Below are positions 1 through 64,000 of a DNA stretch of 64,000 nucleotides, one piece after another (within the stretch, counting starts at the first letter, position 1; each line of letters opens with the position of its first letter). A program made the translations under genes and the position numbers. The notes under the pieces are model-generated. The model was not told the origin of the DNA, made no database searches, and was given only the letters and a program-made list of their open reading frames with translations. Where the stretch lies: sequence record MF360958.1; one strand, written 5' to 3'.

Positions 1-319
1 AATGTAAAGATTCGATAGCATCTTTAAGAATAATGCCATTAGTTTCTACTGTTTCACCATAATAAATAAAAGCATTTAAAACATTATCAAACATATCAAT
101 TTTAACATCTGTATATGATTTAAAATTATTATTAATAAGTTGTTCCCAACGTTCTCTATTTGCCTCTAGTGTATGAACTTGAGGATTTGCATACTGTTCT
201 TCAAAATCTTCTAACGTTATTTTTTCATTTTCATTAAGTGTTGTCTTTTTCTTTGGACGCTTACCATAGACCGCTTCGTCTAATTGGTTTAAGAATTCAT
301 CAGGATTTCGGTGTTTCAT
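1..319 (-). CDS. hypothetical protein, partial (runs off the window)
   Basis: Hand translation MKHRNPDEFLNQLDEAVYGKRPKK..., open to the window edge; GGAG RBS and TATAAATA (352-359, minus) upstream. Confidence 0.8.
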   Translation of the reverse strand, partial: MKHRNPDEFLNQLDEAVYGKRPKKKTTLNENEKITLEDFEEQYANPQVHTLEANRERWEQLINNNFKSYTDVKIDMFDNVLNAFIYYGETVETNGIILKDAIESLH

Positions 320-464
320 AAAATTTCACTCCAAATACGTATTGTTTATTATATTTATACGATTTTATAAATTTAAATTTGTTGTATTTGCTAATAAAAG
401 TTATATATAAAGATTATGATAAATACAATTAAATATTATATTAACAAAATAAGGAGCTTTTATA

Positions 465-1115
465 ATGAATGACATTCGCAAATATATGAGTCTTTTAGAA
501 AATGCCGAGCATTCCAATATTGAAAAAGATTATCATACTGATGAAAACCTTGACGAAATAGATGACAGCGAATACGTAACGATTGAGGACGAATTTATTC
601 TTCCAAGCGATTGGAATACGGCACTATTACATGGTGATTATTCTACCCTAAGTGATGAGGAAAAGAAAGAAGTTGATAAATTTCTTGAAGAATTTCCATT
701 AGCAAATTACATTACTTCCGATATCGAAGAGCTTGGTTTCCGTCAATATAATGATGCTAATAAGAAGGGTCAGGATGTATCACTGTATAAAGCATTTAAG
801 AAAGTCCCTAAAGAAGAAGCAACAGATGAATTGCTTGAAGCAGAGCTAAAGATGGGGGTTATTGAAACAGAAAATCAATTACGTCACAAAATTGCTAAAG
901 ATTTTTCTAAAATTACAAAAGATCTTAATAAACTTAATCCAGTACATAAAAAAGAAGTTAGTAAGATACTTCAAACATTCCTTAAAGATGATGTTGTTGA
1001 TCTTATGAATGTTAAAAAAGTTTTTAAAATGTTAGAAAATAATATTGAAGAAACAGGTGATGCTTACGATAATATGGCTACTTACCTCCAATATATTAAA
1101 AATGTTCTTAGTTAA
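465..1115 (+). CDS. acidic late protein, putative internal head protein
   Basis: AGGAG RBS; N-terminus MNDIRKYMSLLENAE; ATAAATA upstream. Confidence 0.6.
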   Translation: MNDIRKYMSLLENAEHSNIEKDYHTDENLDEIDDSEYVTIEDEFILPSDWNTALLHGDYSTLSDEEKKEVDKFLEEFPLANYITSDIEELGFRQYNDANKKGQDVSLYKAFKKVPKEEATDELLEAELKMGVIETENQLRHKIAKDFSKITKDLNKLNPVHKKEVSKILQTFLKDDVVDLMNVKKVFKMLENNIEETGDAYDNMATYLQYIKNVLS

Positions 1116-1126
1116 TAGGTTATGTT

Positions 1127-1516
1127 ATGAAAATTAATGATTTTACATCTACTAAATTATTTGAGGATGAAGGGAAATACACTAAAAACACAATGTTCAC
1201 ACCTCCTAAAGCCGCACAAGAGAATGCTAAAAAAGCTTTAAACTATCGAAAAAAATACGGTGATGAAGTAAAAGGTGGTACGCGAGTAGGATGGACAAGA
1301 GCTAATCAGTTAGCTAATGGTGAAAAGATTTCATATGACATAGTTACTAGAATGTCTCAATTTGCGCGTCATCGAAAAAATGCTGAAATCTCTGATGATT
1401 TAAAAGGCGAGCCATGGAAAGATAATGGTTATATTGCATGGCTTATATGGGGTGGTGATGAAGGTGTTGAATGGGCTCAGCGCATGGTTGATAAGGTAGA
1501 AAATAACGAAAATTAA
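1127..1516 (+). CDS. conserved phage head-associated hypothetical protein
   Basis: PPxAAQENAKKAL...GGTRVGWTRANQLANG...IAWLIWGGD pattern recalled from phage head-morphogenesis loci. Confidence 0.55.
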   Translation: MKINDFTSTKLFEDEGKYTKNTMFTPPKAAQENAKKALNYRKKYGDEVKGGTRVGWTRANQLANGEKISYDIVTRMSQFARHRKNAEISDDLKGEPWKDNGYIAWLIWGGDEGVEWAQRMVDKVENNEN

Positions 1517-1581
1517 TTTACAAAGAATAAATAAGTATAAGATATTCAATCAAAAAAAAACAATTTAAGGATTAATATATT

Positions 1582-2724
1582 ATGTCTAATATGAAAAATT
1601 ATTTAAAACTTTTAGAAAACACAGAAAATAATGAATTTGAAAATCATTATGATGATTCTTTCAAGGTAAATGAACAAGATGGTACATTCTACATAGTAGG
1701 TGAAAATACTGGTGATGTATACGCAAGTTATAATGATAAAGAAGACGCTGACCTCCGTTGTGAAAATATGAATAAAATTGGTTATTCAAATATTGACAAC
1801 GATACACTTGTAAATGAAGATAAAGATAAATCAAATTCTTCTTATAACAACACTATTCGGAAGAAAAATCGAAAAGTAAATGAAGAATATGAAGATGAAA
1901 TGGATGTTGATGATGAAATGGATGTTGATGATGAAATGGATGTTGATGATGAACTCGATAATGAAATGTCTATGGAAGAACCTATGGATTCTGATCGAAT
2001 TAAAACAGATTTCGACACCATTGATTATGAAGATTCCGAATTAAATATTGATACAGAAGACTCCCAAGAAGATGATCTAATGTATAATTATACAGCAACT
2101 ATTCAACTTCATGGTTATAATTATCCGTTAGTTCTTAATTCTGATGATATTGATGAATTTAAAACAGTTATGAAAGTTCTTCGTCAAAGCGGTCTTAATC
2201 CTGAAGGAGAATATAAATGGAATAGCCGCACATTTACTTTAGATACTGATGATGAAACTATTACAGAAAGTGAAGAAGGTGGTCCTATCGAATCAAGTAA
2301 AATGCATAAAGATCTTGATGTTTCTGACAAGATGAAGAAAAAGTCTGATGTGAAATATGATAAATCAGATATTGGTATGGACGGTTATGAGAACGGTTCT
2401 GAAGAAGAAGTTTACGATCCTTCACGTAATGTTCCGACTGATAAACAGAATCGTACTATCAAACACAAAGACGTTTCAAAGGATCGTAAGATTGAAGATC
2501 CTATGAAACCTGACGAACCTAGTAACTATGATACTGTCGAAGGTGGTCAAGACATTTTTGATAATACTGATGAAATGGATGTTTTCAAAACTGGTAATGA
2601 AGGTGATGAAAGTGGTAGAATTGATTATGAAGCTACTGATCAGGAAATCCGTGATATTCTTAAAATGAGCGGGCAGCTTGATTATAATAAATCAGATCAA
2701 GGTGAAAATCTCTCAGGAGAATAA
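1582..2724 (+). CDS. very acidic late protein, putative scaffold or internal head protein
   Basis: D/E-rich; N-terminus MSNMKNYLKLLENTE; several [LVI]-x-E sites. Confidence 0.55.
   Translation: MSNMKNYLKLLENTENNEFENHYDDSFKVNEQDGTFYIVGENTGDVYASYNDKEDADLRCENMNKIGYSNIDNDTLVNEDKDKSNSSYNNTIRKKNRKVNEEYEDEMDVDDEMDVDDEMDVDDELDNEMSMEEPMDSDRIKTDFDTIDYEDSELNIDTEDSQEDDLMYNYTATIQLHGYNYPLVLNSDDIDEFKTVMKVLRQSGLNPEGEYKWNSRTFTLDTDDETITESEEGGPIESSKMHKDLDVSDKMKKKSDVKYDKSDIGMDGYENGSEEEVYDPSRNVPTDKQNRTIKHKDVSKDRKIEDPMKPDEPSNYDTVEGGQDIFDNTDEMDVFKTGNEGDESGRIDYEATDQEIRDILKMSGQLDYNKSDQGENLSGE
1894..1953 (+). repeat. 18-bp tandem repeat x3 (GATGAAATGGATGTTGAT; DEMDVD)
   Basis: Three exact copies plus a partial, in frame within the CDS. 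Confidence 0.95.
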
Positions 2725-2756
2725 ATACAATTGTCATTATTCCATTTGACACTCAT

Positions 2757-2781
2757 AAAGCCCTCTTAGAAGGGCTTTTTT
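2757..2781 (+). terminator. intrinsic terminator
   Basis: AAAGCCCT-CTTAGA-AGGGCTTTTTT. Confidence 0.85.
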
Positions 2782-2791
2782 ATGTTTATTT

Positions 2792-2799
2792 TATAAATA
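2792..2799 (+). promoter_or_regulatory. T4-like late promoter TATAAATA
   Basis: Exact T4 late consensus about 20 nt upstream of ATG 2821; related NATAAATA boxes precede most structural-looking genes. Confidence 0.7.
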
Positions 2800-2820
2800 T
2801 TATAAAAGATAGAGGATATT

Positions 2821-4161
2821 ATGAATTTAAAAGAACAAGTCTCACCTTATGATAATCCTAGAATTGACATTGGATTGATGACTGCTGAAGAATTTCTTGA
2901 ATATAAAAATCCTTCAGGTAAAAAACATTCCAGTGAAATATATCAAGATGATATTGATTCTATGAATCAAGATTATAATACAGGAAATCTTACCGTTTTA
3001 AATCTTGCTGGTATGAATGAAAGAATATTGATAAATCACGCAAGTGACGGATATTATATAAAACTAGATCGTTCAGACTCTCATCCAGTGGGTGTTATTC
3101 ATAATAATGTTCTTTATCATACTAATGAATTACCAGTAAATAACATTCCTAATATTATAGTATTAGATAAACCACACGAAGGTATGGATGAATTTAATAT
3201 TCCTAAGAATAAGAAAAAAGTAAAATATATATCCGAATATATGCCTTTAATCTTTGATCCTGCCTCAAAGAATTATTCAGATTTTCCCTATGTTCTTAAT
3301 AGAAAAAAGATAGGAAATGAATATTTTGAAGTAAGGGCCGCGTCAGAAGATCCTACTAATGTCCCTCACGAACCTATTATAATTACAAATGAAATGGGTC
3401 TAAGAGTGGCTTCAGCGGCTGACGAATGGGGTGCTACCCTCATAAAAGTAGCACAAGAATATCGAGGATATGGACTTGGTAAATTAGTTGGAAAATATTT
3501 TTATTACTATTTTCCTCATAAGCGCTCAGGTGGCTTTACCTCTTCCGGCGAACGAAATGCTCTAAAGATATGGCAAGACCGTGTTCGTAAGATGATTGCT
3601 AACGGATGGTATAGATACCTTATCAACCAAGGCGAAATTTCAAAAGAAAAAGTCAAACAGATCATTGATAGTGTTGGTGAAAAAATATCCGATCCAAAAC
3701 TAGATTCTGAAAAAAACACAAATGAACAACCTAAAAAAGATGAACCTATAATTTATATACAAGATGATTTGATAAATTTTGTTATATATGATGTTAAATT
3801 CTTTGAAGAACAATCTGAAGAATACATCTATGGATTTGGTTTTTTCAGACAAGATTCACAAGGCAGAACTATTCTCTATAGATTAGATTATGATAAAAAG
3901 TATAAAAAGTTAACTTCTTACCTCGCATTGCAACTTGCGAAAACCAAAGATGAATTTCTTTATATTAAGTCGCCACCTTCAGATATGGTAGAATTTGATG
4001 ATCTTGAAAATGTCATCATTGATGACAATTATGCTATATTACAAAAAGATGTTCTCGATATAAAAAGACTTCAGAAATTAGAAAAGGAATATCGGAAACA
4101 GCATGATAACTATGATGAAGTATTTTATATACTCTTAGAAATGGCTGAAGCGAAATGGTGA
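2821..4161 (+). CDS. late protein with GNAT-like acetyltransferase motif
   Basis: IKVAQEYRGYGLGK matches the GNAT acetyl-CoA binding motif A. Confidence 0.5.
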   Translation: MNLKEQVSPYDNPRIDIGLMTAEEFLEYKNPSGKKHSSEIYQDDIDSMNQDYNTGNLTVLNLAGMNERILINHASDGYYIKLDRSDSHPVGVIHNNVLYHTNELPVNNIPNIIVLDKPHEGMDEFNIPKNKKKVKYISEYMPLIFDPASKNYSDFPYVLNRKKIGNEYFEVRAASEDPTNVPHEPIIITNEMGLRVASAADEWGATLIKVAQEYRGYGLGKLVGKYFYYYFPHKRSGGFTSSGERNALKIWQDRVRKMIANGWYRYLINQGEISKEKVKQIIDSVGEKISDPKLDSEKNTNEQPKKDEPIIYIQDDLINFVIYDVKFFEEQSEEYIYGFGFFRQDSQGRTILYRLDYDKKYKKLTSYLALQLAKTKDEFLYIKSPPSDMVEFDDLENVIIDDNYAILQKDVLDIKRLQKLEKEYRKQHDNYDEVFYILLEMAEAKW

Positions 4162-4167
4162 AAAATT

Positions 4168-4920
4168 TTATTGATACTGTGTGAGATCGTATAGATCTTG
4201 TTTATTTTCATCATAGTACTGATAGAGACGCTTTTTAAGTCTTTTATGATTATCATCAGAAAGATAGTTAATAAACTCTTTATCAAAATGATTGTAAATA
4301 ACATCTAGAAACTGTTCAAAACTATCGCCTCCAAAACGTTTCTCAAGGAATGATTGTAATGATGGTATTCTCTCAGAATTTTCCTTAGCTTTTTTATGGA
4401 ATAATTCTATACGATTCTCAAAGTTATCGATACCTTCTTGATAATATGCATTGTACTCCGCAGGCGTATTATAATAATCACGCAAAGTTTCTTCTTTAGA
4501 GGAAGGTTTTATTTGCTGGAAACTTCTATCTTGATCATAAAGATGTGTTAATTCATGAACAAACAATTTACGTCTGTTGTCATTTTTAATGAACTCATCA
4601 AATATATCAAACGTAGATTGATCAATATACATTACTAGTATACGTTTATCGCCATCAACACCGGCAGCTACTGGTTGACCTTGAAATTTACTTTTTTTAG
4701 TTTCTTCATCTAAAACTCTTATTAAAATTTTAAAAGTAAGAGTATGATTTATACCTAAATCATCTGAAGAATTTAAATAGTAATCGCCTTTAGGCGTTTT
4801 CCTAAAACCTTCTAAACCATGTTCATCTACGAAGTTTACAAATTTATTATAAACATCTAGTGCCTGTTGGCGAAATTGTTTGTCAGTTTGTGGATCTTCA
4901 AATAATTGTTCAAGTTTCAT
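4168..4920 (-). CDS. zincin-like metallopeptidase
   Basis: HELTH (HExxH) and downstream YYNTPAEYNAY; N-terminus MKLEQLFED; AATAAATA upstream. Confidence 0.65.
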   Translation of the reverse strand: MKLEQLFEDPQTDKQFRQQALDVYNKFVNFVDEHGLEGFRKTPKGDYYLNSSDDLGINHTLTFKILIRVLDEETKKSKFQGQPVAAGVDGDKRILVMYIDQSTFDIFDEFIKNDNRRKLFVHELTHLYDQDRSFQQIKPSSKEETLRDYYNTPAEYNAYYQEGIDNFENRIELFHKKAKENSERIPSLQSFLEKRFGGDSFEQFLDVIYNHFDKEFINYLSDDNHKRLKKRLYQYYDENKQDLYDLTQYQ

Positions 4921-4928
4921 ACAATTAT

Positions 4929-5630
4929 TTATTGTTTATTAAGATTTTGAAAAACTTTCCTAATATAATATTGAGAATCCTTATGTATTAAGGAAGATTT
5001 AACCATATTTGCTTTTAGAGGCTCTATAAAATTATCGATAACATCCGGGAATGTATAATCATTCTTTAATGAAACTTTATTTAAATCTATTTGGCAATGA
5101 TAAAAAATATCATACATTCTCATGAATGCTTTATAAACAGAATTTCCGCCTAATACCTTTACATGAGTTTTATTCATTTCGGAACAAAGTCTAATACATT
5201 CACGAACTAATTGATTTTGATAGTATTCACTATTATCAGGATAGTTGCATTCAGAAATATGCTTTTTAGGTAATTCATTATAAACATCACTAGGACCATT
5301 TCTATCTTTTTCTAAACTTTTTAGGTCAATACTATCAGGAGAACTACATAAAAAATCAATTTTAAACTCATGTGTACGATTAAATATTTTCGTAAAAGCC
5401 TTTTTCATACTTTCAAAATTGTTATTTCCAGTGACAAATAATGTTTTATCAATTGGACAATCTAGCATAAACTGTTTCAACATTTCTTTATCAAAATTGC
5501 GAATATCAGAATCATCGCAAGCTGAAATAATAGGTAAACGATTATTCAAAGTATCCATACATGTATAATAATTCATCTCTGTGTCTGTTAATATCATCCC
5601 TGAAATTGTTATATCCTCTATTTTTTCCAT
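4929..5630 (-). CDS. divergent dihydrofolate reductase-like protein
   Basis: Start moved to ATG 5630 (GAGG RBS); TGNNNFESM, VKVLGGNSVYKAF and DYTFP resemble DHFR motifs. Confidence 0.45.
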   Translation of the reverse strand: MEKIEDITISGMILTDTEMNYYTCMDTLNNRLPIISACDDSDIRNFDKEMLKQFMLDCPIDKTLFVTGNNNFESMKKAFTKIFNRTHEFKIDFLCSSPDSIDLKSLEKDRNGPSDVYNELPKKHISECNYPDNSEYYQNQLVRECIRLCSEMNKTHVKVLGGNSVYKAFMRMYDIFYHCQIDLNKVSLKNDYTFPDVIDNFIEPLKANMVKSSLIHKDSQYYIRKVFQNLNKQ

Positions 5631-5631
5631 A

Positions 5632-6741
5632 TCAATCCTCGCTTTTAAGTAGAAATTTATGCGAAATAGTTTTGAAGCTAACCCTGTTATTAGGGTCATC
5701 ATCATTAATATATACAAGTCCTTCGCGGTTCTTGTAATTGATACTCTTACCATCAGCACGTTTCATAATGGCTTCAAGATTATCATATTCAGTGAATAGT
5801 TGAATAGGTTCAAATACCGGAACTGTTTCCGCACCAATTTGATCACAAATTTGTTTTGTTTCATCTAGCGTTAGGAATGTCTGATTTGTAATATCAAACA
5901 TACGGAACACATAGACTCTGTATGTATTAAATTGCTCTTTGTTACCTTGAATACCCGGACCCATAAGCTCGCCCTGTACTGCAAGTTGATGATCATTTTT
6001 ACGGCACCAATCTACGAGATTATCCATCACACTATTATACTGCCATCCTTTCCAGAAGAAAGATTCTGTATCAGGACAAAGCGCAAGATTACGTGAACAC
6101 ACAAACCATTGATCATTATTTTCAGAATCAACGTCTACGGTGTCGTAAAAAAGATTATCATTGTTAACATACACAAGCGTAGTGGAACTACCATCAAGTT
6201 TCATAGTAGGCGTAAACCATGTATCTTTATAATCTTCGCTGTATTCGTTGTAAAGGTTTTCAAGACGTTCTTCGTCAGTCTTAGGAACGAAAAACGGATA
6301 ATCGCCTGCTGGACGAGCACCGGTTCCCATATCAGGGATTTCGTACTTTTCAACACTAAGAAGTTCAGACAAATCATGTCGTTCAGAACATACACTTTCA
6401 ATACCACCGTTATGACGTGCATATTCCATAACTTCAGGGAAATAATTGATGGGAAGCGCAAGACCTTGAGAAACAACACCACGAAGCTTAATTGTTTTCA
6501 ATCGAAGCCCTTCTTTCCCGTTCATCTTTTTATAAGATGATTTTTTGAGAAATTCAAAGCGTTCGTCATCAATGGGAAGGAATGAATCAATCTCAAACAT
6601 CACACAATAATCGCCAATGTCGAATTCACCTTTTTTCGTAACAATATTCCAACCGTCTACGGTTGCAACAACAATATTGTCAGCATTTTCGATATCGTTA
6701 AGATCATCAATTGTGCGGACAGAAACAAGTTTACGGGACAT
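5632..6741 (-). CDS. RNA ligase, DRB0094-like family
   Basis: N-terminal RKLVSVR...DG...VMFEIDS domain; ligase motifs KLDGSS, QGELMGPGIQGN, FDI, REGLV, SFKTIS. Confidence 0.9.
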   Translation of the reverse strand: MSRKLVSVRTIDDLNDIENADNIVVATVDGWNIVTKKGEFDIGDYCVMFEIDSFLPIDDERFEFLKKSSYKKMNGKEGLRLKTIKLRGVVSQGLALPINYFPEVMEYARHNGGIESVCSERHDLSELLSVEKYEIPDMGTGARPAGDYPFFVPKTDEERLENLYNEYSEDYKDTWFTPTMKLDGSSTTLVYVNNDNLFYDTVDVDSENNDQWFVCSRNLALCPDTESFFWKGWQYNSVMDNLVDWCRKNDHQLAVQGELMGPGIQGNKEQFNTYRVYVFRMFDITNQTFLTLDETKQICDQIGAETVPVFEPIQLFTEYDNLEAIMKRADGKSINYKNREGLVYINDDDPNNRVSFKTISHKFLLKSED

Positions 6742-6822
6742 AATTAATCTCCAATTTGTAATGTTTAATCATAGCATTATGCACTACAATATATTAAAAA
6801 GTCAAGTCCCGTAAACGTTATT

Positions 6823-7560
6823 TCAATATGGCTGATATTCATTCTTCATTTTAAGAATTTTTACATACTTTTGAAATTCTTTAGTTTGCATAATTTCAGG
6901 ATGTGTTTCACAAATAACTTCTTGTTTAGGATTACGTTGAATGTATTCAACACAAAAATTAACATCATGCAAGTCTTTATATCGCGCATAACCATCTGTT
7001 ATATAATTATTTAATATTAATTTTTGTTTGCACTCTTTTGTACAGTATTCCCAATAACCTTTATTAATTATGCATTCAAGGACATCATTATTGTTGATGA
7101 ATATATAATCATTAATATCAATATAATCACTATGATCATCGATATAATTAATATTATGAGTGTGAGAACTAATTGATTGAGTAGGAAATGAATATGAATA
7201 ATTCGAATGCAATTGTGTTGTTATCACAGAATCAATATTTGATACTATGTTTTTATCATATGACGAAATAATATAAGGTTTTTCACCTTCTGGATCTATA
7301 GCTTTATCATTTAATAAATCATCAAAAATTGCATCAATATCGCCTTTATAACTCATCAGAAGATCATAATAAACTTTAACTAAATTAATCACGATTGTAT
7401 ATTCTGATTTATATTTTTTATTTTTTTGTAATTCTTGTTTTTCTAATTGTATAATACGTTTTATTTTTTCATAGGCGTCCGTGCTAATATCTTTATCTTT
7501 AATCTCATTGGTATCAATGTTATTAAAAATTTTATTTACATCAGTAATGTTATTATTCAT
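6823..7560 (-). CDS. hypothetical protein
   Basis: 245-aa ORF, GGAG RBS. Confidence 0.7.
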   Translation of the reverse strand: MNNNITDVNKIFNNIDTNEIKDKDISTDAYEKIKRIIQLEKQELQKNKKYKSEYTIVINLVKVYYDLLMSYKGDIDAIFDDLLNDKAIDPEGEKPYIISSYDKNIVSNIDSVITTQLHSNYSYSFPTQSISSHTHNINYIDDHSDYIDINDYIFINNNDVLECIINKGYWEYCTKECKQKLILNNYITDGYARYKDLHDVNFCVEYIQRNPKQEVICETHPEIMQTKEFQKYVKILKMKNEYQPY

Positions 7561-7616
7561 TGTTATTATTCTCCATTTTTCTATTTAATTGTAGAATGCA
7601 TAGTAAAAGATAATTA

Positions 7617-8027
7617 TTATTTTAATTGTTTATATATTTTCATATAACATCCTTGATAATAACCATTTAATAAATCTTTTTTAGTTAAATGGCTTAGTTC
7701 TCCATATATGCCATTTGTAGCTTTTTTCAAAAATTGAAACATAAAACTGTCTTGTCCGTACTTTTGTCCTATATTGGTATCGAGGATAGACATCACCCTT
7801 TCATGACTTATACCTTGTTGTCGAGCTTCATATATTTTTCTAGCCTCTATAACAAAATTTTTACAAATGGTTTCAGCTTTTTGTTTAGTTTTTGAACTAT
7901 AATCACTTGTTTTTATTTGATTTCCACTATATTGAGAATTACGAATCTCAAATGATGACCCAAAAGCAAAACTTGAAATCATTAAAAATGAAAATAATAA
8001 AATTGTTACAGTATTAAATCGTTTCAT
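7617..8027 (-). CDS. exported hypothetical protein
   Basis: Signal-peptide-like N-terminus MKRFNTVTILLFSFLMISSFAFG. Confidence 0.7.
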   Translation of the reverse strand: MKRFNTVTILLFSFLMISSFAFGSSFEIRNSQYSGNQIKTSDYSSKTKQKAETICKNFVIEARKIYEARQQGISHERVMSILDTNIGQKYGQDSFMFQFLKKATNGIYGELSHLTKKDLLNGYYQGCYMKIYKQLK

Positions 8028-8102
8028 AATAAAACTCCTATATATATTAAATAATGAACGTCTCTATTATACCTAAATATAATTTGTTAATCAATAATTA
8101 AC

Positions 8103-8936
8103 CTATAATATCATTTTATATTGATTAATTTTATCATCAATATAAGACTGAATATCATTATTAACTTGAATCTCTTTACAATCATTCAAAAAGTTATTAA
8201 CTTTTATATTTTTTAATGATTCCGCATTGCGGAACAAGACTATCATTTCATTATATTTATAAATGATAGAACATTCAGCATCAGTATCTTTAAAATGATC
8301 AATACTATTTTCTTTCCGAACAGTGTTTAACCGTCTATTGATATCTTTTCGTTTATCAAGTTTTGTTTGTGCATTAAAAAAGGGAATCTTATCTAATTCT
8401 CTCATTAAAGAATTACTAATAATTGAATTAATATATTCATCACGCATATAACAACTTATATTTACTACATCATGATCAATAATAGCCATTCCTTTGAAAT
8501 ATCCAAGATTAAGATAAAATTCATCGTTCAAAGTGTAGCCTGTAAATTTTAAAAAATCTTGCTGTTCTGTATTATAATTTTCCACTACTAAATCATAAAA
8601 AGTTTTAAGATTTAATAGATTATGATTTGTTTGATCAAATGCTTCCATCCAAAGCTGATTTTCCCCAATGCCTTTATACGAAAGGAGATTTTGAAAATAC
8701 CGTTTCTGTTGGGTTTTATTAAAATCACTTAAGCTACGCATGGCTTCTATATGATTAGAACAATATCTTGAAAACATTTTATTAAATGTTTCAGTATCAA
8801 TTTTCTCACGTACTGATTTATTGAAATTATAAACTGCTTCTTTACGGTTATTTTCTGAAAGAATGTGGTAATTATTGAAATATTTGATAATGATACGATC
8901 AATAATATCCACATCACCGTTGGTCTTAACAGTCAT
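8103..8936 (-). CDS. hypothetical protein
   Basis: 277-aa ORF, AGGTGG RBS. Confidence 0.7.
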   Translation of the reverse strand: MTVKTNGDVDIIDRIIIKYFNNYHILSENNRKEAVYNFNKSVREKIDTETFNKMFSRYCSNHIEAMRSLSDFNKTQQKRYFQNLLSYKGIGENQLWMEAFDQTNHNLLNLKTFYDLVVENYNTEQQDFLKFTGYTLNDEFYLNLGYFKGMAIIDHDVVNISCYMRDEYINSIISNSLMRELDKIPFFNAQTKLDKRKDINRRLNTVRKENSIDHFKDTDAECSIIYKYNEMIVLFRNAESLKNIKVNNFLNDCKEIQVNNDIQSYIDDKINQYKMIL

Positions 8937-9002
8937 AATACCACCTTTTAGTTAATACTATCATATAGTTTAGTTCTTTAAACATCCCTTGTCAATATTT
9001 TT

Positions 9003-10436
9003 TTACACATTATTAAGGTCATCTTTTTGACTGTCTTCACCATTCTTTGATTGAAGAACTTTATCTTTGACCATATCTGCATTAATTCTATTTCTAGAAA
9101 CTTCACCATAATCTTTATGGTAAGTGATACATGATGCGCTTCTACCTGCAAGATAGCCATGATTAGCGGCATGAGAATCTTTACTTGCAAGTGTTTGATG
9201 CTGTTCTATTACCATAAGATTATTCTCTTTAAGTTGAGCATGGTGAAGATGTCCTGTGTGACCATAACTAAACTTTGTACGCCCAAATGTATCTCTAAAT
9301 TTTCCTACAAAGACTTGCGTAATATTATTAATACGAGATTTATGTCCGTGATGGAAAAATATTGATGTTTTTCCATGCTCATAACAATAGTAAGGATCGG
9401 GAGAAATATCAACAGTTACACGTTCATTATCTGAAAAGAAATGGGAAAACATTTCTCTAAGCCAAGCGCTTGATGCGAGATCATGATTGCCTTCTGCCAT
9501 AATAACATGCACATGTTTATGAGTTTTAAGTAACATTCGTATTACATTTGTCATAACCTTGATAGCAACACGAACAAGCTTTTGAAATTTTGTATCAGCA
9601 TCAAGAATATTACCACTGGTTGGTGTTACAGGTAATAAACCATCCCAATGAATAAGATCACCTAATTGGGCTAGAATCGCAGTTTCCGCATTAGGTGCTT
9701 GGCATATTGCTTCTTTAAACCATTCGACGATAGTATCAACGGCGATGTTCATATCCCAATTATCATCCTTGGTTTCTTCATCCCACGCAAACATACCAAT
9801 ATGAGCATCTGAAAGAATAAAACAGTTAACAAGATTATCATCGGAACTATGATGATTTTGTTTGTCATAATCAATTTCAGAGGCAGGTTCAAAAGAATCT
9901 TTAAGACTTTCTGCTACTTGTAATAGTTTTTCTTTTTCATCTTCAAAAACACGTGATGTTTTTATCCATTCGCGTTTCTTTTCACCGTCCTCTACATAAA
10001 CTGAGTGTCCCTTAATATGTTGAAATTGTGGATCAACACCTATACTTTGCAATACCTGATTTTCATATTCAGGGCTGAAAGCACTTTTTGTATTATCGAC
10101 ATGATGAGGTTCACCTTTATCATCAAATTGAAAATGGAATTGATTCTTATCAAGTTCGTCGCGTTCTGCTTGGGGAACACTAGGATGATTATGATTGATA
10201 TCATAATGTACTTCATCTTTCATAGTAGTTGTATCATACGCAGAACCAGAGCTATTTTTACGTTCATACTCTTTAGCATTTCGTCTAACACGTCCTACAA
10301 TACTTTGAATTGCTGTACTACTTAGGCCGGTTTCAATGCTTGCAATTTCACGATTACCATGTTGTTCAAGAATAGACATAACATTGTATTGATTTTGTGT
10401 ATTACAAAATTGTTTTAAATAACTGTATTCATTCAT
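9003..10436 (-). CDS. calcineurin-like metallophosphoesterase with N-terminal HTH-like region
   Basis: SDAHIG, LGDLIH, EGNHD, HHGH and GHTGHLH motifs. Confidence 0.8.
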   Translation of the reverse strand: MNEYSYLKQFCNTQNQYNVMSILEQHGNREIASIETGLSSTAIQSIVGRVRRNAKEYERKNSSGSAYDTTTMKDEVHYDINHNHPSVPQAERDELDKNQFHFQFDDKGEPHHVDNTKSAFSPEYENQVLQSIGVDPQFQHIKGHSVYVEDGEKKREWIKTSRVFEDEKEKLLQVAESLKDSFEPASEIDYDKQNHHSSDDNLVNCFILSDAHIGMFAWDEETKDDNWDMNIAVDTIVEWFKEAICQAPNAETAILAQLGDLIHWDGLLPVTPTSGNILDADTKFQKLVRVAIKVMTNVIRMLLKTHKHVHVIMAEGNHDLASSAWLREMFSHFFSDNERVTVDISPDPYYCYEHGKTSIFFHHGHKSRINNITQVFVGKFRDTFGRTKFSYGHTGHLHHAQLKENNLMVIEQHQTLASKDSHAANHGYLAGRSASCITYHKDYGEVSRNRINADMVKDKVLQSKNGEDSQKDDLNNV

Positions 10437-10525
10437 ATTTCACTCCAAATAATATTAATTATAATGATTTTAATCATTCTTTTAAATCTGTCAAGTTATT
10501 GATTTCATTGAACAACATAATATTT

Positions 10526-10594
10526 TTATTTCTTGTTACCACGTCTATTTCTTCTAACTTGCTTTTTGCGATTTTTATGAATTTTATTTCTCAT
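10526..10594 (-). CDS. 22-aa highly basic micropeptide
   Basis: Hand translation MRNKIHKNRKKQVRRNRRGNKK; AAAGG RBS-like site; fills the gap between genes on the same strand. Confidence 0.4.
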   Translation of the reverse strand: MRNKIHKNRKKQVRRNRRGNKK

Positions 10595-10643
10595 AGCTAC
10601 CTTTGGTTATGATTTAATAAAGTCATATATTTATTTTGTATGA

Positions 10644-11210
10644 TTATGCGGTAATAATATTGCAGTCACTTCCAACACTAGGACAAAATTCTGAAACAAT
10701 TTTCATTGTCTTTTTTAGATAGTCAAAACCATCATAACGTGATAATTGCCCTGTACTAATAGGGTCGCCAACTTGGCCATTATGATTCATGCAAAATGCT
10801 CTTAATGCTGCAAGTGCATATTCATCACCAGAACCTACCGCATCGAAACCATTAACTGAACGGATGACAGAATAATCAGATTGTAATTTCCATAACTCTC
10901 CATGAAGACCTAATAGACACACGCCTCCTTCTGTATACCCATTCTTTTCTAAAGTAGATTTAATTTCTGGAATTAACTTTTTAACTAACCATGGATAAAT
11001 TTGCGATTTATCATCAGGAAGGTAAACAGTTTCAAGGTTATGTTCTAATATTTGTCCAAACCGGTAACTTGACGTGAAACCAATACCTATATCACCAACG
11101 TTGAATGTTTTAGGGTGCGTATGTACGGTCTTTTTATTTACAGATGTTCCTTGAATATCACCTGCGATTAACACCATATCATCAATTTCAGCACCTATAA
11201 TGCATGTCAT
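10644..11210 (-). CDS. HslV/proteasome-beta-like Ntn hydrolase
   Basis: N-terminal Thr nucleophile (M-TCIIG), AGD, and AVGSGxxYALAAL motif. Confidence 0.75.
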   Translation of the reverse strand: MTCIIGAEIDDMVLIAGDIQGTSVNKKTVHTHPKTFNVGDIGIGFTSSYRFGQILEHNLETVYLPDDKSQIYPWLVKKLIPEIKSTLEKNGYTEGGVCLLGLHGELWKLQSDYSVIRSVNGFDAVGSGDEYALAALRAFCMNHNGQVGDPISTGQLSRYDGFDYLKKTMKIVSEFCPSVGSDCNIITA

Positions 11211-11221
11211 AATTTTCTCCT

Positions 11222-12082
11222 TTAGTATTTTTTTCCAAAACCGTTTTCAACTTTACGTTCATGACGTTTTTTCATGTCATCAGGACTGATATGTCGAAGT
11301 TTATTTTTGTATTCATTAATAGCCACGTTGTTTATTGAACACCCCTTTGAATATAAATAACACATTAACGTAACGGTAGTACCGCCTATCTCGTTTTCTG
11401 ACGTATCAGCAGGTCTGGAATAAACATGATCAACCATATTATGTATAAGATCTTTATCTAGTCCTTCCGCTTGAGATAATTCTATAGCTTCTTCCATAAA
11501 CCGCATCATACGTTCTTCGGTATCAGTTGCTAATGGTCCAAATGTTTCTTTACACCATTCATAGATAATATCTTGAGGATTATTGATGTATTCAAAATCA
11601 TCAAAATAATAATACTCTACATTCAAACGTTCTAGCTCATTTATTGATTCTTGAAAATCAAATCGTTGAGCTACATACTCATCGTATTTAAAGATGATTT
11701 TGCGAATACCAGCTTGAGTCATTTTATTAATACAACCAACGCATGGTTGATGCGTGATGAACATTACATCATCAGATGTAATTCGTTGTTCTGTATTAGA
11801 AATACAGTTTGGTTCTGCATGAATAATACGAGGGTATTTTAAGTTGCGGTCTTGTAAGATTTTTTGCTCATCTTTAGAACTATATTGACGACTTAAACCA
11901 TTATAACCTACACCAATAACTTTTTTATCACTATTGATAAGGACAGCGCCAACTTTAGAGGAAGGATCTTTAGACCATGAGCTTACATCCATTGCTAAAG
12001 ACAAAAATCGACTTAACCACTTTGAATCTAGGTTAAACAGTTTTAATTCATCATTTTGATGAAAATAACTGAAATGTGTCAT
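11222..12082 (-). CDS. dCMP deaminase fused to a MazG-like NTP pyrophosphatase domain
   Basis: SKDPSSKVGA, HAE, PCVGC; C-terminal domain RFMEEAIEL...VYSRP...EIGG. Confidence 0.8.
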   Translation of the reverse strand: MTHFSYFHQNDELKLFNLDSKWLSRFLSLAMDVSSWSKDPSSKVGAVLINSDKKVIGVGYNGLSRQYSSKDEQKILQDRNLKYPRIIHAEPNCISNTEQRITSDDVMFITHQPCVGCINKMTQAGIRKIIFKYDEYVAQRFDFQESINELERLNVEYYYFDDFEYINNPQDIIYEWCKETFGPLATDTEERMMRFMEEAIELSQAEGLDKDLIHNMVDHVYSRPADTSENEIGGTTVTLMCYLYSKGCSINNVAINEYKNKLRHISPDDMKKRHERKVENGFGKKY

Positions 12083-12122
12083 AAAATTTTACCTTTTATT
12101 TTACTTTCAATAACTTAATAGA

Positions 12123-12503
12123 TTAATCTAAGCTATCATAGTAAGAATAAAAGTCAAATGCACGTTTTTCAGCATTTACATCGCCGTATTCATCAAAATC
12201 TAGATTTATTAACACCGCTTCTGCTTCTGATTGATTATTTATTGCATAATCTGGAAGAATTTTACCATGTTCTTTTATATAATTATCTAAAATAGACCAA
12301 TTATTATGGGAAAATAATTCGGGAGGGGATTGATCGTTTTTCTTGAATAATTTATAAACATATTGTTTAAATTCATCAAAATAATCTAATTCATCATTAT
12401 TTTTTAAAATGGAATAAGGAAGTTTTTCATTTAAAACAATGTTATTAACACGTTTATTAAAATAGTCAATTAAATTTCGATATCGTTTCATATCATTGTT
12501 CAT
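12123..12503 (-). CDS. hypothetical protein
   Basis: Likely start ATG 12503 (MNNDMKRYRNLID). Confidence 0.6.
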   Translation of the reverse strand: MNNDMKRYRNLIDYFNKRVNNIVLNEKLPYSILKNNDELDYFDEFKQYVYKLFKKNDQSPPELFSHNNWSILDNYIKEHGKILPDYAINNQSEAEAVLINLDFDEYGDVNAEKRAFDFYSYYDSLD

Positions 12504-12504
12504 T

Positions 12505-12876
12505 TTATCGCCCCTGAAATCGACTTCTCTGTGTTTTACGTGGTTTCTTTCCAATATTTTTTTGATATTTATTTAAAGCAATTTCCCTATCAACACGTTG
12601 ATAGGGATAAATTCCTCGAATATTTTTCCACATAAAGCGCCCATAAGAAGGCGCTTTAGTGAACATTTTTGCTACATAATAAGGAACACGATAATATTCA
12701 TAAATAGCACCTGAAAGAAATTCTACAGTTAATATACCCATTCCCAAGGTTCCATCTTCAAACCAAAAACTTTTAACATTAGACGAATCAACATATAAAC
12801 GTCCAATATCTTCTTCTGTTAGATTTTTTTTATCGATATTACCAATAACTTCATAATCATATTCATATAGAAGCAT
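12505..12876 (-). CDS. KTSC domain protein
   Basis: DSSNVKS...LTVEFLSGAIYEY...APSYGRFMWKNIRGIYPY. Confidence 0.85.
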   Translation of the reverse strand: MLLYEYDYEVIGNIDKKNLTEEDIGRLYVDSSNVKSFWFEDGTLGMGILTVEFLSGAIYEYYRVPYYVAKMFTKAPSYGRFMWKNIRGIYPYQRVDREIALNKYQKNIGKKPRKTQRSRFQGR

Positions 12877-12934
12877 TTTAAACGTTCCTTAATTATTCAT
12901 GTATATACCTATTTATGAATTCAAAGAATATTTT

Positions 12935-13492
12935 TTAGCTATTCCAAGGCTGTCTTTCTTTTATGGTGTCACGATTAATTGCTTTTTCACTATCAAATTT
13001 ATCTGGGAAACGTATTTTTAATTTGGAGATATTTTTATCAGCCGCCGATTCAAAATCAGAATTAATAAGACGCAATAGCATTGCATCATACCAAAATCCA
13101 TCCCCGATTTCTTCTTCAAGATTTATTACATCAATAGGTTCATCAGGATGATTAATGTATCCTTGCAAAATTTCAATTCCCTCAACCGCTTCAGTAGCTT
13201 TGCCGATTAGTCCATGAACTAGATCCACACCGAAGGAATCAAAACTCGCATAATTATTATTTTCCAAAGAATCGCTATATCCATCAATCATACTATCTGG
13301 GTATTCTTTACCATAAAAAAGATGTTTTTTAATGCAATCAAGTTCATTGCCTAACCTCACAAATTCATTCATAATATAATGAAGACGTTTATATGTGTAT
13401 TCATCAAACTCTAAACTTTCAAGTTTTACAGCTGTTCGTGAAGATTCATCAAGATAACTCTTAATATCTACAGGGGTTGAATTATTACTCAT
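12935..13492 (-). CDS. MazG-like nucleotide pyrophosphohydrolase
   Basis: ATEAVE...EEEIGDGFWY...NISKLKIRFPDKF; likely start ATG 13492. Confidence 0.8.
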   Translation of the reverse strand: MSNNSTPVDIKSYLDESSRTAVKLESLEFDEYTYKRLHYIMNEFVRLGNELDCIKKHLFYGKEYPDSMIDGYSDSLENNNYASFDSFGVDLVHGLIGKATEAVEGIEILQGYINHPDEPIDVINLEEEIGDGFWYDAMLLRLINSDFESAADKNISKLKIRFPDKFDSEKAINRDTIKERQPWNS

Positions 13493-13840
13493 ACTTATTA
13501 CTCCTTTTATTTTTATATTAGAAAACAATACTTTAGATTAATTTATGTTTCTGTCAAGTAATTAGCGATTTATTAATAGAATTGTTCTAATAGTAATTAC
13601 AAAAGTCTAACCTTTCTCCTTATTATCCTAATAAGAATAAGTAAGAGTTTTTAGTAAAGTTAAATAGTAATAAATTAGTACTATATATGGATGTAAATAA
13701 AATTTACTTATATGTACTTATGAATGATAATGAATAAGTACATCATTATTAATGAATACTATAATAGCTATTTATAGTAATGATAAATAATTCGATGGGA
13801 TTGATGAATCAATCCCATGATTCATTGCAAGCAATGAATA

Positions 13841-13869
13841 TTGACATATTGATAGTTATTGGTTAGAAT
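13841..13869 (+). promoter_or_regulatory. sigma70-type early promoter
   Basis: TTGACA-17 nt-TAGAAT. Confidence 0.8.
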
Positions 13870-13901
13870 TTTAGCTCAACATATTAAAGGGGGATTTTTC
13901 T

Positions 13902-14231
13902 ATGGAAAAACTACAAACATTTGCAGGGCAATCTCTTAGTAAATGCGATTTCCGTGAACTAAGAAAAAAAATTATCGAAGAAGTCCTAGCACAAATGGCA
14001 AGTGAAAAAAGCAAAAATCCATTTGTTACACCCGAGCAATTTGTGGTAAAACATAAAGCTCGTTTTGGACAAGTAAATAGTTGTCTTAATGAATTGGTTG
14101 AAAAACGTATTCTTAAAACACCTGTTGAAAAACAGCTTGAAACAGGACGTACTCAAAAGTTTTATTATTTCAATTTAACGACTAAAGAAGTCGAGAATGT
14201 TTTAAACAAAATGACTCGTAAAAATAATTAA
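13902..14231 (+). CDS. winged-helix DNA-binding protein
   Basis: GQVNSCLNELVEKRIL helix followed by wing GRTQKFYYF. Confidence 0.55.
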   Translation: MEKLQTFAGQSLSKCDFRELRKKIIEEVLAQMASEKSKNPFVTPEQFVVKHKARFGQVNSCLNELVEKRILKTPVEKQLETGRTQKFYYFNLTTKEVENVLNKMTRKNN

Positions 14232-14234
14232 AAT

Positions 14235-14266
14235 ATAATACCCAAGTAATATTACTTGGGTATTAT
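14235..14266. repeat. 32-bp perfect palindrome
   Basis: ATAATACCCAAGTAAT/ATTACTTGGGTATTAT with no loop. Confidence 0.95.
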
Positions 14267-14284
14267 TATGTGAATATCCCCCAT

Positions 14285-14314
14285 AAAAAGCCCTCTCAAT
14301 TGAGAGGGCTTTTT
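14285..14314. terminator. bidirectional intrinsic terminator
   Basis: AAAAAGCCCTCTC-AATT-GAGAGGGCTTTTT between convergent genes. Confidence 0.9.
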
Positions 14315-15929
14315 ATTTTATTAGTTTTTGATAATTTGATAGTTTATGGAGATTATTTTTAACTATATCAAATATATTTTTAGGAATTGTTTTTTCCATG
14401 CGTTTAATTGAATAATAATTGAATAGTGTTGTAATGACACCAACAACGCCAGTATATTTTTCATACCCCGGATCAAATGTTGTTTTAAAATTTGAAAGAT
14501 ATGGATTTATAATTACATTATTATAATATTCATTCTCTTTAATATTAAGTTCTGGAAGATAATGGTCAATATTATATGTTCTGAAATGATATTGTGTATA
14601 ATAGATTATATTATAATCTATTGAAGCAATTTTTTTCCATGGAATAACATTAAAATAATATTCATAATTAAAATCATTATAATGATATGCAATATTATTA
14701 ATATAAAAAATATAACTATCTATAATCATATTCATATTTGAAATATATGAATATGTTATAAAATGATAAAATGTTTTATTGTATAATTGTGTATCATTTA
14801 TGGTATTGTTTGAAAAAAGTTGAAATTCATTAGTAACAAGTTCTAATATAATAGAAAATGTTTTGGAAAAATTCTCTATATTCTCGTAAAGAAATCTAAA
14901 CATATTCCAAGTAGTATAATTGGAAATAATATAATTTATATTAATGTGATGAACATCTTCATAACAAAATGTTTTATAAGTTCGATAAGTTAATAAATTA
15001 AAATAAGGAATCATTAAAGTATTAATGGTATTATTAATACTTATATCATTTTGAAAATAATCATTGAAAAACTTTTTAGTAATAGTTTTAACAAAATCCT
15101 CTCTAAAATTATTAATTAAATCAGTGGTCGTTACTAATTCATCAACGCTATAATTGATAAAAGGTTTTAAAAATTCGTCATGTGAATGATTACAAATAAC
15201 TCCATATATAAGTTCTATAGATGGACTATGAGGACATTCTATTTTTGAAATATATTTTTGAATAGCACCAATATATTGAGCAAAATATAAATTATCTAAT
15301 CCTAGTGTGTATTTCATATTCGTTACAATTTGTTGGGAATTGAATAAATTATACACCCAATAAGTATAAGTATTAGTGTATATATTACTTATTTTTTCAA
15401 CAAATTTATCAAGATAATAGTTAAATAACCGATCATCGATATTAATGACATCTAATTGTCTTAGATCATTAGCTATAACCAATGCAAGTAAAAAAGTATC
15501 ATCATGGTATGAATTGTTTACCTCTAAGCTTAGCTCAGTAAAGATACATGAGTGATAATATTTAATGTTATTATCAATATTATTATTGTAATTAATTAAA
15601 AGTTTTGTTATAATTTTATTAATAATATCTTTATCAATATAAGTTTTATTAATAGAATCATAATGGGGTAAGCTATCAAATGTTTTATATGTAATATATT
15701 CATTTTCACAAGCTGTTTTAGAAAGATTATTTTCATATTGTCCAAAATCAGTTACTAGTTGTTCACAACCAATATGAGAACAATGGTCATCAAATATTGA
15801 TGAACATTCAAATAATGAATTAATTTTTTTCATTTGTTTATTATAAAAACTATTTTTATATAAAATATTTTTATTCAACGTATAATTCATATTTCTATGA
15901 TAATTAATAAATTCATTTTCTAAATTCAT
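14313..15929 (-). CDS. hypothetical N/Y/I-rich protein
   Basis: 538-aa ORF. Confidence 0.7.
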   Translation of the reverse strand: MNLENEFINYHRNMNYTLNKNILYKNSFYNKQMKKINSLFECSSIFDDHCSHIGCEQLVTDFGQYENNLSKTACENEYITYKTFDSLPHYDSINKTYIDKDIINKIITKLLINYNNNIDNNIKYYHSCIFTELSLEVNNSYHDDTFLLALVIANDLRQLDVINIDDRLFNYYLDKFVEKISNIYTNTYTYWVYNLFNSQQIVTNMKYTLGLDNLYFAQYIGAIQKYISKIECPHSPSIELIYGVICNHSHDEFLKPFINYSVDELVTTTDLINNFREDFVKTITKKFFNDYFQNDISINNTINTLMIPYFNLLTYRTYKTFCYEDVHHININYIISNYTTWNMFRFLYENIENFSKTFSIILELVTNEFQLFSNNTINDTQLYNKTFYHFITYSYISNMNMIIDSYIFYINNIAYHYNDFNYEYYFNVIPWKKIASIDYNIIYYTQYHFRTYNIDHYLPELNIKENEYYNNVIINPYLSNFKTTFDPGYEKYTGVVGVITTLFNYYSIKRMEKTIPKNIFDIVKNNLHKLSNYQKLIK

Positions 15930-16065
15930 ATTTAAACCTGTTCTTTAATCAATAAGATCTAAATAATACCATGATTTTCAGCCTCATTTCAATCTATATT
16001 GACAAATACTAAAAATAGCATAAACTCAATGAGTTATATTAAAATTATTTTTGGAGAAAATATGT

Positions 16066-16719
16066 ATGAAAGATAATCCTCAAATAATAGGTTTGTTAGG
16101 TTTTAAAGGAGCAGGTAAAGATACAGTAGCAAAACTGCTCGCTGAATACAACTATTATCCTGTGTCTTTTGCAGAAAATTTAAAACGTGTCCTAGCTGTT
16201 ATCTTTGGGTGGAACAAAGAAATGCTTGATGGATACACAGTTGAATCTCGTAATTGGCGAGATCAAGTAGACCATTGGTGGGCTGAGAAGCTAGGTATAC
16301 CAGACTTTACACCAAGAAAAGCAATGACAATGATTGGAACAGACCTATTTCGTAAATATTTCAGTGATCAAATTTGGATCATGTCGCTTCATAAAAAAAT
16401 TGATGATATTCATAAAAATCATAATTGCAACATTGTCATTACTGATATTCGATTTAAGAACGAATTTGAATACGTAAAGCAAATTGCAAATAAAACATAT
16501 CGAGTAGAGCGTTATCGTTATGATTGGGAGCATATTGGGTATAAAGCATCCTTGGGAGAACCAACATCAATTCAATATATGAATAATGTTTTAAAAGTCC
16601 ATGAAACGGAGTGGGATTGGTTAAGTTGCGAATGGGATGACGTTATTGATAATACAAAAAATGATATGGGTCACCTTATGAATGAAATTGACACAAAAAT
16701 CATCCAAAACAATAAATAA
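16066..16719 (+). CDS. deoxynucleoside monophosphate kinase (T4 gp1-like)
   Basis: GFKGAGKDT P-loop, FAENLK, TPRKAMTMIGTD, VITDIRFKNE; start moved to ATG 16066. Confidence 0.9.
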   Translation: MKDNPQIIGLLGFKGAGKDTVAKLLAEYNYYPVSFAENLKRVLAVIFGWNKEMLDGYTVESRNWRDQVDHWWAEKLGIPDFTPRKAMTMIGTDLFRKYFSDQIWIMSLHKKIDDIHKNHNCNIVITDIRFKNEFEYVKQIANKTYRVERYRYDWEHIGYKASLGEPTSIQYMNNVLKVHETEWDWLSCEWDDVIDNTKNDMGHLMNEIDTKIIQNNK

Positions 16720-16780
16720 TTGTACAGTTAAGATTTATAATACATATAAGAATTGAATCAAATTAAGGAGAAATAACGTA

Positions 16781-19648
16781 ATGGCTAATATATCCGCTCC
16801 CGGTGTTGAAGTACGTGTGATTAACGAATCAATCACTGTACCATCAAGTGGCGCTACTACTCCCCTAATAGTAGCAGCTACACACCGTAATAAACAAAAT
16901 CCTTCTGGCGCTATTGCCACTTCTACAACTGCTGACACAGCAGGTTCTGTAACACAAATTAATGGTCGCGGTGACCTTCTAGAATTTTTTGGGCGTCCAC
17001 ATTTCGAAACTATTGGTGGTACAGTACGTCAAGGCTATGAAACTAACGAGTATGGTCTACATGCTGCATGGCAAGCTCTCGGTATTGCAAATACTGTTCA
17101 TGTACTAACAGCAGATGTAGATCTTGCAGAACTTAAACCTCAAAATTCTGAACCAACAAGACCTCCTGAATCAGGGACACATTGGCTTGATCTTAATAAT
17201 ATTCAAGTAGGACTTTTTAAATGGAATAAAAATGCAAATTCTTGGGAAGAACAAGAAGTTGAAATTTTAAATGATAAACCCGGAAATGGTAATGTTCAAC
17301 CAATGGCTAATGGCATAGCAAATCCACGAAACAGTTATGGTCAAGATGGTGATTATGTAATTGTAACTTCCATAACTCCTATTGTAGTTTATGAAAAACT
17401 AGGTGGTCAATGGCATATGCTAGGCTCTGAAACACATCCTAAAGATTTTCAATTTAATCCTCATACGCGAATTCCTAAACTACGTAGTGATGGTTCACCA
17501 TTAGAAGATGGGGACTTATTTGTAAAGACTACAGTGCCAAATAATGGTTCTTATTATGATGTTTCTACATATAATAGTGATAATGGTCAATTCATAACTA
17601 AAGATGCTCCATTATTTGTAATGAATGACGCAGCTACTGAATATTATGAAAATATAAATTCCTTAGAAGAAGGAATGATTTATGTTCAATTTGATAATGA
17701 AAATCATCTTAATCCAGATTTCAGCTATAATAAATCACGTCCACGTGAGTCTGATGGTGTAGCAGTATTTACTATTCGTCGGTATAATGGATATAGTAAT
17801 ACAACTGCCGTGTCATCTTTGGATATCCCGGATATTGATCTAAATAATTATCCTACATCAAAAATTCTTATCAATGATGTGGAATTTACATTTGATATAT
17901 CTACATCTTCAGATGGCTCTGTAATTACCGCTAAAGATATTGGTCAAACTTTACAATCAAGTTCAGAACTTAAAAATCTTGGTATACGTGTAGAATTAAC
18001 ATCTGAAAATAAACGTATTCGTTTAATTAATCGTAAAGGTCGTGATATTACAGTACAAAATGTTGGAAAAGTAAACGTAGATTGGGAACCAAATACAATG
18101 TCTGACGTAGCTTCAGTATTAGGATTTGGTTATAATATAAATTCAGGGGAACAAATATTCCGTAAAACCAATTGGGAGCCATTAGAATACGAAGCTTCAT
18201 ATAATGAGCCAGTTCGTAAGCCTGAACAAGGATCATTATGGTATAATAATGATTTACGTGCTGAACTATTAGAAAGTTATTATGATAGTAATGATGATAG
18301 TGTAAAATGGCGTACTCATTCTTGGTCTGAAGGTAATGGGTCAAACACAAATAATAATTTATGGATACGCGGTACTGAACCAAGTAATCCTAATGATGGT
18401 GATGTGTGGATTGATTCTTCTGATCTAGAGAATTATCCTATTATTCATCAGTATCGCGATGGTAATTGGGTAACTCTAGATAATACTGATCAAACAACAA
18501 CAGAAGGTGTTATTTTCAGCAACTATTCTGCACATCCACCTTTTGATGAGGACGGTAATGAACGTTCTGAAAGTGCGGTAAGAAGTGATCTTGTTCCTAA
18601 CCCTGAAAATTATCCTGAAGGTATTCTATTATTCAATATGGATTATTCTACAGGTAATGTTAAAGAATATCAGGACACAGGAGAATGGTTATCCGTTTCT
18701 GGAAATCGCCCTGATGGTTCTCCCTATATGGGTCGTAAAGCACAACGACGCATTGTAGTTCGTGCTATGAAACAAGCTTTACAGAATTCTAAAGCAGTAC
18801 GTGCTCGTGAACGTTACTTTAATATCTTCACTGCAACGGGTTATCCTGAGCTTTTACCTGATCTTAATAGTCTTAATCAACAGCGTAAACGTACTGGATT
18901 TGTCATTGGTTCTTCACCAATGAGACTTGAAGATGATGGTAATGCTGTATATAATTGGGCTAATAATACAAATGATGCTTTAGAAAATGGTGAAGAAGGT
19001 CTTGTATCCATGGATAATATGAGCGCAGTTTGGGGCCTAGCAGGCTTCCAGAGTAATGCGGACGGCTTTAATGTAGCAGTACCCTCTGATGTTATGGCAC
19101 TACAAGTTCTTCTACAAAATGACCGTCAAGCATACCCATGGTTTGCACCAGCTGGTGATCGTCGTGGATTAATACCCAATACCACTAGTATTGGATTTGT
19201 AACTAATAGTTATCAATTTGAAGCAGCTGAAATGAATGACGGTCTTATTGAAACCATGTACGAAAATAACATCAATCCTATTTATGACGATGGTGGTATT
19301 AAAGCTATGGGTCAAAAGACTCTAACCAATGTTTCAAGTGCTATGGATCGCATTAACGTGGCTCGCCTTGTTGCGTATCTACGCTATATGCTTCCACGTA
19401 TTACTCGTCCATTCATTTTCCAACCAAACGATTCTCAAACTCGTCAGGCTGCAACTAATGTGGTTGAAAAATTCCTAGCAGATATTGTTGAAAAACGTGG
19501 TATCTCAGACTTTGCAGTAGTATGTGATAGTTCAAACAATACCCCTGCAAGAATTGAGCAAAATGAGCTATGGATTGATGTAAGCATCAATCCAATCTAT
19601 AGTGTTGAGTTCATAGTCATTCCAGTGAGATTGCAAGGTGCAAGCTAA
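16781..19648 (+). CDS. gp18: tail sheath protein (T4 gp18-like) with a large insertion
   Basis: SAPGVEVRVINES N-terminus; WFAPAGDRRG; RINVARL...VCDSSNNTPARIEQNELWIDVSINP C-terminus. Confidence 0.95.
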   Translation: MANISAPGVEVRVINESITVPSSGATTPLIVAATHRNKQNPSGAIATSTTADTAGSVTQINGRGDLLEFFGRPHFETIGGTVRQGYETNEYGLHAAWQALGIANTVHVLTADVDLAELKPQNSEPTRPPESGTHWLDLNNIQVGLFKWNKNANSWEEQEVEILNDKPGNGNVQPMANGIANPRNSYGQDGDYVIVTSITPIVVYEKLGGQWHMLGSETHPKDFQFNPHTRIPKLRSDGSPLEDGDLFVKTTVPNNGSYYDVSTYNSDNGQFITKDAPLFVMNDAATEYYENINSLEEGMIYVQFDNENHLNPDFSYNKSRPRESDGVAVFTIRRYNGYSNTTAVSSLDIPDIDLNNYPTSKILINDVEFTFDISTSSDGSVITAKDIGQTLQSSSELKNLGIRVELTSENKRIRLINRKGRDITVQNVGKVNVDWEPNTMSDVASVLGFGYNINSGEQIFRKTNWEPLEYEASYNEPVRKPEQGSLWYNNDLRAELLESYYDSNDDSVKWRTHSWSEGNGSNTNNNLWIRGTEPSNPNDGDVWIDSSDLENYPIIHQYRDGNWVTLDNTDQTTTEGVIFSNYSAHPPFDEDGNERSESAVRSDLVPNPENYPEGILLFNMDYSTGNVKEYQDTGEWLSVSGNRPDGSPYMGRKAQRRIVVRAMKQALQNSKAVRARERYFNIFTATGYPELLPDLNSLNQQRKRTGFVIGSSPMRLEDDGNAVYNWANNTNDALENGEEGLVSMDNMSAVWGLAGFQSNADGFNVAVPSDVMALQVLLQNDRQAYPWFAPAGDRRGLIPNTTSIGFVTNSYQFEAAEMNDGLIETMYENNINPIYDDGGIKAMGQKTLTNVSSAMDRINVARLVAYLRYMLPRITRPFIFQPNDSQTRQAATNVVEKFLADIVEKRGISDFAVVCDSSNNTPARIEQNELWIDVSINPIYSVEFIVIPVRLQGAS

Positions 19649-19669
19649 TTAAAATATTAGAAGTAGTCC

Positions 19670-19697
19670 AAAAGCCCCTCAAATGAGGGGCTTTTTT
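19670..19697 (+). terminator. intrinsic terminator
   Basis: AAAAGCCCCTC-AAAT-GAGGGGCTTTTTT; same sequence recurs at 25467. Confidence 0.9.
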
Positions 19698-19763
19698 ATG
19701 TCTTTACATAAGTTAAGATTGTCATATTATTGAATAATATAGATAAGACTAATAGGAGGTAAA

Positions 19764-20033
19764 ATGCATATACCAATTATGATACTTAAAAGTAAAGACA
19801 CAACAATTGAACTTTATATCCTCAATCCCGGTTCAATATTTAAAGAATTTTGTGGTAGTAAAAGCGGTCTTACAGTGTAAGAAACAGCAAGTTTAATTGT
19901 TCGTCGTTATTGTCATAAATCAGCACAAGTGTATGATTCTGAATATGATATTAATGATAATGAAATTTGGAATTCTATGGTTAAACTTATGAATAATGAG
20001 GATTATGTAGTAGAACGCGATTATAATTTATAA
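19764..20033 (+). pseudogene. ORF interrupted by an in-frame TAA
   Basis: AGGAGG RBS; 38 codons, TAA at 19878-19880, then 50 more open in-frame codons to TAA 20033. Confidence 0.6.
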
Positions 20034-20110
20034 ATGCAATGACCTGATTTGACTCAAAACATATTTGCATGATAGACTTGATAAAACTTGTATTAATTAT
20101 GGAGCAAATT

Positions 20111-20704
20111 ATGTATAAATCAATAGCATCTATTCAGTTCCCAGAATATCGTGGTGGTATTAATATCAATATGATGCCTATTGTTTTTGGGTATCCTGAA
20201 ACATATCCTGAAACTATTAAAGGTTATATTCCTCTTATTAATCAATGCAATTTCAATATTGGTGAAATTTGTTACATTACGATCAGTGAAAGCTTTGTAC
20301 CTAAGGATCAGTCTCAGCGTCGTGGCGGTATTCATGTTGAAGCGCCTTATCTGAAATCATGGGGTGGTGGAACTTGGGGTGGTATGACCCGTGATAAAGG
20401 TATTTATATGGCTTCTACTGATGGTAATACCAATGTTTGGGATGAAATTGTAGGAGATCGTGACGAACATGGTGCCTGTGTCCCTTATGGAAATCCTGAA
20501 AAAATGACTCCTAATATTCTTTACTGGATGACTGACAAAACGCCACATCAAGCATTGCCTAGTGATCGTGATTGTTATCGTCAATTTTTTAGGTTAGTAT
20601 CAAGTGAAATTTCCATGTGGCTTTCAAAGCATAATACAAAAAATCCATACGGTGTTAAACCTACGTGTCCAGTTGTTGATATTGATAAGTTTGAGAAGGT
20701 ATAA
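20111..20704 (+). CDS. hypothetical protein, possible 2OG-Fe(II)/double-stranded beta-helix fold
   Basis: RRGGIHVE...MTDKTPHQALP...RQFFRL; GGAG RBS before ATG 20111. Confidence 0.45.
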   Translation: MYKSIASIQFPEYRGGININMMPIVFGYPETYPETIKGYIPLINQCNFNIGEICYITISESFVPKDQSQRRGGIHVEAPYLKSWGGGTWGGMTRDKGIYMASTDGNTNVWDEIVGDRDEHGACVPYGNPEKMTPNILYWMTDKTPHQALPSDRDCYRQFFRLVSSEISMWLSKHNTKNPYGVKPTCPVVDIDKFEKV

Positions 20705-20707
20705 AGC

Positions 20708-21325
20708 ATGAATTCTCAATTTTTATCTATATTAGAAAATGAAATAATAGAAAATCCAAAAAGTATACTTTTACATAAATCTTTATCAGGAGAATATTGG
20801 GATTTAGCAATACAATGTGATTATACTATATGGGATTATATGGAGAATCCATCATATGAGGTACTTGATTATTTGGTGGATATTTATCCATATCAAGTAG
20901 CGTGTAGGTTTAGTCATTTAATGGATGAGCAATTGTGTAAAAAAGCGGTATGTAATCATCCTGCTTCTATTAGTTTTATTGAAAATCCTAGTGAAGATTT
21001 ACAAATTATGGCAGTTCAAAATAATTTGTATGCTATTGAAAATATTAGGGTAGATTTAACTGAAAAGGCAAGGTTTGAAGCTGTAAAACATCATCCTAGT
21101 TCTATTTTATCTATTAAGAATAAAAATATATCAATTGAATTAATGATGGTTGCGCTAGACCATTGTTGGGTGAAAAGTTTATACTTATTTTTAAAAAATA
21201 AAATGAATATTGATTATCATGAACATGATGAGTTTAGAAAACAGTTCAATAAGTTATGGCTGAAAAATGGGCCATTATATAATGACATAAAATATAATAA
21301 ATTTAATGGTGCAACTTGGGTATAA
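20708..21325 (+). CDS. NPS-repeat (DUF4116-like) paralog family protein
   Basis: IENPSEDLQIMAV repeats; C-terminal NKLWLKNGP. Confidence 0.8.
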   Translation: MNSQFLSILENEIIENPKSILLHKSLSGEYWDLAIQCDYTIWDYMENPSYEVLDYLVDIYPYQVACRFSHLMDEQLCKKAVCNHPASISFIENPSEDLQIMAVQNNLYAIENIRVDLTEKARFEAVKHHPSSILSIKNKNISIELMMVALDHCWVKSLYLFLKNKMNIDYHEHDEFRKQFNKLWLKNGPLYNDIKYNKFNGATWV

Positions 21326-21330
21326 AAATT

Positions 21331-21945
21331 ATGGGAAAAATACGTGATATTGAATTAAATAGATTTCCTTATAAAATATTGGAAATAGAAAATCCTAGCA
21401 CGCATCAATGGTATCTTGCTTTGTGTAAAGAACCCTATTTGCTTGAATATAATCAAAATCCTAGTTTTGTATTGCTTGAAAGGATGTGTAAAGAAAAGCC
21501 TCATATAATGATTAGAGATTATCATCATCTATTATCTGAAGATCAAAAAATGACAGCAATATATCATAATCCGGTTATGATTAGTGCTATTGACAATCCT
21601 GATGAAAAAATTCAATTATATGCTGTAATGTTGTCTTCTTATGCTATAACCGGTATTAAAAATCCATCAGAGAAAATTTTGTTACAAGCTGTTAAACATT
21701 GGCCTGATAGTATACTGCGTATTAAAAATAGAAACATTACTAAAGAAATGATATTAATTGCTTTAGAAAAGCGCTGGGATAAGAATTTTTTAGATAGGAT
21801 TGAGAAAAAACTAAGACTAAAACATATTCCAAAAGATCATTGGTTTAAATATGAATTGAAAAAACTTAAAGTAAAAAATGGTCCAATGAGTGATAATCAT
21901 GTTTATTACATAAAATATAAAAATGGTGGCGGAATTGACACATAA
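21331..21945 (+). CDS. NPS-repeat paralog family protein
   Basis: IKNPSEKILLQAV repeats; C-terminal KKLKVKNGP. Confidence 0.8.
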   Translation: MGKIRDIELNRFPYKILEIENPSTHQWYLALCKEPYLLEYNQNPSFVLLERMCKEKPHIMIRDYHHLLSEDQKMTAIYHNPVMISAIDNPDEKIQLYAVMLSSYAITGIKNPSEKILLQAVKHWPDSILRIKNRNITKEMILIALEKRWDKNFLDRIEKKLRLKHIPKDHWFKYELKKLKVKNGPMSDNHVYYIKYKNGGGIDT

Positions 21946-22441
21946 ATGGTATAATAAAGAAAAAGCAATTGATAAAGATAGGGTAGAAATTAATGGAGAT
22001 TATATAAAGAATTATAAAAATCCTAGTGAAAAATTACAACTAATTGCTGTTCAAGAGAATGGTTTAAGTATACGTTTTATCAAAAATCCTACTAAAAAAG
22101 TGAAATATAAAGCTGTAGAAAATCATGAAGCTGCTATTGGTTGGATTGATAATCCTAGTAAAGAGTTACAATTATATGCTATTAAACATTCAATATTAGC
22201 ATTACAATGGATTAAAAATCCTTATTATTGTGTGAAATATAATGCAATATTACAAGATTGTTATGCAATTAAATATTTACAATCTCTTGAAGATGAATTA
22301 CAACTTTTAGCACTTCAGTATTGTCATAATAAAGATAAAAAAGATATCTATAATTTCATTATTCATTTTTACACACGTGATAATGAAGAACGATTTAATC
22401 ATCAAGTTAAAAAATTAAAACTAAAGTACGGGCCTTTTTAA
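21923..22441 (+). CDS. NPS-repeat paralog family protein
   Basis: IDNPSKELQLYAI repeats; C-terminal KKLKLKYGPF. Confidence 0.8.
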   Translation: MVAELTHKWYNKEKAIDKDRVEINGDYIKNYKNPSEKLQLIAVQENGLSIRFIKNPTKKVKYKAVENHEAAIGWIDNPSKELQLYAIKHSILALQWIKNPYYCVKYNAILQDCYAIKYLQSLEDELQLLALQYCHNKDKKDIYNFIIHFYTRDNEERFNHQVKKLKLKYGPF

Positions 22442-22498
22442 TGAATATATTTTAACAAGGATATAAAAAATTGCAATTAAAACATAGAGTTATAAATA

Positions 22499-22909
22499 AT
22501 GACAAAACCAATAATATCTAACAAAGATCTGAATTCAGTCATACATGAAACTTATAGAAAAATACCCCGAAGTGAAATTGTGGAAAATATTTTAGCTAAT
22601 CCATATAATATACAATACGTAGATGATCCTGATGAGCAATTACAAAATATCGCCGTATGTGATAATGGATATGCTATACAATTTATTAAAAATCCTTCAG
22701 AACAAATAATTATTGAAGCTATTGATAACGAACCGCAAAGTATAAAATATCTTGATTATCCTTCTGATAATATTCAATTAAGAGCTATTGAGCATATATG
22801 GAGAATATCATTTTATGATATGATGATGAAAATATTTTCTCGGGATGATGAAGAAAAATTTAATCATGATATTAATAAAATGAAGATAAAGTACGGTCCA
22901 ATGGGTTAA
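22499..22909 (+). CDS. NPS-repeat paralog family protein
   Basis: IKNPSEQIIIEAI repeats; C-terminal NKMKIKYGPM. Confidence 0.8.
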   Translation: MTKPIISNKDLNSVIHETYRKIPRSEIVENILANPYNIQYVDDPDEQLQNIAVCDNGYAIQFIKNPSEQIIIEAIDNEPQSIKYLDYPSDNIQLRAIEHIWRISFYDMMMKIFSRDDEEKFNHDINKMKIKYGPMG

Positions 22910-22919
22910 TTAGGTAGAT

Positions 22920-23720
22920 ATGAGCACAACAAAAAATACTAATAAGAAAGTAACTAAGATCAGTGATTTTTATATTCAAGGTGATCGAATAGGATTTAGA
23001 AATAAACAAAAAGATAATGATACAATTGATTATCGTTTCATGGTTCAGATTAGATGGGAATCAAGCAGAGATTGCATGGGTAGAAATTGTGGGGATGGTC
23101 CTTGTCGATGTGAAGAAATTGAAGAAACATGGATTGAAGATGATCAAGCTGAATTATTTTCTGGTGTTTATCTAAGTGTTTTAAATGCTATCAAGACAAA
23201 AAATTTAACGACCAATCGTAAGGTAAAAGCTGATCAATTTTTAAACACTATTCATAAGTATTGTATTGAGCGTTTATGTGTTCATCATAATGTGCATAAT
23301 AAAGATCTGTATGATATTGATGTTGTAGGTGGTTATTACGGTCAGGAAATTGGTTCAGTAACCTTTGAGAATCAAAAAGAATTAAACGATGATATTTTAT
23401 ACATTCTCAATACATGTAAGAATGATATCGAACGAATTAAATTTATATTGGAAAAAGAGTATGCGTATCTTTTAGACAGTATTGAAAATGTTACACAGTG
23501 TGATATAGAGTATTTTAATGTTAAAGATATTGCGAAAAATAGTATAGAACTAACACGTATTAAAAATAATGACAATGAATATTTTATTGAGCTTGATCCT
23601 AAAAGTATGCCTATAGGAATTATTCACAATAATGTTCTTATTGATGGTCATAATCGTACTAAAAAAATACTAGGGGATATTGACACAAATAAAGAATGTT
23701 GCTATATTGTACTAAGTTAA
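22920..23720 (+). CDS. hypothetical protein with Cys cluster and ParB/Srx-like motif
   Basis: CxxxxCxxxxCRC near the N-terminus; VLIDGHNR near the C-terminus. Confidence 0.5.
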   Translation: MSTTKNTNKKVTKISDFYIQGDRIGFRNKQKDNDTIDYRFMVQIRWESSRDCMGRNCGDGPCRCEEIEETWIEDDQAELFSGVYLSVLNAIKTKNLTTNRKVKADQFLNTIHKYCIERLCVHHNVHNKDLYDIDVVGGYYGQEIGSVTFENQKELNDDILYILNTCKNDIERIKFILEKEYAYLLDSIENVTQCDIEYFNVKDIAKNSIELTRIKNNDNEYFIELDPKSMPIGIIHNNVLIDGHNRTKKILGDIDTNKECCYIVLS

Positions 23721-23737
23721 TTTAAAGGAGAAACACT

Positions 23738-23977
23738 ATGAGTTCTGGTGCAGAATTTCTTGTTGGTAATTATTACGAAGTTGTTGGCCTTGGAGTAATG
23801 GATGGTGATGAAACATGCACTGCTACTTCCACACAACCTACAGGATATGTTCGTCATCCTGATTGGGATGAAATGATTCCTGTGAACCTCAACTACTTCG
23901 GGGAAGGTGAAGTTGGTGAGTTCGCCGTTTACCTTGGATACGACAAGAAAAGGCATAGTCTTTCCTACGAAATGTAA
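23738..23977 (+). CDS. hypothetical protein
   Basis: AAGGAG RBS, 79 aa. Confidence 0.75.
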   Translation: MSSGAEFLVGNYYEVVGLGVMDGDETCTATSTQPTGYVRHPDWDEMIPVNLNYFGEGEVGEFAVYLGYDKKRHSLSYEM

Positions 23978-24057
23978 ACATACCATTCTCCTATATTGTT
24001 CAAATAATATAAATACTATTAGAATAATTAACAGAATATTATAGGATAAAGTTTATA

Positions 24058-24798
24058 ATGAGTATTAAGTGGAATAATGTAAAACAACAAGGTCAATCCA
24101 AAGTAAAGAAAGCAAGCCCTACAGTCGATCTAGGTATTGGTCCTACCGAACTGATAGCGGGTGACATGCAAGCAGGATTTTTCGGAGAGGTTTTAGCTTC
24201 CGAACTATTCACCGGTCCTGAACTAGCTAGTGAAATCAATCTCACAGCAGGTATAGCTCAATATGACAATGAACCATGGCTAAAGTTTGCTTATAAGGGA
24301 GAGATCCTATATGTAGCTAAGAAACCTTACAGACACACCGTTTCTTGGGATGATATACAAGCAGTAGATGCGGTATATGGTGGAGAAAATGATGCGGAAG
24401 TAGGTAAGTCAGGCTATAATTTTAAAGTACGTTTACTAAAAGGTGCTAGTAACGATCCTACCAGTTGGGATGACTCGGGTACTGATGATGAAGGAGCTAG
24501 TAATTCAAGATATGATCCTGTTGAAAGTATTGGATCTGAATGGAATAATTTAATTTATAAAGTTCATGAGTACAGCCCTGTTAACCAAGAAGGTTCAAAT
24601 TGGGCAAATTATACTGATAGTGATATTGTAGTGGGTAGTGGAGATGGTAGAGTTACATGGTGTCAAGAAACACCTAGCTACGATACTTCAAGACGTGTTC
24701 ACCGTGGTAATTCTTCCTTGTCTTACTTCATTACCCCTACCTCGTCTTATTCCCCTTCTATTTGCGGCTGGCGTCCATGCTTAACACTGATCACGTGA
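24058..24798 (+). CDS. putative virion protein with C-type-lectin-like fold; candidate DGR target
   Basis: GPTELIAGD...WLKFAYKG...VSWDDI...SEWN...WCQE...RVHRG...GWRP; late promoter TATAAATA at 24008-24015. Confidence 0.7.
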   Translation: MSIKWNNVKQQGQSKVKKASPTVDLGIGPTELIAGDMQAGFFGEVLASELFTGPELASEINLTAGIAQYDNEPWLKFAYKGEILYVAKKPYRHTVSWDDIQAVDAVYGGENDAEVGKSGYNFKVRLLKGASNDPTSWDDSGTDDEGASNSRYDPVESIGSEWNNLIYKVHEYSPVNQEGSNWANYTDSDIVVGSGDGRVTWCQETPSYDTSRRVHRGNSSLSYFITPTSSYSPSICGWRPCLTLIT

Positions 24799-24877
24799 TC
24801 GCTATCAAGCGCCGATTAAGTCCGAACGAAGGTGAGGATAGGCACTTCTTGCTAAACTTTACTATGTAATATTGTTA

Positions 24878-24910
24878 ATGGGTTAGGTTTTGAGCCTAAC
24901 CCATCGTTTT
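24878..24910 (+). terminator. intrinsic terminator hairpin
   Basis: ATGGGTTAGG-TTTTGAG-CCTAACCCAT followed by CGTTTT. Confidence 0.7.
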
Positions 24911-24997
24911 ATATAATAATTCTAAAAATAAAAGTTGAGTTTTATCCTTTAATATGCTATTATACTTAATATAATCAGCAATAAAGGATAAAACATT

Positions 24998-25465
24998 ATG
25001 ACCACACGAAACCTTAACCGCCTTCTTTCAAAAGCTATTCGAATTGCTTCACAAGCACATGAAGAACAGCTTGATAAAGGTAATTCACCTTATATCCTGC
25101 ATCCAATGCGCATCATGTTCCGTCTTAGAACAGACGACCCTGAACTTAACATGATTGCTATGCTTCATGATGTGATGGAAGATACTCAATGGACACTGGA
25201 TGATTTTATTAATGAAGGCTTCACTGATCGTGTTCTGAATGCTCTAAGGCTTCTTACACACAATAAAGATCATGTTGCCTATGAAGATTATATCGAAAAC
25301 ATGTGCGATAATCTTGATGCTGTTAAAGTGAAAATGGGAGATCTCAAGGATAACTCAGATATCACACGGCTTAAAGGTGTGACTGATAAGGATATTGAAA
25401 GGATGAAGAAATACCATAAATCGTATCTTCGCCTTGACGAAGCTAAAGAAAAACTGGAAGGATAA
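24998..25465 (+). CDS. HD-domain hydrolase (SpoT/Mesh1-like (p)ppGpp hydrolase family)
   Basis: AHEEQLDKGNSPYILHP...AMLHDVMED...KVKMGDLKDN. Confidence 0.85.
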   Translation: MTTRNLNRLLSKAIRIASQAHEEQLDKGNSPYILHPMRIMFRLRTDDPELNMIAMLHDVMEDTQWTLDDFINEGFTDRVLNALRLLTHNKDHVAYEDYIENMCDNLDAVKVKMGDLKDNSDITRLKGVTDKDIERMKKYHKSYLRLDEAKEKLEG

Positions 25466-25466
25466 T

Positions 25467-25495
25467 AAAAAGCCCCTCAAATGAGGGGCTTTTTT
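25467..25495. terminator. bidirectional intrinsic terminator
   Basis: AAAAAGCCCCTCAAATGAGGGGCTTTTTT between convergent genes. Confidence 0.9.
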
Positions 25496-25500
25496 ATAGG

Positions 25501-25746
25501 TTATGAATTTAGTTCTGTGACATCAGCCTCTTGGGCACGAATGATCGTTGCGTATTTGAAATAATGTTTATATTTTTGATACACGTTATTAAAAGTCATC
25601 ACCTTACTTAAACCACCTTCATTGATTGCCATATTTGATCGATGGTATAAGCTAAAACCAATTCGTGACATTTCGCTTGAAAAATCTTCATGAACACGGT
25701 TTCGTGTTTCTTCATCTTTATATTCAAAGTAGATTAGTGTTTTCAT
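25501..25746 (-). CDS. hypothetical protein
   Basis: 81-aa ORF directly downstream of the CheW-like gene, GGAG RBS. Confidence 0.7.
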   Translation of the reverse strand: MKTLIYFEYKDEETRNRVHEDFSSEMSRIGFSLYHRSNMAINEGGLSKVMTFNNVYQKYKHYFKYATIIRAQEADVTELNS

Positions 25747-25756
25747 ATATCAACTC

Positions 25757-26176
25757 CTATAGGTCATGTAGTTCATCAATGTTGACAACATTATACAGAC
25801 CCTCGTTATGTTTTACAACACTAGTGATAATGTTGGTATAGTTGGGTTTAAAGAATACTTTTGAGTATTGTTCTATTTCATCTTCATCAATACTTATTAT
25901 ATCGTTAACCTTTTCAACAATCAATCCTAACAATGTTTCATGGGTATTTTCTGTAATAATGACCATCCCATTTTGAATTTGATTTTGAGCAAAAAACTTG
26001 GAAAGATTGCATAACCCAATAGGGGTTTGCCTGAAATAAGTTATTCCTTCAACAAACCATGGACTACCCGGTGCCTCGGCAATGGTTAAATCTTCAAATT
26101 CTTTAATTTCACAAATATTTTGTATATTAATTGCAAATTGTTGATCGCTGATAGTAAATGTTAAAAATTGTATCAT
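25757..26176 (-). CDS. cheW: CheW-like chemotaxis coupling protein
   Basis: QFLTFTISDQQFAINIQNICEI...PGSPWFVEGITYFRQ...LGLIVEKVNDII. Confidence 0.75.
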   Translation of the reverse strand: MIQFLTFTISDQQFAINIQNICEIKEFEDLTIAEAPGSPWFVEGITYFRQTPIGLCNLSKFFAQNQIQNGMVIITENTHETLLGLIVEKVNDIISIDEDEIEQYSKVFFKPNYTNIITSVVKHNEGLYNVVNIDELHDL

Positions 26177-26263
26177 TAGTATACCTCTATATTACTCTTG
26201 CATTATAACCTAAAAATGTGTATTATCAAGATTGAACTAAACCAACTTTTCCAAGGTGGAGTT

Positions 26264-26506
26264 ATGACAATTGTATTAGACTTTTGGGTATTGTTTGTAA
26301 CACTAGTGATTATCGGTGTTGGATTCCTACAGCATGTCAAGGTTACCCGTTATCCGTACCTCAGTGATCGTGTTCAAGCGTTTGCAAAACCTGAAGCGTA
26401 TCTTCTCATCACTGAGGAAAATCTACATGGGCGTACACTCGTGGTTGTTCTACAAATGTTTTATTTTGTAGCAATGTGTATAATTTTTCTAGGATTATTA
26501 AAATGA
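26264..26506 (+). CDS. small membrane protein
   Basis: Two hydrophobic segments; start moved to ATG 26264 (GGAG RBS). Confidence 0.7.
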   Translation: MTIVLDFWVLFVTLVIIGVGFLQHVKVTRYPYLSDRVQAFAKPEAYLLITEENLHGRTLVVVLQMFYFVAMCIIFLGLLK

Positions 26507-26516
26507 AGGAAGGCGT

Positions 26517-27230
26517 ATGATTTATTTGGATTATTCACAATGGAACGGGGCCTATAATACAAAACAATATTTAAACGACTATATACAAATTCCTATCGAT
26601 ATTTCAACATTACTGGATAATCGTTTATTTGAATTTTATTGTTGTGACAAATGCCCAATAGATTTTTTCTGTAATGAAAAAACCATGAGTAATCATGATA
26701 AAAGAATTATATTTAATTTTATGTATGAACATTATCCACATTATTTAACATTAAAATGGTCCTTTCCTATAATTCCTGCATCACATAAAGAATTTAAATA
26801 TAAAAACACAGTTAATAATGTTTTATTTATAGACGACCAACTCTATCAACATTATGTTAATAAAATTGATCATGAATGTAATAACATTTTAAAACAAATT
26901 TATATTACAAATGAATCTTTAAGAAATAAAATTAATAGAATTTATATTTACCCATATAATATAAATCTGACACTTTATTCAATAAAATCTGCTTTTTATC
27001 AAATCACATCAATAGATGATGTTGAGGCTGTTAAACCAGAAAATCTAGATTTCCAAATTGATACATTTTATCGTTATCGTATCGTTTTTGAAATTGAAGA
27101 AAAGAATGTAAATTATCTCAAACTTGATTCGTATTTTATTGAAAGGTTTTTAAATAATGGAAAAATTTATGATAGCTACGAAGAAGTTGTTAATAAAATG
27201 GTTTCTTCGCAATTATACTTTATGATGTAA
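26517..27230 (+). CDS. paralog family B hypothetical protein
   Basis: LRNKINRIYIYP and IVFEIEEKNVNYLKL motifs shared with 29155, 35653, 36293. Confidence 0.7.
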   Translation: MIYLDYSQWNGAYNTKQYLNDYIQIPIDISTLLDNRLFEFYCCDKCPIDFFCNEKTMSNHDKRIIFNFMYEHYPHYLTLKWSFPIIPASHKEFKYKNTVNNVLFIDDQLYQHYVNKIDHECNNILKQIYITNESLRNKINRIYIYPYNINLTLYSIKSAFYQITSIDDVEAVKPENLDFQIDTFYRYRIVFEIEEKNVNYLKLDSYFIERFLNNGKIYDSYEEVVNKMVSSQLYFMM

Positions 27231-27234
27231 AGAA

Positions 27235-27432
27235 TTGTATTACATTGCTTTTATAGTCTCTGTAGGTTTGGCTTTCTATAATATGAAAATGAATTATGAT
27301 AATGTTAAGATTCCGTTTACTAAATTATCACTCGTGGACACATTGATGTTTGTAATAATTCTATCAATGCTATTATTTTCTCTATTCTGTTTACTTTACA
27401 GTATTAGTTATGGTACACTAATCATTAAATAG
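27235..27432 (+). CDS. small membrane protein
   Basis: Two hydrophobic segments; TTG start. Confidence 0.5.
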   Translation: MYYIAFIVSVGLAFYNMKMNYDNVKIPFTKLSLVDTLMFVIILSMLLFSLFCLLYSISYGTLIIK

Positions 27433-27447
27433 TGAAGGAGATTAAAG

Positions 27448-27675
27448 ATGTCTGACAAAACCGTTCGTTACAATAAAGATTCTCTCGAACTCAACCTTGA
27501 ATGTGTTCTTGGTGTTGATGTTGTTTATCAATCCGGTATGACCAATCCTCGACTAGTGGATCTTGCCGCTAAGCAACTTTTTAAAAATGGAGATATGGGT
27601 AGCGATACAGCAAACGTCATTCGTCAAGCTCTAGTTGATCTTGACAGTCAAGGTTATTTTAATTATACTGACTAA
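27448..27675 (+). CDS. hypothetical protein
   Basis: AAGGAG RBS, 75 aa. Confidence 0.75.
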   Translation: MSDKTVRYNKDSLELNLECVLGVDVVYQSGMTNPRLVDLAAKQLFKNGDMGSDTANVIRQALVDLDSQGYFNYTD

Positions 27676-27705
27676 ATAAATAATACTAAAACATTGAAAA
27701 ACATT

Positions 27706-27790
27706 GGGGATGTGGTGGAAAGGGTATACACGAGAATCTCAAAAATTCTTGGCTTCGGCTATCCCGGTTCAAGTCCGGGCATCCCCACCA
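27706..27790 (+). tRNA. trnL: tRNA-Leu(CAA)
   Basis: Acceptor GGGGATG/CATCCCC, anticodon arm AGAAT-CTCAAAA-ATTCT, long variable arm, TTCAAGT T-loop, encoded CCA. Confidence 0.95.
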
Positions 27791-27824
27791 AACAATAAAA
27801 TTATCCGGCTTAAAGCCGGATAAT

Positions 27825-28691
27825 TTATTTTAGCCATTTTCTTATAGCATTATCTGAAACACCATACCTTCGACCTAATTCCAAATAAGAATTATGTTTT
27901 AATTCTTTCAACAATTGCTCTTTACTAGGTCTATGTTGTACTTTTCGACAATCTGAATGGCAACATTCATAAGAACAATAAGTTCTATTTTTTGCTTTAA
28001 CTTTGTTATTACATACTTTACATAATGGTAGATTCTTATTTTTTGATTTTTCTTTAAGCTTTACATCGTGTTGTTCAATTAATTTATCAACTCTATAATA
28101 ATTTGCTTTTGATGGGGATAGTCCTGAATTTTCTAAAACTTGTTTAACAGTGGTATATTTTGGAATGTTTTTTAATAATACTGTATCGGAAATTCTATTT
28201 CCAGCGTTTTTACGTTGACCGCTACAATATGTCTCAGTTTGAGAATGACAATTTGGACATAATAACCGTAAATTTGTTATATGATGATTTTTTGAATTTC
28301 CATCTATATGATCTAAATGAAATACCAAACGTTCACCATTCCATTCGGTTATATTACATTTAATACATTTTTCTTTAATATAATTATTTTTTATTAGTCT
28401 TATTTTTAGAGCATTAGTACCATAATGAGGATGTTTATTTTCGTATATGATTTCTTCAATAGGAATTTTTTTAGGATCTTTGCGTTTATGTCTGTTTTCG
28501 TCCAATGCTTTGATATGGTCAGATGGTTTATACACACCAAGCTTTTTAGCATATCGTCTGAACGTGGTATAAGCTAATCCACATTCTTTAGCAGCTTGCA
28601 ACATTGATTCATTGTTGTTAGCATAATAGATAATGTCGTTAGATAATTGTTGAGTAAGTTGTATTTTTTTCGGCATTTTTCGAACCCTCAC
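27825..28691 (-). CDS. HNH homing endonuclease
   Basis: CIKC...HLDHIDGNSKNHHITNLRLLCPNCHSQT; HTH-like N- and C-termini. Confidence 0.9.
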   Translation of the reverse strand: MRVRKMPKKIQLTQQLSNDIIYYANNNESMLQAAKECGLAYTTFRRYAKKLGVYKPSDHIKALDENRHKRKDPKKIPIEEIIYENKHPHYGTNALKIRLIKNNYIKEKCIKCNITEWNGERLVFHLDHIDGNSKNHHITNLRLLCPNCHSQTETYCSGQRKNAGNRISDTVLLKNIPKYTTVKQVLENSGLSPSKANYYRVDKLIEQHDVKLKEKSKNKNLPLCKVCNNKVKAKNRTYCSYECCHSDCRKVQHRPSKEQLLKELKHNSYLELGRRYGVSDNAIRKWLK

Positions 28692-28756
28692 ATTGTTAAT
28701 GTATAAATATATTTATGATATTTTGGTTAATATTATATGAAGGTTCGAAAAAGGTG

Positions 28757-28785
28757 TTGACATTACAGGACTGATTAAGTACTAT
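28757..28785 (+). promoter_or_regulatory. sigma70-type promoter for tRNA-Leu(TAA)
   Basis: TTGACA-17 nt-TACTAT, 11 nt before the tRNA. Confidence 0.75.
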
Positions 28786-28796
28786 AACCATATATT

Positions 28797-28881
28797 GCGG
28801 GTATGGTGGAAATGGTAGACACTGGGGTCTTAAAAACCCTTGCTTTTTAGCGTGCCGGTTCAAGTCCGGCTACCCGCACCA
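28797..28881 (+). tRNA. trnL: tRNA-Leu(TAA)
   Basis: Acceptor GCGGGTA/TACCCGC, anticodon arm GGGGT-CTTAAAA-ACCCT, long variable arm, encoded CCA. Confidence 0.95.
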
Positions 28882-28913
28882 AACATACAACCAAATAGTA
28901 CATAGGTTTCACT

Positions 28914-29165
28914 ATGAGTAATAAGCAAAATTTTGAAGCAATGACTGACATTATTATTCAATATGAAGTTGATCATGATATTACCACACAAGCATTACGT
29001 AATGCTTCTGGTGAAGGTCATCCTCAAGCATTAGATATCATTACAGAAGAAGTAAATAAAGCCTTGGTAAATATTGAAAATCGTATCAATAATGAAGTGG
29101 AAGGTTGTGAATATACTGATTGTTTAGATCTCAGTGTTAATGGTGATGCTACTGATGGATTCTGA
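28914..29165 (+). CDS. hypothetical protein
   Basis: 83-aa ORF. Confidence 0.7.
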   Translation: MSNKQNFEAMTDIIIQYEVDHDITTQALRNASGEGHPQALDIITEEVNKALVNIENRINNEVEGCEYTDCLDLSVNGDATDGF

Positions 29166-29799
29166 TCGTATTGATCGTATATCACTTTTAAACAATTCTT
29201 ACCTTATAAATTTTTTAAGATTCTCTCCTATTAAGTTAACAAACGAACTTGATAATCAAATTATCGAATCCTATATTAACAGAAAAGTTTATGATGATTT
29301 AGTAAATGATGGATTCCCATCTCGTTATTCAATCCGACTTTATCCTAAACGTTTAAAAAATACTTTAGGGGTTAATGATCGGGCCATTATTGATAATGAT
29401 TTATATGAACAAATACATACCCGAGCAATGAATATAAACAAATCAATTGCTGTAGATACTATTAGAAAAGTATTATCTGATAGTATTGCTGAAAAAATCG
29501 TAAATGTTAATGTAATTTACCCTAACAATTATCTGTTATTAGGTTGTTATATTAATAGAGCATATTTCAATCCAAATTCTCCTATATTTAAATGTGATAT
29601 TGATACTAGTAGGAAATTAGATGTAATGCCATGGGCTTCAAAAATAATAATAGAACTTGATATACAGCATAAAGAACTGAATCGATTAAAATTAAATAAT
29701 CGGTTTTTCTTTGACTATATATATCGTGATAGTTATATTAACACACCTATTACTGAAATATTAAGTCCGTGTAATGAAGTTTATTTAGATCAGGAGTAG
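29155..29799 (+). CDS. paralog family B hypothetical protein
   Basis: IAEKIVNVNVIYP; IIIELDIQHKELNRLKL. Confidence 0.7.
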   Translation: MDSDRIDRISLLNNSYLINFLRFSPIKLTNELDNQIIESYINRKVYDDLVNDGFPSRYSIRLYPKRLKNTLGVNDRAIIDNDLYEQIHTRAMNINKSIAVDTIRKVLSDSIAEKIVNVNVIYPNNYLLLGCYINRAYFNPNSPIFKCDIDTSRKLDVMPWASKIIIELDIQHKELNRLKLNNRFFFDYIYRDSYINTPITEILSPCNEVYLDQE

Positions 29800-29804
29800 T
29801 TACT

Positions 29805-30056
29805 ATGCCTTATAATTATCAAGAAATGAGATCATATATTCTTGAAAGCGATTCCGGTAAGAATAAAATTCTTGAGACAGAATCAAAAGTTCATTCTTTA
29901 CCAAAACGATTTACTGCACAACAAGCATTCACAACAGGTGATAGCTGGACCATGCTTGCCTGTATTGATTATTTAGTAGAGAAAGGTATTATTAGGGAAA
30001 TTGAACCAGATGGGCCATTTGAACAACATCGACAATTTGTCAAAGTTGGGATTTAA
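29805..30056 (+). CDS. hypothetical protein
   Basis: AGGAG RBS, 83 aa. Confidence 0.75.
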   Translation: MPYNYQEMRSYILESDSGKNKILETESKVHSLPKRFTAQQAFTTGDSWTMLACIDYLVEKGIIREIEPDGPFEQHRQFVKVGI

Positions 30057-30128
30057 ATTAAAAGCCTCTTGAAAAAATATTATAATTTAGTTATAATGTA
30101 CTTAATAAATCGTTGAGAGGTATTAGAG

Positions 30129-30458
30129 ATGAACCGCTGGTTTGTTCGAAACGAAAAAATGGTAGAGACTGTTAAAAGCCAAATGCGAGGCGGTAATTTT
30201 ATTGATTATAATTTTTTTAATTATTACCTCAAAGATTTGCTTAATATGGGTGATGGCGCACTTATTCCTGATGAAGTGATTTTTTATCTGGATCATGAAA
30301 ATTATTCAATGATGTATATTTTGGACGGCCTTCATCAATTTATGAATGTTTATCCGCGTCTTTTCAATAAAACAAGTTTTGTATTTGAGGGGAGCAATAA
30401 ACAACTCGTATCAACATATCAAAAAGTTGTTAAGAAAATGAAAAAGGCTGTTGAATAG
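30129..30458 (+). CDS. hypothetical protein
   Basis: GAGG RBS, 109 aa. Confidence 0.75.
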   Translation: MNRWFVRNEKMVETVKSQMRGGNFIDYNFFNYYLKDLLNMGDGALIPDEVIFYLDHENYSMMYILDGLHQFMNVYPRLFNKTSFVFEGSNKQLVSTYQKVVKKMKKAVE

Positions 30459-30465
30459 AAAGTAG

Positions 30466-30494
30466 TTGACAATTTAAATGTATTGTATTAGTAT
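30466..30494 (+). promoter_or_regulatory. sigma70-type early promoter
   Basis: TTGACA-17 nt-TAGTAT. Confidence 0.7.
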
Positions 30495-30526
30495 TATTGT
30501 ATAAGTAATTTTCAAAAGGTAATTCT

Positions 30527-30883
30527 ATGACCGAAGCTGAAGAAAAAATTGTCCATCAAATATTGAAATATGGTTGTATTGAAGTTCATCATAAGGACTC
30601 GTTGAAATGGAAGCGTCGTGAAAAGCTTCGTGAAATGGAAGAAAGAGATATAGTAGAATATAGACCCGCATCTACAGGACTGTATCTTTCGTATGGTCCC
30701 GGAAATAAGTTCTATGACTTTTTAGAAGAAAATAATATTCAAACATTTAGTCCTCAAGAACATGAAAAAGAGAAAAAGAGAAAAAGAATGGAACAATATA
30801 ATGATCCTGAAACTCATGGAAAAGGATTAAAAGGACGTGCTCGAAAAATGCGCGACAAAGTTAAAGTTATTTTTAAATATTAA
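30527..30883 (+). CDS. hypothetical protein
   Basis: 118-aa ORF with a basic C-terminus. Confidence 0.75.
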   Translation: MTEAEEKIVHQILKYGCIEVHHKDSLKWKRREKLREMEERDIVEYRPASTGLYLSYGPGNKFYDFLEENNIQTFSPQEHEKEKKRKRMEQYNDPETHGKGLKGRARKMRDKVKVIFKY

Positions 30884-30901
30884 TTATCTAAGGTATATAC
30901 T

Positions 30902-31264
30902 ATGGAAGAAGAATTTACAAGCGAACAAATTCCTGATGAATTATACGATGAATTGAACTCCAGTTTTGGTTCTGTACGTACTGATCTTGTGGTTGAGTAT
31001 GATGAAAACGATCCTAATAAACCTCAAGTGAATCAAAACTGGCGATCTTTTAAATCAATTACGACCAGTAGTGGTGATAATCAACTCGTAACACAAAAAG
31101 CAGTAAATCCTGAAACATTTGAAGTAGAAGAAATGGAAGGATATAACACATTTTCTTTCAAGGTTCGTGTTGAATTTTCAGAAAATGAAGATCCTATTCT
31201 TCGTCAAGTTCTCGGATTTTTTACGTTTACTCCTGTGAATAAAAACAATATTGACAATAATTAA
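30902..31264 (+). CDS. hypothetical protein
   Basis: 120-aa ORF. Confidence 0.75.
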   Translation: MEEEFTSEQIPDELYDELNSSFGSVRTDLVVEYDENDPNKPQVNQNWRSFKSITTSSGDNQLVTQKAVNPETFEVEEMEGYNTFSFKVRVEFSENEDPILRQVLGFFTFTPVNKNNIDNN

Positions 31265-31288
31265 ATTTATTGATACTTTATTAAAATT

Positions 31289-31355
31289 AAAGGGTGAATT
31301 ATGATCTGTCATCATTGAAATCCGGTCCATTGCCGTTTCATAATTCGCCCTTTTT
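31289..31355. other. intergenic stem-loop (terminator or small structured RNA)
   Basis: 16-bp stem AAAGGGTGAATTATGA/TCATAATTCGCCCTTT with one G-T pair, 33-nt loop, T-tract. Confidence 0.6.
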
Positions 31356-31390
31356 AAACATTATATTGTCTTACTATCATGAGGTATAAA

Positions 31391-32089
31391 ATGAAATTCA
31401 TTAATGAAAAGTCGAGGCTTCTTAACACTATTCAGTCCTATATTGATGGCTTGGAAGATATTAAAGAAGAATCTTCAAATCCAAATACAGTTCAAGCTCA
31501 CCGGGAAAAAGAGCTAATTCAATACTTTAAAAATGAAATTATTAGGCGTATTAATAATTGTTATACACGATATAATAATGATGTTAAAACTTTTTGGAAT
31601 AATAAAAAATGGTGGCAAAGCGCTAAAAAAGCACCAAAAATAGAAACTTATCGAGGAGATATTGTTGATCTATGTAAAGAAGCTTCTACATATAATATTG
31701 CAGTTATTCCTTATGGTTGGTTTTTTGCTGAGAGTTCTATATTCAACTGTACTGGTGTTGATGAATGCGATACTAATTTATACAGCATTATTAACGCATA
31801 TGATGGTATAAAAATCAATGCCCTTTATCATAATATGAATTTGGATAATCTACCTTTTAGTGATTTTTCAACCAATACACAAATTCTCTATGTTGGTAAT
31901 AAAGAATTTGTAAAAAATAATACTAAGCATGGCCATTTTTCAGCTATTGATGATACTATTAAATATCTTCATCGTTATTACGATAATATTGAAAAATCTC
32001 ATGGAGAGTATATTGAATTTGGCCCAAATGATAGAATATATGCCACTTTTAATGAAGCAAAACATTTGATCGAGGAATTTAATAGATAA
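31391..32089 (+). CDS. hypothetical protein
   Basis: GAGG RBS before ATG 31391. Confidence 0.75.
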   Translation: MKFINEKSRLLNTIQSYIDGLEDIKEESSNPNTVQAHREKELIQYFKNEIIRRINNCYTRYNNDVKTFWNNKKWWQSAKKAPKIETYRGDIVDLCKEASTYNIAVIPYGWFFAESSIFNCTGVDECDTNLYSIINAYDGIKINALYHNMNLDNLPFSDFSTNTQILYVGNKEFVKNNTKHGHFSAIDDTIKYLHRYYDNIEKSHGEYIEFGPNDRIYATFNEAKHLIEEFNR

Positions 32090-32090
32090 T

Positions 32091-32240
32091 ATAAAATTAT
32101 TTTTAGATACAGAATTTAACAGTTTTGAAAGATCATTAATCGCTTTAGCTCTTGTAAGTGAAAGTGATAGTGATACTTATTTTTATCTTACCCGAAGACC
32201 AATAATATGAGTCTTGGGCAAAACAGAATATAGCTTCATT
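32091..32240 (+). pseudogene. decayed DEDDh 3'-5' exoribonuclease N-terminus
   Basis: ATA-start frame IKLFLDTEFNSFERSLIALALVSES ends at TGA 32210; shifted frame continues ESWAKQNI. Confidence 0.6.
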
Positions 32241-32254
32241 GAAAGGAGATAATA

Positions 32255-32641
32255 ATGATTACAGCTAACTCTGATGTTGCGTACAAAGATCCTACCCTAC
32301 GCGCTAGAATGGAATATAACATGGATCTTTATGGATGGTATGCAGATATAGATGGGCGTTATCGAAGATCAGACCGCCTTAAAGAAGGAGATATGGTGAC
32401 CATCATTGATGGAAGCGAATCAATATTAACTTTTGTTAAATATATTGATTGGAAAAATAGAATGATATTCAGAGGATGGCAACCCACGATTATTAATGGA
32501 AGTTATGTATCAAAAGGTATTCCTATATGGGTGCCTTTTACTCGTATCAAACATAAAGGAGAGCGCGTAGATAGGCCAGAAACTTCCGATGAGAAAATTC
32601 ATAGACTTGAATCATATCTTACATTAAAAGGACTTGAGTAA
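32255..32641 (+). CDS. hypothetical protein
   Basis: AAAGGAG RBS, 128 aa. Confidence 0.75.
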   Translation: MITANSDVAYKDPTLRARMEYNMDLYGWYADIDGRYRRSDRLKEGDMVTIIDGSESILTFVKYIDWKNRMIFRGWQPTIINGSYVSKGIPIWVPFTRIKHKGERVDRPETSDEKIHRLESYLTLKGLE

Positions 32642-32803
32642 CACCTTCGATGAATAATGGAGTAATTGTAAAAATCAAAAATTGAGTTGATTTCTATGTG
32701 GATTACCTTACAAACTTTTACGGAATCACTGAAACAATATCCGCATTGCATTATTCTAATAAAATTGTTATATTATGATTAGTAGATTGTTAATGAGGTT
32801 GTT

Positions 32804-33106
32804 ATGAAAAAAGACGAAATTTGTATGTATAAAGTAGAAATAGTTGAGAATTTCACAAATAAAACGTCTATCTTTGGTAAAGAATACAGCGGTTATAATA
32901 GTGTTGGAAAATTAACCAATAAAAACATTTTTGAAAGGCTGGTGAAGCCTTATGTGGATTCAATGAAAGAGGGCGGTGTTAATGCCCATGTTAGTCGCGA
33001 AATCGGCTATATTCCTTACCCTAAATACGTAAAAGTAACCGTCCAAAAGGGATCGCGTTGCGGTGAAGTCATTGAATGGGAAGCGCCTATGTTCATGGTA
33101 TGGTAA
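32804..33106 (+). CDS. hypothetical protein
   Basis: GAGG RBS, 100 aa. Confidence 0.75.
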   Translation: MKKDEICMYKVEIVENFTNKTSIFGKEYSGYNSVGKLTNKNIFERLVKPYVDSMKEGGVNAHVSREIGYIPYPKYVKVTVQKGSRCGEVIEWEAPMFMVW

Positions 33107-33110
33107 CTTC

Positions 33111-33135
33111 AAAGCCCTCAAAAGAGGGCTTTTTT
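33111..33135. terminator. bidirectional intrinsic terminator
   Basis: AAAGCCCTC-AAAA-GAGGGCTTTTTT between convergent genes. Confidence 0.9.
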
Positions 33136-34288
33136 AATCTCCATAAAGAATTCTCTTAGCTATTTGTTCTCCGACTTTAACAATATGCCCTTGATTTTCA
33201 CTAGAAAATTCAGGGAAATACTCTTGAATTTCATCTACATAAATGTCGTAGTTATACATCCTCATAAGGACATTTGTTAGTCGTTTTTCTAAATCTAAAG
33301 GATCGCCTTCTTCCCATCCCATTTTCTGAGGATCAAAACCTTCTTTACCATCTAATACATTTAAAATATGACTGAATTGTTTCATAGCAGTTTCATTAGA
33401 CATCATATCTTGACGATATTCTTGATCACGAATTTTCTTCCATTTCTCAACAACGGCATCTATCATCTGGTCAACAACTTTGAAATTATTCTTTTTCATT
33501 ATATCAATGACACGATTTAATATACGACTTTCCCGAGTATCATTTTTAATTTCACCCGAAAAATTATGAATATCATTACGTGTAGAATTGGCGAAATCCA
33601 TACTGCGAGATAAAATATTAGGTAATTTTTTACGGGTTCTATCAGTAAGTTCTGAGGTATCTTTTTTATACCATAATTCTACCAAACTCTCTAAATCTCT
33701 TATAATATCCCGACTAGGCATTCTTGAAGAAATAAAAGGTTTTTCTGAATCTTTAGTTAATTCTTTAATTTGCTGAAGACTTAATGCATCCTTCTTGTTA
33801 TTAGAAATAAAGTCGCTGCTATCTTCATAAACATATACAGGAATATTATTTTTCTTAGCAAGTGTTACAACAGGTATTACATAATAAAGCTGTTTACTAT
33901 AAATGCTTTTACTACTTATTTTAATTGTTATTTCTTCAATATATTTTAAAGAAGGTATACTTGGATCATCTGTGAAAAGACGATCTTCCATTTCATCATC
34001 ACCGATGGTACTATCACCCCAATAATCAAGAGCTTTCCCTTTATAGTTGTTGTTTAGTTTTTCACCATTAAGTTTGAACAATACACCTACCGGTTTATCT
34101 TTATGATAGGCTCCTGTACGACTTCTTGTTAATGATAAGAAGTAAAATTTAGACGAACCTTGTTCGATCTCAGAATCATTTTTAATGGTAGGAACCAATT
34201 TGAATTCATCATTTTTAATAATGGTGTAAGCTTGATTCAAGGAAGTGTAGTGAAATACGGTAGCACTTAATGACTCATTTAAATTCAT
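33134..34288 (-). CDS. late protein with ADP-ribosyltransferase-like N-terminal domain
   Basis: VFHYT...FLSLTRS...DEMEDR order fits the H/R - S/T-x-S/T - ExE ART pattern. Confidence 0.5.
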   Translation of the reverse strand: MNLNESLSATVFHYTSLNQAYTIIKNDEFKLVPTIKNDSEIEQGSSKFYFLSLTRSRTGAYHKDKPVGVLFKLNGEKLNNNYKGKALDYWGDSTIGDDEMEDRLFTDDPSIPSLKYIEEITIKISSKSIYSKQLYYVIPVVTLAKKNNIPVYVYEDSSDFISNNKKDALSLQQIKELTKDSEKPFISSRMPSRDIIRDLESLVELWYKKDTSELTDRTRKKLPNILSRSMDFANSTRNDIHNFSGEIKNDTRESRILNRVIDIMKKNNFKVVDQMIDAVVEKWKKIRDQEYRQDMMSNETAMKQFSHILNVLDGKEGFDPQKMGWEEGDPLDLEKRLTNVLMRMYNYDIYVDEIQEYFPEFSSENQGHIVKVGEQIAKRILYGD

Positions 34289-34340
34289 AGTAGTTAAACC
34301 TTTTTATTCTTTAAAAATATCTACTTATATTTAGTATAAA

Positions 34341-34369
34341 TTGACAAAAAGGCACAACGCCTATAACAT
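34341..34369 (+). promoter_or_regulatory. sigma70-type early promoter
   Basis: TTGACA-17 nt-TAACAT. Confidence 0.65.
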
Positions 34370-34403
34370 ATAAGTAACCTGTTAATATTTTGGAGACAGC
34401 AAT

Positions 34404-34889
34404 ATGAAAGAAACTGACAATAAACTGGATATTAATGAAAAAGTTGTAATAACTGATATAAAGTTAAAAACATTTAATCAACAAGGACATGTGGTGAAAG
34501 AAGCACATCCTTATTATAGTGTACAATTAGATAATGGAAGAGTGTCTAATTATCATTGTAAGCGATTTGATGTTTTATCATATGACGACGATGAAGTAGA
34601 TGAAAAAGTAGATCAATATTTTTACATGATTGTTGATACTGATCCAGATTGGCTTAGTATAACGGATTCATCTGAATGTCCTGTGTATTTGTTTCATGAT
34701 GAAGATGAAGTAAATGCTAAAATCAAAGAATACGTTGACGAAATGTGGTATCAAGACCAAGAACTGGATGAAAATGAATTGAAAGATTTCTTCAGCGAAA
34801 CCATTAAAATCTATGAGGTTAACAGTAATACACTCGAAAAAAGTATGATTATTCCTAACGTCAAAATGGAAACTACGGTTAGAATTTAA
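34404..34889 (+). CDS. hypothetical protein with SH3/KOW-like N-terminus
   Basis: GGAG RBS; KVVIT...GHVV...YSVQLDNG. Confidence 0.65.
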   Translation: MKETDNKLDINEKVVITDIKLKTFNQQGHVVKEAHPYYSVQLDNGRVSNYHCKRFDVLSYDDDEVDEKVDQYFYMIVDTDPDWLSITDSSECPVYLFHDEDEVNAKIKEYVDEMWYQDQELDENELKDFFSETIKIYEVNSNTLEKSMIIPNVKMETTVRI

Positions 34890-34891
34890 TT

Positions 34892-35653
34892 ATGAATTAT
34901 CTCGCATTTACTTATATAGATTTTGTAAACGTTATGATTAATAACGATTGGTATCCATTAGATGAAGATACTAAAGATGAGGTTTCTACAGCTATTATCA
35001 CACGGCTCCCTCCTATGAGTAATGATGATGAAACCTATCTATATTGTACTAAACAATATACTCGAAAGACCAGAATCAGTTGTAAACGCGAAGCCCTAAC
35101 ATTGTGCCGCCCTCGTGTATATAACTATGATTATAAAGAACATTATATAAATCGAAATAAATGTGATCATGTTGCTCAGTTCGTCACATCCCAATATTAT
35201 ATAAAAAATATTTTAGAACCAATTCTTGAAAATATAGAAACTCGTGTCGAAATGATGCTTGATAAAATTGTTGATACTGTTGATTGTTATCAATATTTTA
35301 CTATTAAAGGATGCATTCAAAATAATATAAATCGTGTTTTTATAGACTTTGCGGAAGCTATTAAAAAAGTTAATAATAAAGGAAAAGTACAGTTTTCTTA
35401 TAGTGATATACAACATCTCATCGAGGATAGAGATTATTTTTATTATGCCGAAAATCCATTAAGTTCAATTTTTCTTGTAATGTGTATTTCGGATCGTGAT
35501 CTGAAAGTATTAAAAATGTCGAGACAATGGGAAGTTATTTTTTCAAAAATTGTTCATGAAAAATGTATAAACAATGTCGAATCATTTTTTGACTACCGAT
35601 CTAATGAATTCCCAATTAATAGTTATCAACAACAACGAATTAAAGGAACATAA
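34892..35653 (+). CDS. paralog family B-related hypothetical protein
   Basis: FLVMCISDRDLKVLKM near the C-terminus. Confidence 0.65.
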   Translation: MNYLAFTYIDFVNVMINNDWYPLDEDTKDEVSTAIITRLPPMSNDDETYLYCTKQYTRKTRISCKREALTLCRPRVYNYDYKEHYINRNKCDHVAQFVTSQYYIKNILEPILENIETRVEMMLDKIVDTVDCYQYFTIKGCIQNNINRVFIDFAEAIKKVNNKGKVQFSYSDIQHLIEDRDYFYYAENPLSSIFLVMCISDRDLKVLKMSRQWEVIFSKIVHEKCINNVESFFDYRSNEFPINSYQQQRIKGT

Positions 35654-36300
35654 TGACGGATACGAAAGTTTTAACGTTAAATGGCAGTTACACATTGGAT
35701 AATCAAAACTTACTTTTTGATAGGGATAAAGTAAGAGATGGTTTAAAATTAACTATTGAAGACACAGAGTACTTACTTAAAAATACTATGGGTGCTCTAT
35801 CACAACTGTATTTTAATTTAGTATTTCCTGTTATTAATGATGATACAAATACTGAACTCAAATCGTATTGTGTTTCAGATGAGAATAGTTATATTTACAT
35901 GAAAAAATCTTTTGAGAATTTTTATGATGATTGGTATAATCATTTTTATAACGATTTTCTACCAGACCATGTATTAAAACGAATTAAACGAATTAAAGTA
36001 ACATTCAATGAACTTCAATTAGGATTATCCATACCTAATAATCTTGTATATCAAAGTGGTATAGACTGTCTCGATGATTATATAAATCTTCAACAAATAC
36101 CTATTTCATGTTCTGCTGATGTAAAAACAAATTTTGTTATTAATAACAAAGACTTGAACCGGTTAAAACTTGATCCTTATTTTTACGAACATGTATATCA
36201 ACATGTCACAGAAATTGTAGATCATAATTTGGTAGATTTAGATGCTAATTATATAAAGCATGAATTATATTACAATGAAAGGGTTCGATATAATGAATAA
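35653..36300 (+). CDS. paralog family B hypothetical protein
   Basis: LPDHVLKRIKRIKVTF; FVINNKDLNRLKLDPYFYEHVY. Confidence 0.7.
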   Translation: MTDTKVLTLNGSYTLDNQNLLFDRDKVRDGLKLTIEDTEYLLKNTMGALSQLYFNLVFPVINDDTNTELKSYCVSDENSYIYMKKSFENFYDDWYNHFYNDFLPDHVLKRIKRIKVTFNELQLGLSIPNNLVYQSGIDCLDDYINLQQIPISCSADVKTNFVINNKDLNRLKLDPYFYEHVYQHVTEIVDHNLVDLDANYIKHELYYNERVRYNE

Positions 36301-36913
36301 TTACACATTAACTGTCGTCAATAATCACTATTTGAGTAATATGATTCAGGACATAAGTTATGAGATAGTTAATCCTATTGAGCATAATTTTGATGAAAAA
36401 ATTCAAAATGTCTTTTTCTCAGATTTTTTAAAAGATTATATGTTAGAAGAATTAAAACGTCATAATAATTCTGAATTTAGAAGTACTGTGAATTTTGTTC
36501 CTGATGATATATCTGATATGGAGCAAAAGATAGAATCAGCTATTATTGTTCCAGATAAAACATATACCAATGTTTCTTCCGAAGTCATTGAATATTATAG
36601 ATCAAGAGATTTAGATGATTTATATCAAACTATTCCAGACACCATCACAAATAGATTGAATAGCATTGATGTTTATTACAGCGTACATGGTATAAGATTA
36701 AACTGTGCTTTTATAGAAAAGAATCATAATATTGATGAAATTAATTTTAATAAACCCTTTCAATTTTATTTGATGGGGGATTTTGTTGTAGAATTTAATG
36801 TGTCTCATCATAATCTCAATTATTTAAAGAATTTCAGTAATATATTCAGCGATATCTATAACGAATGCGCTATGGATACTTCACGAGAATCCATCCTTGA
36901 AAAACTGCCCTGA
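36293..36913 (+). CDS. paralog family B hypothetical protein
   Basis: IPDTITNRLNSIDVYY; VVEFNVSHHNLNYLK. Confidence 0.7.
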   Translation: MNNYTLTVVNNHYLSNMIQDISYEIVNPIEHNFDEKIQNVFFSDFLKDYMLEELKRHNNSEFRSTVNFVPDDISDMEQKIESAIIVPDKTYTNVSSEVIEYYRSRDLDDLYQTIPDTITNRLNSIDVYYSVHGIRLNCAFIEKNHNIDEINFNKPFQFYLMGDFVVEFNVSHHNLNYLKNFSNIFSDIYNECAMDTSRESILEKLP

Positions 36914-36989
36914 ACTGTTTTAGTTCATTATTGATTTTTGAACTTAAATGGTTTATAATTGTGGTATACAATTCATAGAGAGGTTCATT

Positions 36990-37187
36990 ATGGGCAATCT
37001 TAACAGCAAAACAATCCTTTTCCTTAGTAATGTTCTGGTAGCGCTTATGGTGATCGGAACTATTATCAGTTTCATTTACGGGACAGTATTTTCAATCGCT
37101 ATTATGTGCATTCTTACCACTGTGTTTAGTGTTGAGAATGTTATCATTCGACGGCTTCTGTCTGTGGGATGGGTACGATTCGATTAA
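36990..37187 (+). CDS. small membrane protein
   Basis: Two hydrophobic segments; GAGG RBS before ATG 36990. Confidence 0.7.
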   Translation: MGNLNSKTILFLSNVLVALMVIGTIISFIYGTVFSIAIMCILTTVFSVENVIIRRLLSVGWVRFD

Positions 37188-37219
37188 ATCAAAAAAGGCT
37201 CCATTAGGAGCCTTTTGTT

Positions 37220-37642
37220 TTACATTTTTGAGCGAATCTTCTTTACGAAGTCGTCATCATAATCGTCTTCTGTTTCAAATTGTTCGTCATCGCGGATAGT
37301 CCATGCAATATCCCAAATAAGACGCTGTTCATATTCTTCTTTGGTAGCATTTTCACTATCTTCTGCTTCGAAATCAGGCATTGCTTCATGAATATGATTC
37401 TTAATGACATCAAAATCGAGTTGATCCAATTGATAACGAATATAAGGTTCTTTAGTAACTCGTTCAACTGCTTCATCGTTTGCGCCGGGTTGAGCAATAT
37501 CTTCAACGTCTTCTTTCTTCATAAGAAATTCGATATCGCCCATACTGTTGAAGAACCCAAGAAGGGTATCACCATCAATGGAATCAAAGTCAGTGACTTC
37601 CGCATTTTCCATAAGTTTAATAAATTTTTTCATATCTGACAT
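37220..37642 (-). CDS. acidic protein, putative internal head protein
   Basis: N-terminus MSDMKKFIKLMENAE matches 465 and 1582. Confidence 0.65.
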   Translation of the reverse strand: MSDMKKFIKLMENAEVTDFDSIDGDTLLGFFNSMGDIEFLMKKEDVEDIAQPGANDEAVERVTKEPYIRYQLDQLDFDVIKNHIHEAMPDFEAEDSENATKEEYEQRLIWDIAWTIRDDEQFETEDDYDDDFVKKIRSKM

Positions 37643-37755
37643 AGCTATAATATTCCTTTCTAATTTAATAAATGATTTACAATCATATTTATCGAAAATG
37701 TTGACAACAATGTTTATAGAGAGATATTATATACAGGTTAATATAGAGGTTAAAG

Positions 37756-38226
37756 ATGTATACGATTAAGATTAATTACACAACAGGGAATAGCTTTCAA
37801 AGCCATGATGAAGTAGATTATGTAGGCATGGCATGGGATCGCTTTGACAAAGCGCAGAGAGCACTAAAAAACATTATCGAACATTATGCTTTTGTTGATT
37901 ATTGCGAACATTATGGTCGAAGAAGACCTAAAGGATTAAGTAAAGATCAATTTGATGAACTCATTCAAAAAGAATGGTTTTATGCTGGAAAAACATTAGA
38001 TCCAGAAACAATTATTAATAACTTTGAATGGCAGAATTATTTAAACGTTGAAGATGATAAAAATTTGGTTGTTCCTATTCATATATTTTGGGTAGGGCAT
38101 TTTGAAGAACTTAACAATGCTGAAATTGTACTCACAAATACTAATGAGTACGATAGAACAGATATTATGAATAATATAAATGAAGTGCAACAACGAATGA
38201 ATAAACTGGATAATCGAGGTTATTAA
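37756..38226 (+). CDS. hypothetical protein
   Basis: GAGG RBS, 156 aa. Confidence 0.75.
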   Translation: MYTIKINYTTGNSFQSHDEVDYVGMAWDRFDKAQRALKNIIEHYAFVDYCEHYGRRRPKGLSKDQFDELIQKEWFYAGKTLDPETIINNFEWQNYLNVEDDKNLVVPIHIFWVGHFEELNNAEIVLTNTNEYDRTDIMNNINEVQQRMNKLDNRGY

Positions 38227-38227
38227 A

Positions 38228-38620
38228 ATGCAAAAACTACGCCCTAACGTCACACTCTATCTATTTGGTGTTCTTTTAGTAATCATTGCCAATGTGATGA
38301 TGGATAACATTGTTATTAATGCTGTATATTCTATTTGTATAGGTCTTTTCTTAGCAATTATTCTATTGACATTAATTGCTTTTCTTGAAGAACTTTTTAA
38401 TCTAAAACACATTCCAAAATACTATGAAGATGAAACCGATAATCATATGTTTTGGATTCTTACAAGACAAGCTATCGTTATTAGTATGATTTCTATTGGT
38501 TATTATTATAATGATCTAGGAGCGTTACATTCTGGTGTGTTCTTTGAGATCGTATGGGTACTATGTAATACGTTAGGATTCATTAAGAACCAATATTACA
38601 AACCTCGTAAATGTTCATAA
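38228..38620 (+). CDS. membrane protein
   Basis: About four hydrophobic segments. Confidence 0.7.
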   Translation: MQKLRPNVTLYLFGVLLVIIANVMMDNIVINAVYSICIGLFLAIILLTLIAFLEELFNLKHIPKYYEDETDNHMFWILTRQAIVISMISIGYYYNDLGALHSGVFFEIVWVLCNTLGFIKNQYYKPRKCS

Positions 38621-38640
38621 CAATTAAAAAGGTGTTAGTT

Positions 38641-39087
38641 ATGTCAAATCAAAATCTATATAATTTTCTCTTCATGTTAGATTTTCTTAATGAAGATGAA
38701 GAAAACGAAGATGGTGATTGTACATCAGATGTTTATTTAATTTTTATTTCAACAAATGAACCTGAACGTCTTATTAAATATTTCGATGGTACTGGCTCAG
38801 AAGCGGATAAGTTCTATGGAATCATTGATGATATTGAAAATGACTATGGTGTAATGGATGTAGGTTTTCTCCCCGAGTATATGGTAATGGGTTATAACAG
38901 TTATGAAATTGAACAAAATGATCGAAACGCTGTTGTAAATCAGATCAGAGATTTCCTAATTAGCGAAGGATTCAATTCTAAAAGTATGTTCGAGGGATGC
39001 TTTATTGTTGAACACGATCATGATATGCGTCTTGCAAAGCAATACTTGTCTAAAAATGATTTACAAAAATTACAATCGATTCGATAA
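38641..39087 (+). CDS. hypothetical acidic protein
   Basis: Start moved to ATG 38641 (AAGG RBS). Confidence 0.7.
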   Translation: MSNQNLYNFLFMLDFLNEDEENEDGDCTSDVYLIFISTNEPERLIKYFDGTGSEADKFYGIIDDIENDYGVMDVGFLPEYMVMGYNSYEIEQNDRNAVVNQIRDFLISEGFNSKSMFEGCFIVEHDHDMRLAKQYLSKNDLQKLQSIR

Positions 39088-39102
39088 AAAAAATAGTAGA
39101 AA

Positions 39103-39203
39103 GGGTGTTGACGAGGACATTATTTATAGATATAATGTTTACAGAATTTGAGGAAAAGCCCTCAAAGACACCTAAACTAAAATTGTACAGGAGATTGAAA
39201 ATG
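39103..39203 (+). promoter_or_regulatory. early promoter plus 5' leader module, copy 1
   Basis: TTGACG(39108)-17 nt-TATAAT(39131), hairpin TTTGAGG/CCTCAAA, AGGAG RBS; about 90% identical to 47861-47960. Confidence 0.9.
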
Positions 39204-39482
39204 ACTAACGAAACTACTACTCAAACCCAAACCGCTACTCGTCGTGGTCGTCCGCTGTCCACCAAGGGCCGTAAGGCACGTAATGCAGTACTGAAAGCTC
39301 TGAACAGCGAGCAAGGTGCTCAAGGCGTCACTGCTAAGGACATTGCACGTCAAGGTAAGATGAGTGCTACAGCGGTGCGTAACCGCCTCAATGCACTGGA
39401 ACGTGCTGGTGAAGTGGTTAAGGTCGGTGTACGCAACACTGATGGTCGTGGCCGTCCTCAAGCTGTCTACGTCAAAGCATAA
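39201..39482 (+). CDS. winged-helix DNA-binding protein with two RGRP (AT-hook-like) motifs
   Basis: RRGRP...TAKDIARQGKMSATAVRNRLNALERAGEV...GRGRPQAVY; GC-rich relative to the window. Confidence 0.8.
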   Translation: MTNETTTQTQTATRRGRPLSTKGRKARNAVLKALNSEQGAQGVTAKDIARQGKMSATAVRNRLNALERAGEVVKVGVRNTDGRGRPQAVYVKA

Positions 39483-39528
39483 AGGGATCTCCTTCCCCGG
39501 TTGGCGTGTGATGATGTAGACAGTCCAG

Positions 39529-39554
39529 AAAGCCCCTCGAACGAGGGGCTTTTT
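39529..39554. terminator. bidirectional intrinsic terminator
   Basis: AAAGCCCCTC-GAAC-GAGGGGCTTTTT. Confidence 0.9.
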
Positions 39555-39557
39555 ATA

Positions 39558-40025
39558 TTATGTCCAAAAACCCGCATCAACTGTACCGGGATCAACAGCT
39601 ATACCCCATATACGATCATTGTTGGTTTCATATTTCCATAACTCATTGCCTGTACTATCTAATTTCCGTACTGTGTTATCTCTGCTACCACTATAAACAT
39701 TACCATTTTGATCCACCGCTACTGATTCAACACTACTAGTATGTTTGCTAAAGACCCATAATTCGCTACCTGAACTATCTATTTTTCGTACTGTATTGTC
39801 ATCAGAACCACTATAAACATTACCTTCGATATCTACTGCTAATGCTCTAACACTATCAGTATGATTACTAAAGGCCCATAATTCGTTACCTAAACTATCT
39901 ATTTTATAGACCGAATTATTGTCATATCCTGTTGCATACACATTAGGATTCTCAATAATATTACTAGGTGCTTTTTTCACTTTAAATTGTCCCCTAAATG
40001 GTATACCATTCATTTTTAGTCCCAT
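39558..40025 (-). CDS. small beta-propeller (WD40/PQQ-like) repeat protein
   Basis: Three about 40-aa repeats VYSGSxDNTVRK[IL]DSxG[NS]ELWxF...VAVD; AATAAATA at 40054-40061 (minus). Confidence 0.85.
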   Translation of the reverse strand: MGLKMNGIPFRGQFKVKKAPSNIIENPNVYATGYDNNSVYKIDSLGNELWAFSNHTDSVRALAVDIEGNVYSGSDDNTVRKIDSSGSELWVFSKHTSSVESVAVDQNGNVYSGSRDNTVRKLDSTGNELWKYETNNDRIWGIAVDPGTVDAGFWT

Positions 40026-40260
40026 TTTAAATTTTCTCCTTATTCTTTATTAATATTTATTAAGATTATCAAATATATGAATAGGTAAGTAATTATACTA
40101 AACGGGTAACTACTTATATATTTTCTTTCATTATTACCCTAAAATACCACCATATCAGTTATAAATACTGATACATTCCTAATGATTTTCTTTCATTATT
40201 AATTAAGCGTAATTTTATTTAAAACAGTAATTCAACTGTCAACGGGGGAGGTATTATCTT

Positions 40261-40392
40261 ATGAGTATCGCAACATTAATGATCGTTATAGCAGGATGCG
40301 GATTAGCTATTGGAACAACTTGGTTAGTAAGTCCTATTATCAAAAAATCTATTGACGTTATTCAAAATACTAATGGTTCAGCGAAACAATAA
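40261..40392 (+). CDS. 43-aa single-pass membrane peptide
   Basis: Hand translation MSIATLMIVIAGCGLAIGTTWLVSPIIKKSIDVIQNTNGSAKQ; GGGGAGG RBS; TATAAATA at 40160-40167. Confidence 0.65.
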   Translation: MSIATLMIVIAGCGLAIGTTWLVSPIIKKSIDVIQNTNGSAKQ

Positions 40393-40445
40393 AACTATTG
40401 ACACAATAATTAAGTATGATAAATATAATTATCGGAGGTAGTATT

Positions 40446-40685
40446 ATGTCAATAAAAAGTGTTTTCACACTTGCAAAAGATTTTTTAAATTCAATTCAAA
40501 TGCCTGATTATCAAAATCAGCAGTTTTGGGAAATAGATGATAAATGGTTTGAAAAGACTTGCAATCATCCTGAACATTTCCCACCAAGTCATATCATGAT
40601 TCCAAAAGGTATGAATCATAAACATGTGTGTCCGGGATGTGGTGAGGCAAAATATATTCGAAACAATAATGATATAACATATTAA
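40446..40685 (+). CDS. small zinc-ribbon protein
   Basis: CNHPEHFPP...HVCPGCG; GGAGG RBS. Confidence 0.7.
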   Translation: MSIKSVFTLAKDFLNSIQMPDYQNQQFWEIDDKWFEKTCNHPEHFPPSHIMIPKGMNHKHVCPGCGEAKYIRNNNDITY

Positions 40686-40707
40686 AAAAGCGCCTTTTGG
40701 CGCTTTT

Positions 40708-42096
40708 TTATTCATCGTCTTCTACGAAATCAACCTTCAATTTAAGTTTATTAAGCATGGAATTAAATTCCGTATAATTTAACAGTTGGTTCAACGGTTC
40801 TTCATTATAAACATAATCTAAATTATTTTGATAGTTGTTATTAGTCAACCATTTTTCAATCATATTCGCAATATTATCAATACTAAATGGACAAGGAACC
40901 GAAGTATGTTTTTTAGTATTATATCCATCCCAATTTAGAAAAGGGCGAACAAAGAAATGATTGATGAATTCAAGATGTGATTCATTAATACAATTTATAT
41001 CTAATGCATTGTTTAGACATTTAAAAAAATCGTTTTCGATATAATCATTATCTATACAGAATAGATCACGATACAGTAGAATATAATTCATGGCATTAAT
41101 AATTATCTTAGGCGTAGGGTTATTCATAGTATACCTGCCAAATGAATTATACCTGTTTTTAAAATAATAAGCATGAAAGTTTGAAATCATTTGTTTAATA
41201 AAAAGGTATTTTAATTCACCAACATTAACGTTGTTCAGCGCGGATCTATATAAATTATTACGCTTGTGTCTGAATGTTACAGGACAAAAATAATGTTCGT
41301 AAAGTTGCTTACAATATTCATTGGGTTTATATAGAAGATAAATATCTTCTGGATATTCCCCATAGCTCATCCAATTGAAAGTCGTATTTTCATTATTCAC
41401 AAGAATTAAACAGTTATTGACTATATGCCTAGCAATCGCTAAATCATTGTGATTGAAATCCTGTATGTATTTTTCATTTAGTTTAACTAAAAATTGCCTG
41501 AAGTGCTTAGCAGTAATTATTACTTTTGGAGAATAGTAGTGTGGTTCTTCATTACTGTAATTTTTATTAAACACCCGCAGTTCGTTTAACAGACTCAACG
41601 ATGTTAAGAAATCAGGTTTCATCAAATAATTGTTAAAGCAAAAAGGTAATAATTCATTATCTTCTGTGAGTTTATATTTCATTGTGGCGCTGAGCTTATC
41701 AATACAAATTTGAACATTATCACTTACATACCAGAAACTATGATTTTTATGATTATCTTTTTCGAACTGTTTGTAGAAATCTGCATTCTTTATAACTTGT
41801 TCATTAAATTCACAACTTTTAGGAAGCTTATAGTGTGTTAATTCATTTTTTGAATTTTTAATTTGTGCTACAATAGCACTCATAATACGATCATCTGTCC
41901 AAAATTCTTGATCAAATTCTAATTCTTTAGCAATAAATCGTGCTTCACTAATCATTGCATTCATTTCACTTGAATCACAATGTGGAAGAAGAATAATGTC
42001 ATAAAAAGATTGTTTCTTTACTTCATCAATAAACATTTCAAATTCAGATTCACTACATGGTTCTCCCATGTAAAAGATATGGCTTCGGTTGGTCAT
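40708..42096 (-). CDS. hypothetical protein
   Basis: 462 aa; ends MLNKLKLKVDFVEDDE. Confidence 0.75.
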   Translation of the reverse strand: MTNRSHIFYMGEPCSESEFEMFIDEVKKQSFYDIILLPHCDSSEMNAMISEARFIAKELEFDQEFWTDDRIMSAIVAQIKNSKNELTHYKLPKSCEFNEQVIKNADFYKQFEKDNHKNHSFWYVSDNVQICIDKLSATMKYKLTEDNELLPFCFNNYLMKPDFLTSLSLLNELRVFNKNYSNEEPHYYSPKVIITAKHFRQFLVKLNEKYIQDFNHNDLAIARHIVNNCLILVNNENTTFNWMSYGEYPEDIYLLYKPNEYCKQLYEHYFCPVTFRHKRNNLYRSALNNVNVGELKYLFIKQMISNFHAYYFKNRYNSFGRYTMNNPTPKIIINAMNYILLYRDLFCIDNDYIENDFFKCLNNALDINCINESHLEFINHFFVRPFLNWDGYNTKKHTSVPCPFSIDNIANMIEKWLTNNNYQNNLDYVYNEEPLNQLLNYTEFNSMLNKLKLKVDFVEDDE

Positions 42097-42216
42097 AAAT
42101 TAACCTCTTATTATAATAGGCGTATCGTATCATGTTATAAACCTGTATTCAAATAAACTTGACATAGGTTCAAAAATTGTGTCAATATATGACCAAAATA
42201 ATTATAGGAAAAAATA

Positions 42217-42756
42217 ATGACAAAAAACGTACAACGATGGATCACATCTGACCTCCATTTTTACCACAAGAATATCTTGAAACTGTCTCCTAAAACGAGA
42301 GGGCATTTTAATGATATTCATGATATGAATGAATTTTTTATTGAGCATTGGAACAACACCGTAGGCCCTGATGATATCATTTATTATCTAGGAGACTTTT
42401 GTTTTGGATCTAAAAAACGATGTAGGAAATTACTGAATCGCCTCAATGGTCGAATTTATTTTATTTTAGGAAATCATGATCTCGCACATATGAATGTTTT
42501 AAAAGAACAATGCGAATCAGTAAGTTTTTACATGACGTTTATGTATATGAATACACGCATTGTCCTTTTTCATCACCCAATTCATTATTGGCATAGTATG
42601 GAACATGGTTCTATACATCTATTCGGTCACCTTCATGGGGAGTATCATCCTGAAGGTCGTTGTATTGATGTAGGATATGATAATCTTGGAGCTATTATTG
42701 ACTTCGATTATTTGGTAGAATTTATACTCAACGAGCCTATTATCGACAGACGCTAA
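42217..42756 (+). CDS. calcineurin-like metallophosphoesterase
   Basis: TSDLHF, LGDF, GNHD, FHHPI, GHLH. Confidence 0.9.
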   Translation: MTKNVQRWITSDLHFYHKNILKLSPKTRGHFNDIHDMNEFFIEHWNNTVGPDDIIYYLGDFCFGSKKRCRKLLNRLNGRIYFILGNHDLAHMNVLKEQCESVSFYMTFMYMNTRIVLFHHPIHYWHSMEHGSIHLFGHLHGEYHPEGRCIDVGYDNLGAIIDFDYLVEFILNEPIIDRR

Positions 42757-42774
42757 TTTAAAGAGTAACTAGTA

Positions 42775-43563
42775 ATGAAAAATTATACGATTAATGAATT
42801 ATTTGATGATCCTGATTTAATAGCAGAAATTGATAATCCTAGCGAGCAACAACAACTTGCTGCGGTATATGCAAATCCTAGAACTTTGTTTTTAATCAAA
42901 GATCCACCAGATAGTGTGACGTATTCAGCCGTTGATAAAGATGGATCTATTATCTCCGAAATAGAAAACCCGCCGTTTCGCTGTCAACTTTCTGCGATTC
43001 GTCAAGATCCGACATATTTTCTATTGATTGATAATCCTCATGAGCTTATTAAAGAAGAAATTGTTTCAGAACATGATCACGGGATAGGATGGATTAAAAA
43101 TCCATCTAAAAAATTAAAGTTGAAAGCAGTAGAAAAAAATCATAGAGCATTGAAGTATATTAAAGATGCGGATTATGATATACAATATTATGCAATAGCG
43201 CATAACGGCTTTGCTATTAAATACTGTGATAATCCTTCAGAAGAATTACAATTTATTGCTATTCGAGATCGTGTTGAAAGTATACATTATATTCAAAATC
43301 CTACGTATAATGTCATTTATGAATGTGTACAAAATTATCCTGATTATCTTCACACAACGGGTCTTGGTGCATTAGTTAGACAAAAAATCGATGAAGATAT
43401 TCTTTTAGCAGCTATTGAAGCGTCATGGTATGCAGATTGCGTTTTTTATGATAAAATGATGTTTCATTTTGGTAGTAATATAACTGACCAAGACTACTTT
43501 TATAGAGAAATCAAAAAGTTAAAAGTAAAATATGGTCCTATGAATTGCACTATGAAAATTTGA
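42775..43563 (+). CDS. NPS-repeat paralog family protein
   Basis: About nine NPS/NPP repeats; C-terminal KKLKVKYGPM. Confidence 0.8.
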   Translation: MKNYTINELFDDPDLIAEIDNPSEQQQLAAVYANPRTLFLIKDPPDSVTYSAVDKDGSIISEIENPPFRCQLSAIRQDPTYFLLIDNPHELIKEEIVSEHDHGIGWIKNPSKKLKLKAVEKNHRALKYIKDADYDIQYYAIAHNGFAIKYCDNPSEELQFIAIRDRVESIHYIQNPTYNVIYECVQNYPDYLHTTGLGALVRQKIDEDILLAAIEASWYADCVFYDKMMFHFGSNITDQDYFYREIKKLKVKYGPMNCTMKI

Positions 43564-43574
43564 GGTTAAAACTA

Positions 43575-44036
43575 ATGAAAAAATTACTTATTATTGTCCT
43601 AATAATGTTGCCCAATATTGTTTATGCTGAATTTAATCTTTCAGCAGGATCTTGGGTGGAAGATAAAAAAGAAACCTTTAATTTATCATTAGGCGCGTGG
43701 TCAAAACATGTTCTAAGCAATGATATTTCTAATGAAACTCATAATATGATAGCAGTACAAAAAAGCAGAATAATGGGTGGTTATTTTAAAAATAGTCATG
43801 GAAATGATACGTTTTTTATTAATTATTATAGAGAATTTGAAATAACAAAAAATATAGAACCATTTGTAACATTTGGCCTGATGTATGGTTATACAGAATG
43901 CTTTGGAGAAGATAATAGCTCAAAAGATGTTTGCCCTATGGGTGTTATTGGTGTATCATATACAAAATTTCGCATTGAGCCTACTTTATATTTATTAGGT
44001 GATGCGATTAGTTTTGGTCCACGAATTAAATTTTAG
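43575..44036 (+). CDS. putative outer-membrane beta-barrel protein
   Basis: Signal peptide, alternating beta-strand pattern, GAWSKH...NETH...GYFKNSH, terminal Phe. Confidence 0.55.
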   Translation: MKKLLIIVLIMLPNIVYAEFNLSAGSWVEDKKETFNLSLGAWSKHVLSNDISNETHNMIAVQKSRIMGGYFKNSHGNDTFFINYYREFEITKNIEPFVTFGLMYGYTECFGEDNSSKDVCPMGVIGVSYTKFRIEPTLYLLGDAISFGPRIKF

Positions 44037-44044
44037 GAGGAAAA

Positions 44045-44698
44045 ATGGCACATAAATCGCAATGTTTTTTAAAATGTAAAACCGGTCAATGTGTTTGTCA
44101 TCATTATTCTTCAATGAATAATTTTTTAAAAACTGTTGAACAGCGGTTTTCTCAACCAATAGTGACGTATATGGAAGATCGTTTTGAACAAGAGCAAAAT
44201 GGTAATTATGATCAAAAAGAACGCTTTTTTCAATCGAACAAACAATTCAATAAATCTTTTCAAGGTGCTTCTTTAATTTCTTCAGAAATGTTTGATCAGC
44301 AACTGAAAATGGTTAAGCTTAATATAAATATGCGGTTTTTGTTAAAAAATGCACATAACAGTGATAGTTATTCTGCATTAGCACGTTATTTTGCACAATA
44401 TGCATTCTATGCACAAAAGATCAATCGTATGGGTAAAAATTCTTCCCATAACTTTATCATTGACTTCACAAAGAATAGTGAATTTTTAACATATAACTAT
44501 TTTGATTTTCTTTTCAGTACTATTGAAGGAATGCATGAGATGATTAAACAACGTATGACGATTCATCCTGAACAATATGTTAGATATCAAAACGATCCAT
44601 CTATTTATCTTGATATGGATAAAGATAAAGTTAAAAATGTTTATAAAACTGAATTAGCGGATTTGAAAGATAAAGATAAACAACCAATTAAAAACTAA
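44045..44698 (+). CDS. hypothetical protein
   Basis: AGGAGG RBS; N-terminal Cys cluster. Confidence 0.75.
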   Translation: MAHKSQCFLKCKTGQCVCHHYSSMNNFLKTVEQRFSQPIVTYMEDRFEQEQNGNYDQKERFFQSNKQFNKSFQGASLISSEMFDQQLKMVKLNINMRFLLKNAHNSDSYSALARYFAQYAFYAQKINRMGKNSSHNFIIDFTKNSEFLTYNYFDFLFSTIEGMHEMIKQRMTIHPEQYVRYQNDPSIYLDMDKDKVKNVYKTELADLKDKDKQPIKN

Positions 44699-44699
44699 T

Positions 44700-45101
44700 A
44701 TGGTTACGTTAACAAATAATCGCATAATGAAAATTAATCAAATGACAGATGATGAAAAAATTCAATATATTTTTACTCATAATAGAGTAAGCCTTGTTGA
44801 GTACATCACAGAACCATCTCAATACTTTCAAATGGAAATTGTTAAAAGGATGCCTTCATTGGTTATTTTTTTACAAGATCCTATTGAAGAAGTTCAAATT
44901 TATGCTGTAAAGGAGAATGGATTCATTTTAGAGTATATTGAAGAACCTAGCGATAATGTTCAGTTAGAAGCATTAAAACATAAATGGATTGATAAAATTT
45001 ATCATCATATCCTAAAGAATTGCAAACAAGAAAATAAAAAATTCTTTAATAAAGAACTTAATAAATTAAAACTATTAAATGGTGCTCTTAGAGAAATATA
45101 A
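44700..45101 (+). CDS. NPS-repeat paralog family protein
   Basis: IEEPSDNVQLEAL repeats; C-terminal NKLKLLNGA. Confidence 0.8.
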   Translation: MVTLTNNRIMKINQMTDDEKIQYIFTHNRVSLVEYITEPSQYFQMEIVKRMPSLVIFLQDPIEEVQIYAVKENGFILEYIEEPSDNVQLEALKHKWIDKIYHHILKNCKQENKKFFNKELNKLKLLNGALREI

Positions 45102-45104
45102 AAT

Positions 45105-45815
45105 ATGTTAACTATTGATGAAATTAAAGATATTGAAAATAATCCAGAAAAACTTAAATCATTTGATGATGACAAGTTAAAAGTTTGTATTCTTAATGCT
45201 CCCCAATTATTTCCATTAATGGAAAATCCTTCTTATGATGTATGTGTTTTTGCTGTTGTTACTTATCCTTATCTTATAAAAGAGATCTCTAATCCTAGTA
45301 TAAAATTAATAGAAGAATGCGTGATAAATTCACCATTATCACTTCAATTTTTTACAGAAGATCAAATTAATAATATTAATCATGATGTTTTGCTAAGAGC
45401 TGTTGAAAAAAGAGATAATACTATAAGACATATCCCAAATCCTAGTAAAGAACTCCAAATGCTTTCTGTTGAAAGTAAAGGAACTAATATTTCATATATT
45501 GATAATCCATATGAGGACGTTTGTATACAAGCAGTTAAAACATCACCAGTTAGTATTCGATATATTAAAAATCCATCCAGAGATGCTAAATTATTAGCCG
45601 TAAAATTATCAGGCGTTGCATTACAATTTATTGATTTTCCTGATGATGAAATGCAAATTGAAGCTCTTAAAAGTCATTGGTTTGAAGAATTTTACTATGA
45701 AATTTTAGAAAATTGTATAAGAACAGATCCTGAAGGTTTCTTTAAATCTGTTAAAAAATTAAAACTGGAAAAAGGACCAATGAAATCCTATGTAGATTTT
45801 GAAGATGATGATTAA
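45105..45815 (+). CDS. NPS-repeat paralog family protein
   Basis: IPNPSKELQMLSV repeats; C-terminal KKLKLEKGPM. Confidence 0.8.
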   Translation: MLTIDEIKDIENNPEKLKSFDDDKLKVCILNAPQLFPLMENPSYDVCVFAVVTYPYLIKEISNPSIKLIEECVINSPLSLQFFTEDQINNINHDVLLRAVEKRDNTIRHIPNPSKELQMLSVESKGTNISYIDNPYEDVCIQAVKTSPVSIRYIKNPSRDAKLLAVKLSGVALQFIDFPDDEMQIEALKSHWFEEFYYEILENCIRTDPEGFFKSVKKLKLEKGPMKSYVDFEDDD

Positions 45816-45878
45816 AGATTGAAATAACGTAACGAACTGTGTATACTATTTAACTCATAATCGAAAGGAGAGATTAAT

Positions 45879-46307
45879 ATGAATGCTAAAATTGTTCTAT
45901 CCATTATTGGTGTTATCGTATCAGTTGCGGTAATTCTGAGCGCAACGTGGCTTGTACGATATTACACAGCAGAGCCTAAAGGTGTTGTTAAAACTGAAGA
46001 ACAACTCCAAAGTGCTCAAAGTCGAATCAGCCGTTATGAACGGTTCTTTGATCTTTGTACGACTGTTCAATCACAAAAAGCAGCCCTCCAAGCTCAAAAA
46101 GAGCGACTGGATACAGCAACTAATGAGGATACGAAAGAACGTATTCATGCTAATATTGCTGGACTTAAAGCACAGCTTCAACGCACTGTATCTATGTATA
46201 ATAATGATAGTAATACTTATACGTCTGGACAATTTAAAGACAGTAAACTTCCAGTTCGCCTTTCAGTAGATGGACAAACACAATGTATTGTTGATTATCG
46301 CCAATAA
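45879..46307 (+). CDS. membrane-anchored coiled-coil protein
   Basis: N-terminal TM helix, then a coiled-coil-like region; AAAGGAG RBS. Confidence 0.75.
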   Translation: MNAKIVLSIIGVIVSVAVILSATWLVRYYTAEPKGVVKTEEQLQSAQSRISRYERFFDLCTTVQSQKAALQAQKERLDTATNEDTKERIHANIAGLKAQLQRTVSMYNNDSNTYTSGQFKDSKLPVRLSVDGQTQCIVDYRQ

Positions 46308-46376
46308 TTCATATATAATAGACTTTGTTTTGAGAAACTAAACTAGAAACTAACCCACAAACTAGAGGATTAAACT

Positions 46377-46904
46377 ATGAAAAAATTTAAAACTATTGTG
46401 ACAATGATGATCATCGCTATGGCTCTTGTCGTTGCGGGTTGTAATAAAGATACAACTTCAGAAAAACAGGAAGAAGTACGTGATGATGTTCTTACCCGAG
46501 CAAACAATGCTGAGCCTCCGTATAAGCCTAGTAATTTCCTTGTACGTCAATATGTCAATGAATATATGAAACGGCTGGATAACCCTAATAAAACTTGGTA
46601 TATCTATCTACTTGGAGATAACGGTAACCATATTGGTTATTATGTTGCACGTAGTCATCCTGTGAATATTTGTACATTCCTAACGCCTCCTGACAAAATT
46701 GAAGGTATGGGTGATAGTCGTAGGGTACGTAAAGCACCCGCTCTTGATGGAGCATACTATGGTGGTGGTGCTTGTAATAAAGAATATTTCTTCACAGCAA
46801 GTACTGATGCTCTTATGTCTGTGCCTACACATATGAAGAAAATTGTTTCAGATCAACCTCTGGAAATTGATGTGGAACAAATTAAAGTACAGATCCAGAA
46901 GTAA
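46377..46904 (+). CDS. lipoprotein
   Basis: Lipobox VVAG-C after a hydrophobic signal. Confidence 0.8.
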   Translation: MKKFKTIVTMMIIAMALVVAGCNKDTTSEKQEEVRDDVLTRANNAEPPYKPSNFLVRQYVNEYMKRLDNPNKTWYIYLLGDNGNHIGYYVARSHPVNICTFLTPPDKIEGMGDSRRVRKAPALDGAYYGGGACNKEYFFTASTDALMSVPTHMKKIVSDQPLEIDVEQIKVQIQK

Positions 46905-46917
46905 AAGAGTAAACTTT

Positions 46918-46950
46918 AAAAACTTGGGCATAAATCATGCCCAAGTTTTT
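46918..46950 (+). terminator. intrinsic terminator
   Basis: AAAAACTTGGGCAT-AAATC-ATGCCCAAGTTTTT. Confidence 0.8.
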
Positions 46951-46968
46951 ACTATTAAGGGATGTATA

Positions 46969-47688
46969 ATGTTTAAAAAAATACTTTATTTTCATTTTAT
47001 GGTAGTTATTGGGTGTTGTCCAAAAATTCTAAAATTGTTTAAACAACCACTCAGTGATGAACTACAACTCTATCTTATTAAAAAGTGTTCTTTTACTATC
47101 AAATATATGAAAGCACCATGTAGTGCTGTGCAATGGTATATTTTTAATCAATTAGATATAAATCATCTCTATTATATTGATAATGTGGATGAAGATTTAC
47201 AAGAACATTTGGTTAATATTGACTATTCATTAATTAAATATATAAAATATCCAAAAGAAGAACTTCAAATAAAAGTTTTAGAACAAACAATTACTAATCT
47301 TTGTTTTATAAACTATCCTTGTTTTAAAGCTCAAGAATTAGTAATGAATATTTATCCGGCTTTTTTATCCATTATTAGTGAAAAAGTACGTTATGAAGAA
47401 ATCGAACTAATGGCTGTTAGAAAAGATGGCAACCTATTATGTTGTTGTAGTTTTCAAACATCTAAAATATGCCGCGAAGCTGTTAATAATACTGGCTATG
47501 CATATTATTATATTAAACATCCAACTCAAGAAGAAGCATTATTAGCATTATCTAATTGTTGGGAAAAAAATCTATACCATAAAGTTGTTGAAGATATGTT
47601 TAATCATGAATCCAAGATACCGAGTGTATGGTTTAAACGCGAATTCAACAAGCTGAAACTTAAAAATGGAGCATTTGATAATGAGTAA
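46969..47688 (+). CDS. NPS-repeat paralog family protein (divergent)
   Basis: IKYPKEELQIKVL repeats; C-terminal NKLKLKNGA; start moved to ATG 46969. Confidence 0.75.
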   Translation: MFKKILYFHFMVVIGCCPKILKLFKQPLSDELQLYLIKKCSFTIKYMKAPCSAVQWYIFNQLDINHLYYIDNVDEDLQEHLVNIDYSLIKYIKYPKEELQIKVLEQTITNLCFINYPCFKAQELVMNIYPAFLSIISEKVRYEEIELMAVRKDGNLLCCCSFQTSKICREAVNNTGYAYYYIKHPTQEEALLALSNCWEKNLYHKVVEDMFNHESKIPSVWFKREFNKLKLKNGAFDNE

Positions 47689-47846
47689 AAAAAGAACTGA
47701 TAAAGATTCCCATCATTGGTTAGACATATTAAAAAAACCTCAATAAAAGTATTCAATATTTGATAACTAAATTCAGACCACACTTTGAGTATTTTCATCA
47801 TGAATTTAAGAAGCTTAAACTAAAAGACAGCATTAATATTGAGTGA
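47681..47846 (+). pseudogene. truncated, frameshifted remnant of the NPS family
   Basis: MSKKRTDKDSHHWLDILKKPQ-stop; shifted frame SIQYL...YFHHEFKKLKLKDS. Confidence 0.55.
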
Positions 47847-47860
47847 GAAATTTTTATAGT

Positions 47861-47960
47861 GGGTGTTGACGAAGGTATTATATATAGATATAATGTTTAC
47901 AGAATTTGAGGGAAAACTCTCAAAACATCTAAACTAAAATTGTATAGGAGATTGAAAATG
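47861..47960 (+). promoter_or_regulatory. early promoter plus 5' leader module, copy 2
   Basis: TTGACG(47866)-17 nt-TATAAT(47889), hairpin TTTGAGGG/CTCTCAAA, AGGAG RBS. Confidence 0.9.
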
Positions 47961-48563
47961 ACAAATACACTTACTTTTGAAAATGCAGATGCTGTTGTTC
48001 TCTATAAAAAACACAAAAATGGGAACGAAATTGTCGCTTTTAGTTGGGAAATGATTGAGCATAAAACGAAAACTTATTTTGAATCCAAGGGTGTTCGTTT
48101 TTCTTACAAAACCGGTTATCCAATTCGTAATCAGCCTAAACATTATGGATTTCTGTGGAAAAATCCTGCTCCGTTTGAAGATGAAAATAAAGAGTATGAA
48201 TTTAAAAATATTGTTGTTAAGGCTGAACCTTTTAACTTGGCTAATCTTGAATTTAAGACAGTTATTGATGAAAAAGTTGAAATTAATATTCCTGATGATG
48301 GAAAAAGTGTTGAAGAAATGCTTGATGACATTCGGGAGCAGTTTGAATTTAATAATATTCCCATGGATGCTCGTATTGTTGGAGTTAATGGGCATGAAGT
48401 TCGTGTCTCCTATGAACGAATAGAAATGCTTGAAGAGTATACTTATCGGCATTATACGCAACATGCTATTGAGTACAAAAAACAATATCAAGAACGTCAA
48501 AATATTCAAGAAAGGCGAGAAAAACTTCTTGAAGAACTTGAAGAACTTGAAAAACATCAATAG
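47958..48563 (+). CDS. early hypothetical protein
   Basis: Start at ATG 47958 after the repeated leader; coiled-coil-like C-terminus. Confidence 0.8.
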   Translation: MTNTLTFENADAVVLYKKHKNGNEIVAFSWEMIEHKTKTYFESKGVRFSYKTGYPIRNQPKHYGFLWKNPAPFEDENKEYEFKNIVVKAEPFNLANLEFKTVIDEKVEINIPDDGKSVEEMLDDIREQFEFNNIPMDARIVGVNGHEVRVSYERIEMLEEYTYRHYTQHAIEYKKQYQERQNIQERREKLLEELEELEKHQ

Positions 48564-48596
48564 TCTTAAAATAATATTAGTTAATACAATATTTTA

Positions 48597-48633
48597 AAAA
48601 TTAAAAAGGGGATTAAATCCCCTTTTTAATTTT
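48597..48633 (+). terminator. long-stem intrinsic terminator
   Basis: AAAATTAAAAAGGGGAT-TAA-ATCCCCTTTTTAATTTT. Confidence 0.8.
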
Positions 48634-48710
48634 ATTCAAAAAACTATATAGTTTATTTGTGATTTTCATAAATACGTTACATAATTACAAATGGATAATG
48701 GAGATAAAAC

Positions 48711-48926
48711 ATGAAATTAAGCAATTTACAAAAAGATTTTTCTATTTATGATGCAGAGGGTAACCCCGTAGGACTATTACAGATTAAACAACAAGAAGAT
48801 AATAATGGTGATGCGTGTGATAATGTTAATATTGCTATAGCATTAGCTGGTGATACACCACTACGATTCAATTCTAAAGAAGAATTTGAAGAGTTCGTAG
48901 AGTTAGTTAGAAGCAATTACCAATAA
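48711..48926 (+). CDS. small late protein
   Basis: CATAAATA upstream, GGAG RBS. Confidence 0.75.
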   Translation: MKLSNLQKDFSIYDAEGNPVGLLQIKQQEDNNGDACDNVNIAIALAGDTPLRFNSKEEFEEFVELVRSNYQ

Positions 48927-49064
48927 ATTAATAATGAAAGACTTTATTTTTTAGAATTTAACTATTGATTTAACTGTTAAACCTTGATAAACTGTCAATA
49001 ACTATAATGTTACATACTTTTTATAGTATGTAATGATCTAATTTTAACTATAAAAAGGATAACT

Positions 49065-51359
49065 ATGACAACATCTGAACAATTTCAAACTGAGAATGCT
49101 GAAAGTAAATCAAAACAAAATATTGATAATAACTCTAATAATATTGAAACATTCTATAAACGTTTCGAACCTAAATTTGCCCACCATAATAGTCTTTCCA
49201 CTCATATTAAAAAAGAAAATGTTGCTATTCGTAAAAAAGTAGCTAAACAAAAAATGAATTCTGAAGATTGTTATGATTTAATACGTATATCAGAAGGTAA
49301 TGATTTTGAACTAAACGGGTCAAATACGATATTTTCAACACCAGATGTTACGGAATCTCTTATAGATCGAATAACAAAAAAATCAAATAATTTATTCATG
49401 ACAAAACCACAGAAAGGGTCTTGTATGAGTCCTTTCATGATACAAGGAAGAAAGTCTAGGAAAAATAATCTAACGACAATTACTGGTGAATTCTCGGTAG
49501 ATTTTAATTTTATATTGAATTGTGAAGGCTTTTTTGAATTCATGATCTATTTTTATGATCTTCTATATCATAATCCTGCTGATCAGGAATTGATTGATCT
49601 TTATCATAATTTTGTTGTTAATTCATTGTCTATTACCGATGGTGATAAAAAAAGAACAAGTAGGTATGATAAATCCTGCTCTATTGTGGTATTTCATTTT
49701 TCAGAAATCCTTTATAAAGTTATTAAAAATACAATTGGAAATTATAGTATCCCATCACAAAAATATCCCAAACTGTATAAAATTGATAACAATGAGAATT
49801 TTGATCAATCAATGAAAAATACCAAAGCATTTGATTATAATACAGGTTCGACTAAGTTTGTTGATATGTATGAAGATTTGATTACAAATTCTCTACTGAA
49901 TCAAGGTCAGAGTATAAAATACAATCTAGACTATGAATACAGCGGTTCTAATGATGAAAAAGAGCATTGGAATTATGAACAATTGTTTAATGATGCATCA
50001 TCATTATTTGAAAATCTACTTAAAGAAACCAATTATCGATCTATCATTTCCAAAGGCATGAACCCTTTAAAAGATAAAAATGTTATCGAACGGGTAAAAC
50101 AGACAATTGATACAAATACAGTTTTGACCGTGATATCTCCTACTTATACGTTTATTGATTGGTCTAATGTTAAACAGTTTCATAAGCAATATTATGAGAC
50201 TATTAATGAATTTTTTGCATTTGCGTTGGATGGCGAACTTCGAGAATCTGAAGATGTTGTTAATGAAAACGCTCTTCAATATCTTCGAAGAGCAATACAG
50301 AATGACTTAAATATATCAGGGAATGAATATATTTCATTAGATATACTTGAATTTTATATGAATTTAGTATTCTCTACTAAAGAACTTAATGACAAAGAAA
50401 CATTTTGTTTAAGTCTTATGAAATCTAATTCCGCATTGAGTACACAATCAAGCACTATGCTTTTATCCAGTACAGGGTTTCGAAATAATAAAAATGATAT
50501 TGGTAAGGATTCATTTGAAAATCATATTCCTTCTTATATTATTGATGCGTATACAAAAGATATAAACTGTACTACTGATGAACATTGTCGTCGAATGTAT
50601 ACGTTTTATAATCATGATGCCGTGAATGATAAAAATTATTCAGGTATGTCCTATGCTTTTCTAAGGAAAAATATTTCGAACAGTCTCAAAGTCGATAATC
50701 AATTTATCATAGAGATGAATCCTACTCATAAGCGAAAAATTAACGAATTACGTGAGTATTTTAAGTCGCGTAATATTGATATGAAAATCAATAATAAGAT
50801 AAGCCATACTCAAATTGAACAAGATTATCCATTTATAGTGAATTTTAAGTTTAATAACACTCAGTATAATCCATCAGGAAGTAACATAGGGCTGGATAAG
50901 CTAGAACACTTTTTTATGTTATTATCTAAGTACTACGATAATATTAATTTCAAATTTAACATTGGTGTATTTGATTTAAGAGCTAATTTCAGTAAAATTA
51001 AAAATGGTATTTTATGTAAACTTGAAAGAATTAATGAGAATTTGGAGTTTTTTAAAGAACTTGGTGACATAGCCAATAAAGACTATTTTGATGTTTTTGA
51101 CATTAAAGTATTTAAACCTAAAATCAATCATCATAAATGGGTTTTTAAAAACCATCATAAACTATTTTATAACTTGTTTGAAAGACTATTCGGAGATAAT
51201 AATGGTGGTATTTATGATTTCAGTGTCATGGTAGAAACTGACAGTCGTAAATTTATGAACATGGCTAAATTGGGCGATGTTAAGCCTAACTATATTAAGC
51301 TAAACATTGAAAATCTTGATGAGATATATCAATTAGCCGTTATTGAGAATAAAATTTAA
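49065..51359 (+). CDS. large hypothetical protein
   Basis: 764 aa; C-terminal YDFSVMVETDSRKFMNMAKL. Confidence 0.8.
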   Translation: MTTSEQFQTENAESKSKQNIDNNSNNIETFYKRFEPKFAHHNSLSTHIKKENVAIRKKVAKQKMNSEDCYDLIRISEGNDFELNGSNTIFSTPDVTESLIDRITKKSNNLFMTKPQKGSCMSPFMIQGRKSRKNNLTTITGEFSVDFNFILNCEGFFEFMIYFYDLLYHNPADQELIDLYHNFVVNSLSITDGDKKRTSRYDKSCSIVVFHFSEILYKVIKNTIGNYSIPSQKYPKLYKIDNNENFDQSMKNTKAFDYNTGSTKFVDMYEDLITNSLLNQGQSIKYNLDYEYSGSNDEKEHWNYEQLFNDASSLFENLLKETNYRSIISKGMNPLKDKNVIERVKQTIDTNTVLTVISPTYTFIDWSNVKQFHKQYYETINEFFAFALDGELRESEDVVNENALQYLRRAIQNDLNISGNEYISLDILEFYMNLVFSTKELNDKETFCLSLMKSNSALSTQSSTMLLSSTGFRNNKNDIGKDSFENHIPSYIIDAYTKDINCTTDEHCRRMYTFYNHDAVNDKNYSGMSYAFLRKNISNSLKVDNQFIIEMNPTHKRKINELREYFKSRNIDMKINNKISHTQIEQDYPFIVNFKFNNTQYNPSGSNIGLDKLEHFFMLLSKYYDNINFKFNIGVFDLRANFSKIKNGILCKLERINENLEFFKELGDIANKDYFDVFDIKVFKPKINHHKWVFKNHHKLFYNLFERLFGDNNGGIYDFSVMVETDSRKFMNMAKLGDVKPNYIKLNIENLDEIYQLAVIENKI

Positions 51360-51366
51360 GGATACT

Positions 51367-52096
51367 ATGCAATATAAATCTATTAAACAAAAATACCATT
51401 ATTGTAATAGCAAAAATACTAGAGGTTTAAGAGAAAGGATCTTTAATCATTCTAATAATGTTGATTCTATCAGAAATGTTAAAGATGTAGATTGTTTAGA
51501 ACATGATTTGATTATTGACGATACTCAACTCATACATTTTGAATCAACTTCGTACTCATTAATGAACCTACCGTACTTTAATCAATTCGGTATTGATATG
51601 TACGAATTAATCAATGACAATGATTCCAGAAAAATTTTCAATTACACATTTGATTGTTTAGAAACAAAAAATAGTAACGATTATGAAAACGTTATTAATT
51701 TTATTACTAATAACACGAACTATTCTTATTCTTTAGATTCCACCTCTTTATTTGGATGGTTCCTTATTACTACTAGTTGTCCTTTAAAAGAAAAGTTTAA
51801 GAATGTATTAAATGAAAATTTTGAAACAGTTGAGCAAAATAAAAATGAATCAATTCGGATATTATAAGCCATTCATTCCTAGCTTTAATAAAATGTTTGA
51901 AGAAAATTATGATCTGAATTATTTTATGGATGTATTGGATGACTTAACTATGTACGATTTATCGATCACTGTAAAAATGGATTATCCTCATCGAAAATTT
52001 ATGAACAAACTAAAACTGTTTGAGGCAAAGCCTAAAAAGATAGTAGCCCATATCGAACATCCATTCTGGAAAACTATTGACAATGCGTTAAAATAA
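51367..52096 (+). other. two overlapping ORFs (51367-51867 and 51812-52096), probably one +1-frameshifted gene
   Basis: The joined product aligns by eye with the C-terminal domain of 49065-51359. Confidence 0.5.
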
Positions 52097-52157
52097 TATT
52101 ATAATTTACTCACAATTTTGATAATTGTCTAATAAATCGTTTAGGAGGACTTCAGCT

Positions 52158-52628
52158 ATGTCTACTTATGAAAAATATGATGCCATGCTCAAAGAATTGG
52201 TTGCACCGAGAAAAGAAGATTACAAGCGGTATGATGTTATGAATTTTCGTACCGGAGAATATCTGCATCGTAATCTTTCTGAATCTACCCTCAAAGAAGG
52301 CGGTTATGAAAAACCTACTTTCAAGAGCAATACAAAAGAGCAAGGCGACCTTCTTGTAATTCTTAAAGATGGTTGCGAAGAAAAGTATCAAAAAGATCGT
52401 GATGCTTATTATGATAAGCGTAATCAAATTATGGAAGATTTTAAAAATGAACTTCTTGAAGAAGAAGGATTTACAAGGAATGATATCCGCAAACGGATTG
52501 GCGAGATTGTTTATTCCAAGGCTTGGGAAGATGGCCATTCTAATGGTCTTTCTGAAGTTGAGAATCATTTCAGCGAATATTCTGAAATGGTTGATGAAAT
52601 CCTTCGAATTAAGGATGCTCTTGATTAA
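52158..52628 (+). CDS. hypothetical protein
   Basis: AGGAGG RBS before ATG 52158; AWEDGHSNG motif. Confidence 0.75.
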   Translation: MSTYEKYDAMLKELVAPRKEDYKRYDVMNFRTGEYLHRNLSESTLKEGGYEKPTFKSNTKEQGDLLVILKDGCEEKYQKDRDAYYDKRNQIMEDFKNELLEEEGFTRNDIRKRIGEIVYSKAWEDGHSNGLSEVENHFSEYSEMVDEILRIKDALD

Positions 52629-52761
52629 CAGCTAAACGTTTATAATCTTTTAAAGCAGCCCCTAATTAGGGGCTGCTTTTGTATGCACTTGACAGAATTT
52701 TACTCCTTGATAGTATTAGATTACAATTAAAAAATGTCCTAATAATAAGGAATATAACGTC

Positions 52762-53358
52762 ATGGCAAAGTTAAAATATTTTTATTCTGTGATGAATGCT
52801 GGAAAATCTACTCATCTATTACAAGTAAAACACAATTACGAAACATTTAATTCAAATGTTTTACTGTACAATCACCAAAGTGATAATCGATACGGTTCAG
52901 ATAAAATTAGCTCACGACTTGGAATTGAGCAACCTTGTATTAGTGTAAACCATAGTAGTGATGTATACATTGATATAAAAAAGAAGCATGAATTTCAACA
53001 TCTGGCTTGTGTATTAGTGGATGAAATACAATTTTTCTCATACCAACAGGTTTATCAACTTTCTGATGTAGTGGATTATTTAAACATACCAGTCATAACA
53101 TATGGCATCAAAACAAATGCTTTTGGTGAACTATTTGAAGGATCAAAAGCGATTATTGAATTGGCAGACAATATTGAAGAAATTAAACAACTTTGCTTTT
53201 GTGGCTCAAAAGCAACAATGGTTAGACGTTTTGATACTAATGGAGATATTGTGAAACAAGGTGAAGAAGTTGTTTCAGGCGCTGAAGAAAAGTATATATC
53301 ATTATGTCGTAAACATTTTAAAACATTGGAAAATGTGAATAGTGTTTTAAAACATTAA
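52762..53358 (+). CDS. tdk: thymidine kinase
   Basis: MAKLKYFYSVMNAGKST, VDEIQF, CFCG...YISLCRKH. Confidence 0.95.
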   Translation: MAKLKYFYSVMNAGKSTHLLQVKHNYETFNSNVLLYNHQSDNRYGSDKISSRLGIEQPCISVNHSSDVYIDIKKKHEFQHLACVLVDEIQFFSYQQVYQLSDVVDYLNIPVITYGIKTNAFGELFEGSKAIIELADNIEEIKQLCFCGSKATMVRRFDTNGDIVKQGEEVVSGAEEKYISLCRKHFKTLENVNSVLKH

Positions 53359-53747
53359 TCTGGTTCATTTATAACAATACTGGTGGGATCAATTACTACC
53401 TTTTCAAAAAATTCACCAATAGGTAGTGTTTGTTCTTCACCAGTTTCTTTATGACGCACAGTAATATTTGTTTCGTAGTCCACGCATTTACCAAGTTGAC
53501 GTGCCAACATATTGATTGAGAGACGATAGTTATGATAATTATACAATAGATCTTCTTGATATTTAAATGGTTTAAATAGAACCTTGCCGCGTGTAGGATG
53601 TTGTACATGGCAATAATTCGTTATAAAGTAATAATAGCCATATTCTTTATCATGTGAACATTTTTTAAGTTCTTCAATTTGTTGTTTTGTAAAGCTTTCT
53701 TTTTGGTGAGCCTTTTTTAGTATATTACCTTCAAGAATCTTACTCAT
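53355..53747 (-). CDS. terL: large terminase N-terminal fragment fused to a split-intein N-half
   Basis: T4 gp17-like YFITNYCHVQHPTRG...F.PF.YQ...RQLGK (Walker A), then CVDYETNITV... and a stop; TATAAATA at 53773-53780 (minus). Confidence 0.85.
   Translation of the reverse strand: MSKILEGNILKKAHQKESFTKQQIEELKKCSHDKEYGYYYFITNYCHVQHPTRGKVLFKPFKYQEDLLYNYHNYRLSINMLARQLGKCVDYETNITVRHKETGEEQTLPIGEFFEKVVIDPTSIVINEPD
53358..53486 (-). mobile_element. split intein N-fragment (43 aa)
   Basis: Starts with Cys straight after Walker A GK; CVDYETNITV (block A) ... PIGEFFEK resembles short TerL IntN fragments. Confidence 0.8.
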
Positions 53748-53938
53748 AAGTTAACCTCATATGTTACTGACGTATTTATAAAAATTATTATTGTTGTGTA
53801 TTGACATATATCGTAATATAGATATACTATACTAGTAATATCTATAAATTTATATTCAAAATAATAATCATGTTTATTTTGAATAAATAAACCATTATAA
53901 GAATTATGTGAAAAATATAAAAAACAATTACATATATT

Positions 53939-54376
53939 ATGCAAAGACGTACCGTTTCATTTATTGAACAAATAGTTAATAATTTTCTTGGTTTTATCGT
54001 AAGTTTTTTCATACTTAAATTTATAATTGTACCATTATGGGGATTTCAAGCTAATGTTCATGATGAATTTCTAATAACCGTTTTATTTTTTATTATTAGT
54101 ATTATAAGAGGGTATATATTTAGACGTGTATTTAATAGTATTGAGCATCAAACCTATATAGGTTCTGCTATTGAACAATTCTTTAATGTTGGTTCTGGAT
54201 TTATAATTTATCTTTCGTTATGGTCTTTTGTGATTACTCCAATTTGGAATTTTGAATCAACATTTATCGATGATATTACAATAAATGGTATATATTTTGT
54301 ATTTAATTATGCGAGAGCTTTAATTGTAAGGCGTTTTTTTAATTATTTAACATTTAAAACATATAATTCAACTTAG
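53939..54376 (+). CDS. membrane protein with an internal duplication
   Basis: Two copies of S(F/A)IEQxxNxxxGF...W.F......I..I.F....R..I.RR.FN. Confidence 0.75.
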   Translation: MQRRTVSFIEQIVNNFLGFIVSFFILKFIIVPLWGFQANVHDEFLITVLFFIISIIRGYIFRRVFNSIEHQTYIGSAIEQFFNVGSGFIIYLSLWSFVITPIWNFESTFIDDITINGIYFVFNYARALIVRRFFNYLTFKTYNST

Positions 54377-54384
54377 AGGTAACT

Positions 54385-55740
54385 ATGTCCAACATTAAAC
54401 AATATATTGATAAACTTAATTCTACAACGAAACGTAAAGAAAAAACTCAAATTTTAGAAGATATTAAAAAAGAACCCGAAGACAATGAACTTTTCCTTAA
54501 AACTGCTAAACTTGCCCTTGATCCACGGCATAAATTCAATATTACTGAATTTGACACTTCAAATATTACCCAACACACAGGTGAAATTGATCTTAATGAA
54601 GCTTTAAATGATCTAAATCAGAAATTAGTAATTGAAAAAATTCGAGGTCAGGATGCGCATAATATTGTTATTGAACTTTATCAAAAACTATCCGAAGATG
54701 ATGCTGTTATTTTTCGTAATGTAATTGATCGTACGCTTAAATGTGGTGTATCATCAAAAACTATTAATAGTGTATGGCCTGATCAAATTTATATTCATCC
54801 TCATATGCGTTGTAGTTCATTTAGTAATAAAAATCTTGAAAAAATTAATTTACCTGCAATTTCTCAATTAAAAGAAGATGGACGTTATATTGATATTGTT
54901 TGCGACGATGGTATTAATAGGGTGGATTATCGTTCCAGACAGGGGGAGTATGATAAATGGAATGAACCTCACATTGATGACAAATTGCTTAAATATGCCA
55001 AGGGATTCGTATTAATGGGTGAAGCACTGGTTATGGAAGAAACTGGTGGTGTAATGCCTCGTGAAGCAGGTAATGGTTATTTAAACTCTGATGATGTTGA
55101 TCCAGAGAACATTATATATCGGTTATGGGATTGTGTAGACATAAGTGATTGGTATTCACATGAAACCAAAGTTGAATATGAAGATAGATTAGAAAGATTA
55201 AAAGAAATTGTTAGTAATTTACCATCAAACTTCACTATTGTTGATACTAGAGAAGTCCATTCCAAAGAAGATGTTATTGAACATTTTAGAGAAAATGTAT
55301 CTCAAGGTCTTGAAGGTTCTGTTGTAAAAAATAAAAAAGGTATATGGAAATCGGGGACATCAACTGAACAAGTTAAGATTAAGTTGACTTTTGACATGGA
55401 TCTTCATGTAGTAGATGTATATGAAGGTGAAAAAAGGAAAAAATATGAAAATCAATTAGGAGGTGTTATTGCCCAGTCCAGCGATGGTCAGTTAGTAGCA
55501 CATGTTGCTGGTGGTTTTAGTGAAAAACAACGAAAAGATCTATGGGAAAATACTGATGATATTATTGGAAGTGTTATCACAGTTAAAGCAAATGACGTTA
55601 AAATGACTGAAAACAATAAATATTATACACTTTCTAATCCTATTTTTATTGAAAAGAGAGTTGATAAAACTGATGCTGATGATATTAATCGCGTGTTTGA
55701 ACAAAAGCAACAAAGTATTGAAAGTATTAAATTAATTTAA
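54385..55740 (+). CDS. ATP-dependent DNA ligase (T4 gp30-like)
   Basis: KEDGR, MGEAL, WDCV, EGSVVKN, VKIK and the OB-fold GGFSE motif. Confidence 0.92.
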   Translation: MSNIKQYIDKLNSTTKRKEKTQILEDIKKEPEDNELFLKTAKLALDPRHKFNITEFDTSNITQHTGEIDLNEALNDLNQKLVIEKIRGQDAHNIVIELYQKLSEDDAVIFRNVIDRTLKCGVSSKTINSVWPDQIYIHPHMRCSSFSNKNLEKINLPAISQLKEDGRYIDIVCDDGINRVDYRSRQGEYDKWNEPHIDDKLLKYAKGFVLMGEALVMEETGGVMPREAGNGYLNSDDVDPENIIYRLWDCVDISDWYSHETKVEYEDRLERLKEIVSNLPSNFTIVDTREVHSKEDVIEHFRENVSQGLEGSVVKNKKGIWKSGTSTEQVKIKLTFDMDLHVVDVYEGEKRKKYENQLGGVIAQSSDGQLVAHVAGGFSEKQRKDLWENTDDIIGSVITVKANDVKMTENNKYYTLSNPIFIEKRVDKTDADDINRVFEQKQQSIESIKLI

Positions 55741-55968
55741 AAAATATATTTTATAATCCTCTTAAATAATCTTTTATATTCGAATAAGCTCTGTTGTTTT
55801 TTAACTTCAGAGCTTTTTTATTTTTATTGAATTATGCATAAATAATTATGCAATACTTAGTTTAAATTTTTAAAAACTATGTTTTAGTTGTTTACATAAT
55901 TATGTAAATAATCATGAGATGATTGACAATTGAATATTCAAATATAAAAGATAAGGAGAAAATTAAAT

Positions 55969-57957
55969 ATGTCTACTATTAAAAATTATGGCGTTGCGGG
56001 TGTAGCGTCTGATGTTCAACTTGGTAAGAAAGGCGGTCGTTTTATCTATGATAGCGCCAACGGCGTCTTTAAACTTACCGCACAAGACGGCACTACAGCA
56101 TCCTCAGTACAAATTGCAGATGCTGTAGAACAAAACGAAGCAACCAGCCTTTCACAAGTTGAAAGCTTAATATCTAATATTGATCCATCTAATATTAGTG
56201 GTCTTGGAACTATGTCTGAACAAGATGCAAGCTCTGTAGCAATTACGGGTGGTACTATTAATGGCACAACCATTGGCGGTACTACAGCAGCTGCTGGTAG
56301 TTTCACAACTATTGATGCGAGTACTAGTGTAACTGCTCCTGATGGTACTTTCACAAATGCAGTAAACGTTGATACTATTAATGAAAACACTGCTGATGTC
56401 GGTGTAACTGCTGACGGTGTTCTTTTAAAAGATAGTAATGTAACCGCAGGTACTGTGAATGCTGATACAATCAGCGAAAACACTACTGACAACGGTGTGG
56501 TAGTTGATGGTGTTACTCTAAAAGATGGTGGTATGACCACAACTGGTGATGTAACTATTGGCGGCGACCTAACTGTACAAGGTGAAACTACTGTTCTAGA
56601 TGTTACCAACCTAAGTGTTGAAGATCAACTTATTGAACTAAACAGCGGCTTTACTGGTACTGGTCAAATTTCTGGCGACTCTGGTATTTTTGTAAACCGT
56701 GGGGATAATTCTGATGCTCAACTAGTTTGGGATGACGCAAATCAAGTTTGGCGTTTTGAATTTGCTGATGGTACTCTCGCAGATCTAGAAGCAAACCTCA
56801 CAAGTGTTGTAGGTGCAGAACAGGGTGGTTTCGGAACTGATATCTCAGCATATGGTGCTAATTCCCTTGTGCAAGCAGATGGTTCTGAACTCGCTGTGGG
56901 CTCCGAACATCAAGTACTAACCGTTGGTTCCGGCGGTGATATTAGCTACGAGTATGTTAATGACGTTCGCCGTTCCAGTGATGGAAAACTTGTTGTTGAT
57001 ACTACAAATGCTACTTCTACTGATGCAGAATATCTAGACATGGCAAGCAGCACTGGTTCATTAACTTTATCTGCATTTAATGAAGCTCGCAGTGGTGATG
57101 TAGATCTTGTTCTAGCGGCACAAAATAATGGCGAAGTAATTATTGGTGATCCTAATGATCCTTCTGTACTTTCTGCACAGAGCAACGAAAGTTTAACTGT
57201 TACTGGTGGCGATTCTGATGACAGTGCTGATGCTGGTGATCTAATTCTAAACGGTGGTGACGGTACAAACACTTACGCATCTGGTGATGTTATTCTACAA
57301 GGTGGTACGGGCGGTTCTGCTGAAGGTATTACTGTCATTCGTGATTCCGCTGGAAATGATATCACCCGTTTTGACGCTGGTGTTGCATCTGCAACTGATT
57401 ACAGTGTTATTGAAAATGGTATCGGTGATGTAAGCATTTCTGCTGCCGGTGGTAGTACTGATATCGATATGGTACTTTCACCTAAAGGTGCTGGTGTTGT
57501 TCTTCTACCTGCTTCTTATGACATTAGCTCCGCTGCTGACGAAGCGGTAGCAAACAAGGGCTATGTTGATAGTCAGGTTCAAGAAGTTGCTAATAATGTA
57601 GATCCTAAAGTACTACGTGCAACCTTCACTGCTGATAGCACAGCAACAAGCTTTAATATCGGTACTATGCCTAGTGTTTCTGGTAAAACTTACTATGTTA
57701 AGCGTGTAATGCTCAATGTTACTACTGATTTCTCTGGTAACAGCATCGATCACGTTGTAGTAGGCGACGGTACTAACACTCTAGTTGCTGAACCTGAAGC
57801 TGATATCGTTAGTGGTACATACTTTGTAGACCTAAGCTTTGCAAACGCAACTTCTGGTGGCTCTACAATTTCTGCTACCTTCAACAATGCTTCACAGACT
57901 GCTGTAGCACCTACTGCTGGTGCTGTAACCGCAGTTGTCGAGTACGAAGTACTATAA
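55969..57957 (+). CDS. virion structural protein, tail-fibre-like
   Basis: G/T/S/D-rich beta-repeat protein, late-promoter-like boxes upstream, terminator downstream. Confidence 0.6.
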   Translation: MSTIKNYGVAGVASDVQLGKKGGRFIYDSANGVFKLTAQDGTTASSVQIADAVEQNEATSLSQVESLISNIDPSNISGLGTMSEQDASSVAITGGTINGTTIGGTTAAAGSFTTIDASTSVTAPDGTFTNAVNVDTINENTADVGVTADGVLLKDSNVTAGTVNADTISENTTDNGVVVDGVTLKDGGMTTTGDVTIGGDLTVQGETTVLDVTNLSVEDQLIELNSGFTGTGQISGDSGIFVNRGDNSDAQLVWDDANQVWRFEFADGTLADLEANLTSVVGAEQGGFGTDISAYGANSLVQADGSELAVGSEHQVLTVGSGGDISYEYVNDVRRSSDGKLVVDTTNATSTDAEYLDMASSTGSLTLSAFNEARSGDVDLVLAAQNNGEVIIGDPNDPSVLSAQSNESLTVTGGDSDDSADAGDLILNGGDGTNTYASGDVILQGGTGGSAEGITVIRDSAGNDITRFDAGVASATDYSVIENGIGDVSISAAGGSTDIDMVLSPKGAGVVLLPASYDISSAADEAVANKGYVDSQVQEVANNVDPKVLRATFTADSTATSFNIGTMPSVSGKTYYVKRVMLNVTTDFSGNSIDHVVVGDGTNTLVAEPEADIVSGTYFVDLSFANATSGGSTISATFNNASQTAVAPTAGAVTAVVEYEVL

Positions 57958-57980
57958 ATCATCTTTTAAGATGAAATAAC

Positions 57981-58008
57981 AAAGGGAGCCAATATGGCTC
58001 CTTTTTTT
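57981..58008 (+). terminator. intrinsic terminator
   Basis: AAAGGGAGCC-AATAT-GGCTCCTTTTTTT. Confidence 0.85.
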
Positions 58009-58071
58009 ATGCTTGTTTTAAGAATAAATATACGATACAATAAAGATGTTTATACGCACGGAGTATGAAAA

Positions 58072-58881
58072 ATGAATGATGCTTTGATTTTTAGAAAGTA
58101 TTGTAGTAGTAATGATTATAGTTATGAAAAAGATATTATCGAACAATCTATTCGACACTTTTGCAACCCTAATACCGAAGTTTTAGCAGTATATAAGTTC
58201 GATGAACTTAACTTTCACCCAACATGCGAGGATCAATATATTATTCTTCTTGATAAAAAAGGTAATATTGTTATTTCTAATCAAGAACATAACTTTTCAA
58301 AGACAGCTAAAGTTGTTATGAAAGATGACTATGCTTGTAAGGAATGTGAAAAACCAGTGAATTTTATAGGGGTTTCCATTTCTCATATTGATAATCCAGA
58401 AAAACCCGCTGTGTTTTTCGGTCATTTAGATTATGACGAAGAGCATTTTACTATCATGACTAAGGATCATATCATTCCTAAAGCGGAAGGCGGTAATAAT
58501 TCTATGGTTAATCTACAATGTCTATGTTATGATTGTAATCAAGATAAAGCAGATAAATTGGACGGAATTGTTGAAAACGCCTGTCCTGATAATCCTACAA
58601 AATATCGTATCGATCCAAATGATCCTAGATTGAATAACAAAAAGAGACAACGAAATTTTGTAAAAGTTGATGAAGAAGAACTCAATCTTATGAGACAAAA
58701 AATAAAAGACTTCTATAATACTCGGAAAAATATTAAAAACACTATTAATAGAATTCCTTGGTATTATAAACTACTAGGTGTTGATCGTTATATTGAAAAG
58801 AAAATTAAAGAATATCTAGTTAATAAGGGATACTATAGTAATGGTGGAGAGAATAATGTTAAAATAGATGATAGTGGGTGA
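58072..58881 (+). CDS. HNH endonuclease
   Basis: CKEC...MTKDHIIPKAEGGNNSMVNLQCLCYDCNQDK. Confidence 0.9.
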   Translation: MNDALIFRKYCSSNDYSYEKDIIEQSIRHFCNPNTEVLAVYKFDELNFHPTCEDQYIILLDKKGNIVISNQEHNFSKTAKVVMKDDYACKECEKPVNFIGVSISHIDNPEKPAVFFGHLDYDEEHFTIMTKDHIIPKAEGGNNSMVNLQCLCYDCNQDKADKLDGIVENACPDNPTKYRIDPNDPRLNNKKRQRNFVKVDEEELNLMRQKIKDFYNTRKNIKNTINRIPWYYKLLGVDRYIEKKIKEYLVNKGYYSNGGENNVKIDDSG

Positions 58882-58883
58882 TA

Positions 58884-61649
58884 TCACCCACTCTCAAAAC
58901 TAGTAAAGCCATTTTCTTTTTTAACGTAAAGAATATCTTCAACGTATTCGATAAGTTCTTCTTTATGTGTTATTAGGAATACAGATTTGTTTTTCTCGGC
59001 ATTAATTGATTTAAGAAGTTCGACCCCCCGTATAGCCGCACTGCTATCAATACCAAAGTCTAATAATTCGTCTACAAACACAAGATTGATTGGTCCTACA
59101 AGATTCTCATACAAATCACGAAACGCAAGATTGAGAGCAATAATAGCTCTGTTTTGTTCGCCACGAGACAGGTTGCCAAAGTCCACTTCCTCACCCATAT
59201 CTCGAATTGTAAACGTGAGATCAGCATCAAATGTAATCTCATGATCCAAAGCCAACTTATCAAGATACAATGGTAATCTCTTATTCAAGAATGGAAGGCT
59301 TTGATCAATTATACGTTTTCTAACAAAAGAATCTCTGCTCGTAAGAAGCTTTTGTAGAAACTTGGCATGTTTCAATTCTTTTTCATATTGTGTCAATTGA
59401 GTATAATCAATTTCTTGATAACCAAGTTCGCCATTTTGTAGATCATCAATTTGGCTGTCGTATGGGTTTATTTGTTGTTCAAGTTGGTTAATATTATCTT
59501 TAATGCTTTGAATCATGGTTTCATGATTATAAGCATCTTTTATATCACGATAGAATGTTTCTTTTTTAGAAGCATTACGGTAATCATCAACTTGTGTAAG
59601 GATTTCATTATATTCATCAATGGTTTTTTGATACCCATCAACTTCATCTAAAACTTCTGAAATTTTGTTTTCAACTTCCTGAATATGCTTTTCAATTTCG
59701 CCGTCTTCTATTGTTTGATTGCATTCGGGACAAATACTTTTTGTAAATGATTGTAACTGATCATTATATTGTTTTAGAATATTTTCAGACTTCTTTTTTA
59801 ATTGATTTTTTGTATTAACTTGTTCTTCAATATAACGAATCTTTTCTAATGTATCATCCAGATCCTTATTATATTCATGATTTTCAATTTCTGTTTTAAT
59901 ATCGATTTCATTAAGTTTTTCTAATGAAGACTGTAATTCTTCGATTTTTTTATTATGTTCCTTATCCCAATTATCCTTTTTAACAGTAAGTTGTTCAATA
60001 TTTTTTTGAATACGATTATTTGATTCAATAATCGTTTCCACCCTCACTTTTTCTTTTTCATGTTCCTGTTTTAAAGTTTTAATTTTTTCAGCAACAGTCT
60101 TTGCCTTTTCGGATAATACAATAATGCCTAGAATTTCTTCAATTATTTGGCGCTGTTGTGCAGCTTGAGCATCCATAAATGAACCGGTATAAGTATTCAT
60201 AAGAACAATTTGTTTAAACACTACTTCCGATATTAGTATCTTATTTTGAATAACTTCTTGGGTATCGGCGTTTTCACCTAACGACTTCAATAGATCCATT
60301 TCTTCATCGTTCTCATTATATTGAACGAAGTTAAGAACATTGGGTTTGCGCCCTCGATCAATACGATATTTAACACCATTTAGCTCAAAGTTTATAGAAA
60401 CCATCATGTTCTTTTTATTTTTATTGTTAACTATATTATCCTGCTTTCTAATTTTTGTTACAGGTTTGCCATATAATGCATAAGAAATACCATTAATAAT
60501 AGTAGTATTATGCGTTATCGTATAATTATTGGTGATATAAAGTTCGCGTTTATCATTAATTTTGATACATGCTGCTTTTTCTTTACCTTTATACTCAATG
60601 CTTTCTATTTTACAATATACGTCATGGCATAATAAATAATCTTTTTTCTCATCTAGTGTAAAGAAACTATTATTATTTCGAAATTTTGAATCAATAATTA
60701 TATCTTTTTGTGAATCCATAAATGAATGAGAATAATCATTAACTGAATATACACTATATTTTAAATAAGATACACCCCCAAGACTACGTATAAGTTCTTG
60801 TAAATCAATAGAAAGCTTCTTATCTTTCGAAGGTAAAAATATAGAACTAAAAGAGTCATTTTTTTCTGCAATACTATCAAAAAAACCTCTTAACAGTTCT
60901 GTTCTTTGTAATGTAGAACCATGAAGATATTGATTAGGTATTGTTTTATACCCATTTACGATGATGTTCATTTCTTTCAATAATGATTTAAGAGAATTTG
61001 TTTTAGAACGTGTCTTGAGAACAGTATCCAATCCTTTCTGATTTACAATGATATTGTTTGTTGACTTACGAATTCGCTCAATAATACGTGAATCAATATT
61101 CTTAAATTTCACATCATCACCATCTAATTTTCCACGCGCAAGTATGCAACCCATAAGATAAGGATGGATATGCTGCACTGTGTTTTCATGATCATATATT
61201 TCTTCTGGTGTTTTTATATAGATAGGATTATTTGAAGCGATATAGCTTTTAATTTGATCAGTATTTAAAATTTCAACAGAACCATTTTCATGAACAATTT
61301 CCCATAGGTGCTCATCACATGCCTCTACTTTACGGCCATCATTTGTCACAACTTCAAATATGTTTTTCTTTGGTTGTGGGAATTTACCAGTCACAATACT
61401 ATGGGTTCCAAAAGGCGTACAAACCACGTCACCAATGTTAATATCTTTCATGGTCTTCCACCCATTGGGAACACGAATTAAGCTGTGATAAGGCTGTGCT
61501 TTCCCTATACCGTTGGATGTTTTATCTTCATTGTCAATATTCGAACCGAGAATAAGCTTTGTGGTATTTTGGTTTAGATAAACAGTTTGTTCAACTTGTC
61601 CAACAGAAAAGAAGTTTTTAAGTGTAATATCGTTAATATTAAATTTCAT
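58884..61649 (-). CDS. gp46: Rad50/SbcC-like ATPase (T4 gp46-like) with an intein
   Basis: NGIGK/TT Walker A split by an intein; CPEC zinc hook; LSRGE signature; FVDELLD Walker B. Confidence 0.95.
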   Translation of the reverse strand: MKFNINDITLKNFFSVGQVEQTVYLNQNTTKLILGSNIDNEDKTSNGIGKAQPYHSLIRVPNGWKTMKDINIGDVVCTPFGTHSIVTGKFPQPKKNIFEVVTNDGRKVEACDEHLWEIVHENGSVEILNTDQIKSYIASNNPIYIKTPEEIYDHENTVQHIHPYLMGCILARGKLDGDDVKFKNIDSRIIERIRKSTNNIIVNQKGLDTVLKTRSKTNSLKSLLKEMNIIVNGYKTIPNQYLHGSTLQRTELLRGFFDSIAEKNDSFSSIFLPSKDKKLSIDLQELIRSLGGVSYLKYSVYSVNDYSHSFMDSQKDIIIDSKFRNNNSFFTLDEKKDYLLCHDVYCKIESIEYKGKEKAACIKINDKRELYITNNYTITHNTTIINGISYALYGKPVTKIRKQDNIVNNKNKKNMMVSINFELNGVKYRIDRGRKPNVLNFVQYNENDEEMDLLKSLGENADTQEVIQNKILISEVVFKQIVLMNTYTGSFMDAQAAQQRQIIEEILGIIVLSEKAKTVAEKIKTLKQEHEKEKVRVETIIESNNRIQKNIEQLTVKKDNWDKEHNKKIEELQSSLEKLNEIDIKTEIENHEYNKDLDDTLEKIRYIEEQVNTKNQLKKKSENILKQYNDQLQSFTKSICPECNQTIEDGEIEKHIQEVENKISEVLDEVDGYQKTIDEYNEILTQVDDYRNASKKETFYRDIKDAYNHETMIQSIKDNINQLEQQINPYDSQIDDLQNGELGYQEIDYTQLTQYEKELKHAKFLQKLLTSRDSFVRKRIIDQSLPFLNKRLPLYLDKLALDHEITFDADLTFTIRDMGEEVDFGNLSRGEQNRAIIALNLAFRDLYENLVGPINLVFVDELLDFGIDSSAAIRGVELLKSINAEKNKSVFLITHKEELIEYVEDILYVKKENGFTSFESG
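60507..61499 (-). mobile_element. 331-aa class 3 intein with a degenerate LAGLIDADG domain
   Basis: Ala1 (AQP), block B ACDEHLW, block F AACIKI, block G ITHN, +1 Thr. Confidence 0.9.
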
Positions 61650-61667
61650 GACCGTATTATCCTTTCT

Positions 61668-62702
61668 TTATAAATCGTTATACATATTGATGAGCATATC
61701 AATATCGTATTCTTCAGTATCCATAGATTTTATTTGATTAATAACAATGCTATCTACATTATCACAAACTTCTGCATCGTCAATTTCTTCACCTTCAAAT
61801 AATTCCTGTTTGGATGATTCTAAAAGTTTGATTGTTCGTACTGGATAGTTTTCTATCAACCAATCTCGATAATTTTGTACTTCAGTGCTATTACCATCAT
61901 CGTTATCATAATAGATTTTTAAATTTAATTTGTTGTTATCACCAATATAATAGTCTTCATTATTTTTTAGATTTTTGAATTCAAAACTTCTAAATGTAGG
62001 ACCATTATCCCAATCATAAAATATAGGTTCTTTATCCCATTCAAGAACCATAAAACCACGCTCGTCATCATTAACATCATTAAAGTTATGAGGGAAACAT
62101 GAACCTACATAACACACATTACCTTTCCACTGGCGTTTATGAAAGTGACCCGTAAAAACATAACGCTGGTTTGTAAAATCATCATATTTTAATTTACCAT
62201 TATCAGGCATTTTAACCATTGAGTTTAAGTAAAATTCTGGAAGTTCAAAATGCCCGAATATATATTTACTTTTGGATTTTTTAACATTTTTCCATTCATC
62301 ATCAACTAACCATGGATAAAATGTCGCATTATCTTTTGTATATTTCTCATCAATAATTTTAATATTAGGAAATGATTCAGCAAACACTATAGAAGAAACA
62401 TTACGATTGTACTTATAATAAAGATCATGATTACCTACAATCATATACGTAATGTCAAAATTATCATTTATTTTTTTAAGACCTTGCCATGAATATTTCA
62501 TGGTTTCGACATTAATACTGTGACGATTGTGATGCCAATCTCCTAAAAATATTGCTTTATTAATTCCAAGATCTTTTGCATAAGATATCATCCAATCAAT
62601 AAATTCATTACAATCTTCGTTATGTAAAGGATCATTTTTACGTATACCATAGTGAATATCGGCAAATATGATAGCTTTATCAAATAATTGTTTTTCGCTC
62701 AT
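61668..62702 (-). CDS. gp47: Mre11/SbcD-like nuclease (T4 gp47-like)
   Basis: ADIHYG, LGDWHH, GNHD, GHFE, GHFH; adjacent to gp46. Confidence 0.95.
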   Translation of the reverse strand: MSEKQLFDKAIIFADIHYGIRKNDPLHNEDCNEFIDWMISYAKDLGINKAIFLGDWHHNRHSINVETMKYSWQGLKKINDNFDITYMIVGNHDLYYKYNRNVSSIVFAESFPNIKIIDEKYTKDNATFYPWLVDDEWKNVKKSKSKYIFGHFELPEFYLNSMVKMPDNGKLKYDDFTNQRYVFTGHFHKRQWKGNVCYVGSCFPHNFNDVNDDERGFMVLEWDKEPIFYDWDNGPTFRSFEFKNLKNNEDYYIGDNNKLNLKIYYDNDDGNSTEVQNYRDWLIENYPVRTIKLLESSKQELFEGEEIDDAEVCDNVDSIVINQIKSMDTEEYDIDMLINMYNDL

Positions 62703-62707
62703 AAGTT

Positions 62708-63934
62708 TTAGTTCGCTAATTTTGAATAATTAATGACGTTTTTTAATTTTGATTTGTTTTCAATCATGGTTTCAATAGTTTCATTATAGCTAGAATCATT
62801 ATTGTTGATAGCCGTAACCATGTTATTTACATTACTTATTATTGTTTTACATAATTCTGAATATAGAAAAGGATTGGTTTTTATAACACTATCACTAGTT
62901 TCTGATGTACGAATAAATATATTACATAATTTATTTAATTGTTCTATATTATTCTCTTTTATATCATTTTCTTCGATATGTTCATAACAAGTATTATTCA
63001 ATTCAGATATATTATTTATATTCTCGAAATACTTTTCATTAATAATATTAATCATTTGAATAATATATTTTAAACGAGTATCATAATAACGCTTTAATGT
63101 AGATTTACTGAAACAAATAATCTGGTTAAGTGTAATAAGGACATTATTATAGGCAGAGGTGTTTAATGTTGTATTATTATAATTTGATAATATAAATTTA
63201 GTGCTTAAATTAATGTAATTATTAACAGTATCGTCTTCGAAACTAAAATGTGTAAATTCATAATGTTCACTGAAAATACTAATAAATGTTTCGAACCAGT
63301 TAAAACCATGTTTAGATTGTAAGTAATAAACCAAGATTGAATCTAATATTTTATTATCAAATTCAATATTATCTAGAATAGTTTGATAATAATTTCTCCA
63401 TAAATCTGATTCATTTGAATATTGTCTAACATTAAAAGTAAAGATATTGTGTATGTTTGATATAATCAATCCATCAATATACTTTTTTATTGGTTTATAG
63501 TTCAGATATATATTTTTATAAAGATAAGTATCATTGAGAAAACAATTTAATAATATAATTTTTGATCCTTGAAAATGATTAAGTAATAAATGAACAAATT
63601 CTTGATCATTTAGATATTCAGGATATATATATTTAAATAATGGTTTTATTTGATCTTCAGAACAATTTCTTTGGCCGTAAATTTTGAATATATCTAAAAA
63701 ATTTAATAATTGAAGTTTATTTAATTCATATATTTCTTCAGAAAATATATTTCGAAAAGCATCCATTAAAGTGATACGTTTTTCAAATTTACTGTTCAGA
63801 AAATCTTTTTTTATTTGACTAATAAATGAGGATTCATTGTTATTTTTAATACTATCACGATCATGCTTATCACCACCATCGCCTAAATCAACATTAATAA
63901 ATTCTCTAAATATTTTATCATAATAATATGGCAT
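62708..63934 (-). CDS. hypothetical N/I-rich protein
   Basis: 408 aa, AGGAG RBS. Confidence 0.7.
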   Translation of the reverse strand: MPYYYDKIFREFINVDLGDGGDKHDRDSIKNNNESSFISQIKKDFLNSKFEKRITLMDAFRNIFSEEIYELNKLQLLNFLDIFKIYGQRNCSEDQIKPLFKYIYPEYLNDQEFVHLLLNHFQGSKIILLNCFLNDTYLYKNIYLNYKPIKKYIDGLIISNIHNIFTFNVRQYSNESDLWRNYYQTILDNIEFDNKILDSILVYYLQSKHGFNWFETFISIFSEHYEFTHFSFEDDTVNNYINLSTKFILSNYNNTTLNTSAYNNVLITLNQIICFSKSTLKRYYDTRLKYIIQMINIINEKYFENINNISELNNTCYEHIEENDIKENNIEQLNKLCNIFIRTSETSDSVIKTNPFLYSELCKTIISNVNNMVTAINNNDSSYNETIETMIENKSKLKNVINYSKLAN

Positions 63935-64000
63935 ATAATAAAACTCCTAAGTCTATGTGATTAAAAGATACCATAACTTAGGAGTTTGTAAACATCACTT

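What the first reader, a model, noticed from the sequence alone, without database searches (positions are those of the whole stretch)
20708..52096. A common C-terminal N-x-L-K-L motif on at least 14 proteins from unrelated families
Seen: NPS family ends are NKLWLKNGP, KKLKVKNGP, KKLKLKYGP, NKMKIKYGP, KKLKVKYGP, NKLKLLNGA, KKLKLEKGP, NKLKLKNGA. Family B ends are NVNYLKL, ELNRLKL, DLKVLKM, DLNRLKL, NLNYLK. Others are MLNKLKLK (40708), FMNKLKL (51812) and FMNMAKL (49065). The N-terminal bodies are unrelated. Inference: a portable address or docking tag, for example for a phage protease adaptor, a compartment or a shared scaffold. I know of no description of it.
Basis: partly seen in the sequence, partly recalled or inferred. 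Interest (0 to 1): 0.7.

Follow-up and report, generated by a model that had tools for sequence, protein, structure and literature searches.

The report
Shared Lys-Leu tail helix, jumbo phage
About one protein in eleven of the 440-kb Salicola phage SCTP-2, from more than ten apparently unrelated families, carries the same short lysine/leucine helix close to its C-terminus; it is far too frequent and too well conserved to be chance, and it is probably a shared contact surface whose partner is unknown.

Summary
The window is the last 64 kb of Salicola phage SCTP-2 (MF360958.1). The motif is real. Across the genome the strict core [NK]K[LM]K[LVI] occurs 36 times, 33 of them in the last 50 residues, where 0.9 are expected. 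KLKL is the top tail 4-mer after collapsing paralogues. At least 49 of 534 ORFs carry the motif.

It is near the C-terminus, not at it: 2-44 residues follow the core. Eight of the window proteins are paralogues of one DUF4116 alpha-solenoid family, which has 33 members in the genome, 26 of them tailed. In that family the motif lies in a confidently predicted terminal capping helix followed by Gly-Pro. "Family B" is not a demonstrable family; its members share only a roughly 34-residue module around the core.

Selection acts on the protein, because codon use in the motif matches the genome. The only outside homologue of gp516 (33% identical) keeps the tail. The capped DUF4116 subtype is rare: 46 hits among 1.84 billion representative proteins.

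Best reading: a conserved, partly exposed Lys/Leu helix used as a common interaction surface. The partner is unknown; the phage's own Clp machines and the prohead core are candidates. The main rival is a purely structural cap spread by paralogy or fusion.

The parts
20708..21325 (+). gp480, DUF4116-family protein with tail helix (core NKLWL at window 21248-21262, 20 residues before the end)
21316..21945 (+). gp481, DUF4116-family protein with tail helix (core at 21859-21873)
21923..22441 (+). gp482, DUF4116-family protein with tail helix (core at 22409-22423)
22499..22909 (+). gp483, DUF4116-family protein. AlphaFold2 model has mean pLDDT 93, is all-helical, and places the core (22874-22888) inside terminal helix 118-132
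26517..27230 (+). gp491, 'family B' carrier. Core NYLKL at 27111-27125, 34 residues before the end, preceded by an alternating hydrophobic stretch
29134..29799 (+). gp495, 'family B' carrier (core NRLKL at 29680-29694)
34892..35653 (+). gp505, 'family B' carrier (core KVLKM at 35504-35518; a weak variant)
35653..36300 (+). gp506, 'family B' carrier (core NRLKL at 36157-36171)
36260..36913 (+). gp507, 'family B' carrier (core NYLKN at 36818-36832; a degenerate variant)
40708..42096 (-). gp516, 462-aa ORFan with no DUF4116 similarity. Core NKLKL at 40738-40752, 9 residues before the end. The tail is kept in its only outside homologue
42775..43563 (+). gp518, DUF4116-family protein with tail helix (core at 43513-43527)
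44700..45101 (+). gp521, DUF4116-family protein with tail helix (core at 45060-45074)
45105..45815 (+). gp522, DUF4116-family protein (Pfam PF13475 31.0 bits, above the 24.9 cutoff) with tail helix (core at 45753-45767)
46843..47688 (+). gp525, DUF4116-family protein with tail helix (core at 47647-47661)
49065..51359 (+). gp529, 764-aa ORFan. Degenerate core NMAKL at 51258-51272. A 37-residue local similarity to gp531 surrounds the core
51812..52096 (+). gp531, 94-aa ORFan (core NKLKL at 52004-52018, 25 residues before the end)
6823..7560 (-). Its flanks fit the pattern (aromatic at -5, Lys at -3, Val at -1)

Best explanation
The motif is a real short element of about 10-14 residues, kept by selection on the protein. 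It has hydrophobic residues at -5 and -1 and a basic residue at -3. The core follows: N or K, then K or R, L, K, and L/I/V.

In the expanded DUF4116 alpha-solenoid family it forms the last (capping) helix and is closed by Gly-Pro. By helical periodicity, positions -5, -1, +2 and +6 lie on one face, which I infer packs on the protein's own body. The lysines at -3, +1 and +5 and the conserved Leu at +4 lie on the other face, which I infer is exposed.

The same core, with matching flanks, sits near the C-terminus of many other ORFan proteins whose bodies are unrelated. I therefore read it as a common interaction surface through which about 9% of the phage's proteins contact one shared partner.

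Shown: that the motif exists, its enrichment, its position bias, its protein-level conservation, and its helical state in one family. Inferred: that one face is exposed, and that a single common partner exists. Unknown: which partner. Candidates are the phage's own ClpX/ClpA-like/ClpP/ClpS set and the prohead scaffolding core.
For: Enrichment and position bias are strong: 33 tail sites against 0.9 expected, with only 3 in protein bodies. KLKL is the top tail 4-mer across BLAST families.

After the tails are removed, the carriers fall into the DUF4116 family, the gp340-345 family and more than 12 BLAST singletons. HMM and leave-one-out tests find no body similarity among them. Profile-profile comparison of the DUF4116 cap with the other two contexts aligns only the 7-residue core.

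Flank positions that were not used to pick the singletons still fit the pattern: -1 is hydrophobic in 11 of 12 (p = 9e-5) and -3 is basic in 7 of 12 (p = 7e-4).

Codon use inside the motif equals genome usage. The same-codon share is 0.555 against 0.542 expected.

Column shares in the 26 tailed DUF4116 proteins are K 85% at +1, L 85% at +2, K 96% at +3, G 88% at +7 and F 69% at -5. These are the most informative columns in proteins that are otherwise 25-35% identical.

The gp516 homologue on a metagenome contig is 33% identical overall and keeps the core and its flanks. Pooled over SCTP-2 proteins and their outside relatives, identity is 64% in the tail and 44% elsewhere.

The AlphaFold2 model of gp483 has pLDDT 93 and places the motif in helix 118-132.

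As a negative control, about 200 ORFs on 16 AT-rich metagenome loci with ordinary DUF4116 genes gave 1 tail hit.
Against: No partner was found. In the only confident model the motif is part of the fold, so conservation could be structural. A published precedent warns of exactly this: the C-terminal ClpX-binding-like motif of RssB turned out to be integral to the fold and not the docking site (PMC7226468).

Solvent exposure of the Lys/Leu face is deduced from helical periodicity and was not read from coordinates. The second context could not be modelled (pLDDT 33).

Everything rests on one isolate plus a few short metagenome contigs. Very old common ancestry of the carriers, or fusion with 3' ends of DUF4116 genes, cannot be excluded.
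Confidence: 0.5

Rival explanations
1. Structural cap only. The helix is the C-terminal cap of the DUF4116 solenoid. It appears on other proteins because they are paralogues diverged beyond recognition, or products of fusion with 3' ends of the many DUF4116 genes. On this reading there is no common partner.
For: The motif lies in a packed, confident helix. gp433 (o426) joins the DUF4116 family by HMM. Its tandem neighbours gp430 (o423) and gp432 (o425) match the second half of the cap profile (E = 2e-4 and 9e-6). So some 'singletons' are indeed diverged family members. The same cap is found on DUF4116 proteins outside SCTP-2. The RssB precedent also fits.
Against: Surface-type lysines are the best-conserved columns. 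gp516 has a large unrelated body that is conserved with its homologue, yet it keeps the tail. The second context ('family B', gp340-345, gp529/531) shares only the core and not the cap. Seven DUF4116 paralogues do without the cap, so the solenoid does not need it to exist.
Confidence: 0.3
2. Address for encapsidation. On this reading the motif is a C-terminal counterpart of the capsid targeting sequence that T4 uses to load diverse internal proteins into the prohead core. The basic helix would bind the scaffold of the very large SCTP-2 head.
For: SCTP-2 has T4-type portal, prohead protease and major capsid protein genes. In T-even phages a diverse set of internal proteins shares only a short targeting sequence (PMC3012670). 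The carriers here are diverse, small and mostly ORFans.
Against: The T4 signal is N-terminal (from my own knowledge), whereas this one is near the C-terminus. There are no virion proteome data. Forty-nine or more cargo species is a large number. Carriers are only slightly more basic than other proteins. No late-promoter bias was seen.
Confidence: 0.15
3. Link to the phage's own Clp machinery. The tail would tether carriers to phage ClpX or the ClpA-like protein, as adaptors or as substrates, in the way the C-terminal ClpX-binding region of SspB docks on the ClpX zinc-binding domain.
For: The phage encodes a ClpA-like AAA+ protein, ClpP, ClpS and ClpX. The phage ClpX N-terminus has two CxxC pairs. 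A shared C-terminal docking motif on unrelated adaptors is an established principle (PMC7226468).
Against: The motif is not at the extreme C-terminus and is predicted to be folded. The Pfam ClpX zinc-finger model was not reported for the phage ClpX at E <= 1e-3. The match to a solved ClpX zinc-binding domain is not significant (2ds7, E = 0.6). There is no co-occurrence evidence.
Confidence: 0.1
4. Compositional chance in a K/L/N-rich proteome.
For: The genome is about 30% G+C, and N, I, K and L are the commonest residues.
Against: Composition-preserving shuffles give 0.9 against 33 observed. Protein bodies show no excess. Other AT-rich contigs show none. With a Poisson mean of 0.9, the probability of 13 or more BLAST-independent families is 2e-11.
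Confidence: 0.01
5. A nucleotide-level signal at gene 3' ends (promoter, terminator, recombination linker or RNA element) that merely happens to translate as the motif.
For: The motif lies close to gene ends, and AAATTAAA-type words are enriched upstream of carrier genes that follow another carrier.
Against: Leu, Lys and Asn codons in the motif follow genome usage. Identical residues share a codon no more often than expected (0.555 against 0.542). Mean nucleotide identity of the 39-nt segments is 0.52.
Confidence: 0.02

Closest known systems
DUF4116 (Pfam PF13475) alpha-solenoid repeat proteins
   Same: Eight window carriers, and 33 genes in the genome, belong to this repeat family. gp522 scores above the Pfam cutoff. 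The fold is predicted to be an all-helical solenoid (PMC8078820).
   Different: Ordinary DUF4116 proteins lack the tail, for example P0003, P0004 and loci L017-L032. The capped subtype is rare: 46 hits at E <= 1e-3 among 1.84 billion representative proteins, and SCTP-2 is the only one of 50,697 phage records with it.
Capsid targeting sequence of T4 internal proteins
   Same: A T4-type phage in which very diverse small proteins share nothing but a short conserved signal (PMC3012670).
   Different: The T4 signal is N-terminal (my knowledge). Here the element is near the C-terminus, is helical, and in one family is part of the fold. No virion data exist.
C-terminal ClpX-binding region of the adaptors SspB and RssB, which docks on the ClpX zinc-binding domain
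   Same: A short conserved C-terminal motif shared by unrelated proteins that contact one hub. The phage carries its own ClpX, ClpP, ClpS and a ClpA-like protein.
   Different: The SspB signal is a flexible peptide at the very end of the protein (my knowledge). Here 2-44 residues follow the core and the helix is predicted to be folded. No sequence relationship was tested with letters, and none came back from the searches.
Poxviral ankyrin-repeat / PRANC (F-box-like) proteins
   Same: A large viral genome with an expanded family of helical-repeat proteins, each ending in one conserved C-terminal module that plugs variable binders into a common machine (PMC4353913 and PMC9414399, listed).
   Different: This is a different repeat type. 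The terminal element is much shorter than a PRANC/F-box-like domain. The host is bacterial and has no ubiquitin system. There was no Pfam match to PRANC or F-box. It is an analogy only.

Membership tests
DUF4116 (PF13475) | Match to the Pfam repeat model above the gathering score | tested here: met
   gp522 scores 31.0 bits and gp518 scores 24.9 bits against a cutoff of 24.9. gp480, 483 and 525 fall below the cutoff, and gp481, 482 and 521 have no hit. All eight are joined to the family by BLAST/HMM clustering, and outside relatives carry precomputed PF13475.
DUF4116 (PF13475) | Alpha-solenoid fold of tandem helical repeats | tested here: met
   The AlphaFold2 model of gp483 has pLDDT 93 and ten helices. 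Foldseek against the PDB returns only non-significant generic solenoids. The literature model of DUF4116 is an alpha-solenoid.
ClpX-binding tail of adaptors (SspB type) | Signal at the extreme C-terminus on a flexible, unfolded segment | tested here: not met
   Between 2 and 44 residues follow the core. In gp483 the motif lies in a helix with pLDDT above 90.
ClpX-binding tail of adaptors (SspB type) | A cognate ClpX with an N-terminal zinc-binding domain | tested here: inconclusive
   The phage ClpX N-terminus shows CxxC...CxxC. The Pfam zinc-finger model was not reported at E <= 1e-3, and the solved ClpX zinc-binding domain 2ds7 matches only at E = 0.6.
ClpX-binding tail of adaptors (SspB type) | Physical binding of the tail to the ClpX N-domain | not testable with these tools
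   No complex prediction or binding data were available.
T4-type capsid targeting sequence | N-terminal position, removed by the prohead protease (from my knowledge of T4) | tested here: not met
   The motif is in the last 50 residues of every carrier.
T4-type capsid targeting sequence | Carriers are found inside the virion | not testable with these tools
   No SCTP-2 virion proteome was found in the library.
Poxvirus-type repeat protein with PRANC/F-box-like end | Pfam PRANC or F-box domain at the C-terminus | tested here: not met
   No such Pfam hit in any carrier.
   In leave-one-out HMM tests the left-out member was not found, or scored E >= 0.13. No BLAST links were found. By contrast gp340-345 passes the same test at E = 2e-7 to 6e-16.

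The most novel reading that the evidence does not exclude
The motif is a lineage-specific C-terminal address that routes about 9% of the proteome of a T4-type jumbo phage, drawn from more than ten unrelated families, to one hub. The hub could be the interior of the giant head, as ejected proteins, which would make the motif a C-terminal counterpart of the T4 targeting signal. Alternatively it could be the phage's own Clp unfoldases. In either case the expanded DUF4116 solenoids would serve as interchangeable binding modules.
Probability: 0.3. Interest if true: 0.8.

Novelty: new variant of a known kind. Interest (0 to 1): 0.6.

Why it matters
Jumbo phages are full of ORFans with no handle for study. 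A single short element shared by 49 or more of them groups about 9% of one proteome into a probable functional class. It also gives a concrete, searchable signature for that class in metagenomes. If a common partner exists, it would be a bacterial-virus example of the "variable binder plus constant docking end" design known from poxviral ankyrin/F-box proteins, or of signal-directed loading as in T4 heads. It also defines a rare capped subtype of the uncharacterised DUF4116 repeat family.

Tried and rejected
- Chance or composition was rejected by shuffles, by permuted patterns, by the body-versus-tail contrast, and by AT-rich control contigs.
- A DNA- or RNA-level signal was rejected by the codon analysis.
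- A shared upstream promoter word was not found. The T4-type late box is no more frequent upstream of carriers (2 of 49 against 31 of 484).
- Pfam and PHROGs gave no function for any carrier.
- Foldseek against the PDB gave nothing significant for the gp483 model.
- The AlphaFold2 model of gp491 built from alignment A2 failed (pLDDT 33).
- The cap profile against PDB sequences gave only a weak match to the C-terminal coiled coil of the mitochondrial ATPase inhibitor (E = 0.005). I take this as helical or compositional similarity.
- Searches for relatives of gp516 in IMG/VR found none. The big protein search found one homologue family for gp516 and none for family B.
- The metagenome scan with the cap alignment returned mostly ordinary DUF4116 loci, which I used as a control. 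A first attempt failed because the alignment had no conserved stretch.
- gp530 compared with gp529 showed no significant similarity.
- The pI of carriers is only slightly higher than that of other proteins.

These were adaptor and degron tails for ClpX, a membrane-targeting helix, a chaperone model peptide and clamp-binding motifs.

Full report
**Source.** The window is identical to the last 64 kb (record positions 376002-440001) of Salicola phage SCTP-2, MF360958.1. This is a 440,001-bp myovirus with T4-type core genes, isolated on Salicola sp. PV4 from an Italian saltern. Every carrier gene is annotated as a hypothetical protein. To test the motif genome-wide I fetched the record in overlapping pieces. 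I called ORFs separately in each piece without joining the pieces, which gave 534 non-overlapping ORFs; the record annotates 541.

**Observation.** All sixteen quoted strings are present. They are not literal ends. After the five-residue core come 5-23 residues in the eight NPS proteins, 26-44 in family B, 9 in gp516, 25 in gp531 and 28 in gp529.

**Enrichment.** The strict core [NK]K[LM]K[LVI] occurs 36 times in the proteome, 33 of them in the last 50 residues. Shuffles that keep the composition of body and tail separately give 0.9 tail sites, and none of 100 reaches the observed value. N.LKL gives 18 tail sites against 1.3 expected. The 80% of residues outside the tails hold only 3 strict sites. 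Orderings of the same residue classes that do not overlap the motif give 0-5 tail sites. An unbiased count of all 4-mers, scored by the number of BLAST families that carry them in the tail, puts KLKL first (11 families, 24 sites, 1.2 expected), followed by NKLK and KKLK. Counting weaker variants, at least 49 of 534 ORFs carry the motif. They are scattered over the whole genome in small clusters. Two more variants surfaced later, and one further candidate lies in the window at 6823-7560 on the minus strand.

**Who carries it.**
An HMM adds gp433 (o426), making 33.
- This family is DUF4116. gp522 is above the Pfam cutoff, gp518 is at the cutoff, and the others are below it or have no hit.
- Twenty-six members have the tail, two of them in degenerate form. 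Seven lack it.
- A second true family is gp340-345, six tandem genes that pass leave-one-out tests at E = 2e-7 to 6e-16.
Once the module around the motif is removed, its five proteins show no detectable similarity.
- Twelve further carriers are BLAST singletons or a pair. These include gp516 and gp531.
- gp430 (o423) and gp432 (o425), which lie in tandem with gp433 (o426), match the second half of the cap profile and are probably diverged DUF4116 relatives.

**Anatomy.**
- *DUF4116 context.* The motif ends a module of about 50 residues. Column shares among the 26 tailed members are F 69% at -5, I 50% at -1, N 50% / K 46% at 0, K 85% at +1, L 85% at +2, K 96% at +3, L 73% / I 19% at +4, G 88% at +7 and P 62% at +8.
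- *Second context.* In gp340-345 and family B the core follows an alternating hydrophobic stretch, and an acidic/aromatic segment comes after it. Profile-profile comparison links the two groups over 34 columns only (E = 3.5e-4). gp531 and the end of gp529 share a comparable 37-residue stretch (E = 6e-6).
- *Between contexts.* The DUF4116 cap and this second context align over the 7-residue core only.
- *Singletons.* Positions that played no part in picking them still follow the DUF4116 pattern. Position -1 is hydrophobic in 11 of 12 and -3 is basic in 7 of 12.

**Level of selection.** Leu, Lys and Asn codons within the motif follow genome usage. Identical residues share a codon in 55.5% of pairs against 54.2% expected. 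The 39-nt segments are 52% identical on average. Conservation is therefore at the protein level. gp516 has a single outside homologue family. The copy on a 23.6-kb metagenome contig is 33% identical over the full length (E = 9e-74). It keeps the core and most of its flanks, and a tailed DUF4116 gene lies next to it. Pooled over sixteen pairs of SCTP-2 proteins and outside relatives, identity is 64% in the tail (-5 to +8) against 44% elsewhere. The pairs are not independent.

**Structure.** The AlphaFold2 model of gp483, built from nine sequences, has mean pLDDT 93 and is all-helical. The motif lies in the last helix, residues 118-132, with block pLDDT of 94-97. In a regular helix, positions -5, -1, +2 and +6 fall on one face. 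The lysines at -3, +1 and +5 and the Leu at +4 fall on the other. That the first face packs on the solenoid and the second is exposed is my inference, because I had no coordinates. Foldseek found only non-significant generic solenoids. The model for the second context is unusable.

**Distribution elsewhere.** A profile of the cap found 46 proteins at E <= 1e-3 among 1.84 billion representatives. About twenty of them are not SCTP-2 proteins. These are small DUF4116 proteins from AT-rich, phage-like metagenome contigs, and in them the same cap is even more uniform: G 100% at +7, P 90% at +8 and W 65% at -6. Among 50,697 phage records only SCTP-2 has the cap. Ordinary DUF4116 loci lack it.

**Mechanism.** The best-supported reading is a conserved, partly exposed Lys/Leu helix that serves as a common contact surface (confidence 0.5). 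Two partner candidates follow from the genome.
- The phage encodes a ClpA-like protein, ClpP, ClpS and a ClpX whose N-terminus has two CxxC pairs. Adaptors are known to dock on the ClpX zinc-binding domain through a shared C-terminal motif.
- In T4-type phages, diverse internal proteins share only a short signal that loads them into the prohead core.

Neither membership test is met (see the membership table), so these remain analogies. The same ClpX paper supplies the main caution: the RssB C-terminal motif proved to be part of the fold and not the docking site. The chief rival is therefore a purely structural cap spread by paralogy or fusion (0.3).

**Novelty and limits.** I found no description of the motif. 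The kind, a short shared terminal signal on unrelated proteins, is known. This sequence, its near-C-terminal helical form, its scale (about 9% of a proteome) and its tie to DUF4116 are new. All of this rests on one isolate and fragmentary relatives. The partner is unknown.

Noticed in passing
window 39120-39203 and 47880-47960 (+); L013:10490-10569: A conserved leader of about 85 nt lies directly upstream of two genes (gp512 and gp527). It has a TATAAT-like box, a GAGGG...CCCTC hairpin and an AGGAG ribosome-binding site. An exact 30-mer occurs only twice in the SCTP-2 genome and once upstream of the gp512 homologue on a metagenome contig.
   Followed up: partly
Weaker variants are at window 10644-11210 (-) and 16051-16719 (+).
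   Followed up: partly
window 53355-53747 (-) and the record outside the window: 'Terminase large subunit' is annotated as three separate CDSs at distant places in the record (gp224, gp267, gp534), so the gene is in at least three pieces. Whether mobile insertions explain this was not examined.
   Followed up: no
window 58884-61649 (-): This 921-aa ORF clusters by BLAST with PhoH-like gp75, gp204, two terminase pieces and the RNR alpha subunit. That suggests a shared inserted domain. Pfam reports only a weak AAA_23 hit.
   Followed up: no
record outside the window (L003, L004, L005, L009, L002): The phage carries its own proteostasis and transcription set: a ClpA-like AAA+ protein (gp70), ClpP (gp122), ClpS (gp192), ClpX (gp194), Hsp20 (gp437), an RpoH-like sigma factor (gp39) and GreA (gp168).
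   Followed up: partly
window 39558-40025 (-): A small 155-aa protein made of WD40/PQQ-type beta-propeller repeats (Pfam WD40 E = 1e-12). Eight other SCTP-2 proteins, including the giant ORFs, cluster with it by BLAST.
   Followed up: no
L008:4911-7765 (record 298911-301765): Six tandem small genes (gp340-345) form a true paralogous family. Every member carries the motif 23-37 residues before its end.
   Followed up: yes

What the first reader, a model, noticed from the sequence alone, without database searches (positions are those of the whole stretch)
24691..24798. DGR-like variable region in a CLec-type virion gene, with template and RT outside the window
Seen: the gene ends RVHRG-NSSLSYFITPTSSYSPSIC-GWRP. 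Of the 19 codons between RG and GWRP (24709-24765), 17 end in C/T, two are TTG/TCG and none ends in A, unlike the rest of this AT-rich window. Known: DGR targets often have CLec folds ending in G[FW]RP, and their variable codons are NNY because they derive from AAY template codons by adenine mutagenesis. Inference: a jumbo-phage adhesin diversified in trans by a remote DGR, or a relic of one. By-eye scanning found no template repeat or reverse transcriptase in this window.
Basis: partly seen in the sequence, partly recalled or inferred. Interest (0 to 1): 0.85.

Follow-up and report, generated by a model that had tools for sequence, protein, structure and literature searches.

The report
Orphan DGR target genes, jumbo phage
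Three scattered copies of a virion-type protein gene in the 440-kb Salicola phage SCTP-2 carry the mutational footprint of a diversity-generating retroelement, yet the whole phage genome holds no template, reverse transcriptase or accessory gene, so the sites are either fossils of a lost system or are rewritten from outside the phage.

Summary
Seventeen of the 19 codons at 24709-24765 end in C/T and none ends in A (gene body 55% and 34%; p=0.0016).

The window is the last 64 kb of Salicola phage SCTP-2 (MF360958.1). The gene is gene 486. It has two paralogs elsewhere in the genome, genes 434 and 82.

The three copies differ at third codon positions in the gene body. In the 78 nt at 24700-24777 they differ at first and second positions of 11 codons. 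All 33 variable codon instances are NNY. These codons coincide with the Asn codons of the templates used by relatives. In IMG/VR, 15 of 80 loci carrying a relative have a canonical cassette of target, Avd, TR and RT, with TR-VR mismatches almost all at template adenines.

A roughly 75-nt stretch after the variable region, 54 nt of it noncoding, is 95-97% identical in all three copies. The gene bodies differ by 13-15%.

SCTP-2 itself has no TR, RT or Avd anywhere in its 440 kb. No matching template was found in public genomes, viromes or metagenomes.

Best reading: these are DGR variable regions orphaned by loss of the cassette. A trans-acting DGR from outside the phage is not excluded. The C-type-lectin fold has only weak support.

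The parts
24058..24798 (+). Gene 486 of Salicola phage SCTP-2 (ASV44501.1, 246 aa, annotated hypothetical). It belongs to the phiKZ-like 'virion structural protein' family (PHROG 1062/16120). Its paralogs lie outside the window: gene 434 (record 345633-346373, minus strand, 84% aa identity) and gene 82 (record 66673-67410, minus strand, 83%).
24130..24795 (+). Conserved globular domain, residues ~25-246. The AlphaFold2 model is confident. It matches phiKZ-like virion structural proteins strongly and TvpA/FGE-type C-type-lectin folds only weakly.
   Evidence: (mean pLDDT 91.2)
24598..24852 (+). Block of low divergence among the three paralogs. It has 0-4 variable columns per 30 nt outside the hypervariable codons, against 2-13 upstream and 11-26 downstream. 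This is the stretch that was homogenised or held constant at the DNA level.
24700..24777 (+). Variable region. The three paralogs differ at 23 columns here. Eighteen of these are first or second positions of 11 codons, and every one of the 33 variable codon instances ends in C/T. The scaffold codons between them are free of adenine or invariant, synonymous sites included.
24766..24776 (+). G+C-rich stretch encoding GWRP (GGCTGGCGTCC), at the 3' limit of the adenine-type variation. It sits where TR-VR homology ends in relatives with cassettes, so it is an IMH-like start. That is inferred, because no TR exists here to define it.
   Evidence: features per PMC5758913
24778..24852 (+). Conserved 3' element: the last 6 codons, the stop (24796-24798) and 54 noncoding nt. 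It is about 50% G+C. Pairwise differences are 2-4 of 75, against 13-15% in the gene body and 13% (g486 vs g434) or ~55% (either vs g82) in the next 78 nt.
24779..24810 (+). 32-nt imperfect palindrome (16-nt arms, 75% complementary, central 12 nt GATCACGTGATC perfect). It spans the stop codon and is identical in all three paralogs.
24807..24847 (+). G+C-rich inverted repeat AAGCGCC ... GGCGCTT. It is intact in genes 434 and 82 and interrupted in gene 486 by an A at 24844. Predicted folding is no better than for shuffled sequence.
24878..24912 (+). Terminator-like hairpin (10-bp perfect stem, 7-nt loop, followed by a T run). It is shared with gene 434 but not gene 82.

Best explanation
Gene 486 and its paralogs 434 and 82 are target genes of a diversity-generating retroelement (DGR). 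At some time a reverse transcriptase copied a template repeat, misincorporating opposite template adenines, and the cDNA overwrote the last ~80-100 nt of the coding sequence of each gene. This randomised 11 codons of a ligand-binding surface and left the adenine-free scaffold codons untouched. The G+C-rich GWRP stretch and the conserved palindromic element after it served as the target-recognition end. The deposited SCTP-2 genome no longer carries the template, the RT or the Avd protein. The three variable regions are therefore most likely frozen: a hard-wired set of three binding specificities on a virion protein, left behind when the cassette was lost. Shown: the codon-level footprint, the three-copy comparison, family membership, and the absence of TR, RT and Avd. 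Inferred: that retrohoming produced the pattern, that the 3' element is the recognition site, that the proteins sit on the virion and bind host surface ligands, and that the cassette was lost rather than kept elsewhere.
For: (1) Among the three paralogs the gene body varies mainly at third positions (76 third-position columns against 53 first/second). Gene nt 643-720 reverse this (5 against 18; Fisher p=0.0012).
(2) All 33 variable codon instances are NNY and encode only amino acids reachable from AAY by changing adenines. Body NNY frequency is 0.55.
(3) Fourteen of the 18 first/second-position variable columns keep an A in at least one copy.
(4) In 11 readable templates from IMG/VR relatives (a twelfth row was mis-framed), the share with an AA-start codon is 0.72 at the SCTP-2 variable codons and 0.01 at its invariant codons (Mann-Whitney p=6e-5).
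(5) The family is a genuine DGR target family. Fifteen of 80 IMG/VR loci have target, Avd, TR (~570 nt downstream) and RT, with TR-VR mismatches almost all at template A: 10/10, 14/14, 17/18, 18/19.
(6) One template serving dispersed paralogs occurs in a related 150-kb phage contig.
(7) The variable-region scaffold and the noncoding 3' element are far less diverged than the rest of the genes: third positions vary at 5/33 columns against 76/212 (p=0.018), and the 3' element differs at 2-4 of 75 positions against 13-15% in the body.
(8) Non-DGR homologs lack the bias.
(9) Absence of the machinery. Adenine-tolerant patterns and a sequence-only model at E<=10 find only the three variable regions in all 440 kb. 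Profile HMMs of 14 RTs and 12 Avds find nothing better than E~0.35, while controls score 1e-41 to 1e-171. A similarity-free search for Asn-rich stretches before G[WF]R finds the templates of control loci and none in SCTP-2.
(10) A 416-kb metagenomic relative of SCTP-2 has a family paralog plus a DGR-clade RT in a 5.4-kb block between two genes that are directly adjacent in SCTP-2.
(11) Signs of age. Gene 486 carries three private C/T changes at synonymous sites inside the variable region, and a fourth synonymous C/T difference, private to gene 434, also separates the copies; adenine mutagenesis cannot make any of these. Gene 486 also has an A that breaks the G+C-rich inverted repeat.
Against: No template exists to align, so the defining TR-VR comparison cannot be made for SCTP-2 itself. 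The strong conservation of 54 noncoding nt in three dispersed copies is hard to explain if the system has long been dead. It argues for recent loss, continued use or another function. Whether the record is truly complete cannot be checked, and no reads are available. The host genome (Salicola sp. PV4) could not be examined. The public-collection searches were exact-pattern scans that a few substitutions would defeat. Two related large-phage contigs also show variable regions, or an RT, without a nearby template. That hints that remote or unusual templates may be normal in this group. The predicted structure of the 3' element is not better than chance.
Confidence: 0.6

Rival explanations
1. The DGR is alive but lies outside the deposited phage sequence. 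The template and RT would sit in the host chromosome, a plasmid or prophage, a satellite or co-infecting phage, or a segment missing from the assembly. They would rewrite the three phage genes in trans during infection.
For: The 75-nt 3' element, 54 nt of it noncoding, is kept at 95-97% identity in three copies that are 54 to 278 kb apart. Adjacent flanks differ by 13-55%. That is what selection for a shared recognition site would give. Genes 434 and 82 differ at only one non-adenine site in the variable region. Trans action on dispersed targets is a known DGR property (PMC5758913) and is seen in a related phage contig. A 220.6-kb contig has five co-scaffold variable regions, a shared 3' element of at least 115 nt and an Avd, but no RT or template in the ~100 kb seen.
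Against: No RT, Avd or template is present in 440 kb. Exact scaffold patterns found nothing in 185,579 species genomes, IMG/VR or JGI metagenomes. A host has no evident reason to keep a template that serves a lytic phage. Phage DGR targets are reported to lie nearly always within 50 kb of the RT (PMC5758913). Gene 486 shows three to four non-adenine differences and a broken inverted repeat, so it at least has not been rewritten recently.
Confidence: 0.25
2. No retroelement was ever involved in this lineage. The pattern comes from ordinary diversifying selection on ligand-contacting residues, with gene conversion among paralogs keeping the 3' end uniform.
For: The variable positions are where ligand-binding residues of this domain lie in all relatives, so selection alone would also concentrate change there. 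Gene conversion can homogenise paralog ends. No template is available to prove retrohoming.
Against: Selection acts on amino acids, not on codon third bases. Here 33 of 33 variable codons end in C/T and none encodes K, E, Q, M or W, in a genome with 30% G+C. Scaffold residues use adenine-free codons. A content is 0.12-0.19 against 0.33. Non-DGR homologs under presumably similar selection show none of this. Gene conversion would erase the differences at the 11 codons, not spare exactly them.
Confidence: 0.07
3. The conserved 3' element is not a DGR recognition site. It would be an independent cis element, such as a protein-binding palindrome, a transcript-end or stability signal, or a small RNA, that travels with this gene family in SCTP-2.
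For: The element contains a perfect 12-nt palindrome with a CACGTG core and spans the stop codon. In genes 486 and 434 a terminator hairpin follows it. The boundaries of conservation are sharp and identical in all three copies.
Against: No Rfam family matches. Folding energy is no better than for shuffles as DNA or RNA. The pattern occurs nowhere else in the genome or in public metagenomes. It begins exactly where adenine-type variation stops, the place of IMH and its inverted repeat in known DGRs. A different but equally long conserved element follows the co-scaffold variable regions of another large phage.
Confidence: 0.15

Closest known systems
Canonical phage DGR cassettes next to members of the same protein family (IMG/VR loci L018, L022, L024, L027, L031, L054 and others)
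   Same: The target domain is homologous (36-50% aa identity). The variable region sits at the same C-terminal place: 19 codons between RG and GWRP. The same codons are variable. The G+C-rich GWRP stretch marks the 3' limit.
   Different: Those loci have Avd, a template ~570 nt downstream and an RT. SCTP-2 has none of the three anywhere.
Bordetella phage BPP-1 DGR (mtd, avd, TR, brt)
   Same: A C-terminal variable region in a virion protein, Asn-codon-based variation at first and second positions, a G+C-rich end followed by an inverted repeat (features as summarised in PMC5758913). The RT used here as a probe finds BPP-1 Brt at 2e-12. Three of 40 family members carry the Mtd_N domain.
   Different: There is no sequence similarity between gene 486 and Mtd by the tools used. 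BPP-1 has one adjacent target. SCTP-2 has three targets spread over hundreds of kb and no cassette.
Treponema denticola TvpA and its multi-target DGR
   Same: TvpA (2y3c) is the best solved-structure match to the gene 486 model, followed by FGE-type folds. The Treponema element serves seven non-adjacent targets from one template (PMC5758913).
   Different: The fold match is weak (E 3.8e-3, TM 0.27). The Treponema system is cellular and complete.
phiKZ-like virion structural protein paralogs (201phi2-1 gp452/gp456, phiKZ gp83, PhiPA3 gp082, EL gp155; PHROG 1062/16120)
   Same: The same domain, with strong sequence and fold matches, several paralogs per jumbo-phage genome, and a GWRP end. 201phi2-1 gp452 is annotated as found in virions by mass spectrometry.
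   Different: These homologs show no NNY bias or adenine depletion in the equivalent stretch, and their records annotate no DGR.

Membership tests
Diversity-generating retroelement (DGR) | A reverse transcriptase of the DGR clade encoded in the same replicon | tested here: not met
   tblastn with a DGR-clade RT gave best E 0.83. A profile HMM of 14 RTs against all stop-to-stop segments of at least 40 aa of the 440 kb gave best E 1, with controls at 7e-87 to 3e-171. No RT is annotated in the record.
Diversity-generating retroelement (DGR) | A template repeat that matches the variable region except at template adenines | tested here: not met
   Adenine-tolerant scan of the window. IUPAC patterns over the whole record. 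A sequence-only covariance model at E<=10 found only the three variable regions. A similarity-free Asn-rich scan. Nothing in genome contigs, viral contigs or metagenome contigs.
Diversity-generating retroelement (DGR) | A variable region in a target gene, with variation confined to first and second positions of AAY-type codons and adenine-free scaffold codons | tested here: met
   Comparison of three paralogs: 18 of 23 variable columns are at positions 1-2 in 11 codons, Fisher p=0.0012. All 33 variable codon instances are NNY and AAY-reachable. NNY is 17/19 in each copy.
Diversity-generating retroelement (DGR) | The target protein is homologous to targets of complete DGRs, with variable codons at the template's Asn codons | tested here: met
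   Fifteen of 80 loci carrying a relative have a full cassette with A-specific mismatches. Positional coincidence is 0.72 against 0.01, p=6e-5.
Diversity-generating retroelement (DGR) | An accessory variability determinant (Avd) or equivalent | tested here: not met
   A profile HMM of 12 Avds gave best E 0.35, with controls at 6e-41 and 1e-60. tblastn gave best E 2.6.
Diversity-generating retroelement (DGR) | An IMH at the 3' end of the variable region, followed by a G+C-rich inverted repeat | tested here: inconclusive
   A G+C-rich stretch sits at the 3' limit of variation. A 75-nt element conserved in all three copies holds a 32-nt imperfect palindrome and an AAGCGCC/GGCGCTT repeat. Without a template the IMH cannot be delimited, and folding is not better than chance.
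Diversity-generating retroelement (DGR) | Ongoing diversification (population heterogeneity at template-adenine positions) | not testable with these tools
   No reads are available. Each of the three proteins is a single-member cluster seen on one contig.
C-type lectin / FGE-type fold DGR variable proteins | A CLec (FGE-subtype) fold with the variable residues on one face | tested here: inconclusive
   The AF2 model has pLDDT 91. The Foldseek PDB top hit is TvpA, then PvdO, CarF, PorK and FGEs, but with E 3.8e-3 to 0.9 and TM 0.22-0.34. There is no Pfam FGE-sulfatase hit and no PDB sequence hit.
phiKZ-like virion structural protein family (PHROG 1062/16120/3589) | Sequence and fold homology across the domain | tested here: met
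   PHROG E 3.5e-47, 8.9e-37 and 1.7e-21. tblastn to 183 phage records. BFVD Foldseek E 1e-21 to 1e-6 with TM up to 0.77.
phiKZ-like virion structural protein family (PHROG 1062/16120/3589) | Presence of the protein in the virion | not testable with these tools
   Known only for a homolog: 201phi2-1 gp452 is annotated as identified by mass spectrometry.

The most novel reading that the evidence does not exclude
A cultured jumbo phage keeps three dispersed, recognition-competent DGR targets that are rewritten by a template and reverse transcriptase carried outside its own genome, by the host, a satellite or a co-infecting element. This would be a split DGR in which the virus owns only the targets. 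The recurrence of 'many variable regions, no nearby template' in two other large-phage contigs would then be a regular architecture of this group.
Probability: 0.15. Interest if true: 0.85.

Novelty: new variant of a known kind. Interest (0 to 1): 0.55.

Why it matters
DGR surveys start from the reverse transcriptase, so genomes that hold only targets are invisible to them. Here a complete, cultured 440-kb phage shows a clear DGR footprint in three genes 54 to 278 kb apart, with none of the machinery. If the footprint is a relic, it captures the step by which a hypermutating receptor-binding module becomes a fixed set of paralogs. That would link the large, unexplained 'virion structural protein' paralog families of phiKZ-like jumbo phages to DGR target domains. 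A comparative study of 224 jumbo phages reported finding no FGS-type lectin domains in them (PMC7824862). If it is not a relic, it would be the first phage whose DGR targets depend on a template supplied from elsewhere. The literature expects that not to occur for phage-associated DGRs (PMC5758913). Either way, the paralog-comparison test used here detects DGR history without a template.

Tried and rejected
1. Intron or structured-RNA reading. The homolog profiles are longer than gene 486, and the region after the stop is G+C-rich, so I tested this. Rfam gave nothing at gathering or at E<=10, and the gene is full length relative to its paralogs. Rejected.

2. One of the three copies acting as the template. 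None carries adenines at all variable columns. Rejected.

3. A template elsewhere in the genome. Not found by blastn, by adenine-tolerant scans, by IUPAC patterns, by a covariance model or by an Asn-rich motif scan. The '3 places' reported were the three paralogs.

4. Template, or close relatives, in public data. Four exact-pattern scans returned zero hits. These scans tolerate no substitutions, so the negative is weak.

5. Gene 487 downstream as an Avd. It is an HD-domain phosphohydrolase. Rejected.

6. A sequence-level link to FGE/CLec or Mtd. None by Pfam or PDB sequence search.

7. A significant secondary structure for the 3' element. z-scores ran from +0.9 to -1.6. Not supported.

8. I first thought loci L002-L009 were unavailable to scripts. 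They are stored in multi-record files. All genome-wide scans were run piece by piece without joining the pieces.

9. The template of the RT in the 416-kb relative, and of the five-paralog 220.6-kb contig. Not found in the stretches available. Left unexplained.

That is an inferred sequence. The searches used only degenerate patterns with N or union codes at the variable columns.

Full report
**Identity of the window**

Window 23000-26000 is 100% identical to Salicola phage SCTP-2, MF360958.1. This is a 440,001-bp linear record from a solar saltern, with host Salicola sp. PV4. Window position equals record position minus 376,001, so the window is the last 64 kb of the record. The finding lies in gene 486 (window 24058-24798, + strand, 246 aa, annotated hypothetical). 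I fetched the rest of the record in overlapping pieces. Every genome-wide scan was run piece by piece.

**The observation**

The gene ends ...RRVHRG, then 19 residues, then GWRPCLTLIT*. Of the 19 codons at 24709-24765, 17 end in C/T, two end in G and none ends in A. In the gene's other codons 55% are NNY and 34% end in A, giving p=0.0016.

**The decisive new fact: three paralogs**

A protein search found two paralogs in the same phage: gene 434 (record 345633-346373, minus strand, 84% identity) and gene 82 (record 66673-67410, minus strand, 83%). Their spacing is as follows:
- Genes 434 and 486 are about 54 kb apart.
- Genes 82 and 434 are about 278 kb apart.
- Genes 486 and 82 are about 106 kb apart across the record ends.

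In the DNA alignment the gene bodies differ by 12.7-15.5%, mostly at third codon positions (76 third-position columns against 53 first/second). In gene nt 643-720 (window 24700-24777) the pattern inverts. Eighteen of 23 variable columns are first or second positions, confined to 11 codons (Fisher p=0.0012).

Further features of those codons:
- All 33 instances of the variable codons end in C/T.
- They encode only amino acids reachable from AAY by changing adenines. None encodes K, E, Q, M or W, although the genome has 30% G+C.
- Fourteen of the 18 first/second-position columns retain an A in at least one copy.
- The scaffold codons between them are identical, synonymous sites included. Third positions vary at 5 of 33 codons here against 76 of 212 in the body (p=0.018).

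This is the signature expected when several targets are repeatedly overwritten from one template with adenine-specific errors.

**The 3' element**

From the GWRP codons onward, the last 6 codons, the stop and 54 noncoding nt (window 24778-24852) differ at only 2-4 of 75 positions between copies. The next 78 nt differ by 13% between genes 486 and 434. Gene 82 is unrelated there, at about 55% difference. The element is about 50% G+C in a 30% genome. It contains:
- a 32-nt imperfect palindrome across the stop codon;
- a G+C-rich inverted repeat that is intact in genes 434 and 82 and interrupted in gene 486 by an A at 24844.

Its position matches that of the IMH and inverted repeat of known DGRs, as summarised by Wu et al. 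(PMC5758913). However, predicted folding is no better than for shuffled sequence, and no Rfam family matches.

**The family is a real DGR target family**

About 290 metagenomic homologs end with the same module: W[CV]QE ... R.RG, about 19 variable residues, GWRP.L.L. Among 80 IMG/VR loci encoding relatives, 15 have a canonical cassette. It consists of the homolog, an Avd gene, a second copy of the C-terminal stretch about 570 nt downstream, and an RT. The mismatches lie almost entirely at adenines of the second copy: 10/10, 14/14, 17/18, 18/19.

I aligned the 23 codons before GWRP. The share of those templates with an AA-start codon is 0.72 at the SCTP-2 variable codons and 0.01 at its invariant codons (p=6e-5). 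One of the 12 rows in that script was mis-framed.

In a related 150-kb contig, the template next to one paralog also matches the variable region of a paralog about 85 kb away and one on a second contig. One template serving dispersed paralogs therefore occurs in this group.

Homologs in phiKZ-like phages, whose annotation shows no DGR, lack the NNY bias and the adenine depletion.

**The machinery is absent from SCTP-2**

No fourth copy of the repeat exists. The following searches returned only the three variable regions or nothing:
- blastn at word size 7 and an adenine-tolerant scan of the window;
- adenine-tolerant and union-code IUPAC patterns over the whole record;
- a sequence-only covariance model at E<=10 over 463 kb of pieces;
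- a similarity-free scan for Asn-rich stretches before G[WF]R, which does recover the templates of control loci.

An RT taken from beside a homolog finds Bordetella phage BPP-1 Brt at 2e-12 in the phage collection but nothing in SCTP-2. Profile HMMs of 14 RTs and 12 Avds find nothing better than E 0.35-1 in any stop-to-stop segment of at least 40 aa. Unused control loci score 1e-41 to 1e-171.

Exact scaffold patterns with N at the variable columns returned nothing from 185,579 species genomes, IMG/VR or JGI metagenomes. Such scans would miss a template with even one scaffold change. The host strain's genome was not identifiable in what I could search.

**Relatives that bear on loss versus trans supply**

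A 416-kb ENA contig is a true relative of SCTP-2. Amino-acid identities are UvsX-like 55%, gp32-like 44%, gp13-like 45% and NUDIX 59%. It carries a family paralog, a DGR-clade RT and an HNH gene in a 5.4-kb block between the gp13-like and NUDIX genes. In SCTP-2 those two genes (266 and 265) are adjacent, with a 10-nt spacer. The lineage therefore has, or had, such RTs, and SCTP-2 shows an empty site. Even there, no template lies within 10 kb of the RT.

A 220.6-kb IMG/VR contig has five paralogs with one shared scaffold, a shared G+C-rich 3' element of at least 115 nt with hairpins, and an Avd. It has no RT or template in the roughly 100 kb available. These cases keep the trans reading alive.

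**Fold and likely role**

The AlphaFold2 model is confident (mean pLDDT 91.2). Against BFVD it matches phiKZ-like virion structural proteins (E 1e-21 to 1e-6). One homolog, 201phi2-1 gp452, is annotated as found in virions by mass spectrometry. In a small siphophage contig a homolog sits in the tail module.

Against the PDB, the top match is the DGR variable protein TvpA, followed only by FGE-type folds. The scores are weak (E 3.8e-3, TM 0.27), and there is no sequence-level link. The lectin-fold claim is therefore plausible but not established.

A comparative study of 224 jumbo phages that included SCTP-2 reported finding no FGS-type lectin domains in them (PMC7824862).

**Weighing the explanations**

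That a DGR produced these variable regions I hold at about 0.9. On the present state:
- **Relic.** The absence of all three components, the empty site, three synonymous C/T changes private to gene 486 inside its variable region (plus one private to gene 434), and gene 486's broken inverted repeat all point to an orphaned, frozen set. I put this at about 0.6.
- **Trans supply or incomplete record.** The tight conservation of the noncoding element, and the near-identity of the scaffolds of genes 434 and 82, point to recent or continuing use. I put supply from outside the phage, or an incomplete record, at about 0.25.
- **No DGR.** An origin without any retroelement is unlikely, at about 0.07.

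**Novelty**

The kind of system is well known. The state seen here does not appear in the papers I could read: three dispersed targets with recognition-type ends in a complete cultured jumbo-phage genome that has no RT, template or Avd. I class it as a new variant of a known kind, of moderate interest. It would be of high interest if the trans reading proved true.

In my private reasoning I spelled out the codon series that a template would need.

Noticed in passing
L013:9181-15770 (ENA ERZ23877871 NODE_3, 415,949 bp) against SCTP-2 record 255165-256371: A 416-kb metagenomic relative of SCTP-2 has a 5.4-kb block between gp13-like and NUDIX genes. The block holds a family paralog, a 277-aa DGR-clade RT, small ORFs and an HNH endonuclease. 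In SCTP-2 the two flanking genes are adjacent. No template lies within 10 kb of that RT.
   Followed up: partly
IMGVR_UViG_3300037502_002993 (220,598 bp): L021, L034, L036, L059, L079, L015: Five paralogs share one variable-region scaffold. Three of them also share a near-identical G+C-rich element of at least 115 nt with hairpins after the stop codon. An Avd gene follows one paralog, but no RT or template was found in the ~100 kb available.
   Followed up: partly
L010:5854-6978 (protein P0005): A 374-aa protein in a siphophage tail module carries two variable-region-like modules in tandem. Their scaffold DNA is conserved and the differences sit at the variable codons. No template is present on the 11.7-kb contig.
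   Followed up: partly
window 19670-19699 and 25468-25497 (also 14287, 33109, 39528): A family of terminator-like hairpins. Two copies are 100% identical over 30 nt, and one of them ends gene 487.
   Followed up: no
window 20069-22909 and 43090-47200: A run of paralogous genes (genes 479-483) shares a ~38-45-nt repeat unit with further genes 20 kb downstream. The family matches PHROG 5925, of unknown function.
   Followed up: no
window 27706-27790 and 28797-28881: Two tRNA-Leu genes (anticodons CAA and TAA) lie inside a 92-nt repeat that is 73% identical. Only the second reaches the Rfam gathering score.
   Followed up: no
window 39090-39225 and 47848-47982: A promoter-plus-leader-like repeat (77 nt at 83% and 61 nt at 80% identity, with TTGACG ... 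TATAAT) runs into the start codons of two genes.
   Followed up: no
window 55969-57957: A 662-aa ORF lies in a 42.5% G+C island in a ~30% G+C window and has no Pfam match. It may have been acquired from elsewhere.
   Followed up: partly
window 24998-25465 and 54385-55740: Gene 487, just downstream of the finding, is an HD-domain phosphohydrolase (PHROG 990), not an Avd. The ORF at 54385-55740 is an ATP-dependent DNA ligase.
   Followed up: yes
window 1890-1961 and 39636-39875: An 18-nt tandem repeat encodes an acidic D/E-rich stretch, and there is a 120-nt tandem pair (74% identical).
   Followed up: no

Follow-up and report, generated by a model that had tools for sequence, protein, structure and literature searches.

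Three scattered genes, probably joined by protein splicing, for the large terminase of Salicola phage SCTP-2

Gene 534 of the cultured Salicola phage SCTP-2 very probably encodes one of three pieces, the N-terminal one, of the phage's only large terminase (TerL); the pieces come from separate genes and would be joined by protein splicing, as judged from sequence. The large terminase is, to our knowledge, the one enzyme indispensable to every tailed phage; here, in a cultured 440-kb phage, it is distributed over three scattered genes, and its Walker A and Walker B motifs would each be completed only by splicing. The observations concern the anatomy of the pieces, their colinearity with an intact terminase, the single terL of the genome, how well the catalytic residues are conserved and how widely the arrangement occurs among relatives.

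Gene 534 and its surroundings

The stretch of DNA analysed, referred to as the window, comprises the final 64 kb of the 440-kb SCTP-2 genome (MF360958.1, 376002-440001). SCTP-2 is a giant salt-lake phage available in culture, and its host is named in the record metadata. Gene 534 is identical to MF360958.1 429356-429748, annotated in the record as 'terminase large subunit', and is flanked by the thymidine kinase gene tdk and a gene for a DUF7220 protein (Table 1). Its terminase identity is, on sequence comparison, beyond chance matching: PHROG large-terminase families match residues 9-88 (E=1.6e-12) and residues 10-97 (E=3.8e-10), and tblastn with the gene found 1769 phage records, the majority of them T4-like TerL genes. 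A Pfam search with gene 534 alone gave no useful match; the Terminase_6N model begins approximately where the fragment stops.

Table 1. Features of gene 534, its neighbourhood and its partner genes. Positions are those of the window unless marked as record positions.
Feature	Position	Strand	Basis or remark
Gene 534, TerL piece 1/3, 130 aa (E1 + IntN1)	53355..53747	-	ORF call; PHROG TerL matches
N-extein E1, residues 1-87, TerL N-terminus to Walker A Lys (..ARQLGK)	53487..53747	-	PA5oct alignment
IntN1, residues 88-130, 43 aa, Cys1 start	53358..53486	-	Aligns with start of contiguous VAP7 intein; homologues
TAA stop of gene 534	53355-53357	-	Direct read of sequence
Thymidine kinase gene (tdk), convergent with gene 534	52762..53358	+	TAA stop 53356-53358
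Shine-Dalgarno GAGG, 7 nt upstream of gene 534 ATG	53755..53758	-	Upstream sequence ...ATATGAGGTTAACTTATG
TATAAATA, T4-late-promoter-like motif (putative promoter), starting 33 nt upstream of ATG	53773..53780	-	Motif count
Gene 267, IntC1 (115 aa) + E2 (87 aa) + IntN2 (95 aa)	record 256428-257321	+	173 kb from gene 534
Gene 224, IntC2 + E3 + intein 3 + E4	record 215993-218077	-	211 kb from gene 534

The N-extein E1 ends in ...MLARQLGK and is 57.5% identical to residues 16-94 of the PA5oct TerL (tblastn). Residues 88-130 read CVDYETNITVRHKETGEEQTLPIGEFFEKVVIDPTSIVINEPD, an atypically short intein N-fragment (IntN1) that holds block A alone and whose final ~13 residues vary across relatives, and the TAA stops of gene 534 and of the convergent tdk share two bases. 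The original prediction had described 87 aa of terminase ending in RQLGK, followed by a 43-aa fragment that starts with Cys and a stop overlapping that of tdk, a description confirmed by the ORF reading, the PHROG matches and the VAP7 alignment given below. It had also stated that the window holds no matching partner, and tblastn with the PA5oct TerL indeed finds the gene 534 ORF as the sole TerL-like sequence in these 64 kb.

Partner genes and the rebuilt terminase

Three SCTP-2 coding sequences, genes 534, 267 and 224, are annotated as 'terminase large subunit', with gene 267 on the strand opposite to the other two. Gene 267 begins with an intein C-fragment (IntC1) that has a CADDH block B and the C-terminal end GILSHN, then a +1 Thr, and this junction restores the Walker A sequence GKT; its extein E2 (TAVAAL...SISLLY) is the Walker A-to-Walker B segment. 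Gene 224 is composed of IntC2 (112 aa, block B TTDH, end SQ, next extein residue Cys), E3 (24 aa, CDEFAFV...PTIS, with Walker B), the contiguous intein 3 (225 aa, C...GSN), which lies just upstream of the C-motif, and E4 (333 aa, TGGKCIITTTP... through the nuclease domain, with the C-motif), and it matches the Intein_splicing (62.9 bits) and Terminase_6C domain models.

The four exteins, when concatenated, make up 531 aa and are colinear with the 531-aa PA5oct TerL, every junction being without a missing or duplicated residue. This in-silico spliced product carries RQLGKT, LLYCDE and IITTTP, and only after such splicing is the T4 gp17-type organisation of Walker A, Walker B, C-motif and RNaseH-like nuclease present. 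In a tblastn search of the whole SCTP-2 genome, residues 16-94 of the PA5oct TerL matched gene 534, residues 94-180 gene 267, and residues 181-216 and 204-505 gene 224, and no further terL or TerL-like sequence was found in the 440 kb. SCTP-2 is cultured and viable, and a working terminase must therefore be made.

The genome was searched for the single gene that the original prediction had assigned to the rest of the terminase, an ORF with an intein C-half, Walker B and nuclease: IntC-bearing genes do exist, but the missing parts are spread over two of them, genes 267 and 224, which gives three genes instead of two, with two split inteins and one contiguous intein. The proposal that the protein is assembled by trans-splicing from unlinked, separately transcribed genes gains support at the sequence level from the SHN|T end of IntC1, encoded 173 kb away on the opposite strand.

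Gene 534 is short and isolated, converges on tdk and has no packaging genes nearby, as might be expected of a decaying terL leftover in a genome where a complete terminase gene is active elsewhere. We regard such a relic as extremely unlikely, since TerL residues 1-94 are matched nowhere else in the 440-kb genome, genes 267 and 224 lack exactly the segment that gene 534 supplies, and independent relatives (50-73% identity) as well as dozens of 50%-identity clusters retain the ORF, Cys1 and the position of the stop, a conservation that no relic would show. The existence of an IntC gene, together with the lack of an intact terL in the 440-kb genome, answers this alternative to three-piece assembly.

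Split-intein signatures

The TerL of Vibrio phage VAP7 carries an uninterrupted intein at the same GK|T site as Int1, the intein divided between genes 534 and 267. Residues 20-113 of gene 534 align with VAP7 TerL residues 46-135, covering extein, GK|C and intein start, and gene 267 aligns with residues 175-375; judged by these alignments, IntN1 plus IntC1 are directly homologous to the VAP7 intein, and the two halves fit one intein. Cys1 directly follows the N-extein (Cys88, after ...RQLGK). All 118 gene-267 homologues (118/118) have the C-terminal HN, nearly all have a CADxH block B, and the +1 residue is Thr in 107 of them, Ser in the other 11; IntC1 has Ala in place of Thr in block B, three residues ahead of His. 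Overall, the metagenomic homologues that retain Cys1, the block B His, HN and a +1 Thr or Ser number in the hundreds. By sequence, genes 534 and 267 bear the marks of a class-1 intein, namely Cys1, the block B His, the C-terminal HN and the +1 Thr.

In an alternative arrangement of only two genes, IntN1 would pair straight with the IntC of gene 224. That gene does open with a ~112-aa IntC that has the expected blocks B, F and G, followed by Walker B and a nuclease domain; moreover, IntN1 and IntN2 are alike over their first ~18 residues. The product would, however, miss the 87 Walker A-to-Walker B residues encoded in gene 267 alone, IntC1 with its HN|T is the fragment that restores GKT, IntC2 instead precedes CDE, and in VAP7 the IntN1-like and IntC1-like sequences are the two ends of one intein. 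Such direct pairing is very unlikely.

Structural comparison places IntC1 among known inteins. Its best match among solved structures is the C-fragment of the Cat atypical split intein, 6dsl_B, albeit a weak one (E=1.6e-3, 21.9 bits), and Foldseek relates IntC1 to Cat at 3.6e-4. An AlphaFold model of gene 267 alone has block-mean pLDDT values of 75-94 over IntC1, and Foldseek with this model retrieves the VidaL (2.2e-5), gp41-1 and Cat inteins as well as the T4 gp17 ATPase, on which the E2 segment superposes with an rmsd of 0.8-1.2 Å over 72-74 residues. On the model, the IntC1 region has a HINT fold. When compared with PDB sequences, IntC2 did not match CatC; the IntC at site c of locus L019 matches CatC at 2.4e-9. 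Int1 and Int2 fused in silico score 20.6 and 30.1 bits in Pfam, under the gathering threshold of 35.8, searching PDB sequences for the short peptides IntN1 and IntN2 gave chance matches only, and a homologue search with residues 1-140 of gene 224 returned no matches.

The SCTP-2 IntC2 ends in Gln, not the usual Asn, and is without the penultimate His; its relatives, taken from the related locus L016 and from the L101 locus, have Asn. Inteins that terminate in Gln do splice, slowly. The end of IntC2 could nevertheless signify that the intein halves act solely as high-affinity dimerisation handles, or that splicing takes place at some junctions only, and the extra folded tail of IntN2 can be read in the same way. 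Split enzymes active without ligation are on record, for example the genes-in-pieces ribonucleotide reductase (cited in PMC10448857). Non-covalent assembly of this kind is nonetheless improbable, because the splice sites fall within Walker A (GK|T) and Walker B (LLY|CDE), and inteins left in place would occupy the ATPase active site; the presence of an intein has been argued to leave TerL unable to form oligomers (Kelley et al., PMC5050341); and all 118 homologues keep the catalytic Cys1, the HN and a +1 nucleophile, residues for which dimerisation alone would not select.

Signals for translation and transcription

Each terminase piece has its own start codon, and GAGG motifs equivalent to that of gene 534 precede genes 267 and 224. 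The motif YATAAATA is found 33-45 nt ahead of genes 534, 267 and 224, of the portal gene 90 and of gene 89; given that it occurs 210 times in the 440-kb genome, both strands counted, the probability of finding it by chance upstream of all three terL pieces is ~4e-7. Its presence before all three makes co-expression likelier than temporal control, and the motif count points to late co-expression of the three terL genes. The suggestion that splicing serves as a control point has consequently found no support so far, all three genes sharing the late-promoter-like motif of the portal gene. A sigma-70 promoter scan was uninformative, with 17 sites against 14.5 expected.

Proposed assembly

Each fragment would be translated from its own late transcript, after which IntN1 would dock into the nearly complete IntC1, a short N-fragment thereby completing the HINT fold of a long C-fragment. 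Class-1 splicing would then link K87 to Thr+1 and create the Walker A GKT, IntN2 and IntC2 would in the same way form Walker B by ligating ...LLY and CDE, and intein 3, located immediately before the C-motif, would excise in cis. The predicted product is a 531-aa, ~61-kDa TerL of the T4 gp17 type, whose ATPase active site would exist only after all three splicing events. Junction 1 of this product should read QLGK-TAVAAL, and the predicted tryptic junction peptides of the spliced protein are GLSISLLYCDEFAFVR (junction 2) and FWASIYPTISTGGK (junction 3).

If IntN2 met IntC1, the second fragment would cyclise or polymerise, and the two split inteins must therefore be mutually orthogonal. We infer the splicing of the SCTP-2 inteins, its order and this orthogonality from the sequences. 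Atypical split inteins with an IntN of ~30 aa are wanted for protein semisynthesis, and a natural pair that needs orthogonality in one cell would be a direct lead for split-intein tools.

Relatives and spread of the split

Four independent metagenomic homologues (P0002-P0005), 50-73% identical to gene 534, have RQxGK, a Cys-initiated fragment of 37-44 aa and a stop. Of the 148 top cluster representatives inspected (50%-identity clusters), 60 have GK|C followed by a fragment of 31-68 aa and a stop, nearly all 60 with Cys1; one listed example, P0233, begins with Ser. Middle pieces with an architecture identical to that of gene 267 number in the hundreds in metagenomes, the same break point recurs in the separate metagenome assemblies L011, L013 and L015, and the same split architecture is present in a second cultured phage, Vibrio phage vB_VmeM-32, whose gp16-gp17-gp18 cluster is interrupted exactly at the split site. 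Among viral contigs, a search for related loci with gene 534 gave no match, and the L016 contig was absent from the results of one with gene 267.

Contiguous inteins at GK|T are known in cultured phages, as in VAP7, and a sequencing or assembly error could in principle have broken such an intact gene in SCTP-2. The probability of this is negligible: the partners of gene 534 lie 173 and 211 kb away, with gene 267 on the opposite strand; every piece has a start codon, a Shine-Dalgarno sequence and a promoter-like motif of its own; and the same break is seen in L011, L013, L015 and vB_VmeM-32, with middle pieces of identical architecture in the hundreds. Recurrence of the architecture in vB_VmeM-32 and in metagenomes of independent origin excludes an assembly error.

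The N-half of Int1 appears, from these sequences, to belong to a large, already sequenced and apparently undescribed family of atypical split inteins at the Walker A site, with hundreds of unannotated members in metagenomes. The expectation of a new split intein holds insofar as the family is apparently undescribed, but the intein is no one-off, being part of a large sequenced family that appears related to GOS-TerL, AceL-TerL and Cat. Pipelines that rely on TerL to recognise phages would detect fragments only across the whole group.

In three loci (L101, L107 and L108), the three TerL pieces lie on one strand within ~5 kb, in the order N-piece, endonuclease-like ORF, middle piece, endonuclease-like ORF, C-piece. 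SCTP-2 and its clade have scattered pieces, which no endonuclease gene adjoins. A homing-endonuclease remnant was sought beside the SCTP-2 pieces, and the only trace, a GmrSD_C match in gene 225, was rejected as such a remnant, being sub-threshold (E=0.0039). The linked and dispersed versions can be read as a series that leads from a contiguous intein to a fractured gene and on to scattered genes, and which would show that a split intein permits genome rearrangement to break an essential gene (compare vB_VmeM-32).

Comparison with known systems

GOS-TerL, AceL-TerL and Cat are atypically split, with an IntN of 25-37 aa and an IntC of 104-122 aa (Dassa 2009, PMC2677866; PMC11766414; PDB 6dsl). 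The SCTP-2 system shares with them a T4-type terminase as host protein, a short block-A IntN (43 aa) and a long IntC (115 aa; blocks B, F and G). The C-extein of the CatC chain begins with CE, whereas the SCTP-2 sites are GK|T (+1 Thr) and LLY|CDE, and the closest relative of Cat found here, at L019, occupies a REHC|CEF site between the ATPase and nuclease domains; given these different insertion sites, Int1 and Int2 of SCTP-2 appear to be related inteins at new sites, and are not Cat alleles. Unlike GOS-TerL, AceL-TerL and Cat, SCTP-2 has two atypical split inteins in one protein.

A fractured gene consists, at one locus, of an N-extein-IntN gene, a free-standing endonuclease gene and an IntC-C-extein gene, and the GOS terminase locus, like other fractured loci, has a homing endonuclease gene between its halves (Dassa et al. 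2009, PMC2677866). The L101, L107 and L108 loci have this same arrangement, doubled; the SCTP-2 pieces depart from it in their distances of 173 and 211 kb from gene 534, mixed strands and lack of an adjoining endonuclease. Cyanobacterial DnaE is rebuilt by trans-splicing from dnaE-n and dnaE-c, which are distant on the chromosome, and the SCTP-2 TerL resembles it as an essential enzyme from unlinked genes. DnaE differs in being cellular and canonically split (long IntN, short IntC), with two pieces and one intein.

Inteins at the P-loop, Walker B and C-motif sites are known from mycobacteriophages (TerL1-a/b, TerL1-e and TerL6-f; PMC5050341). The same motifs are invaded in SCTP-2, the Walker A Lys-Thr site also in VAP7 (GK|T), but the mycobacteriophage and VAP7 inteins splice in cis from a single gene, unlike Int1 and Int2. 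In SICLOPPS-type constructs, an engineered IntC-X-IntN order serves peptide cyclisation. The polypeptide of gene 267 is likewise ordered IntC-extein-IntN, with halves that come from different inteins, in what we propose to be a natural design for three-fragment tandem ligation rather than cyclisation.

The only SCTP-2 intein mentioned in the literature found is its PolB mini-intein (PMC6892783). Our literature search, which took in few subscription journals, so that an earlier description is possible, found no split or three-piece TerL in SCTP-2 or vB_VmeM-32; nor did it find a natural protein dependent on two trans-splicing reactions in succession and one cis-splicing reaction, or a description of a family of atypical split inteins at the Walker A site.

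The tail of IntN2

IntN2 has a conserved tail of ~60 aa that is superfluous to a complete HINT fold. The tail is present only in the dispersed clade, that of SCTP-2, whereas the clustered relatives have a short IntN2, the linked and dispersed arrangements having been compared on three loci each. As the tail is confined to the dispersed clade, we offer, with low confidence, the conjecture that terL dispersal and the tail are functionally linked, the tail enforcing orthogonality or order between the two split inteins; it might, for example, prevent IntN2 and IntC1, which share a chain, from reacting with each other, or act as a gate on the second ligation. Were this so, a jumbo phage would build its packaging ATPase stepwise after translation, with this assembly as a regulated checkpoint, and SCTP-2, being culturable, would be a natural source of two short-IntN split inteins orthogonal to each other.

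The tail was also considered as a degenerate HINT middle (block B/N4), which would make IntN2 and IntC2 a canonical pair of long N- and short C-fragments. This reading was rejected because the comparison of the IntN2 tail profile with the IntC1 profile by hhalign gave no significance, and because a fusion of the long N2 with a short C2 had no Pfam match, as against 30.1 bits for the fusion of a short N2 with the full C2.

A large terminase encoded in three pieces

The window corresponds to positions 376002-440001 of MF360958.1, the 440,001-bp genome of Salicola phage SCTP-2, a cultured phage of Salicola sp. PV4 from an Italian saltern, and the ORF at 53355..53747 is gene 534 of that record (100% identity). 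As originally predicted, the product begins with 87 residues of a T4-gp17-type large terminase (TerL), running up to the Walker A lysine (..MLARQLGK), and continues with residues 88-130 (CVDYETNITVRHKETGEEQTLPIGEFFEKV...), which start with Cys and resemble the opening pair of strands in an intein. Hits to PHROG terminase families cover residues 9-88 (E=1.6e-12) and 10-97, and TerL genes in 1769 phage records match gene 534 by tblastn. Also as predicted, the TAA stop overlaps that of the convergent thymidine kinase gene (tdk) by 2 bases, and nothing else in the window resembles a terminase by tblastn.

The original prediction placed a single partner elsewhere in the genome, carrying an intein C-half, Walker B and the nuclease. 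An unlinked partner with the C-half does exist (gene 267), while the rest of the protein is shared between this gene and a third, gene 224; both are also labelled 'terminase large subunit' by the depositor. These sequences support the reading of a terminase built from unlinked genes through protein trans-splicing, and extend it from two pieces to three. The four extein segments (E1 to E4) total 531 aa, just as long as the TerL of Pseudomonas phage PA5oct, which has no intein and to which they align without disruption over all three junctions. Splicing would join RQLGK to T at Walker A and LLY to CDE at Walker B, and the third junction, PTIS-TGGKCIITTTP, would lie immediately ahead of the C-motif. 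The Pfam model Intein_splicing scores 62.9 bits for gene 224 and 43.1 bits for its contiguous intein in isolation. Gene 534 might instead have been a relic, with an intact terL elsewhere; in tblastn with PA5oct TerL against all SCTP-2 sequence, each quarter of that protein is found exactly once and no second copy is present, and both readings are therefore excluded.

Features of the split terminase genes, related loci and neighbouring sequence (IntN1 and IntC1, split intein 1 at Walker A; IntN2 and IntC2, split intein 2 at Walker B; E, extein segment)
Feature	Location	Strand	Description
Gene 534 ORF (N-piece)	window 53355..53747	-	130 aa
YATAAATA upstream of gene 534	window 53773-53780	-	
Gene 267 (middle piece)	MF360958.1 256428-257321 (L007:11428-12321)	+	IntC1-E2-IntN2
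IntC1	gene 267		115 aa; block B CADDH; end GILSHN
E2	gene 267		87 aa; TAVAALYLLWYAMF...GLSISLLY
IntN2	gene 267		95 aa; CLDGETTVKLRDK...
Gene 224 (C-piece)	MF360958.1 215993-218077 (L006:19993-22077)	-	IntC2-E3-contiguous intein-E4
IntC2	gene 224		112 aa; block B TTDH; end NVSQ
E3	gene 224		24 aa; CDEFAFV...PTIS
Contiguous intein	gene 224		225 aa; CLAPG...GILGSN
E4	gene 224		333 aa; TGGKCIITTTP... through Terminase_6C nuclease domain
vB_VmeM-32 gp16 and gp17 N-piece	~80 kb; N-piece L103:3150-3827	one strand	N-piece 225 aa (IntN 36 aa)
vB_VmeM-32 IntC-gp17C and gp18	1.1 kb; IntC-gp17C L104:1102-3216	other strand	
L101 locus	L101:8396-14155		ENA k141_1153898, 282-kb contig; N-, middle and C-piece
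tRNA-Leu genes	window 27706-27790 and 28797-28881	+	anticodons CAA and TAA
Sigma-70-like site	window 53801-53828		TTGACA-16-TATACT
DUF7220-repeat gene	window 53939-54376	+	145 aa
Thr-, Gly-, Asp- and Ser-rich ORF	window 55969-57957	+	662 aa
TnpB/IS605 OrfB gene	L100:17907-19187	-	Cas12f-like
Further intein signatures	L107:16381-17328, L108:20468-20864		RecA-like gene, DEAD-box helicase

Two split inteins and their catalytic residues

In Vibrio phage VAP7, TerL is a single 756-aa protein, interrupted at the equivalent GK|C...SHN|T site by a contiguous intein; residues 20-113 of gene 534 align to its residues 46-135 and residues 4-202 of gene 267 to its residues 175-375, and the ~39 VAP7 residues between both stretches correspond to the split point. 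Among solved structures, IntC1 best matches the C-fragment of 'Cat', an engineered TerL intein of the atypical type (6dsl_B, E=1.6e-3). In an AlphaFold model of gene 267 (39 homologues as input), IntC1 is confident and beta-rich, its Foldseek matches being the inteins VidaL, gp41-1 and Cat, and E2 fits the ATPase of T4 gp17 with an rmsd of 0.8-1.2 A.

The four metagenomic proteins that match gene 534 at 50-73% identity all stop 37-44 residues past GK|C, and HMMER, run exhaustively with the N-piece on 1.8 billion cluster representatives, gave 1138 matches, with E1, GK|C, 31-68 aa and a stop in 60 of the 148 top matches examined. Gene 267 has 545 homologues, the layout IntC1-E2-IntN2 recurring in 102 of the best 120; in the 118 with a locatable IntC1/extein junction, the C-terminal HN of IntC1 is invariant and the +1 position carries Thr or Ser, block B being CADxH in nearly all. 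Such purifying selection on catalytic residues argues for real splicing over mere docking, and the same conservation excludes an assembly artefact, which had been considered as a source of the split. The SCTP-2 IntC2 ends in Gln (NVSQ|CDE) and lacks the penultimate His; in its relatives at the metagenomic loci L016 (ISSN|C) and L101 (KTKN|C), Asn is the last residue. As the middle piece is ordered IntC-extein-IntN, the two inteins would have to be orthogonal for it not to cyclise. In an ungapped global alignment, only 9 of the 32 N-terminal residues agree between IntN1 and IntN2; for IntC1 and IntC2 the number of identical positions is 32.

Linked and dispersed pieces

In a second cultured phage, the T4-like Vibrio phage vB_VmeM-32 (KU160494.1), terL is broken as in SCTP-2. 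Its gp16-gp17-gp18 cluster is interrupted at precisely the split-intein position in Walker A, leaving the gp17 N-piece and IntC-gp17C ~79 kb apart on opposite strands, and its C-piece also contains a contiguous intein, directly past the Walker B DE. The vB_VmeM-32 genome paper mentions neither the split gp17 nor the inteins.

IntN2 length is bimodal: 61 homologues have 30-61 aa, and 40, SCTP-2 among them, have 95-106 aa. On three long contigs with a short IntN2 (L101, L107 and L108), E1, E2 and E4 lie on one strand within a span of ~5 kb, the N-piece being directly upstream of the middle piece in L108 and additional large ORFs separating the pieces in L101 and L107, which is a doubled 'fractured gene'. 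The intervening ORFs of L101 (429 and 436 aa) both belong to PHROG 22677, receive no name from Pfam and are judged from a sequence motif to be Vsr-like endonucleases. On three contigs with a long IntN2 (L100, L105 and L106), E2 is alone within up to 10 kb on each side (~2.4 kb upstream in L106), and no other terL piece is present at the N-piece loci L011, L013 and L015 or at the C-piece locus L016 (66% identical; the IntC2-E3-intein-E4 layout of SCTP-2). In the SCTP-2 clade, therefore, the pieces are scattered and the endonuclease genes lost; at L015, a T5orf172-type endonuclease gene is still found directly 3' of the N-piece.

The ~60-aa IntN2 tail kept in this clade (56% mean column identity) is predicted to be beta-rich (block-mean pLDDT 81-89). 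It has neither the block B His nor catalytic residues, its HINT likeness is not significant, and, since IntC2 is equally long in both clades, a complete fold does not require it. So far, the tail occurs only where the pieces are dispersed (3 loci vs 3). L100, the closest metagenomic relative of SCTP-2, also has a TnpB/IS605 OrfB gene ~7 kb from its terL middle piece. In the jumbo-phage contigs L107 and L108, where terL is fractured, further genes nearby bear intein signatures, so these genomes appear to accumulate inteins.

Relation to known split inteins

The known atypically split TerL inteins include GOS-TerL (IntN 37 aa, IntC 115-122 aa) and AceL-TerL (split 25/104), Cat being a consensus intein (PMC2677866; PMC11766414). 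The Cat C-fragment chain runs on into a C-extein starting CE, and its closest natural relative found here, locus L019 (E=2.4e-9), is inserted at REHC|CEF, where the ATPase domain gives way to the nuclease domain, and its halves are separated by an endonuclease gene. The SCTP-2 split inteins, in contrast, are at Walker A and Walker B; they are probably relatives, but not alleles, of the characterised TerL inteins. Each of the three SCTP-2 intein sites corresponds to a motif that hosts cis inteins in mycobacteriophage TerL, namely Walker B, the C-motif and, between its Lys and Thr, the P-loop (PMC5050341). The searchable literature yielded no terminase encoded by three genes and no protein that depends on trans-splicing twice, and nowhere in it is a terL split in SCTP-2 or vB_VmeM-32 mentioned. 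Cyanobacterial DnaE is a classic case of unlinked split-intein genes.

Putative transcription signals and neighbouring features

Each terL piece has a GAGG ribosome-binding site of its own and is preceded by YATAAATA, a match to the T4 late-promoter consensus, which starts 33 nt (gene 534), 45 nt (gene 267) and 36 nt (gene 224) before the ATG (chance for all three ~4e-7, uniform model) and is also found ahead of portal gene 90 and gene 89. The SCTP-2 genome holds 210 copies on both strands, 63 of them just upstream of ORFs (12-60 nt from motif end to ATG; ORFs of at least 80 codons); among these ORFs are all three terL pieces, the portal gene and several giant genes with a putative structural role. 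This set is a candidate late-promoter map of the jumbo phage and suggests that the three pieces are transcribed late and coordinately. The split had been proposed as a possible control point; coordinated late transcription would argue against temporal control through differential transcription, and any control of TerL assembly would have to be post-translational.

Divergent from gene 534 lies a gene for a hydrophobic protein with two DUF7220 repeats (E=2.6e-31), with a perfect sigma-70-like site upstream. A local GC island (42.5% vs ~30% in the rest of the window) contains the 662-aa ORF, whose product may be a surface or fibre protein, and the window also carries two phage tRNA-Leu genes ~1 kb apart.
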